Virus record (IMG/VR): IMGVR_UViG_3300030101_000994
Span: 1 to 58,301 of that record
Strand: one strand, 5' to 3'
Source of the DNA: a virus
Lineage: Duplodnaviria; Caudoviricetes
Length of the DNA stretch: 58,301 bases
A program made the position numbers and the translations under genes. How positions within the stretch are numbered: the stretch's first letter is position 1; each line of letters starts with the position of its first letter. Below are positions 1 to 58,301 of the stretch, in pieces. The notes under the pieces are model-generated. The model searched no databases. It had not been told where the DNA came from and saw only the letters and a program-made list of their open reading frames with translations.

Positions 1-642
1 CCTGATATTTGGTTTTTAAAACAAAGAAGTAACAATGGAGAATCCTCACAAAAAAATTGGAGAGTAATGTTAAATACAGGAGTAGGAGGAGCCTTTCGTA
101 GTTTAAGTGGTAGTAATCAAACTCTTGTATTAAATGAAGCAAGTGCAGCAGGAGGATTATATAGAAATGATGGTAATTTTGAACCTACTTCTACAGTAGT
201 TCAAGCACCTGATAATGGAAATGCAAATTCGTTTTTTGTGGTAAGTGGAAATACTTATGTAAGTTATTGTTGGCACTCAGTTGAAGGATATAGTAAGTTT
301 GGAAGTTATATCGGAAATGGTAATGATGACGGACCATTTATTTATCTAGGATTCAGACCCAGGTTAGTCGCAATTAAGTGGTTAACAGGTGTAAATTCAG
401 CAGAGAATTGGGGTGTTTTTGATACAGCTAGAAGTACATCAAATCCTAGTTCTAATGATAGCACTTCTCAATTACAATGGGATACAGAAGGAGCAGGAAG
501 TAATACAAGTGCTCACAAAATTGACTTTTTATCTAATGGTTTTAAAATGCGTGGGAGTGGTGGATTAAATAATACAAATGGTGCAACATATATCTACATG
601 TGTTGGGCAGACGTGCCATATAAATATAATAATACTTTTTAG
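1..642 (+). CDS. C-terminal part of tail fibre/receptor-binding-like protein (5' truncated; probable continuation of 57113..58301)
   Basis: Frame 1 is open from base 1 (PDIWFLKQR...). YVSYCWHSVEGYSKFGSYIGNG...GPFIYLGFRP and IDFLSNGFK motifs are typical of repeat-domain marine phage tail proteins. Confidence 0.7.
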   Translation, partial: PDIWFLKQRSNNGESSQKNWRVMLNTGVGGAFRSLSGSNQTLVLNEASAAGGLYRNDGNFEPTSTVVQAPDNGNANSFFVVSGNTYVSYCWHSVEGYSKFGSYIGNGNDDGPFIYLGFRPRLVAIKWLTGVNSAENWGVFDTARSTSNPSSNDSTSQLQWDTEGAGSNTSAHKIDFLSNGFKMRGSGGLNNTNGATYIYMCWADVPYKYNNTF

Positions 643-655
643 GAGGTGAAATAAT

Positions 656-1291
656 ATGTGGGCTTATATAAAAGATAACAAGATAGAGGAGATAATTGCT
701 AGACCTAAAGATATGGTCATAGATGATGTAAGACATTCTCGAAGAATATTTACTGCATGGACTTGGGATGAACTCAATGCCATAGGTATTTATACAGTAG
801 AATCAGGAACACAAGGTAATGATAGGTTTGAAATAACAAGTCAACCCACATACACATTTGATAGTTCTAATAAAAAAGTTACTACTAAATATACTATTAC
901 AGATAAAGCATTAGACGATTCAGAAGCTAAAGATGAGTCTGGTAAAAATATATTAGACCTTGATGGTAACAAAGTAATTAATTATGGGTTAAAAACACAA
1001 GCTAAAAATTTAGCTAAAACACAAGCTAACACTTTAATAGCTAGATTTAATTGGTTAGTAGAACGCAGTATTTATGATAGTAGCAAAGCCATTCCTGATG
1101 CAGTAAAAACATATGTTGCAGCAATAAGAACAGATTGTGCTGCGATAGAAACTGCGATCACTGATGCTAGTGATATGACTGCTTTCAAAGCATTGTATGC
1201 AGATGAATTAAATAGTGATGGTTCAGTAAAAACAGTAGCAAGAATAAATAGGTGGACATCAGATTCAACTGTAACTAACTATTTAAGATAA
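656..1291 (+). CDS. Putative tail fibre assembly/chaperone-like protein
   Basis: AGGAGG RBS; directly follows the fibre gene; C-terminal W...YVAAIR helical domain typical of fibre chaperones. Confidence 0.5.
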   Translation: MWAYIKDNKIEEIIARPKDMVIDDVRHSRRIFTAWTWDELNAIGIYTVESGTQGNDRFEITSQPTYTFDSSNKKVTTKYTITDKALDDSEAKDESGKNILDLDGNKVINYGLKTQAKNLAKTQANTLIARFNWLVERSIYDSSKAIPDAVKTYVAAIRTDCAAIETAITDASDMTAFKALYADELNSDGSVKTVARINRWTSDSTVTNYLR

Positions 1292-1295
1292 TGTT

Positions 1296-3467
1296 ATGCT
1301 TAGTGAAGTCCAGATTGTTGGAGGAATAAATAAACAAGTTACACCTACAGGTGCACAAGGTAAATGGGTTGATTGCGATAACGTAAGATTTCGTTATGGT
1401 TTTCCAGAAAAAATAGGTGGATGGGAACAAACAACTTCAAGCACTATAGTGGGTGTTGCTAGAGATATGCACATTTGGAGTGATATAGTTGGTAAAAGAT
1501 ACATAGCCATAGGAACTAATAAAGGTTTGTTTATATATCATGATGGATCTATGTACGATGTATCTCCGTTAGATACAAACATAACTTCTTGTACATTAAC
1601 CACTACTAACAATTCTGCAACAGTTACTGTTAACAAAGCAGCACATGGGCTAGAAATAGGTGATTTATTTTTATTTTCTAGTGTTACATTACCAGGTGGA
1701 GGCACTGGTTTTGTTAGTGCAGATTTTACACAAAATACTTTTGAAGTAATAACAAGAACTTCTGATACATTTACTGTAACAGCTGGTAAAGTAGAATCTG
1801 GTGCTGGGTTCAGTGCTGGAGGTAGTGTTACTTTAACTCCATACTTTAAAGTTGGTGATGCGGTACAAGTAACGGGTTATGGTTTTGGTACAGGTCTTTA
1901 CGGTGGTACAAACCCCACAATAACAAGCACAACATTAAACGGGTTGTTAAATGATGACACAAATGGAACAGGAGGTTCAGGCACAACAATCACATTAACA
2001 TCGGTCTCAGGATTTAGTAGTGGTGGCGGCACTTTAAAAGTAGGGGAAGAATTAATAACTTATACAGGTGTAGCAGGTAGCACTGTCACAGGAATTGTAA
2101 GAGGAGCTTCTGGTTCTACAAGATCTGCTCATGATAGTGGTGCTGTTGTACAAGAAGCCTCAAACTTTACAGGGTGGGGAGATGCCTCACCGACTGGTGA
2201 AGTAACATTAGAACCAGGAAACTGGTCATTAGATAACTTTGGTCAAATATTAGTTGCGACTGTAAAAAACAATAAGACTTTTCAATGGAATCCGAGCAGT
2301 GCCTCGGCTCTGTCAACGAGAGCTACAGTTATAACAAACGCACCAATACAAAGCGTGATGACTGTAGTATCTGACAGAGATAGACATTTAATACATTTAG
2401 GCACTGAAACCACAGTAGGTACAAACTCTCAAGATAAAATGTTTATACGTTTTGCAGATCAAGAAAACTTTGAAGATTATACTCCTACCTCAACAAATAC
2501 TGCTGGCACATTTAGAATAGATAGCGGTACAAAAATAGTAGGTGCAGTAAATGCAGGTAGTTATATTTTAATACTAACTGATACATCTGCATATACGATG
2601 CAATTTGTTGGTCCTCCTTTTACATTTGCTATTCAACAAGTTGGGGCAAATTGTGGTTTAATATCACAACATGCTATAGTAGCAGTTAACGGAGTGGTTT
2701 ACTGGATGGGTCAAGCTGGTGGTTTTTATGTATATGATGGAACGGTAAAAAAAATAGATTGTCAAGTAGAGGATTTTGTTTTTACTACGCAAGATGAAGA
2801 TGATTTAGGTATGAATTTTGATGCGGCAAATGTTGTATATGCTGGTTATAATTCTTTGTTTAGTGAAATAAATTGGTTTTACCCTAAGGCAGACTCTCTT
2901 CAAATTGATAGAGTGGTTAGTTACAATTACAAAGAGGGACTTTGGACTATAGGATCATTATCTAGAACAACTTATTATGATAAGACTATATATGATAATC
3001 CTTATGCAACAGAGTACAGCACCACTACCATACCTAATTTTCCCATCATACAAGGAGCTACAGCTACTAATGGAGCTACAACTTTATATGCTCATGAGAA
3101 AGGAACTAATCAAGTTAAAAATGATGGAAGCATAACTGCAATTGTAGGCAGTATTGAAAGTGGAGATTTTGAAGTTGAAAGTGGTGGTACTGTAAGAGGT
3201 GAAATTTTCATGAAAATAAGAAGATTTATACCTGATTTTAGAGCATTGTCTGGTAACGCTAAAATAACTTTAAATTTAAAAGATTTTCCTAGCGACACTG
3301 AAGCTAGTAGTAGTTTAGGACCCTTTACCATATCTTCTGCTACTCAAAAAGTAGACACTAGAGCTAGAGCTAGAGCTGTAAGTTTAAAAATAGAAAACGT
3401 TACTACAAATGAAAACTGGAGATATGGAACATTTAAAGCTGACGTTCAACCAGATGGTAGGCGATGA
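1296..3467 (+). CDS. Tail nozzle / DNA stabilisation protein (P22 gp10 / tail tubular B-like)
   Basis: 723 aa, beta-rich; WVDCDNVRFRYGFPEKIGGW N-terminus, WSLDNFG, and QPDGRR C-terminus typical of this family. Confidence 0.7.
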   Translation: MLSEVQIVGGINKQVTPTGAQGKWVDCDNVRFRYGFPEKIGGWEQTTSSTIVGVARDMHIWSDIVGKRYIAIGTNKGLFIYHDGSMYDVSPLDTNITSCTLTTTNNSATVTVNKAAHGLEIGDLFLFSSVTLPGGGTGFVSADFTQNTFEVITRTSDTFTVTAGKVESGAGFSAGGSVTLTPYFKVGDAVQVTGYGFGTGLYGGTNPTITSTTLNGLLNDDTNGTGGSGTTITLTSVSGFSSGGGTLKVGEELITYTGVAGSTVTGIVRGASGSTRSAHDSGAVVQEASNFTGWGDASPTGEVTLEPGNWSLDNFGQILVATVKNNKTFQWNPSSASALSTRATVITNAPIQSVMTVVSDRDRHLIHLGTETTVGTNSQDKMFIRFADQENFEDYTPTSTNTAGTFRIDSGTKIVGAVNAGSYILILTDTSAYTMQFVGPPFTFAIQQVGANCGLISQHAIVAVNGVVYWMGQAGGFYVYDGTVKKIDCQVEDFVFTTQDEDDLGMNFDAANVVYAGYNSLFSEINWFYPKADSLQIDRVVSYNYKEGLWTIGSLSRTTYYDKTIYDNPYATEYSTTTIPNFPIIQGATATNGATTLYAHEKGTNQVKNDGSITAIVGSIESGDFEVESGGTVRGEIFMKIRRFIPDFRALSGNAKITLNLKDFPSDTEASSSLGPFTISSATQKVDTRARARAVSLKIENVTTNENWRYGTFKADVQPDGRR

Positions 3468-3470
3468 TGT

Positions 3471-3782
3471 ATGGATATAAAAAATGTTGTTAGTTTTAAG
3501 GATGAAAAAATATGGAAAAGTGATCACACCTCTAATCCATATGCTATAGTTTTAAACGCTGCAAAAATATGGAAGTTTTCAAAACACGAATGGCCTGATC
3601 AGTATAAATTTTATTACGAATTAATTAAAGAAAATGAAAAAGAATTTAGGTGGGGTTTAGATAAACAAAAAGCTATTAAGGTGTTTATTATGAAAGAACA
3701 CTATTATTTTGCAGCTCCTCCTGATATAATATATAAAGTTTTAAGAAAAGAACCTGAAAAAAAGAAAGGTAAGCGTGGATGA
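3471..3782 (+). CDS. Hypothetical protein
   Basis: 103 aa ORF tightly packed in the operon. Confidence 0.6.
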   Translation: MDIKNVVSFKDEKIWKSDHTSNPYAIVLNAAKIWKFSKHEWPDQYKFYYELIKENEKEFRWGLDKQKAIKVFIMKEHYYFAAPPDIIYKVLRKEPEKKKGKRG

Positions 3783-3907
3783 AAAAAACTAAAAATAAAA
3801 TAAAAAAAGTTATCAAAGGATTAAAAAAAGCTTCAAAATTACATGCAAGTCAAGCTAAAACATTAACGGGAGTGATAAGTGGCAGATCCAAAAAAAGGAA
3901 AAGGTAA
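3779..3907 (+). CDS. Small Lys-rich protein (42 aa, not in ORF track)
   Basis: Translated by hand: MKKTKNKIKKVIKGLKKASKLHASQAKTLTGVISGRSKKRKR; ATGA overlap with the upstream stop. Confidence 0.6.
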   Translation: MKKTKNKIKKVIKGLKKASKLHASQAKTLTGVISGRSKKRKR

Positions 3908-4160
3908 AAAACCTAAAGGTAGTGGTCGTAGACTTTATACTGACGAAAATCCTAAAGATACAGTTCGTATTAAATTTGCTACTCCTGCTGATGCAAGAGC
4001 AACTGTAGCAAAAGTAAAAAAAATATCTAAACCTTATGCAAGAAAAATACAAATATTAACTGTAATGGAACAACGAGCAAAAGTTATGGGTAAATCAGAA
4101 GTGGTAAGAATTGCTAAAGCTGGTAAGGTTGCATTAAAAAGAAAGAAACAAGTTGGCTAA
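3879..4160 (+). CDS. Small basic hypothetical protein
   Basis: GTG start after GGAG; MADPKKGKGKKPKGSGRRLYTDENPKDTV; very K/R-rich. Confidence 0.7.
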   Translation: MADPKKGKGKKPKGSGRRLYTDENPKDTVRIKFATPADARATVAKVKKISKPYARKIQILTVMEQRAKVMGKSEVVRIAKAGKVALKRKKQVG

Positions 4161-4317
4161 AATAAATACATTTATACCAGAACCTAAAGAAGAATATAAT
4201 ATTGAAAACCAACGATTAATAAATTTAGCGTTGACACAAATAATTCAAAAATTAAACTTTACTTATCAACAAGAAATTAAAAATGATCAACAAGCTTTTG
4301 AATATTTTTTATCATGA
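4153..4317 (+). CDS. Small hypothetical protein (54 aa, not in ORF track)
   Basis: TTG start; MAKINTFIPEPKEEYNIENQRLINLALTQIIQKLNFTYQQEIKNDQQAFEYFLS; fills the gap and has an ATGA overlap with the next gene. Confidence 0.65.
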   Translation: MAKINTFIPEPKEEYNIENQRLINLALTQIIQKLNFTYQQEIKNDQQAFEYFLS

Positions 4318-4664
4318 CAATACAGTATAAAAATCAAGGTTTTAAACAAACGGACACAAGTAAAACTACAGTGTTTACATGTCCGACTAATGCAACAGTT
4401 ATAGTTAAAAGTGTGTATTGTGCAAACAATGATGCTTCATCAGCCATATTAGTAAATATGAATTTTGTAGATTCATCCGACTCAAGCACGGAATATGAAT
4501 TTTTTAGAGATGACATAGCAGCTAAGACGCAGATAAATGCTTCACCTCAAGGTTTAAATTTAGAAGCAGGGGATGCTATTACTATACAAGCTGCTACTGG
4601 CAGTAACAAAATACAAGGTTTAATAAGTTATGCTTTATTAGATCGTTCTCAAGAAAATGGATAA
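4314..4664 (+). CDS. Hypothetical beta-rich virion-associated protein
   Basis: 116 aa, beta-strand pattern, located in the tail operon. Confidence 0.6.
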   Translation: MTIQYKNQGFKQTDTSKTTVFTCPTNATVIVKSVYCANNDASSAILVNMNFVDSSDSSTEYEFFRDDIAAKTQINASPQGLNLEAGDAITIQAATGSNKIQGLISYALLDRSQENG

Positions 4665-5220
4665 AATAAGTTCTGCTATTTTTAAAATAGAAAAAGTTTT
4701 AGGCGATAAAATATGTAAAAATTTATCTGAGTATATTGAGCTATCTTGTAATCAAAAAGCTACTTTATTAAAAGGTGAAAAAGAGATTGAAGATAGTACA
4801 CAAAGAAATGTGTATAATTATGGTTTAAATGAGTCTAAGGAACATGATCTATTGTATAAAAAATTAATATTTAATACTTGTGATAAAGCTATAAAAAAAT
4901 ACCAAACAATCTTTACAAGTTTACAAAATTTAAGATTAGAATCTATTAATTTATTAAAATACAAGAAAGGTAATTTTTATAAGAAACATACTGACGCTTT
5001 TTATCAAGTCAATAGGCAACTATCTTTTATAATTAATTTAAATAACGATTACGAAGGGGGTGAGTTGATTTTTTATTACCCTTATAACCAAAAACCTTAT
5101 AGTAAAGTTGAATTACAAACAGGTGATTTAATTATGTTTCCTAGTAATTTTATGTATCCTCATTCTATACAACCGATAAAATCGGGTACTCGCTATAGTA
5201 TAGTTTGTTGGTTTAGTTAA
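4657..5220 (+). CDS. 2OG-Fe(II) oxygenase (prolyl-4-hydroxylase-like)
   Basis: HTD (HxD), LNNDYEGGEL, FPSNFMYPH and GTRYSIVCW motifs. Confidence 0.9.
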   Translation: MDKISSAIFKIEKVLGDKICKNLSEYIELSCNQKATLLKGEKEIEDSTQRNVYNYGLNESKEHDLLYKKLIFNTCDKAIKKYQTIFTSLQNLRLESINLLKYKKGNFYKKHTDAFYQVNRQLSFIINLNNDYEGGELIFYYPYNQKPYSKVELQTGDLIMFPSNFMYPHSIQPIKSGTRYSIVCWFS

Positions 5221-5258
5221 TACTTGACTTTTTATAAGACATATCCGATATTATTTTA

Positions 5259-5459
5259 ATGAAAACAATACAGTGCACTTCTCAAGAAATTTACAGAAAT
5301 AAAAAAAACAATGTTAAATACGCTACAAAAGAAGACGCTCAACACGATGTAGATAATCCTAACACAGATACTAAACAAGAAGACATAGTATGCGATGTAA
5401 ATATTATTGTGCCAAAAGAAGCTTTATCTATGATAAGCAAAACCAAAGATGAAAATTAA
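5259..5459 (+). CDS. Hypothetical protein
   Basis: 66 aa ORF downstream of a TTGACT promoter-like element. Confidence 0.6.
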   Translation: MKTIQCTSQEIYRNKKNNVKYATKEDAQHDVDNPNTDTKQEDIVCDVNIIVPKEALSMISKTKDEN

Positions 5460-5766
5460 ATACGATAGGTTTTATTACAATCCATTACCAGAACAATTAA
5501 TGTTAGGTGTAAGCCGTACTCATGGACATGGTGTTTTTGCAAAATGTGATTTACCAAAAAAATATGATTTAGGTATGAGTCATATTAAAATACCTATAAT
5601 ACATGGCTATGTTAGAACTCCGATGGGAGGGTTTTTAAACCATAGTGAAGAACCTAATTGTCGTTTGTTCATAGATTTAGATTGGGATGATTATCTAGTA
5701 TATAAAGTTATTACTATTAAAAAGATAAAACAAGGTCAAGAGTTGTTATTAGAGTATGGTTCATGA
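5449..5766 (+). CDS. Minimal SET-domain protein (putative lysine methyltransferase)
   Basis: SRTHGHGVFA (motif I), FLNHSEEPNC (NHS motif), IKQGQELLLEY (ELxxxY). Confidence 0.85.
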   Translation: MKIKYDRFYYNPLPEQLMLGVSRTHGHGVFAKCDLPKKYDLGMSHIKIPIIHGYVRTPMGGFLNHSEEPNCRLFIDLDWDDYLVYKVITIKKIKQGQELLLEYGS

Positions 5767-6695
5767 CTCCTTTGGGTGGCACAGAAATACAACATAGATT
5801 TTTATCACACTATGTTGATGACAGTTTATTAGATAACTTTCAAATATGTACATCAATACCAGGTAAAGTAGAATTAAGCAAAGATAAAATAAATATACTT
5901 TGGCAAAAAAATAGTCACGACCAACCTAATATATATCCGTGGTTTGAAGATAAAACTAATCATGACCAGTTTGATTGGTATGTTTTTAATAGTCATTGGA
6001 ATTATGAAAAATACAGATACAGGTTTGATATACCCACTCATAAATGTCACGTAATAAAAAATGGTGTGAATAACTTTCCTACACTTACACCTTTTAAAGA
6101 AGGTAATATGGTGCGTATGTTGTTTCATGTAACACCTTGGAGAGGACTAAATGTTTTATTAGGAGCTATGAGTTTATTAAAAGACTGTAATGTGCATGTA
6201 GATATTTTTAGTAGTTGTAAAATTTATGGAGATCAGTTTGAAAAAGAAAACGAAAGCAGGTATGAGCCTTTATACGAACAAGCTAGAAAGTTAGAAAATG
6301 TAACTTACATAGGATATAAAGAACATTCTTTCATACAAAAGTTTATGTATCGTTATCATATGTTTGCTTATCCAAGCACATGGGAGGAGACAAGTTGTAA
6401 TGCAGCTTTAGAAGCTATGGCTGCTGGATTATTTTGTATAGTTACAAACTTTGGAGCTTTGTATGAAACATGCTCCGAGTTTCCTGTATACGTTACCTAT
6501 GAGAAAGATACCAAAAGACTTGCTAGTAAATTTGCTACAGCTATCCGACAAGCAGTAAACACGATACACGAACCAGAGGTACAAGAACATTTAAAAATGC
6601 AACAAGAATTTGTTAAAAAGTTTTATAGTTGGGATAAGAAAAAATTAGAATGGACAAATTTTTTACAAGCTGCTTTAAATGACAGAAAAGGTTAA
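5763..6695 (+). CDS. Glycosyltransferase, GT-B fold (GT4-like)
   Basis: GGTE N-terminus, PWRGL, YPSTWEETSCNAALEAMAAG (EX7E) motif. Confidence 0.85.
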   Translation: MTPLGGTEIQHRFLSHYVDDSLLDNFQICTSIPGKVELSKDKINILWQKNSHDQPNIYPWFEDKTNHDQFDWYVFNSHWNYEKYRYRFDIPTHKCHVIKNGVNNFPTLTPFKEGNMVRMLFHVTPWRGLNVLLGAMSLLKDCNVHVDIFSSCKIYGDQFEKENESRYEPLYEQARKLENVTYIGYKEHSFIQKFMYRYHMFAYPSTWEETSCNAALEAMAAGLFCIVTNFGALYETCSEFPVYVTYEKDTKRLASKFATAIRQAVNTIHEPEVQEHLKMQQEFVKKFYSWDKKKLEWTNFLQAALNDRKG

Positions 6696-7464
6696 ATTAT
6701 ATTTAGCGACACCTGTACATAGTGATGTATCTATGCACTACACTCAATCTGTAGTAAGGCTACAGACGGAGTGTTACAAAAAAGGCATTGAGTTTACACT
6801 AGAATTAATGAAATCAAGTTTAGTAACACAAGGTAGAAACTTGTGTGTATCTCATTTTTTAAATTCTGATGCTACTCATTTACTTTTTATTGACAGTGAT
6901 ATTTTATTTTATCCACAATCTATCTTTGAAATGATAAGAGCAGATGTTGATTTAATTAGTATACCTTATCCTATGAAACAAATACATTGGCATAAGGTAT
7001 TTAATAAAATTGAAGATATACCTAACATGACAGAGTTACAAAGACATACAAGTGGTAATAAGTTTCCTGTCAAAATTAAAGATGCAGAAAGTGATATAAA
7101 GTGTGTAGATGGCTTAATAGAACTGAACTTCGCACCCACAGGATGTATGTTATTAAAACGGCAAGTTTTTAATAAAATGATACAGAAGTATCCTAAAAAA
7201 ATTATTAAACAAGAAACTGAAATAGATGGAGAAACTATAATCAAACCTAACCTATATAACTTTTTTGATACATACTATGATGAAAAAGAACAAAGATACT
7301 ATGGCGAAGACTTTGCTTTCTCTAGATTATGGCGTAATATTGGTGGCACTTGTTATGCTTTAATAACCGAATATATAACACATGTAGGTGAGTATCAATA
7401 CACAGGTAGGTTAATTGATGAAATGGTTGCTGTAGGTATTGATGTCTCTAAGAAAAAAGAGTAA
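6679..7464 (+). CDS. Glycosyltransferase, GT-A fold
   Basis: LATP, SLVTQGRN, HLLFIDSD (DxD), TGCMLLKR, GEDFAF, THVG. Confidence 0.8.
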   Translation: MTEKVKLYLATPVHSDVSMHYTQSVVRLQTECYKKGIEFTLELMKSSLVTQGRNLCVSHFLNSDATHLLFIDSDILFYPQSIFEMIRADVDLISIPYPMKQIHWHKVFNKIEDIPNMTELQRHTSGNKFPVKIKDAESDIKCVDGLIELNFAPTGCMLLKRQVFNKMIQKYPKKIIKQETEIDGETIIKPNLYNFFDTYYDEKEQRYYGEDFAFSRLWRNIGGTCYALITEYITHVGEYQYTGRLIDEMVAVGIDVSKKKE

Positions 7465-7467
7465 ACT
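7439..7467 (+). promoter_or_regulatory. Sigma70-like promoter for the ejection-protein operon
   Basis: TTGATG-17-TAAACT, followed by an AAGGAG RBS. Confidence 0.5.
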
Positions 7468-7493
7468 AAGAGTATAAATAAGGAGATTCATAT

Positions 7494-8282
7494 ATGGTAC
7501 CTTTAATTGCAGGCGGAGTTAGTTTTTTAATGGCTAAAGCCTCTGGTGCTTCAAACAAACAAGCTTTACTAGCAGGTGTTGTTGGTGGTTTAGGAGCGTA
7601 TGGAGCTGGACAATTAGGTGCTGCGTTAGCAGGACCTTCAGCGAGTGCAGGATTTGTAGGTGCACCAACTGCCACACAACTTTTTGGTCAAAAATTAGCA
7701 GCTAGTGGTATAGGACAATTTGCAGCAGGAACCGCTGCAGGAACACTACCATTAGCAATGGAACAAAACAAGATGGCAGATAAACAAGCTCAACAGTTAG
7801 CCAAGCCTTTTGGTGGAGAAGAAGCGTATACACAAGCTTACAATACAGCAGTACAAGACATGCAAGGTTTAGGTCAAAGAGCTACCTATGATGATCAACC
7901 AACTACAAATCAAAGTGTCTATAATTTTCAACCTCCTATGTTTACTGCAAGAGAAGGTGGTATTGCTAAAATAGCAAAGTATAGAGAGGGTGGTGTAAAT
8001 TACTTACCGAGTAAAATAGACCATGATGAAAAAGATGTTAATAATTATGTTCGTGCACAAGGCTACGTAGAGGATGGTAGTGGGGTAGGTGATAAAGATG
8101 AAGATACGATGTTGGCACAATTAGCAGATGGTGAGTTTGTAAGTAGAGCAGATGCAGTGTTAGGAGCAGGGATTATGAGTGGTGCTAATCCAAAAGATTT
8201 TAAAGAGATGAGAAAGTTCGGTGCTAAATTTTTTTACAATCAACAAGATCAGTTTAAAAGAATTTATGACATCACCGCATGA
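7494..8282 (+). CDS. Internal virion/ejection protein
   Basis: Gly/Ala-rich hydrophobic N-terminus; C-terminal EGG...DTMLAQLADGEFV domain; position. Confidence 0.6.
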   Translation: MVPLIAGGVSFLMAKASGASNKQALLAGVVGGLGAYGAGQLGAALAGPSASAGFVGAPTATQLFGQKLAASGIGQFAAGTAAGTLPLAMEQNKMADKQAQQLAKPFGGEEAYTQAYNTAVQDMQGLGQRATYDDQPTTNQSVYNFQPPMFTAREGGIAKIAKYREGGVNYLPSKIDHDEKDVNNYVRAQGYVEDGSGVGDKDEDTMLAQLADGEFVSRADAVLGAGIMSGANPKDFKEMRKFGAKFFYNQQDQFKRIYDITA

Positions 8283-8689
8283 TAGAAATAAAAAAATTAA
8301 ATCCAAACGAGTGTTGGAACAGAGTATCTGTTATGTTAGAAAAAGCAATTGAATTAAGTAATGGTAGGCATACATTAGAAACGACATACGAGTCTATATG
8401 TAAAGGTATTATGCAACTGTATGGAATATTTACTCACAAAACTTTAACCAGCGTATTTGTAACACAACGTATGGTTTATCCAGCAAAGCAAGTATTGTGT
8501 GTTTTATTTTGTGGGGGTAAAGATTTTATTACACACATAGAAAAAATTGTAAATTTTTTTAAAAATCTTTCTATTATGCAAGGTTGTAGAGGCGTAGAAA
8601 TTATAGGAAGAAAAGGTTGGACTAGAGTCAATAAAGAATACAAATTACCATTTAAAGAGAAGGGTTCTTATTATGAAATGGATAATTAA
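8279..8689 (+). CDS. Putative GNAT-like / virion assembly protein
   Basis: GCRGVEIIGRKGWTRV motif; position among the ejection genes, as for T7 gp13 / P22 gp14. Confidence 0.45.
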   Translation: MIEIKKLNPNECWNRVSVMLEKAIELSNGRHTLETTYESICKGIMQLYGIFTHKTLTSVFVTQRMVYPAKQVLCVLFCGGKDFITHIEKIVNFFKNLSIMQGCRGVEIIGRKGWTRVNKEYKLPFKEKGSYYEMDN

Positions 8690-9731
8690 ACTTTTACCAA
8701 TAAGTTTAAAAATTTGGTTATACAATATATTGTATGAAGATATAGCAGATAAGGGGGAATATGAAGATACTGAACTTGCACATGTTAATCCTTATGAAGT
8801 TAAAATTTTAAAACAATTAGGTGGTGCAGATAAAGTTAATACAAAAACAGGATTAAAAGGATATTTTGGTGGTGGAGGCTCTCCTGCTCCTGCTCCAGCT
8901 CCTAGTGGATCAGGCACACAAACTACCATATCTAGAGAAGCTCCGGGAATTGAATCTAGAAAATTAGCTTTATTTGATGAGGCAATAGATTTAGCTGGTC
9001 AACCCATATCTATACCAAGAATGGAAGTTGCTGGCGTTTCTCCTTTACAACAACAAGCCATAGAACAATCTGCAATAACTGGTGTAGGTCAAACTGCTGT
9101 AGATGCAGGCATAGCCTCTTTTTTAAAAGCTGCTGAAACAGCAGAAACTCCAATTAATGTTGATGCTTTTATGAACCCTTACGAATCTTATGTAGTTCAA
9201 GAAATAAACAGACAAGCTGATATTGGTAGAAATAGATTAGCCTCTGAAGCTATAGGATCAGGAGCCTTTGGTGGTGGTCGTGAAGGCGTTGCTTTAGGTG
9301 AACTCGAAGCAGGAAGAGCTAGAGCAATAGGTCAGGTTAGAGCATCTAATTATGATAAAGCTTTAGAACAGGCGACAAAACAAAGACTATTTCAAACAGA
9401 AGCACAAATGAACGTTGGGCAACAATTAGCCACTACTGGAGGTATGCAACAAGAGATGGCCCAATCTGATATACAACAGTTAGGTGGTGCTGGACAATTA
9501 CAACGAAGCATTGCTCAAGAAGGATTATCAGCGGATCGTGCAACTGAACTAGCAAGAGCATATGAGCCTTTTCAAAGAATAGAATTTGCAAAAGGTATTA
9601 TGACTGCCTTACCAACAGCAGCATCACAAGTTACACAAGCCTCTGCCCCTAGAGTTAATCCTCTATCTCAAGCTGTTGGAACAGGAATAGTGGCGGCTCA
9701 AGGTGCTACTATGTTAAAAGGACTTGGCTAA
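8673..9731 (+). CDS. DNA ejection/pilot protein
   Basis: DTELAHVNPYE...TGL N-terminal domain, FMNPY, GAFGGGR, Q/A-rich helices. Confidence 0.65.
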   Translation: MKWIIKLLPISLKIWLYNILYEDIADKGEYEDTELAHVNPYEVKILKQLGGADKVNTKTGLKGYFGGGGSPAPAPAPSGSGTQTTISREAPGIESRKLALFDEAIDLAGQPISIPRMEVAGVSPLQQQAIEQSAITGVGQTAVDAGIASFLKAAETAETPINVDAFMNPYESYVVQEINRQADIGRNRLASEAIGSGAFGGGREGVALGELEAGRARAIGQVRASNYDKALEQATKQRLFQTEAQMNVGQQLATTGGMQQEMAQSDIQQLGGAGQLQRSIAQEGLSADRATELARAYEPFQRIEFAKGIMTALPTAASQVTQASAPRVNPLSQAVGTGIVAAQGATMLKGLG

Positions 9732-12712
9732 TGGCTAAAAGGGGTAGACCACCAAAAAAAACTAGATTAGATAAAACTAAAGCTTTAGGTAGTGCAGGTT
9801 TAGCTGGATTAGGTAAAGGAATGAAAGGTTTAGGTAGAGGGATAAGTTATGGTACAGCACCTTTAGGATTAGCTTTTGGTGTACCCAATATAAAAGAGGG
9901 TATAGAAGAAGGAGATGTTTCTAAAACTTTTGTTGGTACGGGTGAAACTCTTGGTGGTCTTTATTCTTTAAGAGAGATAATAAGAAGATTGCCTGCTAAG
10001 AGCAGAAGTACAGCAATTTTAAAAGCAATAAATAAAGGATTAGATTATATACCTGGTGGTAAATTAACAAGAACTTTAAGTAAAAAAAGATTACCTGGAG
10101 AACAGACTTTTAGAGATAATCCAAGTTTAGCAGTACCAAGTTTAGTTGGGTTATATGGTGGAGAACAAGCTATTGATCAAATGGCTGATGTTTCAAGAGG
10201 TAAACCACCAGATGCTATGGTACAAGAAATAGCAAACATATTTAACGTAAGTCCAGAAGCTTTGCAACCACAAAGAGTTGTTACACAAGAACCAAGTGAA
10301 GAAGAAAAAGCAGAAAATTTAAGACTTGCTAGGTTAGACTCATACGAGCAAGCTGATGATAGAACTGGTTTAAAAGTAAATGTGCCTGAACTTGAAACTG
10401 AAACTGTTGACGAGCAAGCAGCCTTGACAGATGATTCACCTGACAGCGATGATAAAGATATACCTATTATAGCAGATAATACAGTTGACACTACTGAGAC
10501 AGAGGAAAAAGAAGATATTACTACAAATCAAGAGGTAGAGAAAACAGTAGAGCAAGATCAAGACCCTCGACAAAAAATTGTATCAGACACCGTTGCAGAA
10601 TTAGATAATATGGATCTTACTATATCAACTGGAGACGGCACTGATATTAATAATCCTAAAATAGTAGTGGGTGAAGATTTACCTGAAGAAGAGTCAAAAA
10701 TAGAACCTTTTAGTCAAAAAAATATGCAAGCTACTTTTGATAGATTAAAAAAAGTTGATGATCCTGTGCAGTTGATACTAGAAAGTAATATGAATGTTGA
10801 GGACTATGAAGACGCAGCTGTTAAATATAAACAAAATGCTTTGATAAGTATGAAATTGTTAAAAGATTTTGAAGCAGAAAACCCAAGAAATAAAATGACA
10901 TGGGATCAGTACAGAAATAAATTTAAAATTGATGCTAGAGATGAAACTAAAGATTTTATTTTGTTGAAGTTTGGACTTGGTTTGATGAGTGCAAGAACTG
11001 ATTTACCAGGTTTTAGTGGTTTTATGGATATTTTAGGCAGAGTAGGAGCTCAATCAGTGGATGAATTACAACAAGTTTATCAAGCAGAAAGAGCTAGACA
11101 ACAAAGATTACGTGAAAATTTTGCACAATACGAAATGCAACTCGAAAATAATGTAAGGGCAGATAAAGTAAATATGTTAAATTCACAACTAAGAATTTTT
11201 AACGATCTTAACAACAGTTTAATGAATTTAAACATTAAAAAAATAGATAATGATTTTCAATTAAATTTAGAACAAATGAGGTTAGAAGCTGATTTAAAAC
11301 AAAAGTTAATGGATATGAAGGCTGAAATGGCAAAAACCAATATAGAAATTACAAAAGACCTTATGGAAGCAGCAGATTTAAATCCTGAAACCGCTGATAA
11401 ATACACAATTTTATTTTCTCAAAATAATTTTTTACGAGGCACTCATATGCTTACTGGTATGAGCAAAGACGGTAAAATACAATTTGTTGATTCAAAGCTT
11501 TATGAAGATAAAGATAAAAATGTATTTATAGGAGACGGCTCTGCTAGAAATTTTATTCCTACTTATATTCATAACAATAGAGTTGACAGAGCAGTAGAAG
11601 TTTATGAAGACGAGCTTAAAGAACTAAATAAACAGATAAATCAAGAAAACGCTAAATTAATTACTGTAACTGTTGATGGTAAAGAACAAGTCCTTACTGA
11701 TGAATTGTTTCAAAAATTTAAAGACACTGAACAATTTAAAGATATTGATGAAGATCGACTAAATAACAATATAACAACAGTTGAAAAAATTAAAGAATTA
11801 AAAAGAGACAAATTTACTGTTGCAGGAAATATTGTTCAATTAGAGGACATAAGATTTAAAAAAGACAACACATCAAACCCACGTAAGGAAGAAATACCGT
11901 CTTGGATGAGAGGAGCGTTAACAAGTGCTAATTTAGCTTTAGGACAAACTGGTGAGATTTTAGCTTTGATGGACTATGCTCAAGCTAAAAATGATACCTC
12001 TCTAACTGGTTTTAGAGGTAGAATAGCAGAGCTGTTTTTAAATTTAAAAGATGTAGTTAATGCTACTGATCAAGAAGCAGTAAGTATTGACGACATAAAC
12101 AGTGAAATTACCAATAAAGCGATGAGTAATTTAATAAGTGAAAATGTAAAAATAGTAGATGCTAAGGGTAATGAAACAATTATCACTGTTGAAGAGATAA
12201 TGAAAAGAGCAGAAAAAGCAGGAGTTAAAGATTCTTTATTTGGGACAAATAGTAATCTTTATAAAAATATAGAGAAAAAAGCTGAATCTTTTATACAAGA
12301 TGGTAGTAAATTATCAGATGCTACAAAAAGAGCTATTCAAACAAGATTACGTGTTTTAGAAACCGTATTGACTTTCCAATTAGCTAATGCTTTAAAAGAA
12401 CAAGATCGTCTAACTGAAAAAAATATTGAAGAAGCAAGAAAGTTATTAAACTTATTTGGTTTTACAGGCCCTGGTGGTGTTAGAAACAGGGTATTAGCTA
12501 CACAAAAAACTATAAAAGAAAGATTTATATCAAATGTAAGAAATGCTCATTCTTCTGGAATGAAAGAGTCTGAAATAAATAATCTTGCAGAACAAATATA
12601 TTATGAGGTAAAACAAGAACATTTGAATAAACGAGTTGCAAACTATTTAAAGGTGCCAGAAAAAAATATAATTAGTATACAAGAAGAGTTACAAAAAAGT
12701 ATTGGAGAATAA
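9731..12712 (+). CDS. Large internal virion (ejection) protein with N-terminal AT-hook
   Basis: 993 aa helical/coiled-coil; KRGRPPKK at the N-terminus; position. Confidence 0.55.
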   Translation: MAKRGRPPKKTRLDKTKALGSAGLAGLGKGMKGLGRGISYGTAPLGLAFGVPNIKEGIEEGDVSKTFVGTGETLGGLYSLREIIRRLPAKSRSTAILKAINKGLDYIPGGKLTRTLSKKRLPGEQTFRDNPSLAVPSLVGLYGGEQAIDQMADVSRGKPPDAMVQEIANIFNVSPEALQPQRVVTQEPSEEEKAENLRLARLDSYEQADDRTGLKVNVPELETETVDEQAALTDDSPDSDDKDIPIIADNTVDTTETEEKEDITTNQEVEKTVEQDQDPRQKIVSDTVAELDNMDLTISTGDGTDINNPKIVVGEDLPEEESKIEPFSQKNMQATFDRLKKVDDPVQLILESNMNVEDYEDAAVKYKQNALISMKLLKDFEAENPRNKMTWDQYRNKFKIDARDETKDFILLKFGLGLMSARTDLPGFSGFMDILGRVGAQSVDELQQVYQAERARQQRLRENFAQYEMQLENNVRADKVNMLNSQLRIFNDLNNSLMNLNIKKIDNDFQLNLEQMRLEADLKQKLMDMKAEMAKTNIEITKDLMEAADLNPETADKYTILFSQNNFLRGTHMLTGMSKDGKIQFVDSKLYEDKDKNVFIGDGSARNFIPTYIHNNRVDRAVEVYEDELKELNKQINQENAKLITVTVDGKEQVLTDELFQKFKDTEQFKDIDEDRLNNNITTVEKIKELKRDKFTVAGNIVQLEDIRFKKDNTSNPRKEEIPSWMRGALTSANLALGQTGEILALMDYAQAKNDTSLTGFRGRIAELFLNLKDVVNATDQEAVSIDDINSEITNKAMSNLISENVKIVDAKGNETIITVEEIMKRAEKAGVKDSLFGTNSNLYKNIEKKAESFIQDGSKLSDATKRAIQTRLRVLETVLTFQLANALKEQDRLTEKNIEEARKLLNLFGFTGPGGVRNRVLATQKTIKERFISNVRNAHSSGMKESEINNLAEQIYYEVKQEHLNKRVANYLKVPEKNIISIQEELQKSIGE

Positions 12713-15700
12713 ATGTCAGAGTTAAGTTCAGATTTTATTACTAGATTTCGCAGAGCGGTAGAAGAACGTAGATTCAATCCCGATGGGTTATCTAAAGAAG
12801 CTGCACAAGAAGTGGATTCATTATTTAGGTCTGGTGCTGTAGCAGGTTTTAACTCATTAGGAGACTATGTTGATGAAAGACAAGCAGCAAAAATAGCTCG
12901 TGCTACAGAATATGCAGAGGCGGCTGAACCTGGTCGTACTGCTATTAGAGAAGCTACAGGTATAGATGTAACTAGGCCCGGATTAGAGTTTGGTGGTGAA
13001 GTCATTGGTGCTACTTCAGCTTATTTAGCTAACAGAACTAATTTAAGTGAAGCTTATAAAAGATCAAAACTAAGTCCTGTAAAGATAGACTTTATCAACA
13101 GTAGTAAAAATTTAGGTCAAGTTTTAGAGGGAGCTAAATTAAAAGGCAAAGCAGGTTTAATAAAATCGGCAATAAGTATATTACCTAGAACAGCAAACTT
13201 TTTAAAAAGAGTATCTAATGTTTTTGTAGGCAGAGATTACTCCTCTACTGCTAAAAGAGTTGGAGTATATTCAGCATTATCTGGAGCAGGTGGTGCCGCC
13301 GCAGGTTCTATTACTTACGATACTATTAATATGCAAAGAGATTTCGCAACCAATGCGACTTTAGATCTTGGTAAAATATCAGAGAACGAATTACAAAAAC
13401 TACCAACAACTGAGCGTATGGAAGTCGCTGCTATAAACGCTTTTAAAAATTCATTACTGTGGACTGGTGGCACGAGTGCTGCTTTAACTGGCGTACTAAG
13501 ACTAGGCTCTTTTGCTGGTAAGGCTTTGACTGGTACAACTGGTAAAGAAGCTAGAACTTTAGCTTTGTCTGCAAGAAAACTTATGGGTAATGATGGTATA
13601 CCTTTAATCTTATTAGCTAATAATAAAAACACTTTTGGTGCTATTATTAGAGGATTCTTTACAGCAGGTGGTTTGATACCTGGAGTAGGTAGTGTTGGTG
13701 ACAATGCTAAAAGAAAATTGGTAGAACAAGGTATGGCAAAATTTACTTCAGAATTATCTCAAGCATATGGTTTTATAAGTCACAATGAAATATTTGGACA
13801 CACTCTCGGCCCAGTGTTACGAAAAAATTATGTAAAAAATATGAAATTAATTGACACCAAATTTGGACACACAAAAGAAGCTGCAGAGTTAATAGATCCA
13901 GATAACACTTTTAGAATGATTCCAACCACTAATTTAAAAACAGCTATGACTAGTTTTAGTGACACTATGGATGAAAACACATTAAAAACTATTAAAGAAA
14001 CTATCAGTCGTGGTGATCCTTTTATAGACCCAAACATAGTAAAGGCATTACCTAATAGAAAATTGTTAAAAACTTTAACTGATTTTTTAGTAGATGGAGA
14101 GAACATACCAAAATTTATGACACCAAAAGAGTATCAAGGTTTTATTACTATGTTAAATAATGTTATAAAGCAAAGTGGTAAAGGTGATGATTTACTATTG
14201 TATACAAAGGGTATGCGTGCAGCTATGGAGTCCGATTTAAATTCTGTAGCTAAGAAAAAATTTAGAAAAGATTTTGTAAGACTTGCACAAGAAAACCCTC
14301 AAATAAAAGCTAATTTAGATTCTATTGATTCAGGTAATATAGTAGAAGTAGCTGGCACAAAATTTATGAAGAGAAACGATGCTATGATAGGACCTGCATT
14401 ACCTAATACTTTTGTTGGCGAGGCAAGTGCTGTGAAGAAAGAATATTTAAAACATCTGATGGATGGTGTAGATAATTTTGGCAAAAGTTTAACTGCTTCA
14501 AATGATTTTATGAGCCGTATGCTACAACCTTATGAGAGAACTTTATCAAGAAAACTGGCAAGAACTGCTGATAAAAATTTATTTAGCACTTATAATTTAT
14601 TAGATATTGTTGGAGAAGGTGTACCTGCTGATCAAGTTTTTAAACATTTAGCAAGAGATGTTTTACAATCAGGTAGTAAAGGCACCATACAAGATTTTAA
14701 AATATTATTAGGAACAAATCAAAGAAAAGGAGCTGCCTTAGGTAGAGATTACTTTCAAAGATTAAAACAAAATCATATATTTGATGCTTTTTTTAATGCT
14801 TTTGAAAAACCAGAATTAATTAAAATGGGTGGTATAAAAAGCACTTCTGAAATATTTGATGAAGCTATGAAAAAAAGGTTATTTAGTAAAAAACTTTTTA
14901 AAGAGGGTATTCAAGATGCTACTGAAAAAAATGTAATCAACCCTTATGATTTAAATGCAGATGCTATATTAAGAGATAAAAAGTTTCTTGAAATTGATCA
15001 AAGAAAATTACAAGCTGATGTAGGACAGTTAGGAGATTTTAATGCTGATAAATTTATTAAAAATTTAAAACTAGATTCTAAAGAAGGCGTAGAAGCTTTT
15101 ATAGAAATGATAGCAGATGGCACAGGTAAAGCTGAGTATGCTATGGCAAAAAACTATGTTGAAAATAGTGTATTACCTTTTATACAATCTATGAAAAATA
15201 TATCTGATATGAGAATAGGCAGTGTGTCCTCTATGATTGCAAGACAGACTCAATTAGGAGGAGCTAGAGGGTTTCTTTTTGCAGGCCCTATGGTGGGTGC
15301 TTTAGCAGGTTCTACTTTAGCTGCTACTGGTTTACTAGAAGCTTTGACTATACCTTTAATGTTAAGAGGTATTGGCTATTTACTTACAAGACCTAAACTA
15401 GCTACCAAATTATTAGATGCTTATTTACCTGAGGAGTTGATAGCTAAAAAGTTTAAGACTGATGCTTTGGGTAGACCTACCACATTCAAAGCAACGGCAG
15501 CTGAAGGATTACCATCTAAACGTAGAGCGTTAGGTGCTATAATAAATTTAATTAATGATGAAACACAAGACTCTTTACAAATTAATTTAGACAAATTATC
15601 TGATCAAGAAATACAAGAAAAGCAACTAGAAATACGTGATGCAATAATGAACGCACCTACTGTCTTACCTGATGATACTTTTAGTCCTGAGTTTTTACCT

Positions 15701-16087
15701 GACGATGAAAGACAAAGATTATATCCAGAGTATGAAGCATTTGCTAATGCAAGTAATGAAGATAAAACCGCATATTTACAATATATAGAAGGTTTAAGAA
15801 AAGGTAAGCTTAGAGCAGATATTGCTATGGAGGCTGAAGATATTACAGAAGATGAAATGCTTATGGCTATTCAAGGCACACCACGACAAGAAGATAGACC
15901 CGTGGCTCCCGAACCTGTCCAAGAACAATTTACTCCAACCGCACCTGTACAACTACAAACAGGCAACAATCAAATTAATCAAGCTGGTTTAAATTTAGAC
16001 CAGTTTGCTTCTCTATTTCCAGACGATCCTATGGGTCAACTTATAGCTGATAGAAGAAAAAGTGTAGGAGGACCTAAGATTGGATGA
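12713..16087 (+). CDS. Large internal virion (ejection) protein
   Basis: 1124 aa, helical with hydrophobic G/A segments; C-terminal FASLFPDD motif. Confidence 0.55.
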   Translation: MSELSSDFITRFRRAVEERRFNPDGLSKEAAQEVDSLFRSGAVAGFNSLGDYVDERQAAKIARATEYAEAAEPGRTAIREATGIDVTRPGLEFGGEVIGATSAYLANRTNLSEAYKRSKLSPVKIDFINSSKNLGQVLEGAKLKGKAGLIKSAISILPRTANFLKRVSNVFVGRDYSSTAKRVGVYSALSGAGGAAAGSITYDTINMQRDFATNATLDLGKISENELQKLPTTERMEVAAINAFKNSLLWTGGTSAALTGVLRLGSFAGKALTGTTGKEARTLALSARKLMGNDGIPLILLANNKNTFGAIIRGFFTAGGLIPGVGSVGDNAKRKLVEQGMAKFTSELSQAYGFISHNEIFGHTLGPVLRKNYVKNMKLIDTKFGHTKEAAELIDPDNTFRMIPTTNLKTAMTSFSDTMDENTLKTIKETISRGDPFIDPNIVKALPNRKLLKTLTDFLVDGENIPKFMTPKEYQGFITMLNNVIKQSGKGDDLLLYTKGMRAAMESDLNSVAKKKFRKDFVRLAQENPQIKANLDSIDSGNIVEVAGTKFMKRNDAMIGPALPNTFVGEASAVKKEYLKHLMDGVDNFGKSLTASNDFMSRMLQPYERTLSRKLARTADKNLFSTYNLLDIVGEGVPADQVFKHLARDVLQSGSKGTIQDFKILLGTNQRKGAALGRDYFQRLKQNHIFDAFFNAFEKPELIKMGGIKSTSEIFDEAMKKRLFSKKLFKEGIQDATEKNVINPYDLNADAILRDKKFLEIDQRKLQADVGQLGDFNADKFIKNLKLDSKEGVEAFIEMIADGTGKAEYAMAKNYVENSVLPFIQSMKNISDMRIGSVSSMIARQTQLGGARGFLFAGPMVGALAGSTLAATGLLEALTIPLMLRGIGYLLTRPKLATKLLDAYLPEELIAKKFKTDALGRPTTFKATAAEGLPSKRRALGAIINLINDETQDSLQINLDKLSDQEIQEKQLEIRDAIMNAPTVLPDDTFSPEFLPDDERQRLYPEYEAFANASNEDKTAYLQYIEGLRKGKLRADIAMEAEDITEDEMLMAIQGTPRQEDRPVAPEPVQEQFTPTAPVQLQTGNNQINQAGLNLDQFASLFPDDPMGQLIADRRKSVGGPKIG

Positions 16088-16310
16088 GATGATGTTTTGG
16101 AACATCTTGCTGACTATTTTAGCCTCAGCGTTTGGCTGGGCATTTAGCAAAATGTTTGCAGAAGTAAAACGCTTACAAATACTACTCAATAAAACCAGGG
16201 AAGAGTACCTGCCTCGTGACGATGCAAAGTCACAGACTTCTCAGATTCTAGAACAACTTCGTAGATTAGAAGTTAAACTAGATAGGTTTATTGAGAAACA
16301 AAATGGTTGA
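16080..16310 (+). CDS. Small membrane-anchored coiled-coil protein
   Basis: N-terminal TM segment, then LLNKTREEY coiled coil. Confidence 0.6.
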   Translation: MDEMMFWNILLTILASAFGWAFSKMFAEVKRLQILLNKTREEYLPRDDAKSQTSQILEQLRRLEVKLDRFIEKQNG

Positions 16311-16944
16311 TCCCGTCACTGCTGGAGCTGCTGTTCTTTCAGGAATTAAATTAGTTAAACAAAGTGTAGATTTTGTTAAACAGCAAATACAAACTTGCAA
16401 TGATATTGGTGATTTAGTAGGTCATATTGATAAAGCTATGATGGGTGAACAACAAGTTATCAAAGCTCGAGATTCAAAAAATGTTGACCATTTTGCTGTA
16501 GAGAACGTGGCCCAAGAAGTAATAGATGCTAAATTAGCTAGAGAACAATTAAATGAAATGAAAAATTTAATTAATTTACGCTTCGGCCCAGGCACATGGG
16601 AGTTTATTTTACAAGAAAGAAAAAAACGTATTGATGCAAAGAAACAAGCTATAAAAGAGGCAAAAGCAAAAAAGTTAAAACAACAAAAAGAAATGTACGA
16701 TATGATAAGGATGGGGTTTATAGTATTAGCAGTGATAAGTTTTATAGCAGTGGCTATAGGTATTACAGTAAAAATTGTTTTAGCTCATTCACTTTTAGAG
16801 GGAGATGAAAAATCATGTATGTTGTACGAGCCAAAATATTTTATGATATGTATGAATGAGGGCAGAGGATATGCAGATACAGAATTATATTTAGATTACA
16901 AAAAAATTAGAGATAACTGGATTGTCGAAGACGATGAAAAGTAG
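16303..16944 (+). CDS. Membrane protein with coiled coil
   Basis: Probable ATG start (MVDPVTAG); one TM helix near the C-terminus. Confidence 0.55.
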   Translation: MVDPVTAGAAVLSGIKLVKQSVDFVKQQIQTCNDIGDLVGHIDKAMMGEQQVIKARDSKNVDHFAVENVAQEVIDAKLAREQLNEMKNLINLRFGPGTWEFILQERKKRIDAKKQAIKEAKAKKLKQQKEMYDMIRMGFIVLAVISFIAVAIGITVKIVLAHSLLEGDEKSCMLYEPKYFMICMNEGRGYADTELYLDYKKIRDNWIVEDDEK

Positions 16945-16950
16945 TATACT
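16922..16950 (+). promoter_or_regulatory. Sigma70-like promoter
   Basis: TTGTCG-17-TATACT upstream of the AAGGAG RBS of 16978. Confidence 0.5.
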
Positions 16951-16977
16951 GATAGTGTTATAACAAAGGAGTTTCTT

Positions 16978-17517
16978 ATGAGAAAAACTAAAGGGTACAG
17001 CAAAGGTGGTGCTAAAATGATGAGAGCCAGAGGTGGTAAGATGGCTAAAGGTTACTCAAAAGGCGGTGCAAGAATGATGAAAGCTATGGGTGGTAAAATG
17101 GCATCCAAAGGCGGCACAAGAATGATGCGTGCTATGAAAGGTAAAATGGCTAAAGGTTATTCTAAAGGTGGCACAAGAATGATGATGAAAGCTATGGGTG
17201 GCAAAATGGCTAAAGGTTACGCCAAAGGTGGATCTAAAATGATTAGAGCTCAAGGTGGTAAAGAGATTAAAAGACCTAAAAATATGATTAGTAGTGTTAG
17301 GACTATGAAAAAAGATCCTATGACTAAAAGACAATTGCAACTAGGTGGAGCAGGAGGAACTAGCAAACTAGCAAGTATGATTAATAAGTTACCAAGAGCT
17401 AGTAAATTAGCTTTATTAGGTGGTTTAACAGCAGGAACAATATCTCTTGTAAAAGAATTAAAACCTAAAGCCAAAGAAGCTGGAAGAAAACTTAGAAAAG
17501 CAAAAAACAAAAAATAA
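16978..17517 (+). CDS. Highly basic K/M/G-rich repeat protein (tandem xxGG units)
   Basis: AAGGAG RBS; repeats such as KGYSKGG, KAMGG, RARGG. Confidence 0.8.
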   Translation: MRKTKGYSKGGAKMMRARGGKMAKGYSKGGARMMKAMGGKMASKGGTRMMRAMKGKMAKGYSKGGTRMMMKAMGGKMAKGYAKGGSKMIRAQGGKEIKRPKNMISSVRTMKKDPMTKRQLQLGGAGGTSKLASMINKLPRASKLALLGGLTAGTISLVKELKPKAKEAGRKLRKAKNKK

Positions 17518-17518
17518 C

Positions 17519-17546
17519 TTGCAATATATCTTATAAGTCTTATGAT
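17519..17546 (+). promoter_or_regulatory. Sigma70-like promoter with operator half-site
   Basis: TTGCAA-16-TATGAT; ATATATCTTATA overlaps the spacer; ATG lies 5 nt downstream of the -10. Confidence 0.5.
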
Positions 17547-17551
17547 GAGGT

Positions 17552-18244
17552 ATGGCATACTTAACTGCAAACATACCTTACTTCAAAGTGTGGATACGAA
17601 GAGAGTTTACTCATAACCATCGGAACTATCACGGCGAGTTCTTACACGGACTTGCCATTGCAGTTACTGCGATACCAGATCGCTCCTTATCTTTCCAAGT
17701 CGTTTTCACGGGGTGTGAAGACGAAGAGAACCGTGTGACATCTCCTCACGGTGGAGCGATGTGGGCTCGTATGCCTATACAATCCTTAGTGGCTGACGAA
17801 GAACTAGAACAATTTCCTCCAAGAATTCCTAATCATTTCGTACAGCCTTGGGATTGTTCTAGCAGACATTTTAGTATTGTAAGATATGATCGAACAAGTA
17901 GTTCTCCTTGGATAGTCAAAATAGATGGGCAGTTCTACAATGCAAAGTATTATTTTACAATTGATTACACAAATGGAGATGAGATCACCAGCCTAGGTGA
18001 TGATGTAGCTCAACATAAACAAAGTCATATCTTAGCGATTACCAATGGTGAGTTTGCTGGACAGATAGTAGCTCAACCTAACAATAGAGTTCGTGTTACT
18101 AATCCTGCGTTATGGGTAACAGGTTCAGGTGCTCCTGATTTTATACCAAGTCAACACGAGTTTGCCGCAGAAGAAGATGAGTCCTACATGGATCCGAACT
18201 ATACCTTTAATAATCTGTACTCTAATGAAGATACAGACAAGTAA
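17552..18244 (+). CDS. Hypothetical phage protein
   Basis: 230 aa; GAMWARMP, QPWDC and QPNNR motifs; function not recognised. Confidence 0.7.
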   Translation: MAYLTANIPYFKVWIRREFTHNHRNYHGEFLHGLAIAVTAIPDRSLSFQVVFTGCEDEENRVTSPHGGAMWARMPIQSLVADEELEQFPPRIPNHFVQPWDCSSRHFSIVRYDRTSSSPWIVKIDGQFYNAKYYFTIDYTNGDEITSLGDDVAQHKQSHILAITNGEFAGQIVAQPNNRVRVTNPALWVTGSGAPDFIPSQHEFAAEEDESYMDPNYTFNNLYSNEDTDK

Positions 18245-18938
18245 TGAAAAAATAATATTAACTGACGTAGAGTTTGTTAATAAATATCCTTACAAAGAAT
18301 ATGAACGAAATGATGAGGAGGTGCGAACTTACTCAGTATCCGATAAGAAAGTGCCAAGTGTCACTACCATATTATCTGCAACACAAAGCAAAGAAAAACA
18401 AGAAGGTCTACAAAGATGGAGAGAACAAGTAGGCAAGGATGAAGCCGCACGAATCACGAAACAAGCCTCTACTCGAGGCACAGAAATGCACTATGTATTA
18501 GAACAATATTTACAAGGTCAAGGCTATTTAAACTTATCACCAAAGGGTGAACAAGCTCGTATGATGGCTCACACTATATTAGCTAATATGCAAGATGTAA
18601 CAAAGGTGTATGGCACAGAAGTAAATTTAGAATACAAACAAAGATGGGCTGGAACTTGTGATTTAGTTTTTGAATCTGAAGGTGGTTTAGCTCTTGGTGA
18701 TTTTAAACAATCTAACAAACCAAAACGAGAAGAATGGATCACAGATTATTATTTTCAGTTGGCAGCATATGCTTTAGCTCACAGTCTACATTTTGAAGAT
18801 GTGCAACGTTGCGTCATTTATATGTGTACTCCCGGACTAATCTTTCAAAAGTTCATTATGCCAAAGGATATGTTAGAAGATTACAAAGTGCGATGGTTAG
18901 AACGAGTAGATAAATATTATAGCTTAGTTGAAGTCTAG
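18225..18938 (+). CDS. PD-(D/E)xK exonuclease (Cas4/MGME1-like)
   Basis: PSVTTIL, RGTEMH, AGTCD, DFKQS, QLAAY motifs; ATG at 18225 preferred to the track start at 18129. Confidence 0.85.
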   Translation: MKIQTSNEKIILTDVEFVNKYPYKEYERNDEEVRTYSVSDKKVPSVTTILSATQSKEKQEGLQRWREQVGKDEAARITKQASTRGTEMHYVLEQYLQGQGYLNLSPKGEQARMMAHTILANMQDVTKVYGTEVNLEYKQRWAGTCDLVFESEGGLALGDFKQSNKPKREEWITDYYFQLAAYALAHSLHFEDVQRCVIYMCTPGLIFQKFIMPKDMLEDYKVRWLERVDKYYSLVEV

Positions 18939-20330
18939 TATATCTTCTCCTAAAGTCTTAGCAGATATTTCTAATTTTCTTTTTAGAGCGTGTAAAATAT
19001 ATTTATCGATGGTGTTTTCTGTAATTAAATCTATATAATTTACTACATTCTTTTGTCCTTTTCTGTGAGCTCTATCTTCTGATTGCACTCTTTGTTCTAA
19101 ATTAAAATTATTACAATAATAAATCACGGTGTTTGCTGCAGTTAAAGTTAAACCTATACCCCCCGTGCTGGGGTTTGCTACAAAGAAACGAACCTCTTTA
19201 TCATTTTGAAAGTCCTCTACTCTTTTGTGTCTATCTTTGACAGACACTTCACCATAAAAGGTTACTACACTTTTTTTACCATACTTATTAACTAAGGCTT
19301 CAGCAATTTTATTAATGGTATATACATAGGTGCTCCATATAATAATCTTATCATCTGTTTCTCCTATAATATTAAATAGTTCGTTAATTTTATTAGAAGA
19401 TAAATCTATACGTTTGCCATCATCTGTCATAACATAACCATTAGCTACTTGATGTAATTTAACTATCTCTGTCAATCTGTTTTGATAAGTAGCCTCTTTA
19501 TTTTTTAAAACAGTTCTTGCGTTCTTTTTAAGTTCTCCATATATTCTTTTTTGTTCTGGTGTCATAGGTACAATACGAGTATGAAATATCTTTGGAGGTA
19601 AATCTAAACATTCGTTTTTTCTAGTTCTGTAACTAAAACCTCTTAATATATTTAAAAGTTTATCTAAATTTACAAACTTATAAGGCTCTTGTATGACTCT
19701 ACCTGTAATTGTAGTAATTGGTTTTAGTAATGAGTATGATGCTCTAAAAGCATAATAATTATCACTACCTAAAAGCCCGGGCCTAAGAAAGTTACACTGA
19801 CTAAATAAATCTAAAGGGCTTTTGGTTACAGGAAAGCCACTTAATATTCTTTTGTAACGCACCCCTTTTGTTAATCTAATTATATTTTTAGTTCTTTTTG
19901 CAGTTCTGTTTTTAATCCAAGTCGATTCGTCCACGACACACGCCATACTATTTCTCATCTGCTGCACATAATTTTCTACCTTTGCTATACCTGACTGATG
20001 TGAAAAAGCCTCTGTATTTATTAAGTAGTAATTTAAACTATCATCTTTATATACAAATTTTTTATCTATCTTGTAACGAAAAACATTTGTTCTTACACTA
20101 CTGTGAGTTCTTATTTCATCAGCCCAAGTCATATAGTTAGAATTAGGTGCTATCACCAATACAAATTTAATTTTATTATGTAAGTAAAGAAAACTCATAT
20201 CGTCTATAGTTACTTTAGTTTTGCCTGTACCCATATCCATAAACAAAGCAAAATAGTCCTGATTTTTGACTAAATTAAAAGCCTCTACTTGGTGATCCAT
20301 AGGCTGTGTCTTAAAATATCTTTTATCCAT
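18924..20330 (-). CDS. SNF2-family (SF2) helicase
   Basis: MGTGKT, VDES, LSGFP, GLTLTAA, QSEDRAHRKGQ; likely start MDKRYF. Confidence 0.9.
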   Translation of the reverse strand: MDKRYFKTQPMDHQVEAFNLVKNQDYFALFMDMGTGKTKVTIDDMSFLYLHNKIKFVLVIAPNSNYMTWADEIRTHSSVRTNVFRYKIDKKFVYKDDSLNYYLINTEAFSHQSGIAKVENYVQQMRNSMACVVDESTWIKNRTAKRTKNIIRLTKGVRYKRILSGFPVTKSPLDLFSQCNFLRPGLLGSDNYYAFRASYSLLKPITTITGRVIQEPYKFVNLDKLLNILRGFSYRTRKNECLDLPPKIFHTRIVPMTPEQKRIYGELKKNARTVLKNKEATYQNRLTEIVKLHQVANGYVMTDDGKRIDLSSNKINELFNIIGETDDKIIIWSTYVYTINKIAEALVNKYGKKSVVTFYGEVSVKDRHKRVEDFQNDKEVRFFVANPSTGGIGLTLTAANTVIYYCNNFNLEQRVQSEDRAHRKGQKNVVNYIDLITENTIDKYILHALKRKLEISAKTLGEDILDFN

Positions 20331-20337
20331 ATGAGAT

Positions 20338-20382
20338 ATATTATAATTTATTATTGACATTGTAAACTAAAAATATTATATA
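20338..20382. promoter_or_regulatory. Divergent sigma70-like promoters
   Basis: Plus strand TTGACA(20354)-17-TATATA; minus strand TTTACA-17-TAATAT. Confidence 0.6.
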
Positions 20383-20402
20383 TTGTTTTAAAGGAGGTCA
20401 AT

Positions 20403-20963
20403 ATGACTATTAATTTAAGAAAAGAAAGTGAAGATGCAGTCTTAGAATTAGACATAAAGCTATCTAAAACTATCTCTGATTATTGCAATAAGCTATTAGA
20501 ACTTCAGAATCAAATAAAAGCGAAAAAAGAAGAACTAAAAAAGATTGAGGAAGAAGAGAAACGAGTATCACAAAAAGTGATACCAGAGCTTATGCAACAA
20601 GCGGGGATAAAGATGCTAAAACTCAGCAGTGGAGCGAAAGTTGAAATCAAAGATAAATTTACAGCTAGACAAAGTTCTGGCAACAAAGAATTTATTTATG
20701 ATTGGCTTCGTGAAGTTGGTTTAGATTCTATTATAAAGAACAAAGTGTCTGTCAGTTTTGAGCGAAGTGAAGACAATCGTGCAACAGACGTTACTGAAGA
20801 GTTAAAGCAAAAGTTTGGCGACAATGTACGTAAAGAATCTTACATTGAACCCGCCTCTTATACATCAACCTTACGGGAACATGTATCAGAGGGTAAGGCA
20901 GTCCCTATGGACAAGCTTGGTATTTATATTTTCAGCGAAACAAAAATAACTAGAAAGGATTAA
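20403..20963 (+). CDS. Replication-module hypothetical protein
   Basis: AAGGAGG RBS; coiled coil, IPELM, WLRE motifs; precedes the SSB-like gene. Confidence 0.65.
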   Translation: MTINLRKESEDAVLELDIKLSKTISDYCNKLLELQNQIKAKKEELKKIEEEEKRVSQKVIPELMQQAGIKMLKLSSGAKVEIKDKFTARQSSGNKEFIYDWLREVGLDSIIKNKVSVSFERSEDNRATDVTEELKQKFGDNVRKESYIEPASYTSTLREHVSEGKAVPMDKLGIYIFSETKITRKD

Positions 20964-20966
20964 ACT

Positions 20967-21782
20967 ATGCCGAAAAACGAAAATACAAACGCAGTATCAT
21001 TCCGTCAGTATGCGGGACAAGGTACTGAAAACATAACAGCTAAAGATTTAAAGCTACCTATACTTAAAATACTTCACGCTTCATCACCCGTGTTGGATGA
21101 ATCAGAAGCTAAGTATAATGAGAAAGCCAAACAAGGCGACATCTATAATGAAATTACGGGATCTTTATATAAGTCTAAAGATGGAGTTATCGTTGTGCCA
21201 TGTGGATATGTTAACACTTTTAATGAGTGGGCTGACAGAGGAGACTCTCCAGGTAGACCAATAGCAGTGCACACCAATCCAGATATAATGACTAAGACTA
21301 ATCGTGATGGAGAAAACAAAGATCGATTAGATAATGGTCATTATGTAGAGGATACGGGTAATCATTTTGTTTATATATTAAATAAAGATTATGAGCCTAT
21401 CGAAACTGCTTTGGTTACCATGAAGTCAACACAAAGGAAGAAGTCAAAGTTGTGGAATTCTATGATTGATTCTAAAAGAATGAAAGACAAAGATGGCTTT
21501 TTTGTTCCCGCCACTTGGATGACTGTGTATAGATTAACAAGCACTAAGGAATCAAATGGCAACAACACTTGGTGGGGTTGGAATGTAGAGTTTGATAGAT
21601 TCTTAGATAAACCAGAGGATGCTGATACTAGAAGTATGACAGAAGATTTTTGGAAGTTCTCTTCTACTTCTGATATTTTTGGTAAAGTGCAGTTTGAAGG
21701 TAAAGAGGATAAGACTATCGATCAAATACCCACTACTAAAATTGAAAACTCTAAAGACGACATAAGTCAATTTAAGAGTTAA
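20967..21782 (+). CDS. Putative single-stranded DNA-binding protein
   Basis: LKIL...SP, MKSTQ.KKSK.WNS, acidic tail; position before the primase. Confidence 0.55.
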   Translation: MPKNENTNAVSFRQYAGQGTENITAKDLKLPILKILHASSPVLDESEAKYNEKAKQGDIYNEITGSLYKSKDGVIVVPCGYVNTFNEWADRGDSPGRPIAVHTNPDIMTKTNRDGENKDRLDNGHYVEDTGNHFVYILNKDYEPIETALVTMKSTQRKKSKLWNSMIDSKRMKDKDGFFVPATWMTVYRLTSTKESNGNNTWWGWNVEFDRFLDKPEDADTRSMTEDFWKFSSTSDIFGKVQFEGKEDKTIDQIPTTKIENSKDDISQFKS

Positions 21783-21784
21783 CT

Positions 21785-23368
21785 ATGCACAGCAAACTCT
21801 TAAAAGTGTTTGCTGGGTATCAAGAATCACATGTTCAGTTCTCTCTTATAGAAGAGAGGACTGAAAGTGGTAAGGTGCAAGCTAAGTACGTTACTGTAAA
21901 GAAGCCTGTCACTGCTGATATTTGGAAACAACATCTTGAAGGCAAGATTAGAATAGGTATACGACCTGAACATGAAGGTAAGTGTAGTTGGTCTTGTATT
22001 GATGTTGATCCCGCTAATTACAAAGATTATTCACAGAAAAAATATGTAGACATTATAGGTAAGTATAAGCTACCTCTTGTGCCCGTATTATCCAAGAGTG
22101 GTGGTTTACACATTTTTGTTTTTTTTAACAAACCTCACAGTATACAAAAAGTAAAAGATAAGTTGTGTGAAATAAATGAACAATATTTTTTAGCTAATGA
22201 AGTTTATCCGTGCAATAAGACTATAAATATGCCTTATTGTAATCACAAGAGAACAAGAGAATTTGCTTACGATGATGAGAATTATCCACTTAGTTTAGAA
22301 AGATTTTTAGAAGAGGTAGAAAATAAAACTGTAGATCCAGAAGACTTTTGTCAGATAGAGGTTAAAGAAAATGAAATAGAATCTGATTGGTCACACTATC
22401 CTCCTTGTGTACAAAAACTTATACAAGAGGGATGGTCTGGTAATAACAGACATCAGTTTTTATATAATGTGGTGGTATTAGAAATAAAAAAACAGCCAAG
22501 CATATCTTTACCAGATTTAGAAACTTTAATACTGCAGCGTAACATAAAGATATTTACAAAACCTTTACCAGAACAAGAGGTTCGCACAATGGTAAAGTCC
22601 ATACATAAAGAAGGGTATGGTTTTCAATGTCCACCTAAACATATTGAGTATCAGGTAATATGTAACAAAGAATTATGTAAAACTAGAAAATTAGGCACGG
22701 GTGATTACGTGCCTGATATTATAGATGATTTTACAGATATAGCGTATATCCAAGATACTAAAAATACATTTTATGAATTTACATTTAAAGATAAACACGT
22801 ATCTGTAACACCAGAAGATATGAAAGATGAAAAAAGTTGGCGAGTTAAATTATTACGATACAGAATATATTGGTTGACTTTACCAAAACCACGAAAAGGG
22901 CCAAGTCCTTTTGAATTACTTATGAAGGGTATCGTAGAAAAGTCTGTTGAAAGTAAAGAACATGCTTACGTAGATACACTAGAAGAAGAAAGATATTTAA
23001 TATTAAAAGATTTTTTTGAAAATCATATAGAGCAAGATAAGTTTGATAAATTAAAAGACTCTTACATAGTTTTAGATAGTAAAACTAATGTATGTTATTT
23101 TAAGAAGTATACTTTAGATAGGTTTTTAAAAAAGAATAGTTCGAAAGCATTTAACAACACACAAGATGCTTTACGAGTATTAGGTTGTAAACGAAAAGAC
23201 TATCACGAAGGTGAAAAGAATGTTTGGTATGTTGAAATGCCAGAGTTTGTAAGACACGAAAGTATTAAGAAAGAAGTAGTAAAAGAAAAAGTAACGGAAA
23301 TGGATGATGAATACCACAGTAAATTTAGGACTACAAAAGCAAAAGCAGATATACAAAAAAACAATTAA
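21785..23368 (+). CDS. AEP-type primase (primase-polymerase) with PriCT-like domain
   Basis: CIDVD (DxD), SKSGGLHIF, INMPY, PPC...NRHQFLYN. Confidence 0.75.
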   Translation: MHSKLLKVFAGYQESHVQFSLIEERTESGKVQAKYVTVKKPVTADIWKQHLEGKIRIGIRPEHEGKCSWSCIDVDPANYKDYSQKKYVDIIGKYKLPLVPVLSKSGGLHIFVFFNKPHSIQKVKDKLCEINEQYFLANEVYPCNKTINMPYCNHKRTREFAYDDENYPLSLERFLEEVENKTVDPEDFCQIEVKENEIESDWSHYPPCVQKLIQEGWSGNNRHQFLYNVVVLEIKKQPSISLPDLETLILQRNIKIFTKPLPEQEVRTMVKSIHKEGYGFQCPPKHIEYQVICNKELCKTRKLGTGDYVPDIIDDFTDIAYIQDTKNTFYEFTFKDKHVSVTPEDMKDEKSWRVKLLRYRIYWLTLPKPRKGPSPFELLMKGIVEKSVESKEHAYVDTLEEERYLILKDFFENHIEQDKFDKLKDSYIVLDSKTNVCYFKKYTLDRFLKKNSSKAFNNTQDALRVLGCKRKDYHEGEKNVWYVEMPEFVRHESIKKEVVKEKVTEMDDEYHSKFRTTKAKADIQKNN

Positions 23369-24926
23369 GATATACGGACCTCCGGGAACGGGTAAAACGC
23401 ATACCTTAATTGAAAGAATATTAAAGAAGTATTTAGACAAAGGAATACATCCTATGGATATTGCTTTTATATCGTTTACTAACAAAGCAGTGAACACAGC
23501 TCGTGATAGAGCTTTAGCTGCATTTCCTAAATACATAGAAGATGACTTTGCACGATTTAAAACATTGCATAAATATTGTAAAAAATATTTTGAAGAAGAA
23601 GTGTTTGATCCAAAAGCTTGTATGTTAGATTATGCCTTGCAGGCTAAGATAATAAAGACTACCGACTCACGGCTATCGGATGACAACTTTTTGTATAAAG
23701 ATTGGAGTTTAGGTATTTACGATAAAGCAAGAAACATGATGGAAGATCCTATACTTGTGTATAAAAAAGAAAGTTATAAGAAAGATAGTCTTGATGTATT
23801 TGTGAGAAAGATAAACACTTACGAGCATTATAAGAAAGATAGCTTCATAGATTTTACTGATATGATAGAAAGAACGATTGATGAGGTAGACTTTCCAGAT
23901 TTGAAAGTTTTGATATTAGATGAAGCTCAAGACTTTACCCCGCTACAGTGGTCTGTGTTATACAAGATGGCTGAAAGTGTGGATCGGATTTATGTTGCTG
24001 GTGATGATGACCAAAGTATTTATAAATGGAATGGTTCTGATCCTAAATACTTCACACAGTTTTTTCCGGGCCGTAAAGTTATACTAAGAAAAACTAGAAG
24101 ATTTGGTGAGGCAATACATCACTTTAGTCAGATAATTAGAAGAGGTATATTAGATAGTGTTGATAAAGAATATGTGCCACAAGACAAAAAAGGTTATGTA
24201 AAACGTTATCTTAATTTTAATGAAGTGCCAATAGGAGAACTTCCAGGGACTTGGTTTATTCTTGGTAGAGTAAACACGACTGTCAATGAGCTGCGTATTG
24301 CTGCAAAAAATGCTGGCCTATATTATGCAGACAATAAAGGTAATAAGTCTTTTGATGCTAAACAATGGGAAGCTATTAAGTCTTGGACTAGGATTACTAA
24401 AAATAAAAGTATTACCAAAATGCAAGCAGAAAATATGTACAAATATATTAGAGAGTTAAAAGATTTAGAATATAGGACTATGCGTTTTTGGTTAGGTTGT
24501 GCTGATACTAAAATGTATGACTTTCAGGAGTTAGTAGATTGGTGTGGTTTAGATATGCAACCAGAAGACAAGACTAGAACTTGGTGGGAAGTATTAACAC
24601 GAAACTTTACGCCTATACAAACAGAATACTTTGTTCGTTTGTTGAAACGTTATGGACAAAAAATGTTAGACGATGAACCTCAAATCATAATTGATACAAT
24701 TCATAGCGTAAAAGGTGGTGAGGCTAATAATGTATTGTTATACAGTAAAGCTAATTGGCCTTCTAACTTTTACAATAAAAATATTGATGAACGTTCTGAT
24801 GAACGCAGAGTAATATACACAGGAGCTACTAGAGCTCGAGATACTTTACATATACTATCTAGTAATTATAAGTATAATTACCCTATTGGTGAAGATTATT
24901 TAATATATTTAAGGGAGAAAAAGTAA
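23304..24926 (+). CDS. UvrD/Rep-like SF1 helicase
   Basis: GPPGTGKT, SFTNKA, DEAQD, GDDDQSIY, TIHSVKGGE, YTGATRAR. Confidence 0.9.
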   Translation: MMNTTVNLGLQKQKQIYKKTIKIYGPPGTGKTHTLIERILKKYLDKGIHPMDIAFISFTNKAVNTARDRALAAFPKYIEDDFARFKTLHKYCKKYFEEEVFDPKACMLDYALQAKIIKTTDSRLSDDNFLYKDWSLGIYDKARNMMEDPILVYKKESYKKDSLDVFVRKINTYEHYKKDSFIDFTDMIERTIDEVDFPDLKVLILDEAQDFTPLQWSVLYKMAESVDRIYVAGDDDQSIYKWNGSDPKYFTQFFPGRKVILRKTRRFGEAIHHFSQIIRRGILDSVDKEYVPQDKKGYVKRYLNFNEVPIGELPGTWFILGRVNTTVNELRIAAKNAGLYYADNKGNKSFDAKQWEAIKSWTRITKNKSITKMQAENMYKYIRELKDLEYRTMRFWLGCADTKMYDFQELVDWCGLDMQPEDKTRTWWEVLTRNFTPIQTEYFVRLLKRYGQKMLDDEPQIIIDTIHSVKGGEANNVLLYSKANWPSNFYNKNIDERSDERRVIYTGATRARDTLHILSSNYKYNYPIGEDYLIYLREKK

Positions 24927-24994
24927 TGGAAATAATTTGGATATATACAATCATTAGCACCTTGATTGGTTTACAAAATGCGGGAGTGCTATGA
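24926..24994 (+). CDS. Tiny hydrophobic peptide (22 aa)
   Basis: MEIIWIYTIISTLIGLQNAGVL; overlaps the upstream stop and downstream start; GGGAG RBS. Confidence 0.4.
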   Translation: MEIIWIYTIISTLIGLQNAGVL

Positions 24995-25173
24995 ATTATA
25001 AATATGAAATAAATTTAAAACTAGAGTTTAAAGCGAGACCAACTAAATTTGAAGTAGAATCAAAATTATTTGATGTCTTAAAAAATGGTTTTGTTTTAAA
25101 AAGCACTGAGGATAAAGACTATTTTGTAAAAAAGAAAACTATAAAGGAGAAAAATGAAAGAAAAATTAAGTAA
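24991..25173 (+). CDS. Hypothetical protein
   Basis: GGGAG RBS; packed in the operon. Confidence 0.55.
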   Translation: MNYKYEINLKLEFKARPTKFEVESKLFDVLKNGFVLKSTEDKDYFVKKKTIKEKNERKIK

Positions 25174-25480
25174 AACATTACTAGAATTTTTTGAAAAAAA
25201 TAAAGAGATACCAAAAGAAACAGTTGAAGAGTTTCAGGTAGTTCTTAATAAAGTGTATGATCATGCCTCCGATGAAGATGATGACTTATGGGACAGAGGT
25301 GGAGATCATTATAAAGATTTTAAGATACAACCTTCACAGTTTATTAATCAAAACGATTTAGGTTTTGCTGAAGGTAATGTAATTAAATATATTTGTAGAC
25401 ATACAAAGAAAGATAAGAAGAAAGATATTTTAAAAGCTATACATTACTGTGAAATGATAATTGAACGAGATTATGAGTAA
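25154..25480 (+). CDS. DUF3310 (SaV-like) protein
   Basis: GGDHYK...QP...FAEGNVIKYICR...DILKAIHY. Confidence 0.8.
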   Translation: MKEKLSKTLLEFFEKNKEIPKETVEEFQVVLNKVYDHASDEDDDLWDRGGDHYKDFKIQPSQFINQNDLGFAEGNVIKYICRHTKKDKKKDILKAIHYCEMIIERDYE

Positions 25481-25583
25481 AAACCAAGGTAGAATCATAA
25501 GCAAAACATTTTTACAGGCACCCAGTGGTCATTTAAACGGGTTTTTATCTCAAAATCAAGCTGACAGGGGGTTTTATGACTAA
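25473..25583 (+). CDS. Possible 36 aa peptide
   Basis: MSKNQGRIISKTFLQAPSGHLNGFLSQNQADRGFYD fills the gap and overlaps both neighbours. Confidence 0.3.
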   Translation: MSKNQGRIISKTFLQAPSGHLNGFLSQNQADRGFYD

Positions 25584-27441
25584 TTTACAGTTAGTTTTTA
25601 ACTATAAGAAGAATATTTGGTCTGCACCAATAGAATATAAAGATTTATCCGATGCAAAAGAGATCGCTATAGATTTAGAAACTAGAGATGATGGTATCAA
25701 CGAAGGACTTGGAGCTGGTTGGGCAACAGGTAAAGGTAAGATTGTAGGTTTTGCAGTAGCTGTTGAAGGGTGGCAAGGATATTATCCTATGGAACATTTT
25801 GGCGGAGGTAATTTAATTAAAGAACAAGTCTTACAGTATATGCAAGATATTTGTAAACTGCCTTGTCGTAAAATATTTCACAATGCACAGTATGATGTGG
25901 GTTGGCTTAATGCTTATGGTATCAAAGTAAATGGTGAGATAGTAGATACTATGATTGCAGGAGCTTTGATTGATGAAAACAGATACAGTTATAAACTAAA
26001 TGTTTTAGCTAAAGATTATCTAGGAGAGATAAAAGCAGAAACAGATTTAGTTGAAGCAGCAAAAGCTCACGGCGTGGATCCAAAAGGGGAAATGTGGAAA
26101 TTGCCAGCAGAACATGTTGGACATTATGCTGAACAAGATGCACGACTCACGTATCTTTTATGGCAACGCTTTAAACACGAGATAAACCAACAAGACTTAG
26201 AAACTGTATGGGAGTTGGAGAAGAAGTTATTACCTCATTTAATAGAAATGCGTATGCGTGGCGTACGAGTTAATGTAGAGCAAGCAGCTTTACTTAGACA
26301 AAATTTTATTAAAAAAGAAAAAGATTTATTATTAAAAATTAATAAATTAGTTGGACAAGATGTAGATATATGGGCTGCGAGGAAAATAGGATTTGCTTTT
26401 GATAAACTTAATATAGATTATCCTAAAACTCCTAAAAGTGGTGAGCCTAGTTTTACACAACAGTGGTTGATTAACAGTCCACACGAAATTAGCAAACTTA
26501 TAGTGCAGGCCCGGGAAGTCAATAAGTTTCATTCTACTTTTTTATCTAGTATTATGAAATACGAACATAAAGGTCGTATACATTCAGAGATACAACAGTT
26601 GCGTAGTGACTCTGGAGGTACAGTATCTGGTAGACTATCTATGTCTAATCCTAATTTACAACAACTTCCCGCTAGGAATAAAGAATTAGGTCCTTTAATT
26701 AGAGGTTTGTTTTTACCTGAACCAGGCTGCAAGTGGGGTAGTTTTGATTACTCGCAACAAGAACCTCGAATGGCAGTACACTATGCAAGTGCTGTAGGTT
26801 TTGATGGTAGTCAAGAACTTGTAGATGCTTACGCTAATGCTAGTGCTGACTTTCATCAAACAGTAGCCGACATTGTGGGTATTGACAGAAAACAAGCCAA
26901 GACTATTGGATTAGGTCTGATGTATGGTATGGGTAAAAATAAATTAGCGAATATGTTAGGATTACCAACAGATGATGCAACTGCACTTATTAATAAATAC
27001 AATCGCAAAGTACCTTTTATGAAAGAACTATCTAACAAATGTATGCAGTTAGCACAAGATAGAGGTTCTATTAGAACTAAAAAAGGTCGCAAGTGTAGAT
27101 TTGATTTATGGGAACCAAAAGACTTTGGTATACATACTGCTGAACGATATGATAATGCAGTAGCTAAATATGGTAGAAATAACATTAAACGTGCTTTTAC
27201 ATATAAAGCGTTAAACAGATTAATACAAGGATCTGCTGCAGACCAAACAAAAGCTGCAGTTATTGCTTGTGCTGAACAAGGACATTTACCTATTGTTCAA
27301 ATACATGACGAACTTTGTTTTAACGTCAAAGACGACAAAGATATAGCTGAAATAAAGAAAGCTATGGAAACCTGTGTGGAGCTAATTGTTCCTTCAGTAA
27401 TTGATGTTGCTCTAGGCAACGACTTTGGTCAGGCTGTCTAG
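25576..27441 (+). CDS. polA: DNA polymerase, family A, with 3'-5' exonuclease
   Basis: DLET, FHNAQYD, YAEQD, GRLSMSNPNLQQ, DYSQQEPR, KTIGLGLMYG, IQGSAAD, IHDEL. Confidence 0.95.
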   Translation: MTNLQLVFNYKKNIWSAPIEYKDLSDAKEIAIDLETRDDGINEGLGAGWATGKGKIVGFAVAVEGWQGYYPMEHFGGGNLIKEQVLQYMQDICKLPCRKIFHNAQYDVGWLNAYGIKVNGEIVDTMIAGALIDENRYSYKLNVLAKDYLGEIKAETDLVEAAKAHGVDPKGEMWKLPAEHVGHYAEQDARLTYLLWQRFKHEINQQDLETVWELEKKLLPHLIEMRMRGVRVNVEQAALLRQNFIKKEKDLLLKINKLVGQDVDIWAARKIGFAFDKLNIDYPKTPKSGEPSFTQQWLINSPHEISKLIVQAREVNKFHSTFLSSIMKYEHKGRIHSEIQQLRSDSGGTVSGRLSMSNPNLQQLPARNKELGPLIRGLFLPEPGCKWGSFDYSQQEPRMAVHYASAVGFDGSQELVDAYANASADFHQTVADIVGIDRKQAKTIGLGLMYGMGKNKLANMLGLPTDDATALINKYNRKVPFMKELSNKCMQLAQDRGSIRTKKGRKCRFDLWEPKDFGIHTAERYDNAVAKYGRNNIKRAFTYKALNRLIQGSAADQTKAAVIACAEQGHLPIVQIHDELCFNVKDDKDIAEIKKAMETCVELIVPSVIDVALGNDFGQAV

Positions 27442-27614
27442 GCCTGATTATGTACCCTTTTACGCATTTTAATTTGATCCTCTACAATAATTTCTCTAGT
27501 CAAATCTTCAATACGTTTAGTAAGCGAAACCATATCTACTGTGTACAATCCATTTTTTTTGTACAATCTAGTCCACTTACGTTCTAAGGCTACTTTTTCA
27601 TCTAACAATGTCAT
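27438..27614 (-). CDS. Small hypothetical protein (58 aa, not in ORF track)
   Basis: MTLLDEKVALERKWTRLYKKNGLYTVDMVSLTKRIEDLTREIIVEDQIKMRKRVHNQA; minus-strand TTGACA upstream at 27664-27659. Confidence 0.6.
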   Translation of the reverse strand: MTLLDEKVALERKWTRLYKKNGLYTVDMVSLTKRIEDLTREIIVEDQIKMRKRVHNQA

Positions 27615-27658
27615 TTATATACCTGTTTAGTTTATATATATAATATGTTATATATATC

Positions 27659-27698
27659 TGTCAACATACCTTGACATTTCTAGGATATATCTTATATT
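27659..27698. promoter_or_regulatory. Back-to-back promoters with palindromic operator
   Basis: Plus strand TTGACA(27671)-16-TATATT containing TCTAGGATATATCTTATA; minus strand TTGACA at 27664. Confidence 0.65.
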
Positions 27699-27726
27699 TA
27701 ATATATAACTAAAAAGGAGATGAAAG

Positions 27727-27981
27727 ATGGGTAAAGTAAAACAACATTATACTATGGAAGCAGAGAAAAAGTTAGAAGCTTTGGCTACTATGTTAAAACA
27801 AAAACTAATTACCCCGGAGTATGTACGTAAACAAATTAAAGGTGATCAAGCCATACAACTGTTTGCTTTTAATTGTGATGAAGACGAAATGGATGAACAT
27901 ATAACCGAGTTTATCAAGTTCGTACAACAATCTGTTAGATTGGTAGTAGATAATAATAAGGAGGGTTTGATAGATGAGTAG
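27727..27981 (+). CDS. Hypothetical protein
   Basis: AAAGGAG RBS, MGKVKQ start. Confidence 0.7.
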   Translation: MGKVKQHYTMEAEKKLEALATMLKQKLITPEYVRKQIKGDQAIQLFAFNCDEDEMDEHITEFIKFVQQSVRLVVDNNKEGLIDE

Positions 27982-28270
27982 AAAAACTAGCGTAATGGAA
28001 AACCTTATGAAAGTACAACCTTCTTTTAACGCACCACGAAGCAAGTCTTTTGCTGAATGGTATGAGAAAGTAGATGAAGTGTTAGATTCACTTCAACTAA
28101 ATGATTATAGTTTTGGTCAGACTATACATAGATTGAAGGGACTAGGTGTGCCTACAGAGTTTGCAACTCAATGGGTACAAGACGAAAAGGCATACAGAGA
28201 AGATTGTGCGAAACTGTATAGCAAATGGAAGCAGGATGTAGGTTTAACTGATATAGTAGATGAGAGATAA
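27974..28270 (+). CDS. Hypothetical protein
   Basis: AAGGAG RBS; operon packing. Confidence 0.65.
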   Translation: MSRKTSVMENLMKVQPSFNAPRSKSFAEWYEKVDEVLDSLQLNDYSFGQTIHRLKGLGVPTEFATQWVQDEKAYREDCAKLYSKWKQDVGLTDIVDER

Positions 28271-28272
28271 TT

Positions 28273-28383
28273 ATGTTTAAAATTTATTTAGTTATGTTTG
28301 GTCTATTATTTTTAATCGCTCCTAAACTTGTTGCTATACTAATTGCACTTTTCTTATCTGGGGTTTATTATTTAATATTATAG
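28273..28383 (+). CDS. Small hydrophobic membrane protein (36 aa, not in ORF track)
   Basis: MFKIYLVMFGLLFLIAPKLVAILIALFLSGVYYLIL. Confidence 0.6.
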   Translation: MFKIYLVMFGLLFLIAPKLVAILIALFLSGVYYLIL

Positions 28384-28392
28384 AGAGGTACA

Positions 28393-28596
28393 ATGGACAC
28401 AACTAAATGGCGAAGTATAGCAATACGAGTAGAAACACATAAACTGTTGAGAGCGTTAGCTGAAGATAGTTTTAGAACACCAGAACAACAGATAGCCAAA
28501 CTGTTAGATAATCATATAGCCTACAAGGCTCAGAAAGAACGTATCAAGAAAGATGATTTACTAGCAGATCTGTTGAAGAAAGAACCAGATAAGTAA
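28393..28596 (+). CDS. Ribbon-helix-helix-like DNA-binding protein
   Basis: KWRSIAIR beta-strand followed by two helices (ETHKLLRALA; RTPEQQIAKLL), an Arc/CopG-like pattern. Confidence 0.6.
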   Translation: MDTTKWRSIAIRVETHKLLRALAEDSFRTPEQQIAKLLDNHIAYKAQKERIKKDDLLADLLKKEPDK

Positions 28597-28597
28597 A

Positions 28598-28810
28598 ATG
28601 CCTATTTTAAATTGGAGTGAAGTGACTGAAGAGATAACGAATTTAGAGCATTTCACTCCAGAAGAAAAGTTAATGATCATAAGTTCTGTTCACGAAGATT
28701 ATGAAAAGTTAACTTTTTTAAATAAACACGAAATTTCAAAGTTTGACAAAAATGTTTTGTTATTATACAAAAAGATATTGGGGTTATTAATAAAAAAACA
28801 TGGTCATTGA
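28598..28810 (+). CDS. Hypothetical protein
   Basis: Operon packing. Confidence 0.55.
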   Translation: MPILNWSEVTEEITNLEHFTPEEKLMIISSVHEDYEKLTFLNKHEISKFDKNVLLLYKKILGLLIKKHGH

Positions 28811-29283
28811 TGTATTTTCCAGCACCGCACATTTTAGAAATTATAGGATTACAACTTTCAAGAGAAATATTATACACCACACACGTTACACCAGAGGAAC
28901 GATTATGGCGAGGAGTTTTACTAAATGCCATAGAAGATGTTTTAATAAAACACTCTGATCGTAAACATTCATTACAAAAAGGACAAGCCCACGATTGGAT
29001 TATAACCAATAGTGTTTGTTTTCAAAAAGTATGTGGCTGGGCATCACTAGACTCCGATCTCGTTTTAGAGGCATACATAAAAGCATTAGAGGAAGGCAAA
29101 GTAACTTTTACAGCTAGACAAATTATGTGGAATAAGTATGCAAGGTTTAGTAAAAAGATTCGCTCCATAGAAGAATGTAATATTAAAAGAAAATATAAAG
29201 GTGAGATTAAACGTTTCCGCACAGAAGTATTGGAAGCCCCTACAACTTACGTTACTACTTTATTTACTTCGGTGGTAGCATAA
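28807..29283 (+). CDS. Hypothetical protein (possible transcription regulator)
   Basis: PEERLWRGVLLNAIED...AHDWI...FQKVC; function not confirmed. Confidence 0.6.
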   Translation: MMYFPAPHILEIIGLQLSREILYTTHVTPEERLWRGVLLNAIEDVLIKHSDRKHSLQKGQAHDWIITNSVCFQKVCGWASLDSDLVLEAYIKALEEGKVTFTARQIMWNKYARFSKKIRSIEECNIKRKYKGEIKRFRTEVLEAPTTYVTTLFTSVVA

Positions 29284-29786
29284 TGCCACAAGTTAAAAAA
29301 GAACTACGCACCACGGATCACCTCAAGCCTAAGCAAAAAGAGTTTGTGCATATTTTAGTAAAAAATTGGGGACAAATTAGTAAAACCGCTGCATTACAGA
29401 AAGCAGGATACAAAACAAAGAACGAAGCAAGTGCCCGTGTTCTCGCTAGTAAACTAACCAATCCCAACCTCAACCCACATATATGTCGCTACCTGGAAGC
29501 AGAGCTATCCCGGGAACAAGAAAGATATGAGAAAGATAAGTTACGCCGCTACAAAACATTTGAACGATTACGAGATGGTGCTGAAGCCAAGGGACAGTAC
29601 ACAGGTGCAATCAACTCTGAATATCGTTCTGGTCAACTCGCTGGATTGTTTGTGGATAAAAAAGAAGTTACTCACAATACATTAGAAGGTATGAACAGAG
29701 AACAACTAGAAAAAAGATTAGAAGAATTAGAAAGAAAAATCGGAGAAGGTGTAAATATTATTGACATCACTCCTGAGAAAAAGTAA
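29283..29786 (+). CDS. terS: Terminase small subunit
   Basis: LKPKQKEFV...AALQKAGY...ASKL...NPHI HTH pattern; GQLAGLFVDKKEV oligomerisation segment. Confidence 0.7.
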   Translation: MPQVKKELRTTDHLKPKQKEFVHILVKNWGQISKTAALQKAGYKTKNEASARVLASKLTNPNLNPHICRYLEAELSREQERYEKDKLRRYKTFERLRDGAEAKGQYTGAINSEYRSGQLAGLFVDKKEVTHNTLEGMNREQLEKRLEELERKIGEGVNIIDITPEKK

Positions 29787-29789
29787 TAT
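29761..29789 (+). promoter_or_regulatory. Near-consensus sigma70 promoter with no plus-strand gene downstream
   Basis: TTGACA-17-TAATAT at the 3' end of terS. Confidence 0.7.
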
Positions 29790-29794
29790 ACATT

Positions 29795-29881
29795 ATCTCT
29801 TTTTAAGAGGTTTGAAAAAAAACGTCAACCTAGCACACTCCTTTTTAAATTCATATTTATTTCGTTTGTGCTAGGTTTTTT
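29795..29881 (+). ncRNA. Candidate anti-Shine-Dalgarno small RNA 1
   Basis: Own promoter; 11-bp stem AACCTAGCACA/TGTGCTAGGTT plus T-run; loop begins CTCCTTTTTA; 5' part complementary to leader 34561-34584. Confidence 0.55.
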
Positions 29882-30939
29882 AGTATGTGGGCTATGACAT
29901 CAACAGTCCAACCATTACCTATCATTTTATAGCGTTGTGTATCTGACACGCCTTGTGTGTAATTATCTGGTAAGGTCTGTAAGCGTTCACATTCTAATGG
30001 TGTAAGTTTTCTCCAATAGTTTGTATCTATATTTTCGCTGACAACCACATTATCTTTTTGTACTGTGGTTAAGGTATTTGTTTTACCATCAAAACGAAGT
30101 TCTAATTGTTGGTCTGTCAATCCCGCTACTTTCATTTTGTGATCCTGCCGCACCCCGTCTATTTTGTACCTACCACGAAACGCACCACAATATACTTTTG
30201 GTTCTCGGTGTCCTCCTTGCATAGTCGTCAATGTCGGTGCTTTGCCTTCTTTCGCATACACCCGTTTCACGCTATCGTGTCCTTTTATATCAGCATCTCC
30301 CACACGCATACAGCTGAATACCAACTGCCGTCTTGCCTTTTTAAAATAGTTTTCTACATTCCCACCTTTAAAATAGTGTGCATCAATGCAATATGATTTA
30401 TCACGATCCACGCACCCACATTCTAGTATGTCTTTTAGATAAATGCGTTTGTTTTCGGGCAAGAACACTCTCGGTATATTTGTCCAGTACAAGCGTTCTC
30501 GGTTTTGTGCTGACACTAACGCACTATTGATACATAAAGGTTGCACCCCTAATTCTGCCGTTATCACCCGTTCGTGTTCCTTTGCCATTCTGACATTTTC
30601 AAGCAAAAAGTATTTCGGTTTTGTTTCTTCCAACACTCGCATAAACTCCCAGAACAGTTCTCCCCGTTCGTCTTTGAACCCTTCTTGCCGTCCAGCAAAC
30701 GAGAATGACTGACACGGCGAACCACCCATCACCAAGTCTGGTTTGGCCAGACTCACGCCTCTTGAACCTAGTTTGGTAATGTCGCCTAGTTCTCTCGTGT
30801 TTGGATAATTCTTTTTTGCTATAGTGATTGCATACTTGTCAATTTCTGCTGCTTCATAGTGTTCAACGGGCAAATTAGCCCGTTGACACGCTACTTGACC
30901 AGAGGACATTCCGTCAAATAAAGATAATACTTTCATCAA
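29857..30939 (-). CDS. DNA (cytosine-5)-methyltransferase
   Basis: LSLFDG, GGSPCQ, ENV, QNRER, RKLTPLECERLQ, IGNGW. Confidence 0.95.
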   Translation of the reverse strand: MMKVLSLFDGMSSGQVACQRANLPVEHYEAAEIDKYAITIAKKNYPNTRELGDITKLGSRGVSLAKPDLVMGGSPCQSFSFAGRQEGFKDERGELFWEFMRVLEETKPKYFLLENVRMAKEHERVITAELGVQPLCINSALVSAQNRERLYWTNIPRVFLPENKRIYLKDILECGCVDRDKSYCIDAHYFKGGNVENYFKKARRQLVFSCMRVGDADIKGHDSVKRVYAKEGKAPTLTTMQGGHREPKVYCGAFRGRYKIDGVRQDHKMKVAGLTDQQLELRFDGKTNTLTTVQKDNVVVSENIDTNYWRKLTPLECERLQTLPDNYTQGVSDTQRYKMIGNGWTVDVIAHILKNLAQTK

Positions 30940-31157
30940 AATTTATGTCCTAATATTCTTTTAAACTCTTCCCACTTCCATTTTTCATATTCTTCATCTA
31001 TCTCGGATTCTATAATCTCTCGGAAATGATTTACAATCATGTCAAGCCCTTTACACATACCATTATACTCGGCTCTCATATGGCTGTCATTTGGTTCTCC
31101 CCAACTTTGTTTTATATCTTTTGCTGCGTTTTTTAATCTATAAAATTCAATTTGCAT
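30936..31157 (-). CDS. Early hypothetical protein
   Basis: GAGGAG RBS; operon packing. Confidence 0.65.
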   Translation of the reverse strand: MQIEFYRLKNAAKDIKQSWGEPNDSHMRAEYNGMCKGLDMIVNHFREIIESEIDEEYEKWKWEEFKRILGHKF

Positions 31158-31413
31158 TTTTACTCTCCTCTATTAAATGGTGAATACAATTTCCTTCAAC
31201 AGTAAATAAATACTCATTCACTTCACAATGCTCTTGTATTTCATAATCTTTAGCATCAGAAAAATATTGATATTTTGTGATAATATTCCCGTCCTTATCT
31301 TCACAATCATATTCTATCGGATATTCATCTAACCACCATATTACTTTTAATTTAGCTTTTGGATCTAATTCTTTATATTGATACACATTAATCATAGCTT
31401 TTGGCATTTTCAT
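31147..31413 (-). CDS. Early acidic hypothetical protein
   Basis: VYQYKELDPKAK...NEYLFTVEG; GAGGAG RBS. Confidence 0.65.
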   Translation of the reverse strand: MKMPKAMINVYQYKELDPKAKLKVIWWLDEYPIEYDCEDKDGNIITKYQYFSDAKDYEIQEHCEVNEYLFTVEGNCIHHLIEESKNAN

Positions 31414-31576
31414 TCTCCTCTATTATTTCTACTTCTGATTTCTTAAAACATAATTGGTCATCTAATGTTTCTGCATCTTCATCTTCTATGACAACTTCCG
31501 TATCGTGTTCAACGATACACTTTCCATATATCTCTTGGTCTATTACTTTTATTCTTTTGTTAAGATAATGCTTCAT
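31388..31576 (-). CDS. Early acidic hypothetical protein
   Basis: GGAG RBS; small beta-rich ORF. Confidence 0.6.
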   Translation of the reverse strand: MKHYLNKRIKVIDQEIYGKCIVEHDTEVVIEDEDAETLDDQLCFKKSEVEIIEENENAKSYD

Positions 31577-31793
31577 TTTTTAACTCCATTGTTATAGGAT
31601 TAATATCTAGGAATCCTCCTCCATTACCTTCTGCATCTTGACACACTACAACTTGATATTGTTTTCCTTCATACTCGGTAATCAAAATTGGAAAAGGTTC
31701 TATGTCTTCACAATTATCATCTACATAAAATCTCATAATTTTATGACCAAGTAATTGTTTATAGTGGTTTATATATTTTTTAGTTATTTCCAT
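31560..31793 (-). CDS. Early hypothetical protein
   Basis: The AAAAGGAG RBS places the start at MEITKK; QDAEGNGGGFL motif. Confidence 0.65.
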   Translation of the reverse strand: MEITKKYINHYKQLLGHKIMRFYVDDNCEDIEPFPILITEYEGKQYQVVVCQDAEGNGGGFLDINPITMELKNEALS

Positions 31794-32064
31794 TCTTGCA
31801 CTCCTTTTCTTGTCCATCTAGTATTTCTGTAACATGATAGTTAATAATCTGATGTAATAAATGTGTCGCTATCAATTCATTCGGTGCAGTATCAAAAGCT
31901 AACTCGCATACAAAATGTTGCAAAGCCTTTACCATATTCGGTACTGATACTTGCTCTTGACTATCCTCACACAAATCTAATAACTTTTCACGCACCAATG
32001 CCATCTGCTGCACATCTCTCAATGGTGTTACTTTTTTTCTTTTAACTGTCTGTCTTTTAGCCAT
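31780..32064 (-). CDS. Early hypothetical protein
   Basis: AAGGAG RBS; FDTAPNE motif. Confidence 0.65.
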   Translation of the reverse strand: MAKRQTVKRKKVTPLRDVQQMALVREKLLDLCEDSQEQVSVPNMVKALQHFVCELAFDTAPNELIATHLLHQIINYHVTEILDGQEKECKNGNN

Positions 32065-32267
32065 ATTATTTCTCCTTGTTTTTTAGGTTTGATTATTAAA
32101 TCCGTCTTTTGTTGTCTTACTGCATCTTCTACTTTTTTCCAGTGTTGCCTTGCCCAGAGTGTTACATCTGGGCTAAAGCTACTTCTTAACTTTCTGACTC
32201 GCTCAAGTCTTAATTCAGCGACTATCTTTTTCATTTTCTTTTCGTCTATATCCATAAAGCTACACAT
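32028..32267 (-). CDS. Early hypothetical protein
   Basis: GAGGAG RBS; WARQHW. Confidence 0.55.
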   Translation of the reverse strand: MCSFMDIDEKKMKKIVAELRLERVRKLRSSFSPDVTLWARQHWKKVEDAVRQQKTDLIIKPKKQGEIIWLKDRQLKEKK

Positions 32268-32412
32268 CTTTATTCTCCTCTGATTCTGGTATTGTAACTC
32301 TTTGGTTAATTATATCTTGTATCAATTCAAGTACAGCTTTTAACTCATCTGTACTTAATTGAAAGAAATTTTCTTTTATTTCTGTTTGTAATTTTTTATG
32401 TTCAATCATCAT
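32260..32412 (-). CDS. Early hypothetical protein (50 aa, not in ORF track)
   Basis: MMIEHKKLQTEIKENFFQLSTDELKAVLELIQDIINQRVTIPESEENKDV; AAGGAG RBS. Confidence 0.6.
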   Translation of the reverse strand: MMIEHKKLQTEIKENFFQLSTDELKAVLELIQDIINQRVTIPESEENKDV

Positions 32413-32644
32413 TCAACTCCTTGTTAATTATGTCTAGGTCTGCCATACATTGTTCTACACTAGCTAATATGTCTTCAAATATTTCTTGTCCTTCCTCTGT
32501 ATAACTTGAGTTTCCATCTCTGTTATAAGTTACATACCTCTCATATTCTTTGCCATATTTTATCTGCATCAAATCATCTGCCCACTCGCAAGTGAAAGCG
32601 ATATACTCATCTGAACTTATTTTAATAGTTTTATTATCTGACAT
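32402..32644 (-). CDS. Early acidic hypothetical protein
   Basis: GAGGAG RBS; YTEEGQEIFE motif. Confidence 0.65.
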   Translation of the reverse strand: MSDNKTIKISSDEYIAFTCEWADDLMQIKYGKEYERYVTYNRDGNSSYTEEGQEIFEDILASVEQCMADLDIINKELNDD

Positions 32645-32975
32645 TTTTTAAATATCCTCCTCTCATCATAAACTTCTGTGGTTCGATATACTTGAACCAA
32701 TCAATCATGCTAGGAATAAATCCCAAGTCTTCTATAATATGTCTTTCAGCAATTAGTCTGACGGGGACTTTTCTTCCGTCTGAATTAGTAATGGTAGTGC
32801 CAAACTTTTCTTCACAAGCAAAGCAACCTTCTGCGTGGTGTCTTAACGCTCTATGTCTGAAGTCTGGCATTATCTTTTTACTCTCATCAAACCAATCGTG
32901 AATAGGTTGGTAGTCCTCTGGACTACCTCCCCATTTTTTTACAGATGATACTGCGTGATGGTAACAGTTAGCCAT
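32634..32975 (-). CDS. DUF6915-like His-rich protein
   Basis: HHAVSSVKKWGG..DYQPIHDWFDESK..RHRALRHH..IAERHIIEDLG. Confidence 0.7.
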   Translation of the reverse strand: MANCYHHAVSSVKKWGGSPEDYQPIHDWFDESKKIMPDFRHRALRHHAEGCFACEEKFGTTITNSDGRKVPVRLIAERHIIEDLGFIPSMIDWFKYIEPQKFMMRGGYLKNVR

Positions 32976-33195
32976 TTTTTACCTCCTTGAATGTTTTACC
33001 AAGACCATTCTCCCACGCCTCTGGGATAATCCAATTAGTCATATTTAATAACTCACAGAATTTTGGAAACAGTTCTTTTTCATAATCAGAATCATCTGCT
33101 AGTCGTCTAGATAACTCCTTTATAAACTCTCTAAATTCGTTTGTCAGTTCTATGTCTTTATCTTTGTATGCCATATTATATCTCCTCCACTTCAC
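32968..33195 (-). CDS. Early hypothetical protein
   Basis: The GGAGGAG RBS suggests the true start is MAYKDK (about 33174). Confidence 0.55.
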   Translation of the reverse strand: MKWRRYNMAYKDKDIELTNEFREFIKELSRRLADDSDYEKELFPKFCELLNMTNWIIPEAWENGLGKTFKEVKNG

Positions 33196-33694
33196 TATGT
33201 TCTACATAAGAAACATAATCGTGTAATATTGTACCTTTAACTACATCAAAAATAATATTGCCACTTTGACCTTCATTGATTTCCCAACCTCTGTGAAATG
33301 CCTCAAGATAATCATAAGCCATCTCTTCAATATAATCTTTTAAATCCATTGGATCGGTTGTATATTTATAAGTGTGGTCTGTATGACTCCAATACTTTCT
33401 TTCTCCAATGTCTACTATATGCTTTTCAGTAAGATTGATAGTATTTTTACCTACATAAAAGGTTGCATCTTCTAATGAACCATCATCTCCAGAACCACTA
33501 TAATATATTTCAACTCTATCTATTTTCATGTCTTTTAGTATCTTCATTATTTGTGGTTTAACACTTTCTTTAAAGCCCTTCTTTTTTCTTTCTTGTCTGG
33601 CATAAAACTCTTCGTGCCATTTCTTATTTTCTTCGTCTGTCTGATGAATACTAATACTACCATCATTTTCTTTTTTGAACTCTGTCATTGTCAT
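33176..33694 (-). CDS. DUF6878-like protein, first gene of the leftward early operon
   Basis: IYYSGSGDDG and GWEINEGQSG motifs; AAGGAG RBS. Confidence 0.65.
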   Translation of the reverse strand: MTMTEFKKENDGSISIHQTDEENKKWHEEFYARQERKKKGFKESVKPQIMKILKDMKIDRVEIYYSGSGDDGSLEDATFYVGKNTINLTEKHIVDIGERKYWSHTDHTYKYTTDPMDLKDYIEEMAYDYLEAFHRGWEINEGQSGNIIFDVVKGTILHDYVSYVEHSEVEEI

Positions 33695-33710
33695 CTCCTT
33701 GTTAAGTTAA

Positions 33711-33748
33711 TATAAGATATATCTTATAGGTATCTATATTATTGTCAA
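33711..33748 (-). promoter_or_regulatory. Leftward early promoter overlapped by a perfect 18-bp palindrome
   Basis: Minus strand TTGACA-16-TAAGAT; TATAAGATATATCTTATA at 33711-33728. Confidence 0.7.
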
Positions 33749-33801
33749 TACCTAATGCCATTCCTTACAACTTTTTTTTTAAACAAAGTGTAAAATAAGC
33801 A

Positions 33802-33896
33802 AAAGTTTTAGGAAAATAGGAAAATTAGCAGAAAACATAGTATTACAGAGAAAAAGTTTTAGGAAAGTTTTAGGAATTTTTCCTAAAGTTTAGGAA
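33802..33896. repeat. Iteron-like AAAGTTT(T)AGGAA repeats (candidate origin or packaging site)
   Basis: Copies at 33802, 33853, 33864 and 33885, plus inverted TTCCTAAA at 33880; flanked by T-tracts. Confidence 0.7.
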
Positions 33897-33976
33897 TATT
33901 ATAGACTTCTTACCGACCGACTGCTGCATTTTTTTTTTAATTTTTTTTTGTAAGTAAGTGCATTATACTATTTTGA

Positions 33977-34414
33977 ATGAAGTTAACTGAATCAAAAATC
34001 TGGTCTTACATTAACAAGATTCAAAAGCAGAAAAAAAATTGGCATTTTATAAGGATAGAATCCCATACAGTTAATGGAATCCCTGATATTAATGGTGTTA
34101 TCAATGGGCGTGAGTACTGGATAGAATTGAAGTGCAATCGTGGTAACAATATTGGATTAAGTAAGTATCAACTGTTATGGCATAGCAAAAGAATACAATC
34201 TGGAGGCAAATGTTTTATTCTGCATGCGACCGAGAAGCACGAGCATATAGAAATTCTCGAAGTGCGAGATTCCCGTTCCCGTTCTCGTTTCCCGTTTCCC
34301 GTTCGAATTGGTCTAGTGTCGTACCATCAGGAGCCGGGCAGCCCAGTGCTGCGTCCCGGGTCCCGGGTCCGGGAGGGGTTAGAAAGAGCCGTTGTTCAAA
34401 TGTCCCGTTTGTAG
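33977..34414 (+). CDS. PD-(D/E)xK nuclease (VRR-NUC / Holliday junction resolvase-like)
   Basis: ESKIW, RIES, GIPD, WIELK, LSKYQ..W; the C-terminus runs through repeat DNA. Confidence 0.75.
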   Translation: MKLTESKIWSYINKIQKQKKNWHFIRIESHTVNGIPDINGVINGREYWIELKCNRGNNIGLSKYQLLWHSKRIQSGGKCFILHATEKHEHIEILEVRDSRSRSRFPFPVRIGLVSYHQEPGSPVLRPGSRVREGLERAVVQMSRL

Positions 34415-34528
34415 TTCCCGTTTCCCGTTCTCGTTCGGCGTGTTCTAGTTGGAGGCGTAGATCCATCTGGGAGGCTGCACGGCAGCACACCGCAGCACTG
34501 GAACAAGACTTACATAGAAAAAAAATTT

Positions 34529-34556
34529 TTGCATATATATAAAAGCGTGATATAAT
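34529..34556 (+). promoter_or_regulatory. Strong early promoter
   Basis: A/T-tract UP-like element, then TTGCAT-16-TATAAT with extended -10 TGn. Confidence 0.75.
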
Positions 34557-34588
34557 AAAATTTTTCAAACTTAAAAAGAGGTAAAACA

Positions 34589-34939
34589 ATGACATATAAA
34601 ACTTGTAAAGAAAGAATCCAACAAGAATATCAAGACAGACTTGAACAGATAAGAACGGAAGAAGAACCCCCTTTCTTGTCTTTTGATTATGTAGAGCCGA
34701 ACACCTTCGAAGGTCAAGAGGTCGGTTATTATCGTTACCAGATGAGTTGGGGAGGTCCTTCTGATGAATTTAGAATGTACGACAATAGCGATAAAATTCA
34801 ATATTGGTTTTTAGATTGGTTTGACGGAGCATTTATAGAGGTTGATGACATTGAAGTTGTTGACTTGGTTAACTCTTACATTGAAAGCGTCAAAGAAAAA
34901 AAATTAAATCCCTTAAATAAAATTTTTAATTATACTTGA
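34589..34939 (+). CDS. Early acidic protein (WGGP motif)
   Basis: AAGAGG RBS; YQMSWGGPSDEFR...DWFDGA. Confidence 0.75.
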   Translation: MTYKTCKERIQQEYQDRLEQIRTEEEPPFLSFDYVEPNTFEGQEVGYYRYQMSWGGPSDEFRMYDNSDKIQYWFLDWFDGAFIEVDDIEVVDLVNSYIESVKEKKLNPLNKIFNYT

Positions 34940-34952
34940 GCCCGTTCTCGTT

Positions 34953-34990
34953 TCCCGTTCCCGTTTTCGGGAACGGGATTGTTTTGTTTT
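34953..34990 (+). terminator. Intrinsic terminator built from repeat units
   Basis: TCCCGTTCCCG-TTTT-CGGGAACGGGA (11-bp stem), then a T-rich tail. Confidence 0.65.
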
Positions 34991-35060
34991 GGTCCTTAGT
35001 TACCGGGCTGGCAGCACACCGGGTCAAGTTTTTGATTCTCCTACATTTGGGAAAAAGTAG

Positions 35061-35088
35061 TTGCAAAATATCCCATATATAATACAAT
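35061..35088 (+). promoter_or_regulatory. Early promoter
   Basis: TTGCAA-16-TACAAT. Confidence 0.55.
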
Positions 35089-35120
35089 AGTTCTTTTAAA
35101 CCAATAAAGGAGAATGAAAG

Positions 35121-35294
35121 ATGAATAAAGATGAATTTATAAAAGGGCTGATGAAGTACGGCAGAGACAAAGGGTTTATACAAGATAAGCCTAAAGAGGG
35201 TAGAACATATACTCTTGTGGGTGCAGGTAACTGTATTGCAGGTGGCAATACTTGGGCTGAATCAGAAGTACATAAAAAGAAAGAAGACAAATGA
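35121..35294 (+). CDS. Early small protein (57 aa, not in ORF track)
   Basis: AAAGGAG RBS; MNKDEFIKGLMKYGRDKGFIQDKPKEGRTYTLVGAGNCIAGGNTWAESEVHKKKEDK. Confidence 0.7.
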   Translation: MNKDEFIKGLMKYGRDKGFIQDKPKEGRTYTLVGAGNCIAGGNTWAESEVHKKKEDK

Positions 35295-35305
35295 GGGGGA
35301 AGTCC

Positions 35306-35340
35306 ACGGGAAACGCAGTTGCGTTTCCCGTTTCTCGTTC
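35306..35340 (+). terminator. Hairpin/terminator built from repeat units
   Basis: ACGGGAAACGC-AGTT-GCGTTTCCCGT (11-bp stem) right after the stop codon. Confidence 0.55.
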
Positions 35341-35430
35341 GAATTCCCGTTGGGGCGTTCGGCGTTATCAGTTGGAGCTGAGCAGCCAGTTGCAGCGGCC
35401 CGGGCGTGATGGTTTGGAGGCTATCGTGAT

Positions 35431-35544
35431 ATGATTCAGTTAGCAGTTTTCGTGGGCATTTTGTGCGTCCTTTGGTTCTTTACTAGATGGCTAGTGCTGT
35501 CTGTGGGTATCTTGGTCTTGACATACCTGATTTTTTTCTGTTAA
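35431..35544 (+). CDS. Small hydrophobic membrane protein (37 aa, not in ORF track)
   Basis: GGAGG RBS; MIQLAVFVGILCVLWFFTRWLVLSVGILVLTYLIFFC. Confidence 0.6.
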   Translation: MIQLAVFVGILCVLWFFTRWLVLSVGILVLTYLIFFC

Positions 35545-35738
35545 AAATGCCGTTTCTCGTTTCAACTCTCGTTGGTGCGTTCGGCGTTTCTAGTTTCTGG
35601 TCGTGCTGCGATCCGCTGCGGCCCCGGAAGCCCGTTTCTCGTTTCAACTCCCGTTGGTGCGTTCGGCGTTTCTAGTTTCTGGTTCCAGTTTTTACCTGGG
35701 CCCAGGAGCAGCAGAAAATAAATATTTATGTGCGGACA

Positions 35739-35809
35739 TATAAGATGTGTCTTATAGGATATTCCTATAACAGATATAGGTTGCATCTATAAGATATATC
35801 TTATATACT
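35739..35809 (+). promoter_or_regulatory. Early promoter with three operator-like palindromes
   Basis: TTGCAT(35781)-17-TATACT; perfect palindrome at 35788-35805; variants at 35739-35756 and 35753-35769. Confidence 0.75.
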
Positions 35810-35841
35810 ACAGGTATTATTAACTTAACTTGGAGGTTATT

Positions 35842-36102
35842 ATGTCAGATACAAAACTGATATTACAAACATTACAAAGCTTTGAGCGTAAGCTTGAAGA
35901 GATTAAAACTAATGCGGTTACCAACCCACAACCATTAACTGAAAGCAGTATTAATTGGTTGAATGTATATAAGGCTATGGAGTCTTGTGTCGAGGAGGTT
36001 ATGGTCGCTTATCCTAATAGTGAAGTCACTAGACTATTAAGGAATAAACTAGCAGAGAGATTACAACCTTTACTTGCTAGAATGAATGGGGAGGAACTAT
36101 AA
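35842..36102 (+). CDS. Early hypothetical protein
   Basis: GGAGG at 35832-35836 places the start at ATG 35842 (MSDTKL). Confidence 0.7.
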   Translation: MSDTKLILQTLQSFERKLEEIKTNAVTNPQPLTESSINWLNVYKAMESCVEEVMVAYPNSEVTRLLRNKLAERLQPLLARMNGEEL

Positions 36103-36452
36103 TGGGTACTTGGCACATAGACAAAGATAGGTTGAAAAAAATATTGACTAAACCTATTAAGAATAAAGAAAGCATAAAGAAGTTGAGTGACGGATTGGGC
36201 GATGATGCTTTCTTTGATTTCTTGGGTGTGATGCAAGACAAACATTCACCTAATCTGATAATCAACAAAGCAGTGATAGATTGGTTGACTACACCAGACC
36301 ACAATGATGAAATTTGGTTGACTCCTAAAGATGGTGAGGAGATAGTAACCAATAAAGTTGTAGACAAATATGGTAAACCAGATACTTGTCCAAGTTTGTT
36401 GGAGAATATAAAAAATAAAGTAGATGATATAATCAAAAAAAACACGAACTAA
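36102..36452 (+). CDS. Early hypothetical protein
   Basis: GGAGG RBS; MGTW...LGDDAFFD. Confidence 0.7.
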   Translation: MGTWHIDKDRLKKILTKPIKNKESIKKLSDGLGDDAFFDFLGVMQDKHSPNLIINKAVIDWLTTPDHNDEIWLTPKDGEEIVTNKVVDKYGKPDTCPSLLENIKNKVDDIIKKNTN

Positions 36453-36509
36453 CTCTCCAAGTTAGTCGTTGCAACGAATCGAGTCTCATTTGAGACTCGA
36501 TTTTTTTTT
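36440..36509 (+). ncRNA. Candidate anti-Shine-Dalgarno small RNA 2 (or 3' UTR element)
   Basis: Extended -10 TGATATAAT at 36425; hairpin ACTAACT-CTCCA-AGTTAGT; terminator downstream. Confidence 0.45.
36477..36509 (+). terminator. Intrinsic terminator
   Basis: AATCGAGTCTCA-TT-TGAGACTCGATT followed by a T-run. Confidence 0.85.
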
Positions 36510-36621
36510 GGTTTTTGCCGTTAGCAATTTTGCCGTTTTATTTCGTCAGGCTACCCGATAGTGTCTTCTTGCTAAAGTCGTGCAAGACAAATACACGTAA
36601 ATATGCTATAAAAATTCTAAG

Positions 36622-38094
36622 ATGCAAAAAGAAAATTTACCTGTAGAAAAACTGAGGCTCGAAGTAGAGAGGCTCTTGTTAAAACACATCAAGTTATGTC
36701 AAGACAATTTTTTATATTTTGTACAAGAGATCTGGCCTGATTTTATATGTAGAAAAGAAAAAGAAAAAAGTAAGTGGGGACATCATCAGATTATTGCAAA
36801 TGAATTTACAAATATAGCAAAAGAAAGAAAAGGAAGGCTCATAATAAACATGCCTCCTAGACATACCAAATCAGAATTTGCTTCTGTTTATTTTCCAGCG
36901 TGGATCATAGGAAAGTATCCAAAATTAAAAATTATGCAAGTATCACACAATACAGAACTTGCAGTACGATTTGGAAGCAAGGTTCGTAATATTATTGACT
37001 CACCAGAGTACAAACAAATTTTTGGAGACGTAAAACTTCGTGAGGACTCCAAGGCAAAAGGAAGATGGGAAACTAATCAAGGTGGAGAATATTACGCCGC
37101 GGGCGTTGGTGCGAGTATCACGGGTCGTGGAGCTGATTTACTGATTATTGATGATCCACACACGGAACAAGATTCCATGTCTGATATGGCTATGGAACGT
37201 GCATACGATTGGTACACTTCAGGACCACGACAAAGATTACAACCTGGAGGCTCAATATTATTGGTAATGACAAGATGGGCTGAAGATGATTTGACAGGAC
37301 GATTGTTGAAGGCTCAAACGGAACCTAAAGCAGATACATGGCGACAAATTTCTTTTCCTGCGATCCTCGGATCTGGGAACCCAGTTTGGCCAGAGTATTG
37401 GGAACTAGAAGAATTAGAAAAGATAAAAGCTTCTGTTCCGATAAGAAACTGGTCAGCTCAATATATGCAAGAACCAACTTCCGAAGAAGGTGCGATCATT
37501 AAACGTGAATGGTGGCAACCTTGGGAGAAGGAAAGTATACCGAACTTAGTACACGTGATACAAAGTTATGACACAGCGTTTAGTAAAAAAGAAACAGCTG
37601 ACTATTCTGCGATTACGACTTGGGGTGTTTTTTATCCTGATGAGATTACACCAAATATTATTTTGTTAGATGCGATACGTGGCAAGTATGATTTTCCCGA
37701 GTTGAAAGTGGTAGCGTTAGATGCGTACAAATACTGGGAGCCCGAATCGGTGATCGTGGAACAAAAAGCAAGTGGCGAGCCGTTGACACAAGAGTTTCGC
37801 AGAATGGGTATTCCTGTGATTCCGTTTGTTCCTACACGAGGTAATGACAAACATGCACGAGTCAATTCTATTGCACCGTTGTTTGAAAGTGGTGCTGTGT
37901 GGTTTCCGTTTGGTGAAAAGTTTGCCGATGATGTGATTGACGAATGTGCTGCTTTTCCACACGGAGCAAATGACGATTATGTAGACTCTACGAGTCAGGC
38001 ACTTTTAAGGTACAGACAAGGCAACTTTGTTGAGTTATACTCAGACTATGTTGATGATTTTGATAGACCAGTAAAAAATTATAGTTATTATTAG
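36622..38094 (+). CDS. terL: Terminase large subunit
   Basis: NMPPRHTKS (Walker A), LLIIDDP (Walker B), VMTRW, SYDTA, DDYVDS nuclease motifs. Confidence 0.95.
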   Translation: MQKENLPVEKLRLEVERLLLKHIKLCQDNFLYFVQEIWPDFICRKEKEKSKWGHHQIIANEFTNIAKERKGRLIINMPPRHTKSEFASVYFPAWIIGKYPKLKIMQVSHNTELAVRFGSKVRNIIDSPEYKQIFGDVKLREDSKAKGRWETNQGGEYYAAGVGASITGRGADLLIIDDPHTEQDSMSDMAMERAYDWYTSGPRQRLQPGGSILLVMTRWAEDDLTGRLLKAQTEPKADTWRQISFPAILGSGNPVWPEYWELEELEKIKASVPIRNWSAQYMQEPTSEEGAIIKREWWQPWEKESIPNLVHVIQSYDTAFSKKETADYSAITTWGVFYPDEITPNIILLDAIRGKYDFPELKVVALDAYKYWEPESVIVEQKASGEPLTQEFRRMGIPVIPFVPTRGNDKHARVNSIAPLFESGAVWFPFGEKFADDVIDECAAFPHGANDDYVDSTSQALLRYRQGNFVELYSDYVDDFDRPVKNYSYY

Positions 38095-38201
38095 TCTATG
38101 AAAAGAAGAAGTAGTGATCTAGCACCTCTGAGTGAATGGGCAGGAAGATGGGCAGATTACAATTTATATCAACGATATGGAAAACTATGGAGAATAGTAA
38201 A

Positions 38202-38312
38202 ATGTTACAAAAACTTAAAACAATATTTCAAAAAATTAAAAAAAGACTTTTTGGTAAACTATGCGAATGTAAGCCAAAGAAAAGAGGCAGAGGTAGACCA
38301 AAAAAATCATGA
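38202..38312 (+). CDS. Small basic AT-hook protein (36 aa, not in ORF track)
   Basis: GGAG RBS; MLQKLKTIFQKIKKRLFGKLCECKPKKRGRGRPKKS; ATGA overlap with the next gene. Confidence 0.65.
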   Translation: MLQKLKTIFQKIKKRLFGKLCECKPKKRGRGRPKKS

Positions 38313-40849
38313 GTCTAAAGAAAAGAGGATTACGAGCTTTAGCAGATTTTTTTTCAAGAAGAAAAACTCCTGAAGCACCGCCGACACAAACAAGCACTGT
38401 TTCTACAGAGGCTCAGAGTTTAGAAGATGAGATCCGTAAAAGTCCTTTAACTAAAGAACGAGATCCGTTTTTACCAGCTCCACAAAAGCAAAGAGAGATA
38501 GCTCCATCAAGAGTGCGTCTTGAGCAAGAAGAACTTGATGAACAGATAAACTTATCGAAACAAAGAAGAAAACGAGCAGAAGAAAAACCTTTTGAGGATG
38601 TACACGTTTCACACAGAGGAGTATCTCCTGTAGAAGAATATTCTACAGTGCCTCGAGATGCGATGCCCTCGGGTTCTTCTTTGTATCAATACATATCTGC
38701 ACATCCTAGTGACAAACCACTAGCTGCAAAAGAATGGATTCGTTATTTAAAAAAAGGTATACAAAAAGGAGATCGTGTCAAAGTAGATAATCCTAATTTA
38801 AAAAATATAGATACAAGTATATCAAAAGAAGAACTTGCTGATTCTAATTTATTAGTATTAGAACCTGCTACAATAAAACCTACTTTTCGTTTAAAAAAAT
38901 TTGATACCAAACCCATAGATACTCCATCAAAGTTTGAAGAAAATTTAGAAGTGGGAGGGTATTTAAAAAGTGCAGAGAGTATAAATGCAAAATTAACAAA
39001 AGAAGAATTGTTAGGTATGGTTGCAGATCAACCAATGGCAAGAGCAAAAGTTACAGTTTTGGGATACCAAAATGTTCCTCAAATTGTAAAAGCAATTGAT
39101 GACGGACATGAAAAATTATTAGAACTAGGAACAAAAAATAATGCAATCATTAACAAAGCTATAGACGATGTTGATTCATTTGTAAATTTAACCGCACAAC
39201 AAAAGGAAGCTCTCAAAGCTAACTTAATGAATTTATTAGTTGTACCTACTTCAAGGTCAGGAGGAGTTACACCTTTTACTGCAATTCAAACACTTATTAA
39301 AGAAGGTAATCAAGTTAGTTTAAAACCTGCTGAAGTGGATGTTATGTTTGAATCAGCCATAAGACATTTATATGATAATTTACCATCTGAAGATAATCTA
39401 TTAAAACAAATTAAACTTCCTGGAAATAATCAAAGATTTGGAGAATTGTTTGGTGAAAATAAAAAAATGCTAGATACGCTTTTTTTATCTGGAGGAACAG
39501 ATTTAGGAGAAGCTTTTACTATACAAAAAGAAATAAAAAAAATTGCAGAGAGAACTAAAGATGATGTTGTAGGATCATTTTCTAATCCAAAATTTTTTCC
39601 TTCTGTTTATGGAAACGCTTCTTCCTATCGTATAACAGGTGGAGAAGAGTATATAGAATTTGTTACAAGAGTTCCTGATCCACAAGGAGTGATTGTTCGG
39701 TCAGGGGGACATTACGGTACTTTAACAGGACCTGATGGAGTGGCACAAAATTTACGACAACAAGCTTTGGCACATACAAGAGGACATATACGTTTTACAA
39801 AAGATGGTAAAAAAGTTTTTCTTATTGATGAACACCAGTTAGATAAGCAACAAAAGATAGGAGTGAAACTTGCACGTAAACCAGAACTAAGAAGATTAAA
39901 TCCGTACAACAGAGATTACTTTGATAATGTGGCTGGTTCACCAACTGAATCTTTAGTTACTGCACAAAAGAAAAAGTTACTAGAACAAATGACAAAATTA
40001 GACAAAGGTGTGCGAACAAGTGATGCAGACTTACAAGAAATAGAACGCATACGAGATCGTTTAGCAAATGTAGACGGACAGAAAAAATTCCATAACTTAG
40101 ATAATAATATGTTTGTTGAGGAATATAACAAGTTACTGAATCAAGAAGGTATAGAGTATCAACCTATGTTGCAAGAACATAGAAACTATACCATAAAAAT
40201 GTTATCAAAATATTTTGCAAAAGAAAGACCAGACATAGATTATATAGGCGTGGTTCCTTCTGAAATAAGTGGTGCTGCAAAAGGCCGAGGAACTGCTGCT
40301 GACTTTTCTCAATATGGAACTTTCTTAGGTAAAGCTGGTGCTAGACTAGATGGTAAAGTTTTGCGAGGACAAAGTTCAGGTACAAGTTCTGAAAGAAGAT
40401 TAACAAAACCTGATCAAGATTCTAGTTTTATGAAAGCGATGAAAAGTTTTGCAAAAAATTATAATGGCAAAATTGTAAAAGTAGATGTGGCACGAAGCGA
40501 TCCTAAAAAACAATATAAAGTATTAGCTAGAGAGAAAGCAAACACAAATACAGAAGGTTCTGATTTAGTAGAACAAAGATTAAAAGGAATGAAAATACAA
40601 GCACATGGCCCGATGACAGAACCTTATGTAGAACATCTTGGTGCGTTTAAAACTGATGCAGAAGCAGAATCGTTTAAAAATTTAGCAGGAATAAGTGGAA
40701 CTAAGTCTATAATACCTGATTCTAGTGCTACATCCAGATCATTGTATGACAAATATATTTTACTAGAACTGCCAAAAGATTTGGACAAAACTCCTGTGAA
40801 GATATATAAAAGCAAAGGGGGTCTAGTCGTAGACCTATTTAAATGGTAG
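38309..40849 (+). CDS. Large hypothetical protein between TerL and portal
   Basis: 846 aa; AHTR...DGKKVFLIDEHQLD motif; C-terminal YKSKGGLV. Confidence 0.7.
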   Translation: MSLKKRGLRALADFFSRRKTPEAPPTQTSTVSTEAQSLEDEIRKSPLTKERDPFLPAPQKQREIAPSRVRLEQEELDEQINLSKQRRKRAEEKPFEDVHVSHRGVSPVEEYSTVPRDAMPSGSSLYQYISAHPSDKPLAAKEWIRYLKKGIQKGDRVKVDNPNLKNIDTSISKEELADSNLLVLEPATIKPTFRLKKFDTKPIDTPSKFEENLEVGGYLKSAESINAKLTKEELLGMVADQPMARAKVTVLGYQNVPQIVKAIDDGHEKLLELGTKNNAIINKAIDDVDSFVNLTAQQKEALKANLMNLLVVPTSRSGGVTPFTAIQTLIKEGNQVSLKPAEVDVMFESAIRHLYDNLPSEDNLLKQIKLPGNNQRFGELFGENKKMLDTLFLSGGTDLGEAFTIQKEIKKIAERTKDDVVGSFSNPKFFPSVYGNASSYRITGGEEYIEFVTRVPDPQGVIVRSGGHYGTLTGPDGVAQNLRQQALAHTRGHIRFTKDGKKVFLIDEHQLDKQQKIGVKLARKPELRRLNPYNRDYFDNVAGSPTESLVTAQKKKLLEQMTKLDKGVRTSDADLQEIERIRDRLANVDGQKKFHNLDNNMFVEEYNKLLNQEGIEYQPMLQEHRNYTIKMLSKYFAKERPDIDYIGVVPSEISGAAKGRGTAADFSQYGTFLGKAGARLDGKVLRGQSSGTSSERRLTKPDQDSSFMKAMKSFAKNYNGKIVKVDVARSDPKKQYKVLAREKANTNTEGSDLVEQRLKGMKIQAHGPMTEPYVEHLGAFKTDAEAESFKNLAGISGTKSIIPDSSATSRSLYDKYILLELPKDLDKTPVKIYKSKGGLVVDLFKW

Positions 40850-40873
40850 ACTATATATAATTCAGGAGTTTCT

Positions 40874-41881
40874 ATGGGTTCAAAATATAAAATAGGAAAA
40901 GCTTTTTATTCAGAAATAAAAGAAAGTATTGGTGACTTAGGTAGAAGATATAGAAAAGAAACTGGTAAAAAAAGAGCTAGTATTGAGGATAAAGAGTTTA
41001 GAAAAATAATACAAGACAGAGTCAATAGAACACTTGAAGCTGATCGTTATGTAAAAAAATCCTTAAATGGTAGTACAAAAAAATATAATGAATTAATGAA
41101 AGTTAGAGATAAATTTAGTGGTGGAGGCACAATGAATAAGAAAAAGAAAAAAACAAAAGATCCTTTAGTAAAAAAATATGAAAGAATTAGAAACACAATA
41201 ATCGCTGCACCAGAGGTACAAGCGTTAGGTGAAGTCGTTAACGACTTGATTGGCATAGGAGGTTTTGATGATGGTGGTCTTAATGAAGGTATTAAATCAG
41301 TAAAAGCTAGTGAGAAACAAGCAGCTCCAGCAAGAAAAGCTGGGCAGATGCAAGCAGCTCCAGCAAGAAAAGCTGGGCAGATGCAAGCACCTCCCTCTGT
41401 AAGACCAAGTAAAAAACAACTTATACCACTAGACAAAATTAAAGGCAGAAGAAAACCTCTAGCCGATTTTAAAAGCAAAATGAAAAGAGCAAATGGTGGT
41501 TTGTTAAAAAAAGATAAAGCAAAATTGTCAAAAAAAGATAAAGCAAAACTAGCTGCATTAAAAACATATAGAAGAATAGCTCCTGCTGGTTCTGTAGCTG
41601 AAAGTGTGTATACTAAAATTACGGGAAAAAGAATACCTAGTGCATCTGATGTTTTTGGTAAACAATATAATATAAAAGGAAAACCCATTGGTAAAAATAA
41701 AATGAAAAGAGCAGAGGGTGGTTTTACGGATAATAGAAAAAAAATAGATAAGGCTCCTCCTTTTGGAGTTATTAATGCAGATGATTTTAAAGCCTTAAAA
41801 GCTATGAAAAAAAAATCAAATGGCGGATCTATTATGGTGCCAGTAAAGATGGGAAAAAATAAAATAACTAAAATAATGTAA
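40874..41881 (+). CDS. Very basic modular protein punctuated by xxGG motifs
   Basis: AGGAG RBS; FSGGG, FDDGG, RANGG, RAEGG, KSNGG. Confidence 0.7.
   Translation: MGSKYKIGKAFYSEIKESIGDLGRRYRKETGKKRASIEDKEFRKIIQDRVNRTLEADRYVKKSLNGSTKKYNELMKVRDKFSGGGTMNKKKKKTKDPLVKKYERIRNTIIAAPEVQALGEVVNDLIGIGGFDDGGLNEGIKSVKASEKQAAPARKAGQMQAAPARKAGQMQAPPSVRPSKKQLIPLDKIKGRRKPLADFKSKMKRANGGLLKKDKAKLSKKDKAKLAALKTYRRIAPAGSVAESVYTKITGKRIPSASDVFGKQYNIKGKPIGKNKMKRAEGGFTDNRKKIDKAPPFGVINADDFKALKAMKKKSNGGSIMVPVKMGKNKITKIM
41318..41389 (+). repeat. Perfect 33-bp tandem duplication (QAAPARKAGQM x2)
   Basis: CAAGCAGCTCCAGCAAGAAAAGCTGGGCAGATG at 41318 and 41351. Confidence 0.9.
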
Positions 41882-41885
41882 CTAT

Positions 41886-44240
41886 ATGGTTGATGCAAAT
41901 TTAAATCCTGAGATTGAAGAAGAGGAGGTTGCACCTGAAGGTTTACCTGAAGTAGAAATAGAAGAAGAGGTAGAACAAGAAGAGCAACAAGAAACACAAG
42001 ATTTTAGTGAAGAACAAGAAGCAATAGAATTTTTTTCTAATTTAGCAGAAGAATTAGACGAGAGAGTTTTATCTTCGTTAGCTAACGATCTTATAGCAGA
42101 TTATAAAAAAGATAAAGAATCCAGAAGCGATTGGGAACAAGCGTACATTAAAGGATTAGACTTACTCGGTTTTAAATACACAGAAGAAGCAGGTCCTTTT
42201 TTGGGAGCATCCTCTGTTACACATCCTTTACTAGCAGAATCTATTACACAGTTTCAAGCACAAGCCTATAAAGAATTATTACCAGCTAATGGCCCGGTAA
42301 AAACACAAGTGGTAGGAGAACGAACAGCTGAAAGAAATGAACAAGCTCAAAGAGTAAAAGAATTCATGAACTATATGTTGACAGATAAAATGGAAGAATA
42401 CACTCCTGAGTTTGATCAGATGTTATTTTATTTACCCTTAGCAGGTTCTGCATTTAAAAAAGTTTATTATGATGAAGTGATGCAAAGAGCAGTAAGTAAA
42501 TTTGTTCCTGCTGAAGATTTAATTGTTCCGTATTATGCTACTGATTTGAGAGACTGCGATAGAATTACACACATTTTAAAAATGAGTGAAAATGACATTC
42601 TAAAAAAACAACGTGCAGGATTTTATAGAGATATAGATATTTTACCATCAAGAAGTGATGATGATGAAGTGCAATCTAAATATGATTCTATTGAGGGAGT
42701 ATCTGATACACAAGATACAGATTACCAATTTAATGTTTTAGAGATGCACGTAGATTTAGATATGGATGAATATGAGGTTGAAGATTCAGAGAAAAATGTA
42801 AAGCTTCCTTACATTGTAACTATTGATGAAGGATCACAAGAAATACTTTCTATCTACAGAAATTACAATATGAACGATACCACTTACAAAAGAAAAGATT
42901 TCTTTGTTCATTTTAAGTTTTTACCAGGTTTGGGATTCTATGGGTTTGGTTTAATTCATATGATTGGTGGATTATCTAGAGCGGCAACTGCCGCATTAAG
43001 ACAATTACTTGATGCGGGTACGTTAAGTAATTTACCAGCTGGATTTAAATCAAGAGGTATGCGAGTAAGAGATGACGATCAACCTTTTCAGCCCGGGGAG
43101 TTTAGAGATGTGGATGCACCAGGTGGAAACATAAGAGATCAATTTTTACCTCTACCTTTTAAAGAGCCTAGCACTACCTTGTTTAATCTTTTAGGATTTG
43201 TAGTACAAGCTGGTCAAAGATTTGCAGCGATTGCAGATTTACAAACAGGTAATGATAAACAAAATAGAGCAGTCGGATCTACACTAGCTTTGTTAGAACG
43301 TGGTTCAAGGGTTATGAGTGCAATACACAAGCGTTGTTATTACTCTATGCGACAAGAATTTAAATTATTATCTGTAGTATTTGGAACATATTTACCACCT
43401 GTGTATCCTTATGCAGTATATGGCGGTAATCGTTTTGTTAAACTAACCGACTTTAGTCAAGAAGTAGATGTGTTACCTGTAGCAGATCCAGATGTGTTTT
43501 CTTTATCACAAAGATTTACGATGGCTCAAGCACAATTACAAATCGCATCAAGTAATCCTGCGATGCACGATATGAGAGAAGCTTATTATAGGGTGTACGA
43601 AGCACTTGGCACTAAACAAATTAATAGTTTGTTGAAACCATCTACTAAACCTAAACCTACAGATCCTGCTATTGAAAACAGTAATGCAATGAAAGGTATG
43701 CCAATACAAGCTTTTGCTGACCAAGATCATGATGCACACATAGGAGCACATATAGCTTTTATGCAAACTCGTATGGTTCAGGTAAATCCAGCTGTATATG
43801 GAGCCTTACAAGCTCATATTATGGAACACATATCTTTCAAAGCCAGAGCTTTAGTGTTATTAGACTTACAACAAGATGCAAAGTTAAGTCAGTTAGCTCA
43901 AACTGATCCAAAAAGATTTGAAATTATTACAGAATCTAAAATAGCACAAACAATTAATGAATTAACACAAGGTTTAGCAGAGTTAGAAATGGGTACAACT
44001 AAGCCAGATCCATTAGTTGCTCTCAAACAAAGAGAATTAGATCTGAGAGCTTTAGATATTCAACGTAGACAAGCAGAATTTGCTACAACAGAGCAAAGAA
44101 AAATAGACGAATTTGAAGAAAAGATTGATTTAGATAAATTAAAAAGAGAAGATCAAGAGTTTCAAGCTCAAGAACGTATTAGAGTAGCTGATGATAAGGT
44201 AGATATAGCAAGGACAAAGGCAAATGAAACAAAAAAGTAA
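41886..44240 (+). CDS. Portal protein
   Basis: FFSNLAE, HPLLAES..QFQAQAY, LPLAGSAFKKVYYD, LPGLGFYGFG, RQLLDAGTLSNLP; C-terminal coiled coil. Confidence 0.85.
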   Translation: MVDANLNPEIEEEEVAPEGLPEVEIEEEVEQEEQQETQDFSEEQEAIEFFSNLAEELDERVLSSLANDLIADYKKDKESRSDWEQAYIKGLDLLGFKYTEEAGPFLGASSVTHPLLAESITQFQAQAYKELLPANGPVKTQVVGERTAERNEQAQRVKEFMNYMLTDKMEEYTPEFDQMLFYLPLAGSAFKKVYYDEVMQRAVSKFVPAEDLIVPYYATDLRDCDRITHILKMSENDILKKQRAGFYRDIDILPSRSDDDEVQSKYDSIEGVSDTQDTDYQFNVLEMHVDLDMDEYEVEDSEKNVKLPYIVTIDEGSQEILSIYRNYNMNDTTYKRKDFFVHFKFLPGLGFYGFGLIHMIGGLSRAATAALRQLLDAGTLSNLPAGFKSRGMRVRDDDQPFQPGEFRDVDAPGGNIRDQFLPLPFKEPSTTLFNLLGFVVQAGQRFAAIADLQTGNDKQNRAVGSTLALLERGSRVMSAIHKRCYYSMRQEFKLLSVVFGTYLPPVYPYAVYGGNRFVKLTDFSQEVDVLPVADPDVFSLSQRFTMAQAQLQIASSNPAMHDMREAYYRVYEALGTKQINSLLKPSTKPKPTDPAIENSNAMKGMPIQAFADQDHDAHIGAHIAFMQTRMVQVNPAVYGALQAHIMEHISFKARALVLLDLQQDAKLSQLAQTDPKRFEIITESKIAQTINELTQGLAELEMGTTKPDPLVALKQRELDLRALDIQRRQAEFATTEQRKIDEFEEKIDLDKLKREDQEFQAQERIRVADDKVDIARTKANETKK

Positions 44241-44865
44241 AAAAAAATCTATTAATAGGTTAGAAATGTTAAAACTTGGTCAAACTTTAATGGCTAGTAA
44301 ACAGCGAAGCAATTTAGATCGTAATAAAATACCTTCTATGTCAGAATTAGTAGCAAAAATTAAAAGAAAACAACAATCTGGCAGAGGTAAATTGTTTCCT
44401 ATGCCTTATGAACAACCCCAAACAGCAAAAAACGGTAAAATTTTTAAAATACCAGATTATAAAGTAGGAAAAAACTTGTCTTTTACAGCAAAAGGAGATG
44501 TAAAAGTAAAAAAAAGAATACAACCAAGAACACAAGCTGAAGTTACATACAACGTTAAAGATAAAAAAGTAAAAAATGTTAATTTAAAAAGTGTTGTGGG
44601 CAATGGTCTGTTAAATATTTCAAAAGGTAAAGACAATACAACGTTAAATTACTCAAAAAAGCTGTTAGATGGTAATCTTAGTATTAATGTAGGAGCATCT
44701 AAAGGAAAACGCAACACATCAGTAGGTTTTGGTATAACAAAAAAATTTAAAACAGGAAATGCTGTAAATAGTAGTTGTCCTTACAGAGAAAATGGTGTAA
44801 GAACTGCTATTAAGGGTATTAAACCCGTACAGGTTAAAGGCGTTAAATTTACAGGAGTAAAATAA
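44224..44865 (+). CDS. Basic hypothetical protein
   Basis: K-rich, with a beta-strand repeat region; C-terminus QVKGVKFTGVK. Confidence 0.6.
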   Translation: MKQKSKKKSINRLEMLKLGQTLMASKQRSNLDRNKIPSMSELVAKIKRKQQSGRGKLFPMPYEQPQTAKNGKIFKIPDYKVGKNLSFTAKGDVKVKKRIQPRTQAEVTYNVKDKKVKNVNLKSVVGNGLLNISKGKDNTTLNYSKKLLDGNLSINVGASKGKRNTSVGFGITKKFKTGNAVNSSCPYRENGVRTAIKGIKPVQVKGVKFTGVK

Positions 44866-45254
44866 TGGCACTTACTGCATTAATAGGACCAGCAACTAAA
44901 CTTATAGGAAAATTTGTAAGAGATAAAGATAAGCAAGCTCAACTTGCACACGAAATATCCACTATGGCAGAAAAACACGCACAAGAATTATCCTTACAAC
45001 AAATAGAAATTAACAAAGCAGAGGCAAAAGGCAATTGGTTTCAATCATCGTGGAGACCCCTTGTTGGTTGGATAGCCGCAATATCTTTAGGGGTAAATTA
45101 TTTAATTTCACCTATTTGTGCTGGATTTGGTATTACTATCCCACAAGCTGATATGTCTGTAATGATGCCTTTATTACTAGGTATGCTCGGTCTTGGCGGC
45201 CTTAGGTCATTTGATAAGTTGAAAAAGACGGATACTAAAATACTGAAAAAGTAA
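44865..45254 (+). CDS. Holin (3TM / GTA-holin-like)
   Basis: INKAEA, WRPLVGW, LLGMLGLGGLRSFDK. Confidence 0.75.
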   Translation: MALTALIGPATKLIGKFVRDKDKQAQLAHEISTMAEKHAQELSLQQIEINKAEAKGNWFQSSWRPLVGWIAAISLGVNYLISPICAGFGITIPQADMSVMMPLLLGMLGLGGLRSFDKLKKTDTKILKK

Positions 45255-45499
45255 TGATAAAAAAAATTCATATCAACCAACACATAATTAGACGCAATAA
45301 AAAAAATAACACGACTGAACCAGTTATTACTATTAAGACATCTAAAAATAATTATTACGCAGATGAAGTAGAGATAAAAGGCAAATGCACTGTTAAGTAT
45401 AGTCCTACTAAACCTTTATCTTGTGGAGCAAGAGTCTGGATTGAAACAAAAGATGAAGTAATTATGAACAACAGTGATTTTTTGACTAAAATTTTGTAA
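45254..45499 (+). CDS. Hypothetical protein
   Basis: IHINQH..PVITIK..PLSCGARVWIET. Confidence 0.7.
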   Translation: MIKKIHINQHIIRRNKKNNTTEPVITIKTSKNNYYADEVEIKGKCTVKYSPTKPLSCGARVWIETKDEVIMNNSDFLTKIL

Positions 45500-45687
45500 T
45501 GTACGATATAGATACTATTCAAGTTCTACGAGCAAAAATAAGAGATAATTTAGAGAAATACAAAGAAGATGTCATCTATGGTGTAGACACAATGGAAAAC
45601 TTGCAATATGCTAGAGGTAGGATCAACGCATTAGAAACGTTGCTTCAGGATTTAAATGACCTGCAAAAGAAAGAAGAAAACTTATGA
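45499..45687 (+). CDS. Hypothetical protein preceding GroES
   Basis: Helical; QYARGRINAL. Confidence 0.7.
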   Translation: MYDIDTIQVLRAKIRDNLEKYKEDVIYGVDTMENLQYARGRINALETLLQDLNDLQKKEENL

Positions 45688-46091
45688 CTACGATTAACTT
45701 AAAAAGACGAGCCGAAGTTAAGATACCAAAAACACCACAAGAAACAGAAGAATATTTAGATACGATACCAGATCCAGTAGGATATAGACTACTTGTTAGA
45801 CCTTGGACTGGTAAAGCTAAAACTGATGGTGGTATTATACTTACAGATAAAACTCAAGAAACCAGAGAGATTACTACAGTCGTGGGACTTGTGGTTAAAA
45901 TGGGAGAACTTTGTTACAAAGATAAAACTAAGTTTCCTGAAGGACCTTGGTGTAAGGAGGGACAGTTTGTAATTTACGGAAGGTATGCTGGTGCTAGATT
46001 TAAAACTAATTATGGAGAGCACCGTATTTTGAACGATGACGAAATCATTGGAACTATTAAGAAACCCGAGGACATACTCGCATTATTTTAG
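45684..46091 (+). CDS. groES: Co-chaperonin GroES-like protein
   Basis: PVGYRLLVRP, KTDGGIIL, PWCKEG, YAG, ILNDDEIIG. Confidence 0.85.
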   Translation: MTTINLKRRAEVKIPKTPQETEEYLDTIPDPVGYRLLVRPWTGKAKTDGGIILTDKTQETREITTVVGLVVKMGELCYKDKTKFPEGPWCKEGQFVIYGRYAGARFKTNYGEHRILNDDEIIGTIKKPEDILALF

Positions 46092-46099
46092 GAGGTAAT

Positions 46100-46987
46100 A
46101 TGGCAGAACAAGTAGAACTTGATATGGACGATGCACAAGAAAAAACAGTAGAGGTAAATGAAAAACCTAAAGTGGCTACAGAGGATACACCTACTGTTGA
46201 TTTAGGATATACAGATCATGATACAGGAACAGCTAAAGTAAAAGTAGAAGAAGAACCTAAAGATGATTTAACTGAAATATCAGGAAACGTACAAAAACGT
46301 ATAGATAAATTAACAAGAAACTGGAGAGAATCTCAAAGAAGAGAGCAAGCCGCATTAGATTATGCAAAAGGTTTACAGCAAAAATATGCAGATATAGAAA
46401 AAAATTATTCAGCTGTAGATGAAAACTATGTTAAAGAATATGATGCAAGAGTCGATGCAGAAAGAGAGCAAGTTAAAAAAAGTCTACAAGAAGCTATAGA
46501 AGCACAAGATTCTAAAAAAATTATGGAAGCTAATGATCAACTCACAAAACTTGCAGTTGAAAAAGAAAAAGCTAGGATTAAAATACAACAAAAAGAAACA
46601 CAAAAAGAAGAACAAAAAAAACAACCTACACAAGAGCAAATACAGCAACCAGCACAACCAAGTCCAAGAGCTCAGGAATGGGCAGGTGATAATGAATGGT
46701 TTGGTAAAGATAAAGCTATGACTAATGCTGCTTTTGGAATTCATGAAGATTTAATCCAAAAGGGGTTTGACGCAGAAAGCGAAGAGTATTATGCTGAAGT
46801 AGATAAGCAAATGAGGGGATATTTCCCAAATAAGTTTGTTGATGAGACAAAACCCGTTCAAACTGTTGCCTCAGCGGGCCGTAAACAGCAAGGACGTAAA
46901 ACTGTGAGACTCACTCGATCACAGGTTGCAATAGCACAGAAACTAGGAGTGCCATTAGAAGAATACGCTAAATACGTGAAAGGATAA
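46100..46987 (+). CDS. Putative capsid scaffolding protein
   Basis: Acidic N-terminus, VQKRIDKLT coiled coil, W..NEWFG, C-terminal AQKLGVPLEEYAK. Confidence 0.65.
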   Translation: MAEQVELDMDDAQEKTVEVNEKPKVATEDTPTVDLGYTDHDTGTAKVKVEEEPKDDLTEISGNVQKRIDKLTRNWRESQRREQAALDYAKGLQQKYADIEKNYSAVDENYVKEYDARVDAEREQVKKSLQEAIEAQDSKKIMEANDQLTKLAVEKEKARIKIQQKETQKEEQKKQPTQEQIQQPAQPSPRAQEWAGDNEWFGKDKAMTNAAFGIHEDLIQKGFDAESEEYYAEVDKQMRGYFPNKFVDETKPVQTVASAGRKQQGRKTVRLTRSQVAIAQKLGVPLEEYAKYVKG

Positions 46988-46989
46988 AT

Positions 46990-47460
46990 ATGACTGAAAA
47001 ATTAGATAGAACTTCACGCAGTTCAAGGGAGAAGGTAGAAACACGTAATAAACCTTGGACTCCTCCATCAAGTCTGGATGCACCCCCTGCACCAAAAGGG
47101 TTCAAGCATCGTTGGATAAGAACAGAAAGCATTGGTTTTATGGATACAGGTAATGTATCTAAAAAACTAAGAGAAGGTTGGGAATTTGTACGAGCAGAAG
47201 AAGTCAAAAACCAACTTGGCGATCACGATTATCCAGTTGTGCAACAAGGACAATATCAGGGGTTAATCGGGGTTGGTGGCCTTGTGTTGGCAAGGATACC
47301 TGAAGAAGTAGTCGAACAACGCAAAAAATATTTCGAGAATATTACAGCAGATCAAGTTAAATCCGTTGACAACGACATTCTAAGGGAGCAACGTCCTGAG
47401 ATGCCTGTCAATATTGACAGACAATCTAGGGTAAGTTTTGGTGGCTCTCGCAAAAAGTGA
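46990..47460 (+). CDS. Head-module hypothetical protein
   Basis: WTPPSSLDAP..HRWIR..REGWEFV..GGLVLARIP. Confidence 0.7.
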   Translation: MTEKLDRTSRSSREKVETRNKPWTPPSSLDAPPAPKGFKHRWIRTESIGFMDTGNVSKKLREGWEFVRAEEVKNQLGDHDYPVVQQGQYQGLIGVGGLVLARIPEEVVEQRKKYFENITADQVKSVDNDILREQRPEMPVNIDRQSRVSFGGSRKK

Positions 47461-47469
47461 GAGTTTTTT
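47444..47469 (+). terminator. Weak intrinsic terminator
   Basis: GCTCTCGC-AAAAA-GTGAGAGT followed by T residues. Confidence 0.45.
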
Positions 47470-47495
47470 GTTAATTATTTTTAAGGAAATAAAAT

Positions 47496-48140
47496 ATGGC
47501 TAATACTAACGTATCGTTTGGCTTGAGACCTTTATCAAGATTAGGTTCAAGTTATAACACTACAGGTACTACTGAATACAGAATAGCCTCTGACAACTCC
47601 AATAGAATTTACCAAGGGATGCCTGTAATACCTACAGCAGCAGGGGTCATTGATGATCTTCAAGCAGCAGCAGGTGGAACAGTTTCTATCTTAGGTGTTT
47701 TCTATGGTTGCGAGTATGTTTCTAGTACCACAGGAGAAAGAATTTTCTCAAACAACTGGCCTGGATCTGGAGCTGATGCAAATCATCCAGTAAAGGCTTT
47801 CATTTATGACGATCCAATGCAATTATTTGTAATAGCAGCTGATGCAGGCGGTGGCAGTTTTGATACCGAGTCTGAAATTAGAGCAGCAATATTTTTAAAT
47901 GTGCAACTAGCAAATGGAAATAGTGGTAATAACACTACTGGTATTTCTACTGCTGTCGCAGATTTAAGTACAGCTGCTGATACTGCTTCTTTTCCTCTAC
48001 GTATTGTGGGTATTCAAGAAGATCCTGAAAACTCTGACTTTACAGCAGCAGGTATTCCGTTGATCGTTCGTATTAATAATCACTTTAATGCACCGAACGG
48101 CTCTATAGTCCAAGGTACAGTTTCAAACACAGGAGTATAA
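47496..48140 (+). CDS. Putative capsid decoration / minor head protein
   Basis: MAN...FGLRP; GVFYGCEY; immediately upstream of the major capsid gene. Confidence 0.6.
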   Translation: MANTNVSFGLRPLSRLGSSYNTTGTTEYRIASDNSNRIYQGMPVIPTAAGVIDDLQAAAGGTVSILGVFYGCEYVSSTTGERIFSNNWPGSGADANHPVKAFIYDDPMQLFVIAADAGGGSFDTESEIRAAIFLNVQLANGNSGNNTTGISTAVADLSTAADTASFPLRIVGIQEDPENSDFTAAGIPLIVRINNHFNAPNGSIVQGTVSNTGV

Positions 48141-48143
48141 AGC

Positions 48144-49055
48144 ATGGCAATATCTAGAACACAATTAGTTAAAGAGTTAGAACCAGGCTTGAACGCACTT
48201 TTCGGTTTGGAATATAACAGGTATGAAAACGAACATGCAGAAATATACATATCAGAAACTTCTGACAGAGCTTTTGAAGAAGAAGTAATGTTAAGTGGTT
48301 TTGGATCTGCTCCAGTTAAAGCTGAGGGTCAAGCAGTTCAATTTGATGATGCAAATGAATCTTTTACAGCAAGGTACACACATGAGACTATTGCTATGGC
48401 TTTTGCTATTACAGAAGAAGCTATTGAAGATAATTTGTATGACAGATTAGCTGGTAGGTACACAAGAGCTTTGGCTAGAAGTATGGCAAATACTAAGCAA
48501 GTAAAAGCTGCAAATGTTCTTAACAACGCATTTAACGCATCCTTTACTGGTGGTGACGGAGTTGAGTTATGTGCAACTAATCATCCGCTATTAAATGGTG
48601 GAACTTTTAGAAATGAATTAGCAACAGCTGCTGATTTGTCTGAAACATCACTAGAACAAGCATTAATTGACATTTCTGCTTTCGTTGATGAAAGAGGTTT
48701 AAAAATTTCTACTCAAGGGTTAAAATTGATAATTCCTAAAGAATTACAATTTACAGCTGAGAGAATTTTAAAATCTCCACAGAGAGTTGGTACTGCTGAT
48801 AATGACATTAATGCTATGGCTAACATGGGTATGATTCCACAAGGTTATAGAATTAATCATTTCTTAACAGATACTGATGCTTTCTTCATTATGACAGATG
48901 CTCCTAACGGTATGAAACAATTTGTTAGAGCACCTATTAAAACAGCTATCGAAGGAGATTTTGATACTGGTAATGTAAGATTCAAAGCAAGAGAGAGATA
49001 TTCATTTGGATTCTCCGATCCTAGAGGTGTTTTTGGCTCACCTGGTGCTGCTTAA
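48144..49055 (+). CDS. Major capsid protein (HK97 fold, Mu gpT-like)
   Basis: MAISR..LVKELEPGLNALFG, ITEEAIEDNLY, GDFDTGNVRFKARERYSFG. Confidence 0.9.
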   Translation: MAISRTQLVKELEPGLNALFGLEYNRYENEHAEIYISETSDRAFEEEVMLSGFGSAPVKAEGQAVQFDDANESFTARYTHETIAMAFAITEEAIEDNLYDRLAGRYTRALARSMANTKQVKAANVLNNAFNASFTGGDGVELCATNHPLLNGGTFRNELATAADLSETSLEQALIDISAFVDERGLKISTQGLKLIIPKELQFTAERILKSPQRVGTADNDINAMANMGMIPQGYRINHFLTDTDAFFIMTDAPNGMKQFVRAPIKTAIEGDFDTGNVRFKARERYSFGFSDPRGVFGSPGAA

Positions 49056-49074
49056 AAATCTCTAACGATAAACT

Positions 49075-49106
49075 AAAAGAGGGGACTTACATTGTCCCCT
49101 TTTTTT
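49075..49106 (+). terminator. Intrinsic terminator after the major capsid gene
   Basis: AGGGGAC-TTACATT-GTCCCCT followed by a T-run. Confidence 0.85.
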
Positions 49107-49119
49107 ATGTATACTGTAA

Positions 49120-49180
49120 TTACCAAGATTAATAATGGATATAGACTGGCTTGGCAGATACCCTAGAAAACTATATCTAC
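49120..49180 (+). ncRNA. Structured, possibly pseudoknotted RNA downstream of the capsid gene (possibly Mu-gpT-DE-like)
   Basis: GATATAG/CTATATC stem; inner CTG-GCTTGG-CAG hairpin whose loop can pair with upstream CCAAG. Confidence 0.5.
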
Positions 49181-49195
49181 AACTAGGAGAAAATT

Positions 49196-49657
49196 ATGGG
49201 AACAACTACTTTTTCAGGTCCTATTAAAGCAGGAACAATTAAAGAAACAACTGGTACTACAATAGGTACAGATATTAAAAATACTGGACAGGTTGTAATG
49301 GTGCAAACATTTGCAGTTAGTTTAGCAGCTGGAGCTGTTGCAGCAGCAGTGCAAGATGTTGTGATACCAGCAAATTCACAAATAATTGATTGTGTTATCG
49401 ATGTAATAACAGCAGCAAATACTGGCACTAACATAAGTGTGGGTGATACTGTTGGAGGTGCCGCTACACTTGTAAATACGTTTGGTATAGGAACTACAGC
49501 TGGTAGAAAATATCCAACAACTGAATCAGGCGGAGCTTTAGCTTGGGAAGATGTGGGTACTTCAGATATAAGATTAACTTTTACATCTTCTGCTACAACA
49601 AACGCAGGTGAAGTAAGAGTATCTGTTTTATATCAACAAAACACTAACTTAGCATAA
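49196..49657 (+). CDS. Putative virion structural protein
   Basis: AGGAG RBS; MGTTTFSGPIKAG; T/A/G/V-rich. Confidence 0.65.
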   Translation: MGTTTFSGPIKAGTIKETTGTTIGTDIKNTGQVVMVQTFAVSLAAGAVAAAVQDVVIPANSQIIDCVIDVITAANTGTNISVGDTVGGAATLVNTFGIGTTAGRKYPTTESGGALAWEDVGTSDIRLTFTSSATTNAGEVRVSVLYQQNTNLA

Positions 49658-49669
49658 TAGAGGTAAACA

Positions 49670-49978
49670 ATGAACTCAGATATAGGAGCAAAAACGCTTA
49701 CCTCGACTGGTTCAATTCAGTCAGGTAGAACAAGGTTGCTATCTATTTATTATGTTGGTCATGCGTCAGCTGGAAGTTTAACGTTTAAAGATGGTGGGGG
49801 TAGTGGTACTCAAAAGCTAGTTATTGCTACACCTGCTGGAAGTGCAGCTGATCAATATCAAGTTGATATGCCTTTAGATGGTTTACTTTTTAAAACTGAT
49901 ATGCACTTGACTATTAGCAACGTAACCTCTGTTACTGTTTTTGTAACACCGATTACTGCTGATACTGATAATGGCTAG
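49670..49978 (+). CDS. Putative virion structural protein
   Basis: Small beta-rich ORF, GAGG RBS. Confidence 0.6.
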   Translation: MNSDIGAKTLTSTGSIQSGRTRLLSIYYVGHASAGSLTFKDGGGSGTQKLVIATPAGSAADQYQVDMPLDGLLFKTDMHLTISNVTSVTVFVTPITADTDNG

Positions 49979-50255
49979 AAAACCAGATAAACAGCCGCCT
50001 AGAACTAAGAAGTATTACAGATCTACTAAGTCTGGAGCGGGAATGACTAAAGCTGGGGTTGCTAAATATCGAAGAGACAACCCTGGCAGTAAATTAAAAA
50101 CTGCTGTTACAGGTAAAGTAAAAAAAGGTAGTACGGCTGCAAAAAGACGTAAATCATTTTGTGCAAGAAGTGCTGGTCAGATGAAAAAATTTCCTAAAGC
50201 AGCTAAAAATCCTAATTCAAGATTGCGACAAGCAAGACGTAGATGGAAGTGTTAA
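49971..50255 (+). CDS. Small highly basic protein (DUF6321-like)
   Basis: GAGMTKAGV..NPGSKLK..KRRKSFCARS..ARRRWKC. Confidence 0.7.
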   Translation: MARKPDKQPPRTKKYYRSTKSGAGMTKAGVAKYRRDNPGSKLKTAVTGKVKKGSTAAKRRKSFCARSAGQMKKFPKAAKNPNSRLRQARRRWKC

Positions 50256-50717
50256 ATGAAACTATCAGATAATTTTAGCTTACATGAATTTACTAGGTCT
50301 CAAACTGCAATTAGAAATAACATTGACAATACACCAAGCGATAAACAAATATTTAATTTACGTAATTTATGTATTCATATTTTACAGCCAGTAAGAGATT
50401 ATTTTCAACAGCCCATGACTATAAGTTCAGGTTTTCGATGTGTCGAACTTAATTTAAAAATTGGGGGCAGTATTACTTCTCAACATGTGCAAGGTCAAGC
50501 AGCAGACATTGAGGTTCATAAGGTAGGAAACTTAGAGTTAAGTGATTGGATACATAATAATATGAAATACGATCAGTTAATATTAGAGTTTCACAAACCT
50601 GAAGAAGATCCTCATTCAGGATGGGTGCATGTATCTTACAGCACAGAAAATAATCGATTTGAATATAAAGAAGCATATAAAAATAAAGAAGGGAAAACAA
50701 GGTATAGGTTACGATAA
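50256..50717 (+). CDS. Peptidase M15A endolysin
   Basis: LSDNFSLHEF, SSGFR, SQHVQGQAAD, WVHVS. Confidence 0.9.
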   Translation: MKLSDNFSLHEFTRSQTAIRNNIDNTPSDKQIFNLRNLCIHILQPVRDYFQQPMTISSGFRCVELNLKIGGSITSQHVQGQAADIEVHKVGNLELSDWIHNNMKYDQLILEFHKPEEDPHSGWVHVSYSTENNRFEYKEAYKNKEGKTRYRLR

Positions 50718-50863
50718 TGGCAATGAATAGAGGCAGTATGAGACAACAAATAACAAAAGGTCCTATGAAGAAAAAAGTAGGATTATATAAAAAAGGTAAA
50801 AGAGTTAGAGTAGTACAAGGAAACAAAGGTAGACTTGTTAGAAATAATATTAGAACACGCTAG
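50717..50863 (+). CDS. Small basic protein (48 aa, not in ORF track)
   Basis: MAMNRGSMRQQITKGPMKKKVGLYKKGKRVRVVQGNKGRLVRNNIRTR; TAATG overlap with the upstream stop. Confidence 0.6.
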   Translation: MAMNRGSMRQQITKGPMKKKVGLYKKGKRVRVVQGNKGRLVRNNIRTR

Positions 50864-50892
50864 TAGACAGAACGGTAGCAAAAGTTTAAAAT
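50864..50892 (+). promoter_or_regulatory. Sigma70-like promoter
   Basis: TAGACA-17-TAAAAT. Confidence 0.5.
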
Positions 50893-50910
50893 ATAAAAAA
50901 AGGAAACAAC

Positions 50911-51210
50911 ATGACAAAATTATGCCCAAGAGGAAAAGCAGCAGCAAAAAGAAAGTTCAAAGTTTACCCCTCGGCCTATGCAAACGCTTACGCTTCAAAA
51001 ATTTGTGCAGGTAAAATAAAAGACCCGAGTGGAGTAAAACGTAAAGATTTTAAAGGACCTAAACCAGCAAAACAGGGAGGTGTTATGAATATGAATGACG
51101 GTGGTATGATGCCTCAAGGAACAGGTTCTTATATTAAACAAGATATAGACGGTGATGAAAGTTTTACAAACCCATCTACACAAGATTATTACAGAGATTT
51201 ATTAGGATAA
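50911..51210 (+). CDS. Small basic protein
   Basis: KLCPRGKAAAKRKFKVYPSAYAN; AKQGG, MNDGG; ends YYRDLLG. Confidence 0.7.
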   Translation: MTKLCPRGKAAAKRKFKVYPSAYANAYASKICAGKIKDPSGVKRKDFKGPKPAKQGGVMNMNDGGMMPQGTGSYIKQDIDGDESFTNPSTQDYYRDLLG

Positions 51211-51503
51211 TGTCTGGTTTAAAAAAATGGTTTGCTCAAAAGTGGGTAGACATTGGTAGTAAGAAAAAAGATGGCACATTTGCTAAATGTGGTAGAAGCA
51301 AACAAAAAGCAGATGCCAAAAGAAAATACCCAAAGTGTGTTCCTTTAGCAAAAGCTAGAAGAATGACTGAAGGACAAAGAAAAAGTGCTGTTAAAAGAAA
51401 AAGAGCAAAAGCACAAGGAGTTGGTGGTAAGCCAACTAATGTTAAAACGTTCACTGCTTACAAAGGTGGTTTAGCCGATAAATATTATGAAGGAGTTTTA
51501 TAA
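51210..51503 (+). CDS. Small basic protein
   Basis: GLKKWFAQKWVDI..YPKCVP; AYKGG; ends YYEGVL. Confidence 0.7.
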   Translation: MSGLKKWFAQKWVDIGSKKKDGTFAKCGRSKQKADAKRKYPKCVPLAKARRMTEGQRKSAVKRKRAKAQGVGGKPTNVKTFTAYKGGLADKYYEGVL

Positions 51504-51973
51504 TGTCTAGAATGAAACAATTACAAGCTTTAGCCAAAGAAGCTAGGGAAAAAGGCGATAGAGATAAATATGAAATGATACGAGGAGACATATTTAAGGA
51601 GTTTGACTTTGACATAGGTAAGTTTGGTTTAGGTGGTCTTTTATATAAAAAAGGTAAAAAGTTATTAGAAAAATCAGGTTTAATTGATGACCTACCTTCT
51701 ATGTATCGTAAAATGCGAGATGCTAAAGATAAAGGTGATTTTAAAAAATTTAAAAAATACAAATCTAAATCTACAAACGTAGTAAAAGATAGTAAAAGTA
51801 TGAAACAGTTTCAAAAAGAGTTAGATGAAGATTTACCTTTACCAAAAAATTTTAAACCAACTAAAAAGAAACCAGAAGGTAAAGTAGTTAGTATAACAAA
51901 AAAAAGTATGGGTGGTGAAGTTAGGGGTATTGGTAAAGCTATCAGAGGTTTTAATTTTAAGGGTGTTAGATAG
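51503..51973 (+). CDS. Basic hypothetical protein
   Basis: FGLGG, KSMGG; ends RGIGKAIRGFNFKGVR. Confidence 0.65.
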   Translation: MSRMKQLQALAKEAREKGDRDKYEMIRGDIFKEFDFDIGKFGLGGLLYKKGKKLLEKSGLIDDLPSMYRKMRDAKDKGDFKKFKKYKSKSTNVVKDSKSMKQFQKELDEDLPLPKNFKPTKKKPEGKVVSITKKSMGGEVRGIGKAIRGFNFKGVR

Positions 51974-52662
51974 TGGTTACATCAGGCACTACAGCTTTTG
52001 ATTTAGACATCGATGATATAATACAAGAATCTTATGAGCGTTGTGGTATCAGAACAAACTCTGGTTATGATTTAAAATCTGCAAGAAGAAGTTTAAATAT
52101 ATTGTTTTCTGAATGGGGTAATAGAGGTATTCATTTATGGAAAGTTACTTTGAAAGAACAAGAGCTTACCGCTGGAACAGCTACGTACACAGCACCAACA
52201 GATGCAAACGCCATATTAGAGGCTTATGTGAGCACTACAACAGGTACTACTACTTCTACAAATGACGTGTCTTTAACTAAAATAAGCAGAAGTCAATATG
52301 CAGCTTTACCCAATAAAGGTTCACGTGGACAACCTAGTCAATATTATGTTGACAGGCAAACTACCCCTACGATAACTTTGTATCAAACTCCTGATGCGAG
52401 TACCTATACGTATGTAAAATATTATTACATGAAGAGGATAGAAGATGTCGGTGCATACACTAATCAAGCAGACGTGGTATTTCGATTTATACCCTGTATG
52501 GTTGCAGGTCTTGCATATTATCTCTCTATGAAAAAAGCTCCTAATCTTATACAAGCTACTAAATTAGTTTATGAAGATGAATTACAAAGAGCATTGACAG
52601 AAGATGGACAAAGAACTTCTGTGTATATTACTCCACAAACTTTTTATCCACAAGGTGCATAA
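51973..52662 (+). CDS. Head-tail adaptor / tail tubular A-like protein
   Basis: TSGT..FDL..ERCG..ARRSLN..W.NRG; GQPSQYY; GLAYYL. Confidence 0.6.
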   Translation: MVTSGTTAFDLDIDDIIQESYERCGIRTNSGYDLKSARRSLNILFSEWGNRGIHLWKVTLKEQELTAGTATYTAPTDANAILEAYVSTTTGTTTSTNDVSLTKISRSQYAALPNKGSRGQPSQYYVDRQTTPTITLYQTPDASTYTYVKYYYMKRIEDVGAYTNQADVVFRFIPCMVAGLAYYLSMKKAPNLIQATKLVYEDELQRALTEDGQRTSVYITPQTFYPQGA

Positions 52663-53042
52663 TGCCTTACGCAAGAGGTAAAAAATCAAAAGCAATATCC
52701 GACAGGTCAGGTATGGAGTTTCCATATACAGAAATGGTTAAAGAATGGAATGGTTCTTTTGTGCATCGTTCTGAGTATGAAGCTAAACATCCACAAATTG
52801 AAAGAAAGAAAATAAGTGCAGATGCTATTGCTTTACAAAATGCTAGACCAATGCACCCTGATACACAAAAAGATTTTGTTTTGTATATTAGTAATGGATT
52901 TTTTTCTGAAACAAAAGATACTGGTATAACAGGTGGAGCAAGTATGACTGTTGCAGGTAGTGACAATATTTTAGGAACTAAATTAACATCAGTGCAAGCA
53001 ACTGTTTCTGTAGGCACTAATTTTACTGTGGTGATTTCATGA
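52662..53042 (+). CDS. Virion/neck hypothetical protein
   Basis: YARGKKSKAISDRSG..EWNG..KHPQ..ARP. Confidence 0.65.
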   Translation: MPYARGKKSKAISDRSGMEFPYTEMVKEWNGSFVHRSEYEAKHPQIERKKISADAIALQNARPMHPDTQKDFVLYISNGFFSETKDTGITGGASMTVAGSDNILGTKLTSVQATVSVGTNFTVVIS

Positions 53043-53686
53043 CAATAACGCACTCAGCTTTTTTAACACAAGTTAGAAATTATACAGAAGTAGACTCAAA
53101 TGTTTTATCGGACACTTTGATTGATCAATTTATAAGAAACACAGAATTAGATATAGCTAGTAAAGTAGATTACGATGACATAAGAGAATATGTAACAGCA
53201 GTTACAGGAACTTTAAGGTTTTTAAATGTTCCTGATGATTGTATAAGTATTCGATCTGTGCAAATTATAAACAGTAGTACAAGAGATTTTTTGGAAAAAA
53301 GAGACACTTCTTTTATAGCAGAATTTAATCCAACAGACGCAACAGGACAACCAAAATATTATGCAAACTGGGATGATAAAAATATTGTGTTTGCTCCTGT
53401 GCCTGATCAAGCTTACGAGATACAATTAAATTATATAAGAGACCCACAGCATTTTACATCTACACAAAACACTTTTTTGTCTCAACACGCAGAAAATTTA
53501 TTATTGTATGGTGTTTTAGTAGAGTGTTTTAGTTATTTAAAAGGCCCTATGGATATGTACAACTTGTATAAAACTAAGTATAATGAAGAGATACAAACAT
53601 TTATGCTTACACAAATGGGTAAACGTAGACGTGCAGATTATGATGATGGTGTAATGAGATTACCTGTTCAATCTCCTTCACCTTAA
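53039..53686 (+). CDS. Second adaptor-like (neck) protein
   Basis: VRNYTE, GQPKYYA, APVPD, LLLYGVLVE. Confidence 0.6.
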   Translation: MTITHSAFLTQVRNYTEVDSNVLSDTLIDQFIRNTELDIASKVDYDDIREYVTAVTGTLRFLNVPDDCISIRSVQIINSSTRDFLEKRDTSFIAEFNPTDATGQPKYYANWDDKNIVFAPVPDQAYEIQLNYIRDPQHFTSTQNTFLSQHAENLLLYGVLVECFSYLKGPMDMYNLYKTKYNEEIQTFMLTQMGKRRRADYDDGVMRLPVQSPSP

Positions 53687-53703
53687 CTTTATAGGAGAAA
53701 AAT

Positions 53704-54144
53704 ATGGCAATAACAACAAGTGCAGTGTGTAATGTTTTTAAAACAGATGTTTTAAAAGGGGTACACAATTTTACAGCAGCACCTACTGGAAACACTTTTA
53801 AATTAAGTATGTACACTAGCTCTGCTACTTTAGGAAAATCAACAACTTCTTTTACAACTGACAATCAAGTATCTTCACCATCTGGCTACACCAGTGGTGG
53901 TAAAGCTTTGGTTGCTGTAACACCTGTGTTAAGCAGTGATACAGCGGTAGTAGACTTTGCTGATTTATCTTTTGTGGGTGTATCTCTTACTGCAAGAGGT
54001 GCTTTAATCTATAATGACTCAGCTTCTGGAGATCCAGCAGTTGCAGTTCTAGATTTTGGTGGAGATAAAACAGCTACTTCAGGTACATTTACAATACAGT
54101 TTCCTACTGCAAACTCATCAAGTGCTATTATTAGAATAGCTTAA
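53704..54144 (+). CDS. Tail-associated structural protein
   Basis: AGGAG RBS; FK..LKGVHNF, GYTSGGK, ARGALIYN, LDFGGDK. Confidence 0.65.
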   Translation: MAITTSAVCNVFKTDVLKGVHNFTAAPTGNTFKLSMYTSSATLGKSTTSFTTDNQVSSPSGYTSGGKALVAVTPVLSSDTAVVDFADLSFVGVSLTARGALIYNDSASGDPAVAVLDFGGDKTATSGTFTIQFPTANSSSAIIRIA

Positions 54145-54159
54145 TAGGAGACTTGTTCA

Positions 54160-55305
54160 GTGACTACTAGAACATTAACTATTACTGTTGTTGGTGGTAA
54201 TCCCTCTAATCATCCGTATCATAATGTTGGTTCTAGTAATAAATATGCAATAGATGGTTCTACTGCTACAGCAGATGTAACATTATATTTAGCTGAAGGT
54301 GGAACTTATGTATTTGATCAATCCGATAACACTAATAGTGGACATCCTTTAAGGTTTTCTACAACTGCTAATGGAACACATTCTGGAGGAAGTGAATATA
54401 CTACAGGTGTAACTGTAACAGGAGTACCTGGAAATTCTGGTGCAAAAACTACTATTGTTGTAGCCGATTCTGCACCTACTTTATATTACTATTGCACACA
54501 ACATTCCAACATGGGTTGGACTGCGAATACTGTGAACGCTACTTCTTGGGGTGTTTTATCTTGGGGCGAAGGAGCTTGGGGTGATCAAAATGACATATCT
54601 GTATCTGTTACTGGAGTAGCATCTACTACTGCTATAGGTTCTGTAACTATTGATGATGAATTTTTAATTGGCGTAGGTTGGGGTCGAGGAACTTGGGGTA
54701 ATAGAGTTTGGGATGGTGTATATTCCGTCATACCAACTGGCGTAGCTGCAACATCTGCAATAGGAACAGCGACAGCAAGTATTTCATTTACAGCATCTGT
54801 AACAGGAGTGTCTAGCACTTCTGCTGTAGGTAGTGTAACTACAACACAAGGAGTAGAGATAACTCCGACTGGTCAGGAGTTGACTGGTTCTGTAGGAACT
54901 GTTGATTTTGACGGAGATGCTTCAACTGGAGTAACAGGTGTTGCAATGACATCAGCGGTAGGAGAGTCAATCATTGCACCAATTACCTTAGTTGATGTTA
55001 CAGGTGTAGCTCTTACAAGTGCTCTTGGTGATATTGTAATAGAAATGACAGGAGCAGTAAATGTAACAGGTGTATCTTCAACAGCATCAATTGGTTCTAT
55101 AACACCAATATCAGGCTATGATGTTACTGGAGTAGCCATGACATCAACGGTAGGAACAGTAGCAGAAGTTACAGGCACAGGAATAGTAGATGATGTTACT
55201 GGAGTAGTATTGACGAGTAATGTTGGAAGTGTAATAATAATAGCATGGAACAGAGTAGATACTGGGACACCAGTTACCTGGACTAAGATAACTACAGCGG
55301 CATAA
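54160..55305 (+). CDS. Tail/fibre protein with cupredoxin-like N-domain and VTGV repeats
   Basis: GHPLRF...LYYYCTQHSNMG; WGxxxWG; repeated VTGVxxTSxxG. Confidence 0.65.
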   Translation: MTTRTLTITVVGGNPSNHPYHNVGSSNKYAIDGSTATADVTLYLAEGGTYVFDQSDNTNSGHPLRFSTTANGTHSGGSEYTTGVTVTGVPGNSGAKTTIVVADSAPTLYYYCTQHSNMGWTANTVNATSWGVLSWGEGAWGDQNDISVSVTGVASTTAIGSVTIDDEFLIGVGWGRGTWGNRVWDGVYSVIPTGVAATSAIGTATASISFTASVTGVSSTSAVGSVTTTQGVEITPTGQELTGSVGTVDFDGDASTGVTGVAMTSAVGESIIAPITLVDVTGVALTSALGDIVIEMTGAVNVTGVSSTASIGSITPISGYDVTGVAMTSTVGTVAEVTGTGIVDDVTGVVLTSNVGSVIIIAWNRVDTGTPVTWTKITTAA

Positions 55306-55319
55306 AAAAAGGATAAAAT

Positions 55320-56285
55320 ATGGCATCTACATTCTCATCAGATTTAAAACTGGAACTCATGGCTACTGGTGAAAACGCTGGTACATGGGGAACAAAAACA
55401 AATAATAATTTAAATTTAGTACAACAAGCAATCGGTGGTTTTGAACAAGTAACAGTTGGTGACGGAGCAACAGTTGCACTAGCAATGACCGATGGTACAG
55501 TATCAAACGCAAGAAATATGGTTGTAAAAGTGGCTACTGTAACTCTATCAGGAGCCACTGTTTTAACAGTGCCTGACAGTATTGAAAAAATGTATATTTT
55601 TGATGTGACAGGCGTAACCAACCCGACAAACTTAACTATAAAAACAGCAAGTGGATCTGGTTTTTCTCCAGACCAACAAAAAATATATTTTGCATATGCA
55701 GATGGGACTAATATTGTTGAAGTTTCATTAGACAGTTTGGGTGGTGCGGTAGGTACAGCAAGTTTACCAACGGTACCAGTTACAAAAGGTGGGACAGGTT
55801 TAACATCTGCTGGTTCCGCAAATCAAGCATTAAAAATGAATAGTGGTGGTAGTGCTTTAGAGTTTGGGACATTAGCAATAGCTGGTGGTGGAACTGGTGC
55901 AACAACTTTAGCGGGTGCTAATATTGTAGCGTCAAATGCAAATACAACTTTTACAAAAGCATTAAGAGGATCTACTCAAACTGCTGGTTCTCAAACTGGT
56001 AGTGTTACTTTAGATTTTGACACCTATCAGAACTTCGTGCTGACAGCAACAGGTAATGTTACTTTAGCCAATCCTTCTACTGAGTCAGTAGGACAATCAG
56101 GTATTATAGTATTTATTCAAGATGGCACTGGCAGTCGTACATTAAGTTTAGGAACAGATTATGAAACAGCAGGTGGTGCTGGTTTAACTATATCTACTGC
56201 TGCTAATGCAGTCGATGTTATACCATATTTTGTTAAGGCTGCCTCAAGTATTCAATTAGGAGCACCTCAACTTGCGTTTGCATAG
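55320..56285 (+). CDS. Tail fibre-like protein
   Basis: MAST..LELMATGENAGTWG.KTN; GGTG repeats; QDGTGSRTL. Confidence 0.7.
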   Translation: MASTFSSDLKLELMATGENAGTWGTKTNNNLNLVQQAIGGFEQVTVGDGATVALAMTDGTVSNARNMVVKVATVTLSGATVLTVPDSIEKMYIFDVTGVTNPTNLTIKTASGSGFSPDQQKIYFAYADGTNIVEVSLDSLGGAVGTASLPTVPVTKGGTGLTSAGSANQALKMNSGGSALEFGTLAIAGGGTGATTLAGANIVASNANTTFTKALRGSTQTAGSQTGSVTLDFDTYQNFVLTATGNVTLANPSTESVGQSGIIVFIQDGTGSRTLSLGTDYETAGGAGLTISTAANAVDVIPYFVKAASSIQLGAPQLAFA

Positions 56286-56297
56286 GAGACATTACTA

Positions 56298-57107
56298 ATG
56301 CCAGTACAAGGTGAATTTTTTCAAAACCCAGGAAGTAGTGGTGGTTTTTATGATTATCAGATTTCTAATAGCTGTAGATTCGATAAAGCAGCTAGTTCTA
56401 GATTATATAGAACTTTTGGTACACCTTCAAGTGCTACAAAAATGACAATGAGTTGGTGGATGAAACATGGTGATATTCCAGATTATCAACAAATTTTTTC
56501 TAAAGCTGGAGGTTATGGTGGAGGAAATGGTGCTTCAATAACACTAAATGATAGTCTTGGTGGTTATGCTGATATAATTACTATGTATGGAATGAAAGGA
56601 AGTGGTGGAGGAAGTACAGGTGGAAATACTTATCCTGCTAATGCGTTTAGAGATTACAGTGGTTGGACACATTGCCATTATAAGATGGACACTAGTAAAA
56701 GTGGAATGTCTGGTACTAATGCAAAAGTAGTTATGCACATTAATGGAGTAAATGCAGTATTTGTCAATACAAATGAACCTTCAGGCAATTTTGATAATTT
56801 TAATACTAATGGTGATGTTCACTCTGTAGGAAATGGTAATGGTTACGACCAAGGAGATATTTATTTAGCAGAGTTTATATTTTTAGATGGGCAGTATGAA
56901 GATTATACATCTTTTGGTGAAACAAAGAATGGAGTCTGGATACCTAAAGACCCTAGTAGTTTAACATTTGGTAATAATGGCTTTCATCTTAAATTTGAAG
57001 ATGCTTCTAACCTAGGCAATGACAGTAGTTCGAACAATAATGATTTTACATCAACAGGACTTGGTACAGACCATCAAGTTGTTGATAGTCCAACATTTGG
57101 GAGTTAA
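56298..57107 (+). CDS. LamG/concanavalin-like tail fibre domain protein
   Basis: ISNSCRFD, FRDYSGWTH, YLAEFIFLDG, FGETKNGVWIPK, FGNNGFHL. Confidence 0.65.
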   Translation: MPVQGEFFQNPGSSGGFYDYQISNSCRFDKAASSRLYRTFGTPSSATKMTMSWWMKHGDIPDYQQIFSKAGGYGGGNGASITLNDSLGGYADIITMYGMKGSGGGSTGGNTYPANAFRDYSGWTHCHYKMDTSKSGMSGTNAKVVMHINGVNAVFVNTNEPSGNFDNFNTNGDVHSVGNGNGYDQGDIYLAEFIFLDGQYEDYTSFGETKNGVWIPKDPSSLTFGNNGFHLKFEDASNLGNDSSSNNNDFTSTGLGTDHQVVDSPTFGS

Positions 57108-57112
57108 TTAAT

Positions 57113-58301
57113 ATGGCAAGTAGTGGAAATTTTTGTACATGGAACGCACTTACAGGAATTAAAGATGATGGTAGTTCAGGTATAACATTTGCTAATGGTA
57201 ATACCAGTGCTAGTATGACGCATAACGGAATATCTTGTTTAGGTACACATGGTATAAAATCTGGTAAATGGTATTATGAAATTAATTATCATGCTGATGG
57301 TAATTATTCAGACGGAAGGCTTCATGCAGGTTGGACTTCAGATTTAAAAGGAATAAAATATGCTTTTTTTAGACAAGCAGGAGGTTCTCCAGATAGAGAA
57401 GGTTTTGGAGTTCATCTTTGGTTTTATAGAAACAATTATCAAGGTGGTAAAATATCATATCAATCATCAACAGATTATACAGGAAACACAGGTGCTTCAA
57501 ATTCTAATTTAAAAGCAACTCAAGCAAATGATATTATTATGTGTGCCATAGATGCTGATAATCATAAAATGTATTGGGGATTAAATGGTAACTGGGGTTC
57601 AACTAATACTAATGGAGCAACAGCAACAAATTCAGATATTACTCAAGTAGATGGTTGGTCTATAGAATCAACATGGCAAGGAAGTACATGGATGCCAGCT
57701 ATATGGTTTGCAGGTGCATCATCAGGAACAACTGCAATTATAAACGCAGGTCAGGACAGCACTTTTTCAGGAACAAAAACAAGTGGTTCTGCAAACGCAA
57801 GCGACTCAAATGGGGTGGGGAATTTCTATTATACACCTCCTAATAATTTTCTTGCCCTATCAAGTTCTGCCTTGCCCATATCAGATGACATAGACCCTGC
57901 ACAGACTGATGATGATTACCCTAGTAAACAATTTGGTGTAGTTACTTATTCTGGTACTGGTAGTAATGGTAATGCAATTACTGGTTTAGGTTTTCAACCT
58001 GATTTATTGTGGCTTAAACAAAGAAATGCAACTTCAGATTATTCTAATGCTTTAGTAGACTCATCAAGAGGTCGTACTAAAGTTATTTACAGCCATAGCA
58101 CTAGAGCTGAACTGACAAGTCCTGCTGATAAAGATGTTAAATCTTTTGATAGTGATGGATTTACAGTAGATGTAAGTGAACAAATAGGTATTAATTCAGG
58201 CAGTGGAACTTATGTTGCATGGTGTTGGAGAGCTAATGGTGGAGTAACCTCATCAAATACAGATGGAGATATAACAACAACAGTACAAGCTAATCAAAAA
58301 G
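57113..58301 (+). CDS. SPRY-like plus repeat-domain tail fibre / receptor-binding protein (3' truncated)
   Basis: MASSGNFCTWN..SGKWYYE..GNFYYTPP..TGLGFQPDLLWLKQR; open to the end of the window. Confidence 0.7.
   Translation, partial: MASSGNFCTWNALTGIKDDGSSGITFANGNTSASMTHNGISCLGTHGIKSGKWYYEINYHADGNYSDGRLHAGWTSDLKGIKYAFFRQAGGSPDREGFGVHLWFYRNNYQGGKISYQSSTDYTGNTGASNSNLKATQANDIIMCAIDADNHKMYWGLNGNWGSTNTNGATATNSDITQVDGWSIESTWQGSTWMPAIWFAGASSGTTAIINAGQDSTFSGTKTSGSANASDSNGVGNFYYTPPNNFLALSSSALPISDDIDPAQTDDDYPSKQFGVVTYSGTGSNGNAITGLGFQPDLLWLKQRNATSDYSNALVDSSRGRTKVIYSHSTRAELTSPADKDVKSFDSDGFTVDVSEQIGINSGSGTYVAWCWRANGGVTSSNTDGDITTTVQANQK

Follow-up and report, generated by a model that had tools for sequence, protein, structure and literature searches.

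We found that a short peptide motif, (K/R/F/Y)-(A/S)-x-G-G followed by a hydrophobic residue, recurs at module boundaries in otherwise unrelated proteins encoded in the window (the whole 58,301-nt stretch analysed), where it is genuine, conserved and of the same kind as the joint that flanks the GG...GEFV module of phage tape measure proteins. It is plausible that the motif serves as a portable joint of the tape-measure kind, used for docking or for processing just before A-x-G-G. In the full explanation, to which we assign a rough probability of 0.45, copies of the tape-measure joint would mediate both the attachment of proteins to the ejected apparatus and their clipping from it.

The window is a nearly whole genome of a marine, short-tailed, HTVC023P-type pelagiphage-like podovirus, with a podovirus-type gene set that includes SU10-type adaptors, a portal and an ejection-type cluster (PHROGs, Pfam). 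A first-pass annotation had listed recurring xxGG strings as a genome-wide signal of late proteins, and every listed string was found at its gene. Genes are named here by their first nucleotide, and those given with both coordinates lie on the + strand. The motif is common to structural-region proteins that are otherwise unrelated and for the most part very basic: isoelectric points range from 9.2 to 11.8 for 38309, 40874, 16978, 50911, 51210 and 51503, compared to a genome median of 6.2. The term "genome-wide" is nevertheless an overstatement, given that about eight proteins carry the motif and late-gene enrichment is weak. Recurrence holds for the core motif, whereas several listed strings are not conserved and the count is inflated by repeats, with nine instances arising from a tandem array in 16978 and a further pair from a direct repeat of 33 nt within 40874. 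The 16978 protein (16978..17517; 179 aa, pI 11.8) is built of tandem units of about 19 aa, KGYSKGG-x-MM-x-A-x-GGKMA (TRF period 57 nt, 4.9 copies, 16988-17262), and its relatives contain 2-8 such units attached to differing C-terminal domains. What is left after discounting these repeats is the core motif given above, which selection maintains in orthologs even as its flanks diverge (25/25 at the two 7494 sites, 6/6 at the 38309 C-terminus). Its glycine codons are mostly GGTGGT, unlike the Shine-Dalgarno-like GGAGG, which argues that the motif acts at the protein level; GGT, GGA, GGC and GGG are all used in the window. Conversely, a C-terminal KSVGG in 12713, which was absent from the earlier list and is conserved in 1/6, is probably a ribosome-binding site, since its GGAGGA codons lie 8 nt before the next start.

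The link to tape measures comes from 7494 (7494..8282), a 262-aa protein in which a Gly/Ala-rich, moderately hydrophobic N-terminus is followed by the invariant joint motifs AREGG (aa 152-156, nt 7947-7961) and YREGG (aa 163-167, nt 7980-7994), and then by a tape-measure-type module containing GEFV (aa 213-216, nt 8130-8141). Both GG155 and GG166 are present in 25/25 orthologs, and an alignment of 23 sequences contained 58 invariant columns, mostly C-terminal. A profile made from the C-terminal 123 aa and run against a library of 1.84 billion proteins retrieved 161 proteins (E<=0.001), among them giant tape-measure-like SLT/LysM proteins that carry the module in 3-4 copies, such as P0137 (2482 aa, SLT+LysM; E 3.9e-5, four stretches) and P0159 (2268 aa; E 3.5e-4, three stretches). 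The modules of these two proteins read [FY]A.GG[FY]V...SD[ST]I.ARLS.GE[FY]V...[FY]A.GG, a layout also observed in the tape measure genes of mycobacteriophage Enceladus and Vibrio phage LV6 and in a 'tape measure' protein of DSL-LC04. Furthermore, weak tblastn matches (E from 0.03) fell within annotated tape measure genes in 58/60 cases among the matches listed. Compared with Enceladus, LV6, DSL-LC04, lambda and P0137, 7494 has the layout [FYR]-A-x-GG-hydrophobic, Gly-rich spacer, D-[ST]-x-x-A-x-L-x-x-GE[FY]V-x-x-x-x-x-V, in the form AREGGI and YREGGV followed by DTMLAQLADGEFVSRADAV. The modules of Enceladus gp16, LV6, P0137 and P0159 are related in sequence to the 7494 C-terminus and bear [FY]A.GG on both flanks. 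However, the actinophage and vibriophage modules sit inside tape measures of >2000 aa, often in 3-4 copies, whereas the window has a single module in a 262-aa protein that carries an additional invariant segment, YLPSKIDHDEKD. We considered whether 7494 could itself be a whole tape measure protein and rejected this, given its length of 262 aa, the podovirus-type genome and the lack of a long coiled-coil ruler in a long-tailed-phage tail locus.

The one event mapped experimentally at such a motif is a cleavage. The T5 tape measure pb2 matures to pb2* and pb2C through a cut after R1127 (Linares et al. 2023, PMC10038345), which in the T5 record falls inside the motif, FVPR|AEGGMMY...GEHGTEVV, and leaves the motif on pb2C. 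The window protein 40874, which reads MKRAEGGF and MKRANGGL at its joint copies, matches PR|AEGGMM in having a basic residue followed by A-x-G-G-hydrophobic. T5 pb2 also shares a hydrophobic stretch ahead of the motif and, behind it, a GE..(T)EVV element at the position of GEFV. It differs in that the motif occurs once, in a protein of 1219 aa that lies in the tail lumen of a long-tailed phage, compared to about eight proteins in the short-tailed phage of the window. In lambda, gpH is converted to gpH* and gpHC by a cut within its glycine-rich C-terminal region, with neither site nor catalyst known according to PMC12617516, and gpH residues 818-849 are reported there to be bound to gpI. The gpH sequence reads HFATGGF...PAGIVHRGEFVF...GYATGGYV...MRDGGLF, with HFATGGF, PAGIVHRGEFVF and GYATGGYV lying in the glycine-rich region reported to be cut and MRDGGLF within residues 818-849. 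Aligning the 7494 family by hhalign with single sequences gave no significant match to lambda gpH (probability 0.5%; a 7-column match of AKYREGG to RGYATGG) or to T5 pb2 (probability 0.2%), and the likeness to these two proteins is one of motif and architecture only.

Copies of the joint without the module occur in 38309 and 40874. The 846-aa basic protein 38309 (38309..40849), encoded between terminase and portal, ends in the conserved tag KSKGGLVVDLFKW (aa 834-846, nt 40808-40846). All 6/6 IMG/VR homologs, at 23-30% identity, have a [YF]K..GG[LF]... C-terminal end, and GG837 is present in 5/5 orthologs at a mean protein identity of 19%, with Y833, G837, G838 and F844 invariant. The mosaic protein 40874 (40874..41881; 335 aa, pI 10.4) contains FSGGG (aa 81-85), GGFDDGG (aa 129-135), RANGG (aa 205-209, nt 41486-41500), RAEGG (aa 279-283, nt 41708-41722) and KSNGG (aa 314-318). 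In an alignment with 14 homologs, A.GGF was found in 9/14 and G317 was invariant. Between RANGG and RAEGG lies a 74-aa stretch that is specific to the window and missing in 14/14 homologs; these two copies of the motif fall in the 33-nt direct repeat (41470-41502 and 41692-41724; 88% identical, 222 nt apart). The motif sits at module joints here, on either side of the 74-codon insert, as it does at the inserts and fusions of 51210.

The small basic proteins encoded at 50911-51973 display the same exchange of parts. The 99-aa protein 50911 (50911..51210) consists of a conserved Cys-containing N-domain, a hypervariable linker with GG motifs and a C-terminal YYRDLLG tail; across 19 aligned sequences the N-domain is nearly identical and most members end in YYKDL[LM], whereas the linkers vary in length and in their x-GG-hydrophobic copies (GG64 in 6/14 orthologs, GG56 in 1/14). 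The 97-aa protein 51210 (51210..51503) has the C-terminal sequence AYKGGLADKYYEGVL, whose GG86 is conserved in 11-13/20 orthologs. In the 51210 alignment, x-GGL lies immediately N-terminal to the KKWF domain in 8/23 rows, two of these eight being fusions with an upstream Cys domain. MK.GGL connects such a Cys domain to the 51210 domain in L068 and L030. In two 51210 orthologs, an insert of about 110 aa lies between one degenerate and one full copy. As a separate lead, 51210 falls in an Atlas feature-neighbour cluster in which 14% of members have DUF5872. The 156-aa protein 51503 (51503..51973) ends in KSMGGEVRGIGKAIRGFNFKGVR, a tail type that recurs in members of both the 40874 and the 50911 family: the tail ...RGGGIAIKGTKFKGVF occurs in P0012-P0014, a shorter ...GGKSAIRGTKFKGVF in P0011, and the 51503 type also in HTVC023P gp51, L068 and L016. 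Fusion and fission at the motif, together with C-terminal tails exchanged between families, argue for a joint.

The same shuffling of modules and tails, with the 33-nt repeat flanking the 40874 insert, would also be expected if the conserved codons were mere DNA microhomology for module exchange and the peptide had no biochemical role. We consider this very unlikely, given that the residues are conserved across four glycine codons in the window copies and that the 7494 motif is invariant in 25 orthologs showing no visible exchange.

A joint that only docks is a possible, if doubtful, alternative: it would fold on binding, for example as a strand added to a partner, and anchor proteins at one shared site, whether in the procapsid, the portal or the tail channel, remaining uncut in this phage. 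The motif at the very N-terminus of stand-alone 51210 orthologs (8/23 rows) and at the far C-terminal end of the 38309 homologs (6/6) suits a docking peptide better than a cut site, because a cut there frees only a few residues. In addition, pb2C retains the motif after the T5 cut, the segment of lambda gpH reported to be gpI-bound contains MRDGGLF, and 7494 modelled alone as a monomer is predicted to be disordered (pLDDT 43). Against docking alone, the mapped T5 event is cleavage, the inserts between duplicated motifs resemble polyprotein joints and no partner has been identified. With respect to cutting, the position ahead of the small residue may be R, K, F, Y or A, a spread that would be unexpected if a single sequence-specific protease were responsible.

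We also weighed whether Gly/Lys-rich low complexity and repeats could yield most xxGG strings, with only the 7494 module being functional. The GG dipeptide alone is in mild excess across the genome (135 observed versus 108 expected from each protein's composition), and only 16978 (12 vs 5.2) and 40874 (7 vs 3.0) stand out individually. The pattern [KRFYM][AS].GG, chosen post hoc and judged against 500 within-protein shuffles, was found 19 times versus 3.6 (0/500 reach 19); the excess was moderate without 16978 (11 vs 3.2, 1/500) and smaller when counted per protein (7-8 vs 3.1-3.3, 8-17/500). A second pattern taken from relatives, [FYM][ANKSY].GG[LIVM], showed no excess in the window (1 vs 0.8), but it was enriched in HTVC023P (4 vs 0.9, 1/500) and DSL-LC04 (5 vs 0.9, 0/500). 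The late-versus-early comparison proposed in the first-pass annotation gave nearly all matches in late genes (8/8, 11/12 and 11/11; P 0.05, 0.08 and 0.02), a weak result because late genes make up 69% of residues. Regex matches showed no general bias to protein ends among 1675 non-redundant proteins of relatives (27 vs 23.3 expected <=25 residues from the C-terminus; 16 vs 9.0 <=10 from the N-terminus). Chance is favored by the mild excess of GG alone, the small per-protein excess, the instances contributed by the array and the duplication, the lack of enrichment of the relatives' pattern in the window, and unconserved strings such as GG56 of 50911. Nevertheless, it appears decidedly unlikely as the main explanation: control patterns with AA, SS or G.G replacing GG showed no enrichment in the shuffle test, enrichment recurs independently in two relatives, the motif reappears at varying positions in the hypervariable linkers of orthologs, and conservation islands occur within proteins of 19-30% overall identity.

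Adenovirus protease and ASFV pS273R are dedicated cysteine proteases that cut after GG in basic core-protein precursors. By analogy, it had been proposed that an enzyme of this type, with 46990 as a candidate, matures basic core proteins by cleavage behind GG. The carriers are indeed basic and core-like, and GG-X sites are substrates of such enzymes; however, the likeness ends at the GG dipeptide and the basic proteins, given that the related cut mapped in T5 precedes A-x-G-G, three residues before GG. As in the first reading, which recognised no adenain-class enzyme, a search of the 81 proteins (PHROGs, Pfam; about half without any family) detected no cysteine protease and only an M15 endolysin among peptidase families. 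The head-module protein 46990 (46990..47460; 156 aa, model pLDDT 74) has a predicted model without a protease-like fold: the best Foldseek PDB match had E 0.84, the best VIA-align Z was 3.8, and BFVD matches were limited to uncharacterised phage proteins. This version is accordingly highly improbable. The C-terminal FGG.RK(K) of 46990, absent from the earlier list, retains FGG in 55/59 orthologs. The T4 capsid-targeting sequence offers a parallel in concept, being a short, portable peptide that brings unrelated basic proteins into the head before it is removed. It differs in its N-terminal position and in its removal by the prohead protease gp21, which cuts after Glu; among the 81 window proteins, no such protease was found. 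Of the portable-tag idea, the sharing, ortholog conservation and module-joint position are supported, whereas the adenovirus/ASFV analogy and its protease are not.

Returning to attachment and clipping at tape-measure-type joints, we infer virion location, docking and cleavage of the motif-bearing proteins, with T5 pb2 as the model for the cut. The strings would be copies of the joint flanking the GG...GEFV module, with L/I/V/M/F as the hydrophobic residue. In this podovirus without a tape measure, the whole module would have been kept as stand-alone 7494, first in the ejection-protein gene cluster, and bare joints would be scattered on disordered stretches and termini of the very basic 38309, 40874, 16978, 50911, 51210 and 51503, with carriers encoded among head and ejection genes. 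As an exposed, flexible element, the joint would most likely allow proteins to attach to, and be clipped from, the apparatus that precedes the DNA out of the virion. On the pb2 model, cleavage would take place immediately N-terminal to the small residue (x|A-x-G-G) and not behind GG, leaving the GG motif on the new N-terminus; candidates for the cutter are the module itself and a protease of the host. A more specific proposal, which we regard as unlikely, is that the joint has been freed as a trans-acting tag, a bare (K/R/F/Y)-A-x-G-G-hydrophobic often followed by a swappable tail (YYKDLL, GTKFKGVF, VVDIFKW), that commits the basic proteins and the 846-aa protein to the ejected cargo; 7494 would be its receptor or a self-acting cutter, with release at x|A-x-G-G, and the same chemistry would explain lambda gpH and T5 pb2 cleavage.

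In the surface ocean, phages of the HTVC023P type rank with the most abundant viruses and, to our knowledge, almost nothing is known of their virion contents. If the window copies and the tape-measure joints are the same functional element, the joint works outside tape measures, and its sequence rule would predict cut or docking sites, with HFATGGF and GYATGGYV as lambda gpH candidates and, on the T5 pattern, a cut just before the A of A-T-G-G. The small basic proteins would then be probable injected cargo, and the tags could offer a means of packaging foreign proteins in phage particles. We found no virion proteomics for this phage group in the literature searched, including PMC9599517, which is also silent on ejection, tape measure and protease.

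A related but distinct glycine run, GYFGGGG (aa 63-69, nt 8859-8879), is conserved in 8673 (8673..9731), a 352-aa ejection-type protein (phrog_4287 'DNA ejection protein', E 2.5e-8), and was absent from the earlier list; GG66/67 occurs in 20-21/21 orthologs at a flank identity of 0.26. Phage SU10 has five named ejection proteins, one of them gp22 (PMC9509320). Neither GE[FYW][VIL] nor a clear joint motif was detected in SU10 gp20-gp24, so that the joint with its GEFV module does not characterise podovirus ejection proteins in general; the sole resemblance among these five is the start of gp22, MGLFGGGGS, to GYFGGGG of 8673.

The first-pass annotation had noted that a short peptide motif ending in GG recurs in otherwise unrelated late proteins of this phage, and each xxGG string that it quoted was found in the window at its gene (genes and their proteins are named here by start position). 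This observation was partly confirmed: the strings are there, but their raw count is inflated by repeats and composition. GG dipeptides numbered 135, compared with 108 expected from the composition of each protein; the nine motif instances of 16978 derive from one 57-nt tandem repeat, and RANGG and RAEGG of 40874 lie within a 33-nt direct repeat whose copies are 88% identical and 222 nt apart. The pattern [KRFYM][AS].GG, set post hoc after inspection, occurred 19 times in the window versus 3.6 in shuffled sequences (0 of 500 shuffles as high), 11 times versus 3.2 when 16978 was left out (1 of 500), and 7-8 times versus about 3.2 when counted per protein (8-17 of 500). Control patterns with AA, SS or G.G substituted for GG revealed no enrichment. 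A pattern derived from the relatives was not enriched in the window (1 versus 0.8) and was enriched elsewhere, namely in Pelagibacter phage HTVC023P (4 versus 0.9) and phage DSL-LC04 (5 versus 0.9). Late genes contain all or nearly all matches but also account for 69% of the residues (late-versus-early comparison, P 0.02-0.08); a general bias of the motif toward protein ends was not supported in the relatives' proteins. At the nucleotide level, GGTGGT encodes 47 of the 135 GG pairs genome-wide and predominates at motif sites; the motif is thus no by-product of ribosome-binding-like GGAGG sequences, and a Shine-Dalgarno-like source of its codons was rejected. The exception is the C-terminus of 12713, where an unconserved GGAGGA a short way 5′ of the next start is probably the ribosome-binding site of that gene.

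Conservation is a stronger argument for the motif than these counts. From IMG/VR, we collected 110 loci surrounding capsid-protein and 7494 relatives and aligned the orthologs. GG155 and GG166 of 7494 were each present in 25 of 25 orthologs, with a flank identity of 0.34 at GG155. The C-terminal tag of 38309 was retained in all six homologs at an overall identity of only 23-30%, their ends reading LYKSKGGLVVNIFKW, LYKKTGGLVVDIFKW, GYFKGGLVRSGFKW, LYKHTGGLIEDIFK..., TYKAKGGLVVDMFK... and IYKKFGGFINKNLF.... Among the 14 homologs of 40874 recovered from a search of 5.8 billion proteins, A.GGF was found in nine and G317 in every one. The C-terminal copy of 51210 was retained in 11-13 of 20 orthologs, and the copies of 50911 shift position within a hypervariable linker (kept in 6/14 and 1/14). 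The core consensus is (K/R/F/Y)-(A/S)-x-G-G-(L/I/V/M/F). Two of the originally quoted strings were taken as background: AKQGG, which is unconserved in orthologs, and FGLGG of 51503, a protein whose orthologs are too few to judge (2 matches).

Within these families, the motif behaves as a joint between protein segments. The 74 residues of 40874 running from one motif copy to the other are missing in 14/14 homologs, which identifies them as an insert bounded by the duplicated motif. Two 51210 orthologs (loci L012 and L013) carry an insert of ~110 residues with a degenerate copy on one side and a full FAKGG[FL] on the other. In 8 of 23 aligned rows of the 51210 family, x-GGL immediately precedes a conserved KKWF domain, and in two of the eight (loci L068 and L030) it links this domain to a cysteine-containing one upstream. 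In relatives, the KGYSKGG array of 16978 comprises 2 to 8 units and is followed by differing C-terminal domains. Motif carriers are strongly basic, with pI 9.2-11.8 compared to a genome median of 6.2. C-terminal tails are also swapped among otherwise distinct families, YYKD[IL][LM] ending members of the 50911 and 51210 families and ...GTKFKGVF those of the 40874, 50911 and 51503 families. Two further portable tails (YYK[DG][IL][LM]-end and G..A[IV][RK]G..FKGV[FR]-end) are common to small basic proteins of different families: those encoded at 50911-51973 and in L068 and L030, HTVC023P gp51, and the database proteins P0011-P0014.

The 262-residue protein 7494 connects the motif to tape measure proteins. 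Downstream of its two motif copies it reads DTMLAQLADGEFVSRADAV, forming a C-terminal GG...GEFV module. Searching this part by tblastn against 50,697 phage records gave only weak matches (E from 0.03), but of the 60 rows listed, 58 fall in genes whose annotation is tape measure protein. The tape measures of mycobacteriophage Enceladus and Vibrio phage LV6, and the 'tape measure' of DSL-LC04, have the same layout as 7494: [RF]A.GG..., a glycine-rich spacer, SDSI.AMLS.GEFV..., and [FN].GG again. A profile of the 7494 C-terminus built from 20 sequences and searched against 1.84 billion representative proteins matched 161 at E<=0.001, most of them 250-500 aa long with the module C-terminal. Two matches are giant proteins: P0137, at 2482 aa, has SLT and LysM domains and four copies of the module (E 3.9e-5), and P0159, at 2268 aa, has three (E 3.5e-4). 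Every module in both is flanked by [FY]A.GG; a further long match, the repeat protein P0144, looks spurious. Within the window, an HMM of the module run over the 81 proteins matched only 7494, with no other GEFV module found; 50911, 51210 and 51503 ranked second, third and fifth at E 0.36-1.2. The segment YLPSKIDHDEKD (7494 aa 170-181) is almost invariant in 23 orthologs and missing from the tape-measure copies of the module, and may serve in metal binding or catalysis; S173, K174, H177, D181 and E214 of 7494 are invariant. As a monomer, 7494 is predicted to be disordered (pLDDT 43). For a predicted complex of the 38309 tail (780-846) and three 7494 chains (residues 140-262), the scores were 0.02 and 0.01, below a mark of 0.32, which speaks neither for nor against an interaction.

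The one experimental anchor for the motif is phage T5 pb2, whose maturation cut was placed by Linares et al. (PMC10038345) after R1127, with a hydrophobic stretch before it and a 'metallopeptidase motif' after it. In the T5 record, the residues before the cut read NANSFVPR and those after it AEGGMMYPGVSYQMGEHGTEVV. This puts the cut within the motif, ahead of A-x-G-G, with the 'metallopeptidase motif' standing where the 7494 module has GEFV. Lambda gpH (NC_001416) contains HFATGGF, PAGIVHRGEFVF and GYATGGYV in succession and ends in MRDGGLFSGGGR. According to PMC12617516, it loses about 14 kDa from a glycine-rich C-terminal region, the cleavage site and catalyst being unknown, and residues 818-849 remain bound to gpI. 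The ejection proteins of SU10 (PMC9509320) are without the module, unlike 7494. Compared by hhalign with single sequences from lambda or T5, the 7494 family gave no significant match; the tie to those two phages is therefore one of motif and layout rather than of demonstrated homology.

Taken together, we suggest that the xxGG strings are copies of a tape-measure joint dispersed in a phage without a tape measure. The joint would lie exposed and serve to dock and clip internal or ejected proteins, the clip falling before a small residue as in T5. Docking plus clipping is, in our analysis, the most likely role of the motif. Docking alone comes close to it in likelihood, given that stand-alone proteins retain the motif at their extreme ends. 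The earlier interpretation, a portable tag for loading proteins into the head or processing them after GG, is thus partly supported: a tag of the processing-or-docking kind is favored, but the analogy to adenovirus and ASFV proteases was not supported, as the mapped T5 pb2 cut falls before A-x-G-G. A literature search, which was not exhaustive, found no paper describing the motif as a general element.

The head-module protein 46990 had been put forward as a candidate protease, and its model (moderate, pLDDT 74) gave no protease-like match. The best Foldseek match in the PDB stood at E 0.84, none reaching E<=0.001; the top VIA-align score among 48,161 chains was Z 3.8 (GNAT fragments); and the 12 BFVD matches at E<=0.001 were all uncharacterised phage proteins. 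Among the 81 window proteins, PHROGs and Pfam identified no peptidase family other than the M15 endolysin. The gene (46990-47460, plus strand) encodes a C-terminal ...RVSFGGSRKK (aa 150-156) present in 55 of 59 orthologs; S27, H40 and D52 do not vary among 33 sequences, and the predicted fold of the protein has no known relative. In the alignment of 46100, a coiled-coil region and a KLT.SQVAIAKKLGVPLEEYAK conserved at the C-terminus suggest a scaffold-like protein.

Motif proteins had no match in Pfam, NCBIfam or PDB sequences, and tblastn of 40874 against phages found none. In the Atlas, 38309 retrieved nothing (best 0.83) and 51210 only a DUF5872-bearing neighbour cluster. Gene 38309-40849 (plus strand) encodes an 846-aa basic protein with the terminase on one side and the portal on the other, and a ...E.QSD..Q... 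block is conserved across seven homologs. Its DSL-LC04 counterpart is annotated as PcfJ-like, but Pfam gives no match; in HTVC023P, the corresponding position is taken by a protein of just 201 aa.

PHROGs and Pfam assigned, among the 81 ORFs of the window, a terminase, a portal, an HK97-type capsid protein, two SU10-type adaptor proteins, an ejection-type cluster, a replication block and an M15 endolysin. This gene content, together with a capsid protein 78% identical to its counterparts in HTVC023P and DSL-LC04, indicates that the window is nearly a complete HTVC023P-type podovirus genome. The first and last ORFs (1-642 and 57113-58300) match positions 1067-1225 and 694-1016 of one fibre-like family (phrog_19943, DUF7483), and because they cover successive parts of it, the window is a permuted, nearly complete genome; at its end-to-end junction, a short piece is absent or out of frame. 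Within the tail genes, 5449-5766 (plus strand, 105 aa) has a SET-domain match (PF00856, E 1.7e-8) and adjoins glycosyltransferase and 2OG-Fe(II) oxygenase genes; this predicted lysine methyltransferase-like enzyme is of note given the many lysine-rich structural-region proteins of the same phage. The head module contains a GroES-like co-chaperonin gene at 45684-46091 (plus strand; Cpn10, E 1.7e-10), as it does in HTVC023P and DSL-LC04. Short tandem repeats of the TTCCCG(T) type and a 41-nt repeat, at 34270-34304, 34941-34966 and 35552-35684, occupy a GC-richer intergenic region with divergent early genes on one side and the terminase on the other, and could be regulatory or origin-like elements.

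Follow-up and report, generated by a model that had tools for sequence, protein, structure and literature searches.

The locus analysed here (positions 29787–29881) is the 3′ untranslated tail of two convergent operons, together with the bidirectional intrinsic terminator that they share, in a 58.3-kb viral record that was judged 98% complete and has a G+C content of 34.5% (the whole of this stretch of DNA, as analysed, is hereafter called the window). On the plus strand, the operon read from a promoter at 27671 (+) has as its last gene a TerS-like ORF of 167 aa (29283–29786), which matched phrog_51 ('terminase small subunit', E 2.4e-7), showed 57% identity to HTVC023P gp21, annotated as TerS, and reached 20.3 bits against Pfam Terminase_2, under the cut-off of 26.1. 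On the minus strand, a C5 cytosine DNA methyltransferase (29857–30939; PF00145, E 4.7e-49; phrog_116) is the last gene of a block (29857–33694) that runs from this methylase to a DUF6878 gene, the operon promoter being located at 33748 (−). A gap of 70 nt separates the two operons, and in HTVC023P itself the genes downstream of TerS are on the plus strand. The source of the window is an HTVC023P-type pelagiphage, and its large terminase was 75.5% identical to the counterpart in Pelagibacter phage HTVC023P. Moreover, megablast against phage records gave no match, no tRNAs were found in a tRNA scan, Rfam contained no family matching the locus (E ≤ 1) or any part of the whole window (gathering score), and neither an RNA polymerase nor a sigma factor was seen among the 36 of ~87 predicted proteins that were scanned. 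Two metatranscriptome runs from one sample yielded a 152-nt contig at 27990–28138 and two short spurious pieces, with no contig over 29760–29890, and are uninformative on the expression of the locus.

Relatives were collected by scanning IMG/VR with the TerS-like protein, which led to 105 confirmed relatives and 80 loci kept. The convergent order of TerS and methylase appeared in few of these 80 loci, to which a metagenome contig found via a methylase query instead of the TerS query (L245) was added. With the window taken as lineage A, the others were assigned to lineages B (L002, L003), C (L007), D (L004–L006) and E (L245), whose TerS identities to A were 93%, 84%, 85% and 83%, respectively. 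The metagenome scaffold L243 had the same sequence as the window over the region examined, and it was therefore not counted as independent. The sample used for comparison thus consisted of four to five lineages, all of them related to one another, with genes called by a home-made gene caller. At the four-fold synonymous sites of TerS, lineage A was 66% identical to B and 42–54% identical to C, D and E.

A sequence-only reading of this DNA had described a near-consensus promoter, TTGACA-17-TAATAT, aimed into DNA with no plus-strand gene and driving a free-standing RNA gene. The motif is present where it was placed (29761–29789, plus strand; −35 at 29761–29766 and −10 at 29784–29789), with a score of 10/12 in the promoter scan, but it is embedded in the final codons of the plus-strand ORF. 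This ORF ends at 29786, so that TTGACA falls in its I-D-I codons and TAATAT starts with its stop codon, the C-terminal codons around the motif reading I-D-I...K-K-stop, and what had been taken for a separate RNA gene is the 3′UTR and bidirectional terminator of the convergent operons. Between 24 and 38 kb, promoter-like sites were not enriched (48 found vs. 51.9 expected). The strict form TTGACA-N16-18-TAnnnT occurred at only six sites in the 58 kb, both strands included, two of which are evident operon promoters, while TTGACA-17-TAAnnT was present in all five lineages with the convergent arrangement (A–E), and the Asp codon in the motif is GAC, the minor form (22% of Asp codons). Since the motif is kept in the five lineages, employs the minor codon and is one of only six such sites in the genome, an internal promoter in the end of TerS appears plausible. 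With or without a promoter of its own, the segment would be transcribed as the 3′UTR of the TerS operon. Conservation of the I-D-I codons, together with the stop codon, also explains the motif.

The terminator hairpin

A hairpin at 29827–29877 was identified, with high confidence, as a bidirectional terminator. It has a perfect 11-bp stem (29827–29837/29867–29877) and a loop of 29 nt (29838–29866), the stem being placed between the stops of the plus-strand (29784–29786) and minus-strand (29857–29859) genes. A run of eight A residues (29815–29822) lies upstream of the hairpin and reads on the minus strand as U8, 4 nt past the stem, and a run of six T residues (29876–29881) lies on its 3′ side, each strand therefore having a U-tract after the stem. 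Both the stem and the T-run had been noticed in the earlier reading and are as it described them. The 3′ arm and the loop contain the last codons and the stop of the methylase, with the stop codon itself in the loop. Regarding stability, the plus-strand fold had a minimum free energy of −22.7 kcal/mol (z = −4.95) and none of 200 shuffles was as stable, while for the minus-strand fold z was −2.46 and 5 of 200 shuffles matched its stability.

A loop of 29 nt is a poor design for an intrinsic terminator. It is longer than the 3–8 nt of a short loop, and as the terminator scan admits only loops of that size, the hairpin was absent from its list. The loop of the orthologous hairpin in lineage B is 6 nt long, and the loops of the other terminators of this phage are 4 nt. 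Furthermore, the hairpin of lineage B is homologous to that of lineage A, with one compensatory change of the stem from C-G to U-A, and the hairpins found at the same position in lineages C, D and E are non-homologous to that of A. The structure is thus conserved while its sequence varies.

Complementarity to two distant genes

Two segments of the plus-strand sequence are complementary to the starts of two small, separately promoted genes, T1 and T2, which lie just past the inverted gene block, ~5 kb from the locus. T1 (34589–34939, plus strand) encodes 116 aa, with 682 relatives, and was assigned to phrog_36747, a family of unknown function. No function was assigned to it, as no Pfam domain was found, and its AF2 model (pLDDT 90) had no PDB fold match at E ≤ 0.001. 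The promoter of T1, TTTGCA-17-TATAAT with an extended −10 TG (34548–34549), is located at 34528–34556 (plus strand) and is also found in lineage B and in the contigs L089 and L258; the 5′UTR is ~25 nt long and the gene has its own terminator (34953–34978). The anti-T1 segment (module 1; 29793–29819, plus strand), within which a small hairpin can be drawn between CTCTT (29797–29801) and AAGAG (29805–29809), is complementary to the entire 5′UTR and Shine-Dalgarno (SD) sequence of this gene. In particular, 23 of the 24 positions of the target site (34561–34584, plus strand, including the SD AAGAGG at 34576–34581) are complementary, with one G-U and a 3-nt bulge, as the sequence-only reading had maintained, and this complementarity proved to be real and top-ranked (1/87 start regions).

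The Watson-Crick alignment score of module 1 with T1 was 19.0. Of 4000 natural windows compared with all start regions, 6 reached this score. In terms of energy, which was taken from RNAduplex and ignores accessibility (part of module 1 lies in the small hairpin), the pair reached −23.1 kcal/mol. Only 2 of 200 composition-matched shuffles attained this value, but 93 of 600 natural 37-nt windows did so against some start region. Moreover, two coding sites (16777 and 13185) paired with the RNA as well as T1 did by energy.

T2 (35121–35294, plus strand) encodes a small protein of 57 aa (MNKDEFIKGLMKYGRDKGF...) that is conserved in lineages A–D, and the promoter scan located a promoter-like site, TTGCAA-16-TACAAT, at 35061–35088 (plus strand). 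The anti-T2 segment (module 2; 29840–29866, plus strand) lies in the 29-nt loop and is complementary to positions −4 to +26 of this gene, so that the target site (35117–35146, plus strand) comprises the start codon and the first 8–9 codons. In the alignment, which takes up nearly the whole loop, 25 positions match and 2 mismatch, and there are 2 small gaps. Its Watson-Crick score of 18.5 was equalled by none of 39,734 natural windows against T2 and by 2 of 3000 against any start region, while by energy 37 of 2000 shuffles were as good. This start region is the significant match of the loop and was missing from the targets listed in the earlier reading; T2 and the target in lineage D were recognised post hoc, after the ranks had been inspected.

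When the whole putative RNA was aligned with all start regions (−35 to +30) and ranked by Watson-Crick score, T1 and T2 occupied the first two places in lineage A (19.0 and 18.5, followed by 14.5; 87 start regions) and in lineage B (18.5 and 14.5, followed by 13.5; 53 start regions). T2 was the first in lineage C (20.0; 54 start regions), where T1 ranked 8th, and in lineage D (18.0; 45 start regions), where T1 is absent. One of the two genes was, hence, the top start-region complement of the RNA in four lineages (A–D). According to the Watson-Crick nulls and these ranks, and for T1 also to the co-variation between A and B described below, complementarity at the translation start of the targets exceeds chance. 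On the other hand, ranking of the full-length RNA by energy placed T1 16th and T2 17th among 87 start regions. The G+C-rich arms of the hairpin dominate such scores, which makes a ranking based only on energy uninformative in this AT-rich genome.

Changes among lineages

The co-variation that the sequence-only reading had suggested looking for was found in the sister lineage B, where both partners of the T1 pairing have changed together. The 3′UTR and the T1 leader both carry a change from T to AGT, and, in addition, a G of the RNA has become A and a C of the leader has become T. No homogenisation took place in the central bulge, which has CTC in the RNA and either nothing (A) or AA (B) in the leader. 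Cognate pairs scored 19.0 (A) and 18.5 (B), while the cross-lineage pairs scored 11.5 and 13.0. In simulations with independent mutations at the observed amounts, a score of at least 18.5 was kept in 4, 12 and 11 runs per 20,000. Together, the evidence from lineage B was graded as decisive for the predicted T1 pairing, the co-variation being demonstrated for T1 and for lineages A and B only. Furthermore, the cognate energies were −23.1, −17.7, −16.6 and −14.9 kcal/mol in lineages A, B, C and D, respectively, and in the 4×4 matrix of energies (with T1 as the partner for A, B and C, and T2 for D) each cognate pair was the best in its row and in its column.

The match between the 3′UTR of lineage C and its T1 was weak (rank 7 of 54; 513 of 19,839 natural windows and 42 of 1000 shuffles), and lineage D has no T1 gene. 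Among 9,800 windows from across the genome, the 3′UTR of lineage C had its best duplex energy with the start region of the T2 homologue, and the best start-region complement of the 3′UTR in lineage D was a 55-aa gene at the equivalent position. The 3′UTR of lineage E also contains a T2-like antisense stretch, in a contig that does not include its own T2. However, the T2 fit was not lineage-specific: the RNA of lineage C scored 22.5 with the T2 of A and 21.0 with that of B vs. 20.0 with its own, and the RNA of lineage D scored 18.5 with the T2 of B vs. 18.0 with its own, so co-variation with T2 is not seen in the cross-lineage scores. Over the aligned stretches, the antisense copies were ~77–96% matched to their own targets, but choosing local alignments inflates this figure. 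As for the mismatches between 3′UTR and target, which were counted by eye, they are too few to judge an excess of wobble pairs. In four distant relatives that have TerS and T1 in another gene order (G006–G009), no complementarity was seen by eye, without scoring. Finally, IMG/VR pattern scans with the hairpin arm and with the end of the T1 leader returned mostly unrelated contigs, and the relatives among them were all loci already known.

A candidate antisense regulator

Based on these complementarities, it is about an even call that the plus-strand RNA is an antisense regulator contained in the 3′UTR and terminator, which would repress T1 and T2. The RNA would be supplied either by the 3′UTR of the operon or by a transcript of ~85 nt started at the motif in the TerS codons. 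If it accumulates and finds its partners in the cell, module 1 would pair with the entire short 5′UTR and SD of T1, and module 2, in the terminator loop, would pair with T2 over its start codon and first codons. Such pairing would block ribosome binding on both genes, and the 24–27-bp duplexes might also attract RNase III. The shut-off of T1 and T2 would thereby be coupled to the expression of the TerS operon. With regard to Hfq in Pelagibacter, the literature search gave no usable report. In its more extended form, the proposal is that HTVC023P-type pelagiphages have a riboregulator in the 3′UTR and terminator loop of the TerS operon, which would have arisen from inverted copies of the starts of its targets, would silence two genes across the inverted block and would have undergone compensatory evolution with them. 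This extended form is put forward tentatively.

Alternative explanations

The main rival to an antisense regulator is a recombination scar, by which a truncated and inverted promoter-leader-start module of the T1/T2 type would have been left by the insertion or inversion of the minus-strand block (methylase to DUF6878), remaining in the 3′UTR as a passive sequence with no selected role, next to a hairpin that is a mere terminator. This is possible, although we consider it rather unlikely. The minus-strand copies do resemble gene starts, having a leader, an ATG or TTG and 4–8 decayed codons, and end where TerS ends. Colinearity of the copy with T2 extends from about −25 to +21 in lineages C, D and E. 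In lineage A, no single gene is colinear with the two modules; the copy of the T1 leader comes first and that of the T2 start is in the loop. The T2 fit that was found, which lacks lineage specificity, is also to be expected if a conserved sequence was copied in inverted orientation long ago, and the copy in lineage C retains an MNK-type start that was lost from the T2 of this lineage. For T1, however, the concerted changes between A and B flank the unhomogenised centre, which a scar could explain only with two tiny conversion tracts or with selection. The genome contains other inverted pairs of leader modules (27686–27723/33691–33728 and 33681–33712/35818–35849), and in relatives promoter-leader modules serve as junctions, one module after TerS preceding at least five different genes in ten loci (L017–L026); given these pairs and this shuffling of modules, the copies could be a scar of the insertion of the methylase block. 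Against a purely passive role, the copies are better preserved between lineages than synonymous sites, and they have been retained while the neighbouring hairpins were fully turned over. However the sequence originated, its transcript must run antisense to T1 and T2.

The repeats might also act as DNA instead of as RNA partners, either as recombinase sites bounding an invertible 4.7-kb segment or as protein-binding sites, which is improbable. They are inverted, 24–27 bp long, located exactly at both borders of the minus-strand block and changed together in lineage B. However, no recombinase family was found among the ORFs of the block that were scanned, and a single orientation was observed in every contig, both at the left junction (window, L243, L002 and L003) and at the right junction (window, L243, L089, L087, L088 and L258), which does not correspond to inversion of the Hin/Gin type. 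In addition, the copies differ by a spacer of 0–3 nt, which a protein site would tolerate poorly, their arms are non-palindromic, and the sequences of the repeats differ among lineages despite the homologous genes of the block.

Very improbable, too, is the version given by the sequence-only reading, in which a free-standing small RNA with several targets would use the anti-SD segments CTCCTTTTTA and CACTCCTTTT of its loop to repress genes 27727 and 31793, besides 34589. The 10-nt complementarities are real, as CTCCTTTTTA is complementary to 27710–27719 and CACTCCTTTT to the SD that precedes the ATG of gene 31793, and this gene gave the best duplex of the loop (−17.7 kcal/mol) with the 92 start regions considered (−35 to +12). 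Nevertheless, 52 of 200 shuffled loops reached the same energy, gene 27727 ranked 9th of 92, and AAGGAG was found in 12 of the 92 start regions. These two additional targets are consequently at chance level, although more than one target for the RNA is plausible. Moreover, the loop sequence aimed at them is absent from the closest relative, lineage B, which has a loop of 6 nt, and the loop as a whole fits T2 far better. The earlier observation is thus partly confirmed, and its interpretation partly supported.

Finally, a simple terminator whose complementarities arose by chance in AT-rich sequence, a reading which would agree with the unremarkable energy-based controls and with a genome of 34.5% G+C, is already disfavoured and seems equally remote given the Watson-Crick nulls for module 1 (6/4000) and for the loop (0/39,734 and 2/3000), the same two genes heading the ranking in four lineages and the 4–12 of 20,000 simulated runs in which independent mutation kept the fit.

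Discussion

Phage antisense repressors and 3′UTR-derived small RNAs are already known as kinds. In the 3′UTR-derived small RNAs of the DapZ and MicL type, the promoter lies inside the upstream coding region. The locus described here is similar to them in that the final codons of the gene before it contain a promoter-like motif, its intrinsic terminator is shared with that gene, and a short single-stranded region is complementary to the region where ribosomes would bind a distant mRNA. In contrast, it belongs to a phage, its complementarity extends over 24–27 nt instead of a short seed, the terminator loop accommodates one of its modules, a convergent gene uses the same terminator, and the locus is known from sequence alone.

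Among phage RNAs, c4 of P1/P7 acts within its own operon and sar of P22 is a cis-antisense RNA. The candidate regulator would resemble both as a phage antisense RNA masking the translation start of another phage gene, while differing from them in that its targets lie across an inverted block and in separate transcription units. Neither homology to them in sequence or structure nor membership of the c4 type was indicated, as Rfam gave no match at the locus (E ≤ 1) or in the window (gathering score). Both the c4 antisense repressor RNA of P1/P7 and sar of P22 appear in the reference list of a review (PMC12197685).

The hairpin itself is comparable to the Rho-independent terminators of convergent genes, with which it shares a stem that contains G+C, has an A-run on one side and a T-run on the other, and is placed between converging stops, as well as a structure that is kept by compensatory change in one lineage and built from replaced sequence in others. 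It differs from them in the window by its 29-nt loop, which contains the stop codon of the methylase and an antisense module. PeSLs are mobile cassettes of a promoter and a stem-loop by which genes are shuffled in T4-type phages, and the conserved promoter-leader modules bordering variable gene cassettes in these pelagiphages are reminiscent of them. Here, one copy of such a module is inverted, truncated and located in a 3′UTR, and by virtue of that position and inversion it must be transcribed as antisense to its paralogues.

Little is known about gene regulation in HTVC023P-type pelagiphages. Within this group, an infection transcriptome has been published only for HTVC027P, and the report describes early genes that are all of unknown function and temporal classes in a mosaic arrangement (PMC12753301). 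The literature search found no report of an RNA-based regulatory circuit in a SAR11 phage. Should the element be merely a scar, it would still mark the recombination junctions of the methylase cassette. If the antisense regulator proposed here is real, it would provide a concrete post-transcriptional link between two transcription units in pelagiphages and would be the first RNA-based regulatory circuit known to us in a SAR11 phage. Moreover, it would show a route to trans-acting antisense regulators, namely the inverted duplication of the promoter-leader module of a target in the course of cassette shuffling.

Alternative pairing sites, and repeats around the T1 and T2 genes

Pairing of segment 29790-29826, which surrounds the anti-T1 part of the 3′UTR following the TerS-like gene, was found at two sites within coding regions, 13185-13236 (−23.0 kcal/mol) and 16777-16820 (−25.0 kcal/mol), with energies as favourable as that of the T1 leader, and the former contained the T1-leader-like sequence CAAACTTTTTAAAAAGAG. 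The two proposed antisense targets, T1 (34589-34939) and T2 (35121-35294), both on the plus strand, were enclosed by a dense family of short repeats of the CCCGTT/CTCGTT type (34277-35685), which also made up the T1 terminator (34953-34978). Moreover, two 52-nt direct repeats were 98% alike (35550-35601 and 35632-35683), and hairpins of CTCGTT repeats appeared 3′ of T2 in lineages C and D, relatives with the convergent TerS/methylase arrangement. The repeats at 34277-35685 may act as iterons, as a pac site or as sites of protein binding. A match to the Rfam family CyaR/RyeE at 34900-34984 (34.2 bits, below the gathering score of 47; E = 0.0027) fell on the last part of T1 together with the terminator that follows, and most likely reflects a terminator look-alike.

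Shared promoter elements

A palindromic motif with the core AAGATATATCTTAT was found at positions 27681-27698, 33710-33729, 35738-35757 and 35787-35806, overlapping four promoter-like sites, including the promoters of the plus-strand TerS operon (27671) and of the minus-strand methylase block (33748). The palindrome was also carried by the T1 and T2 promoters in lineage C, and looks like an operator common to several promoters, for a regulator of either the phage or the host. One marine metatranscriptome run yielded a contig of 152 nt that was identical to positions 27990-28138 within the TerS operon, and DNA carry-over in the library may be an alternative source of this contig.

Furthermore, homologous promoter-leader modules in opposite orientations were found for genes 27727 (+), 33688 (−) and 35842 (+), pairing 27686-27723 with 33691-33728 and 33681-33712 with 35818-35849, with a complementarity of 74-78% across 32-38 nt. 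In the Pelagibacter phage HTVC023P, around three tandem copies of a ~33-nt unit, aatcttgagaatacataccgaaaattttttgca, were located at 7175-7275, 3′ of TerS and ahead of gp22. Directly 3′ of TerS, ten loci of relatives from IMG/VR (L017-L026) presented a conserved module composed of an A-rich run, a TTGCAT-17-TATTAT promoter, a hairpin and ACAACGGAGAAAAAAATG. This single module preceded at least five different genes among these loci, which points to the shuffling of cassettes where promoter-leader modules lie.
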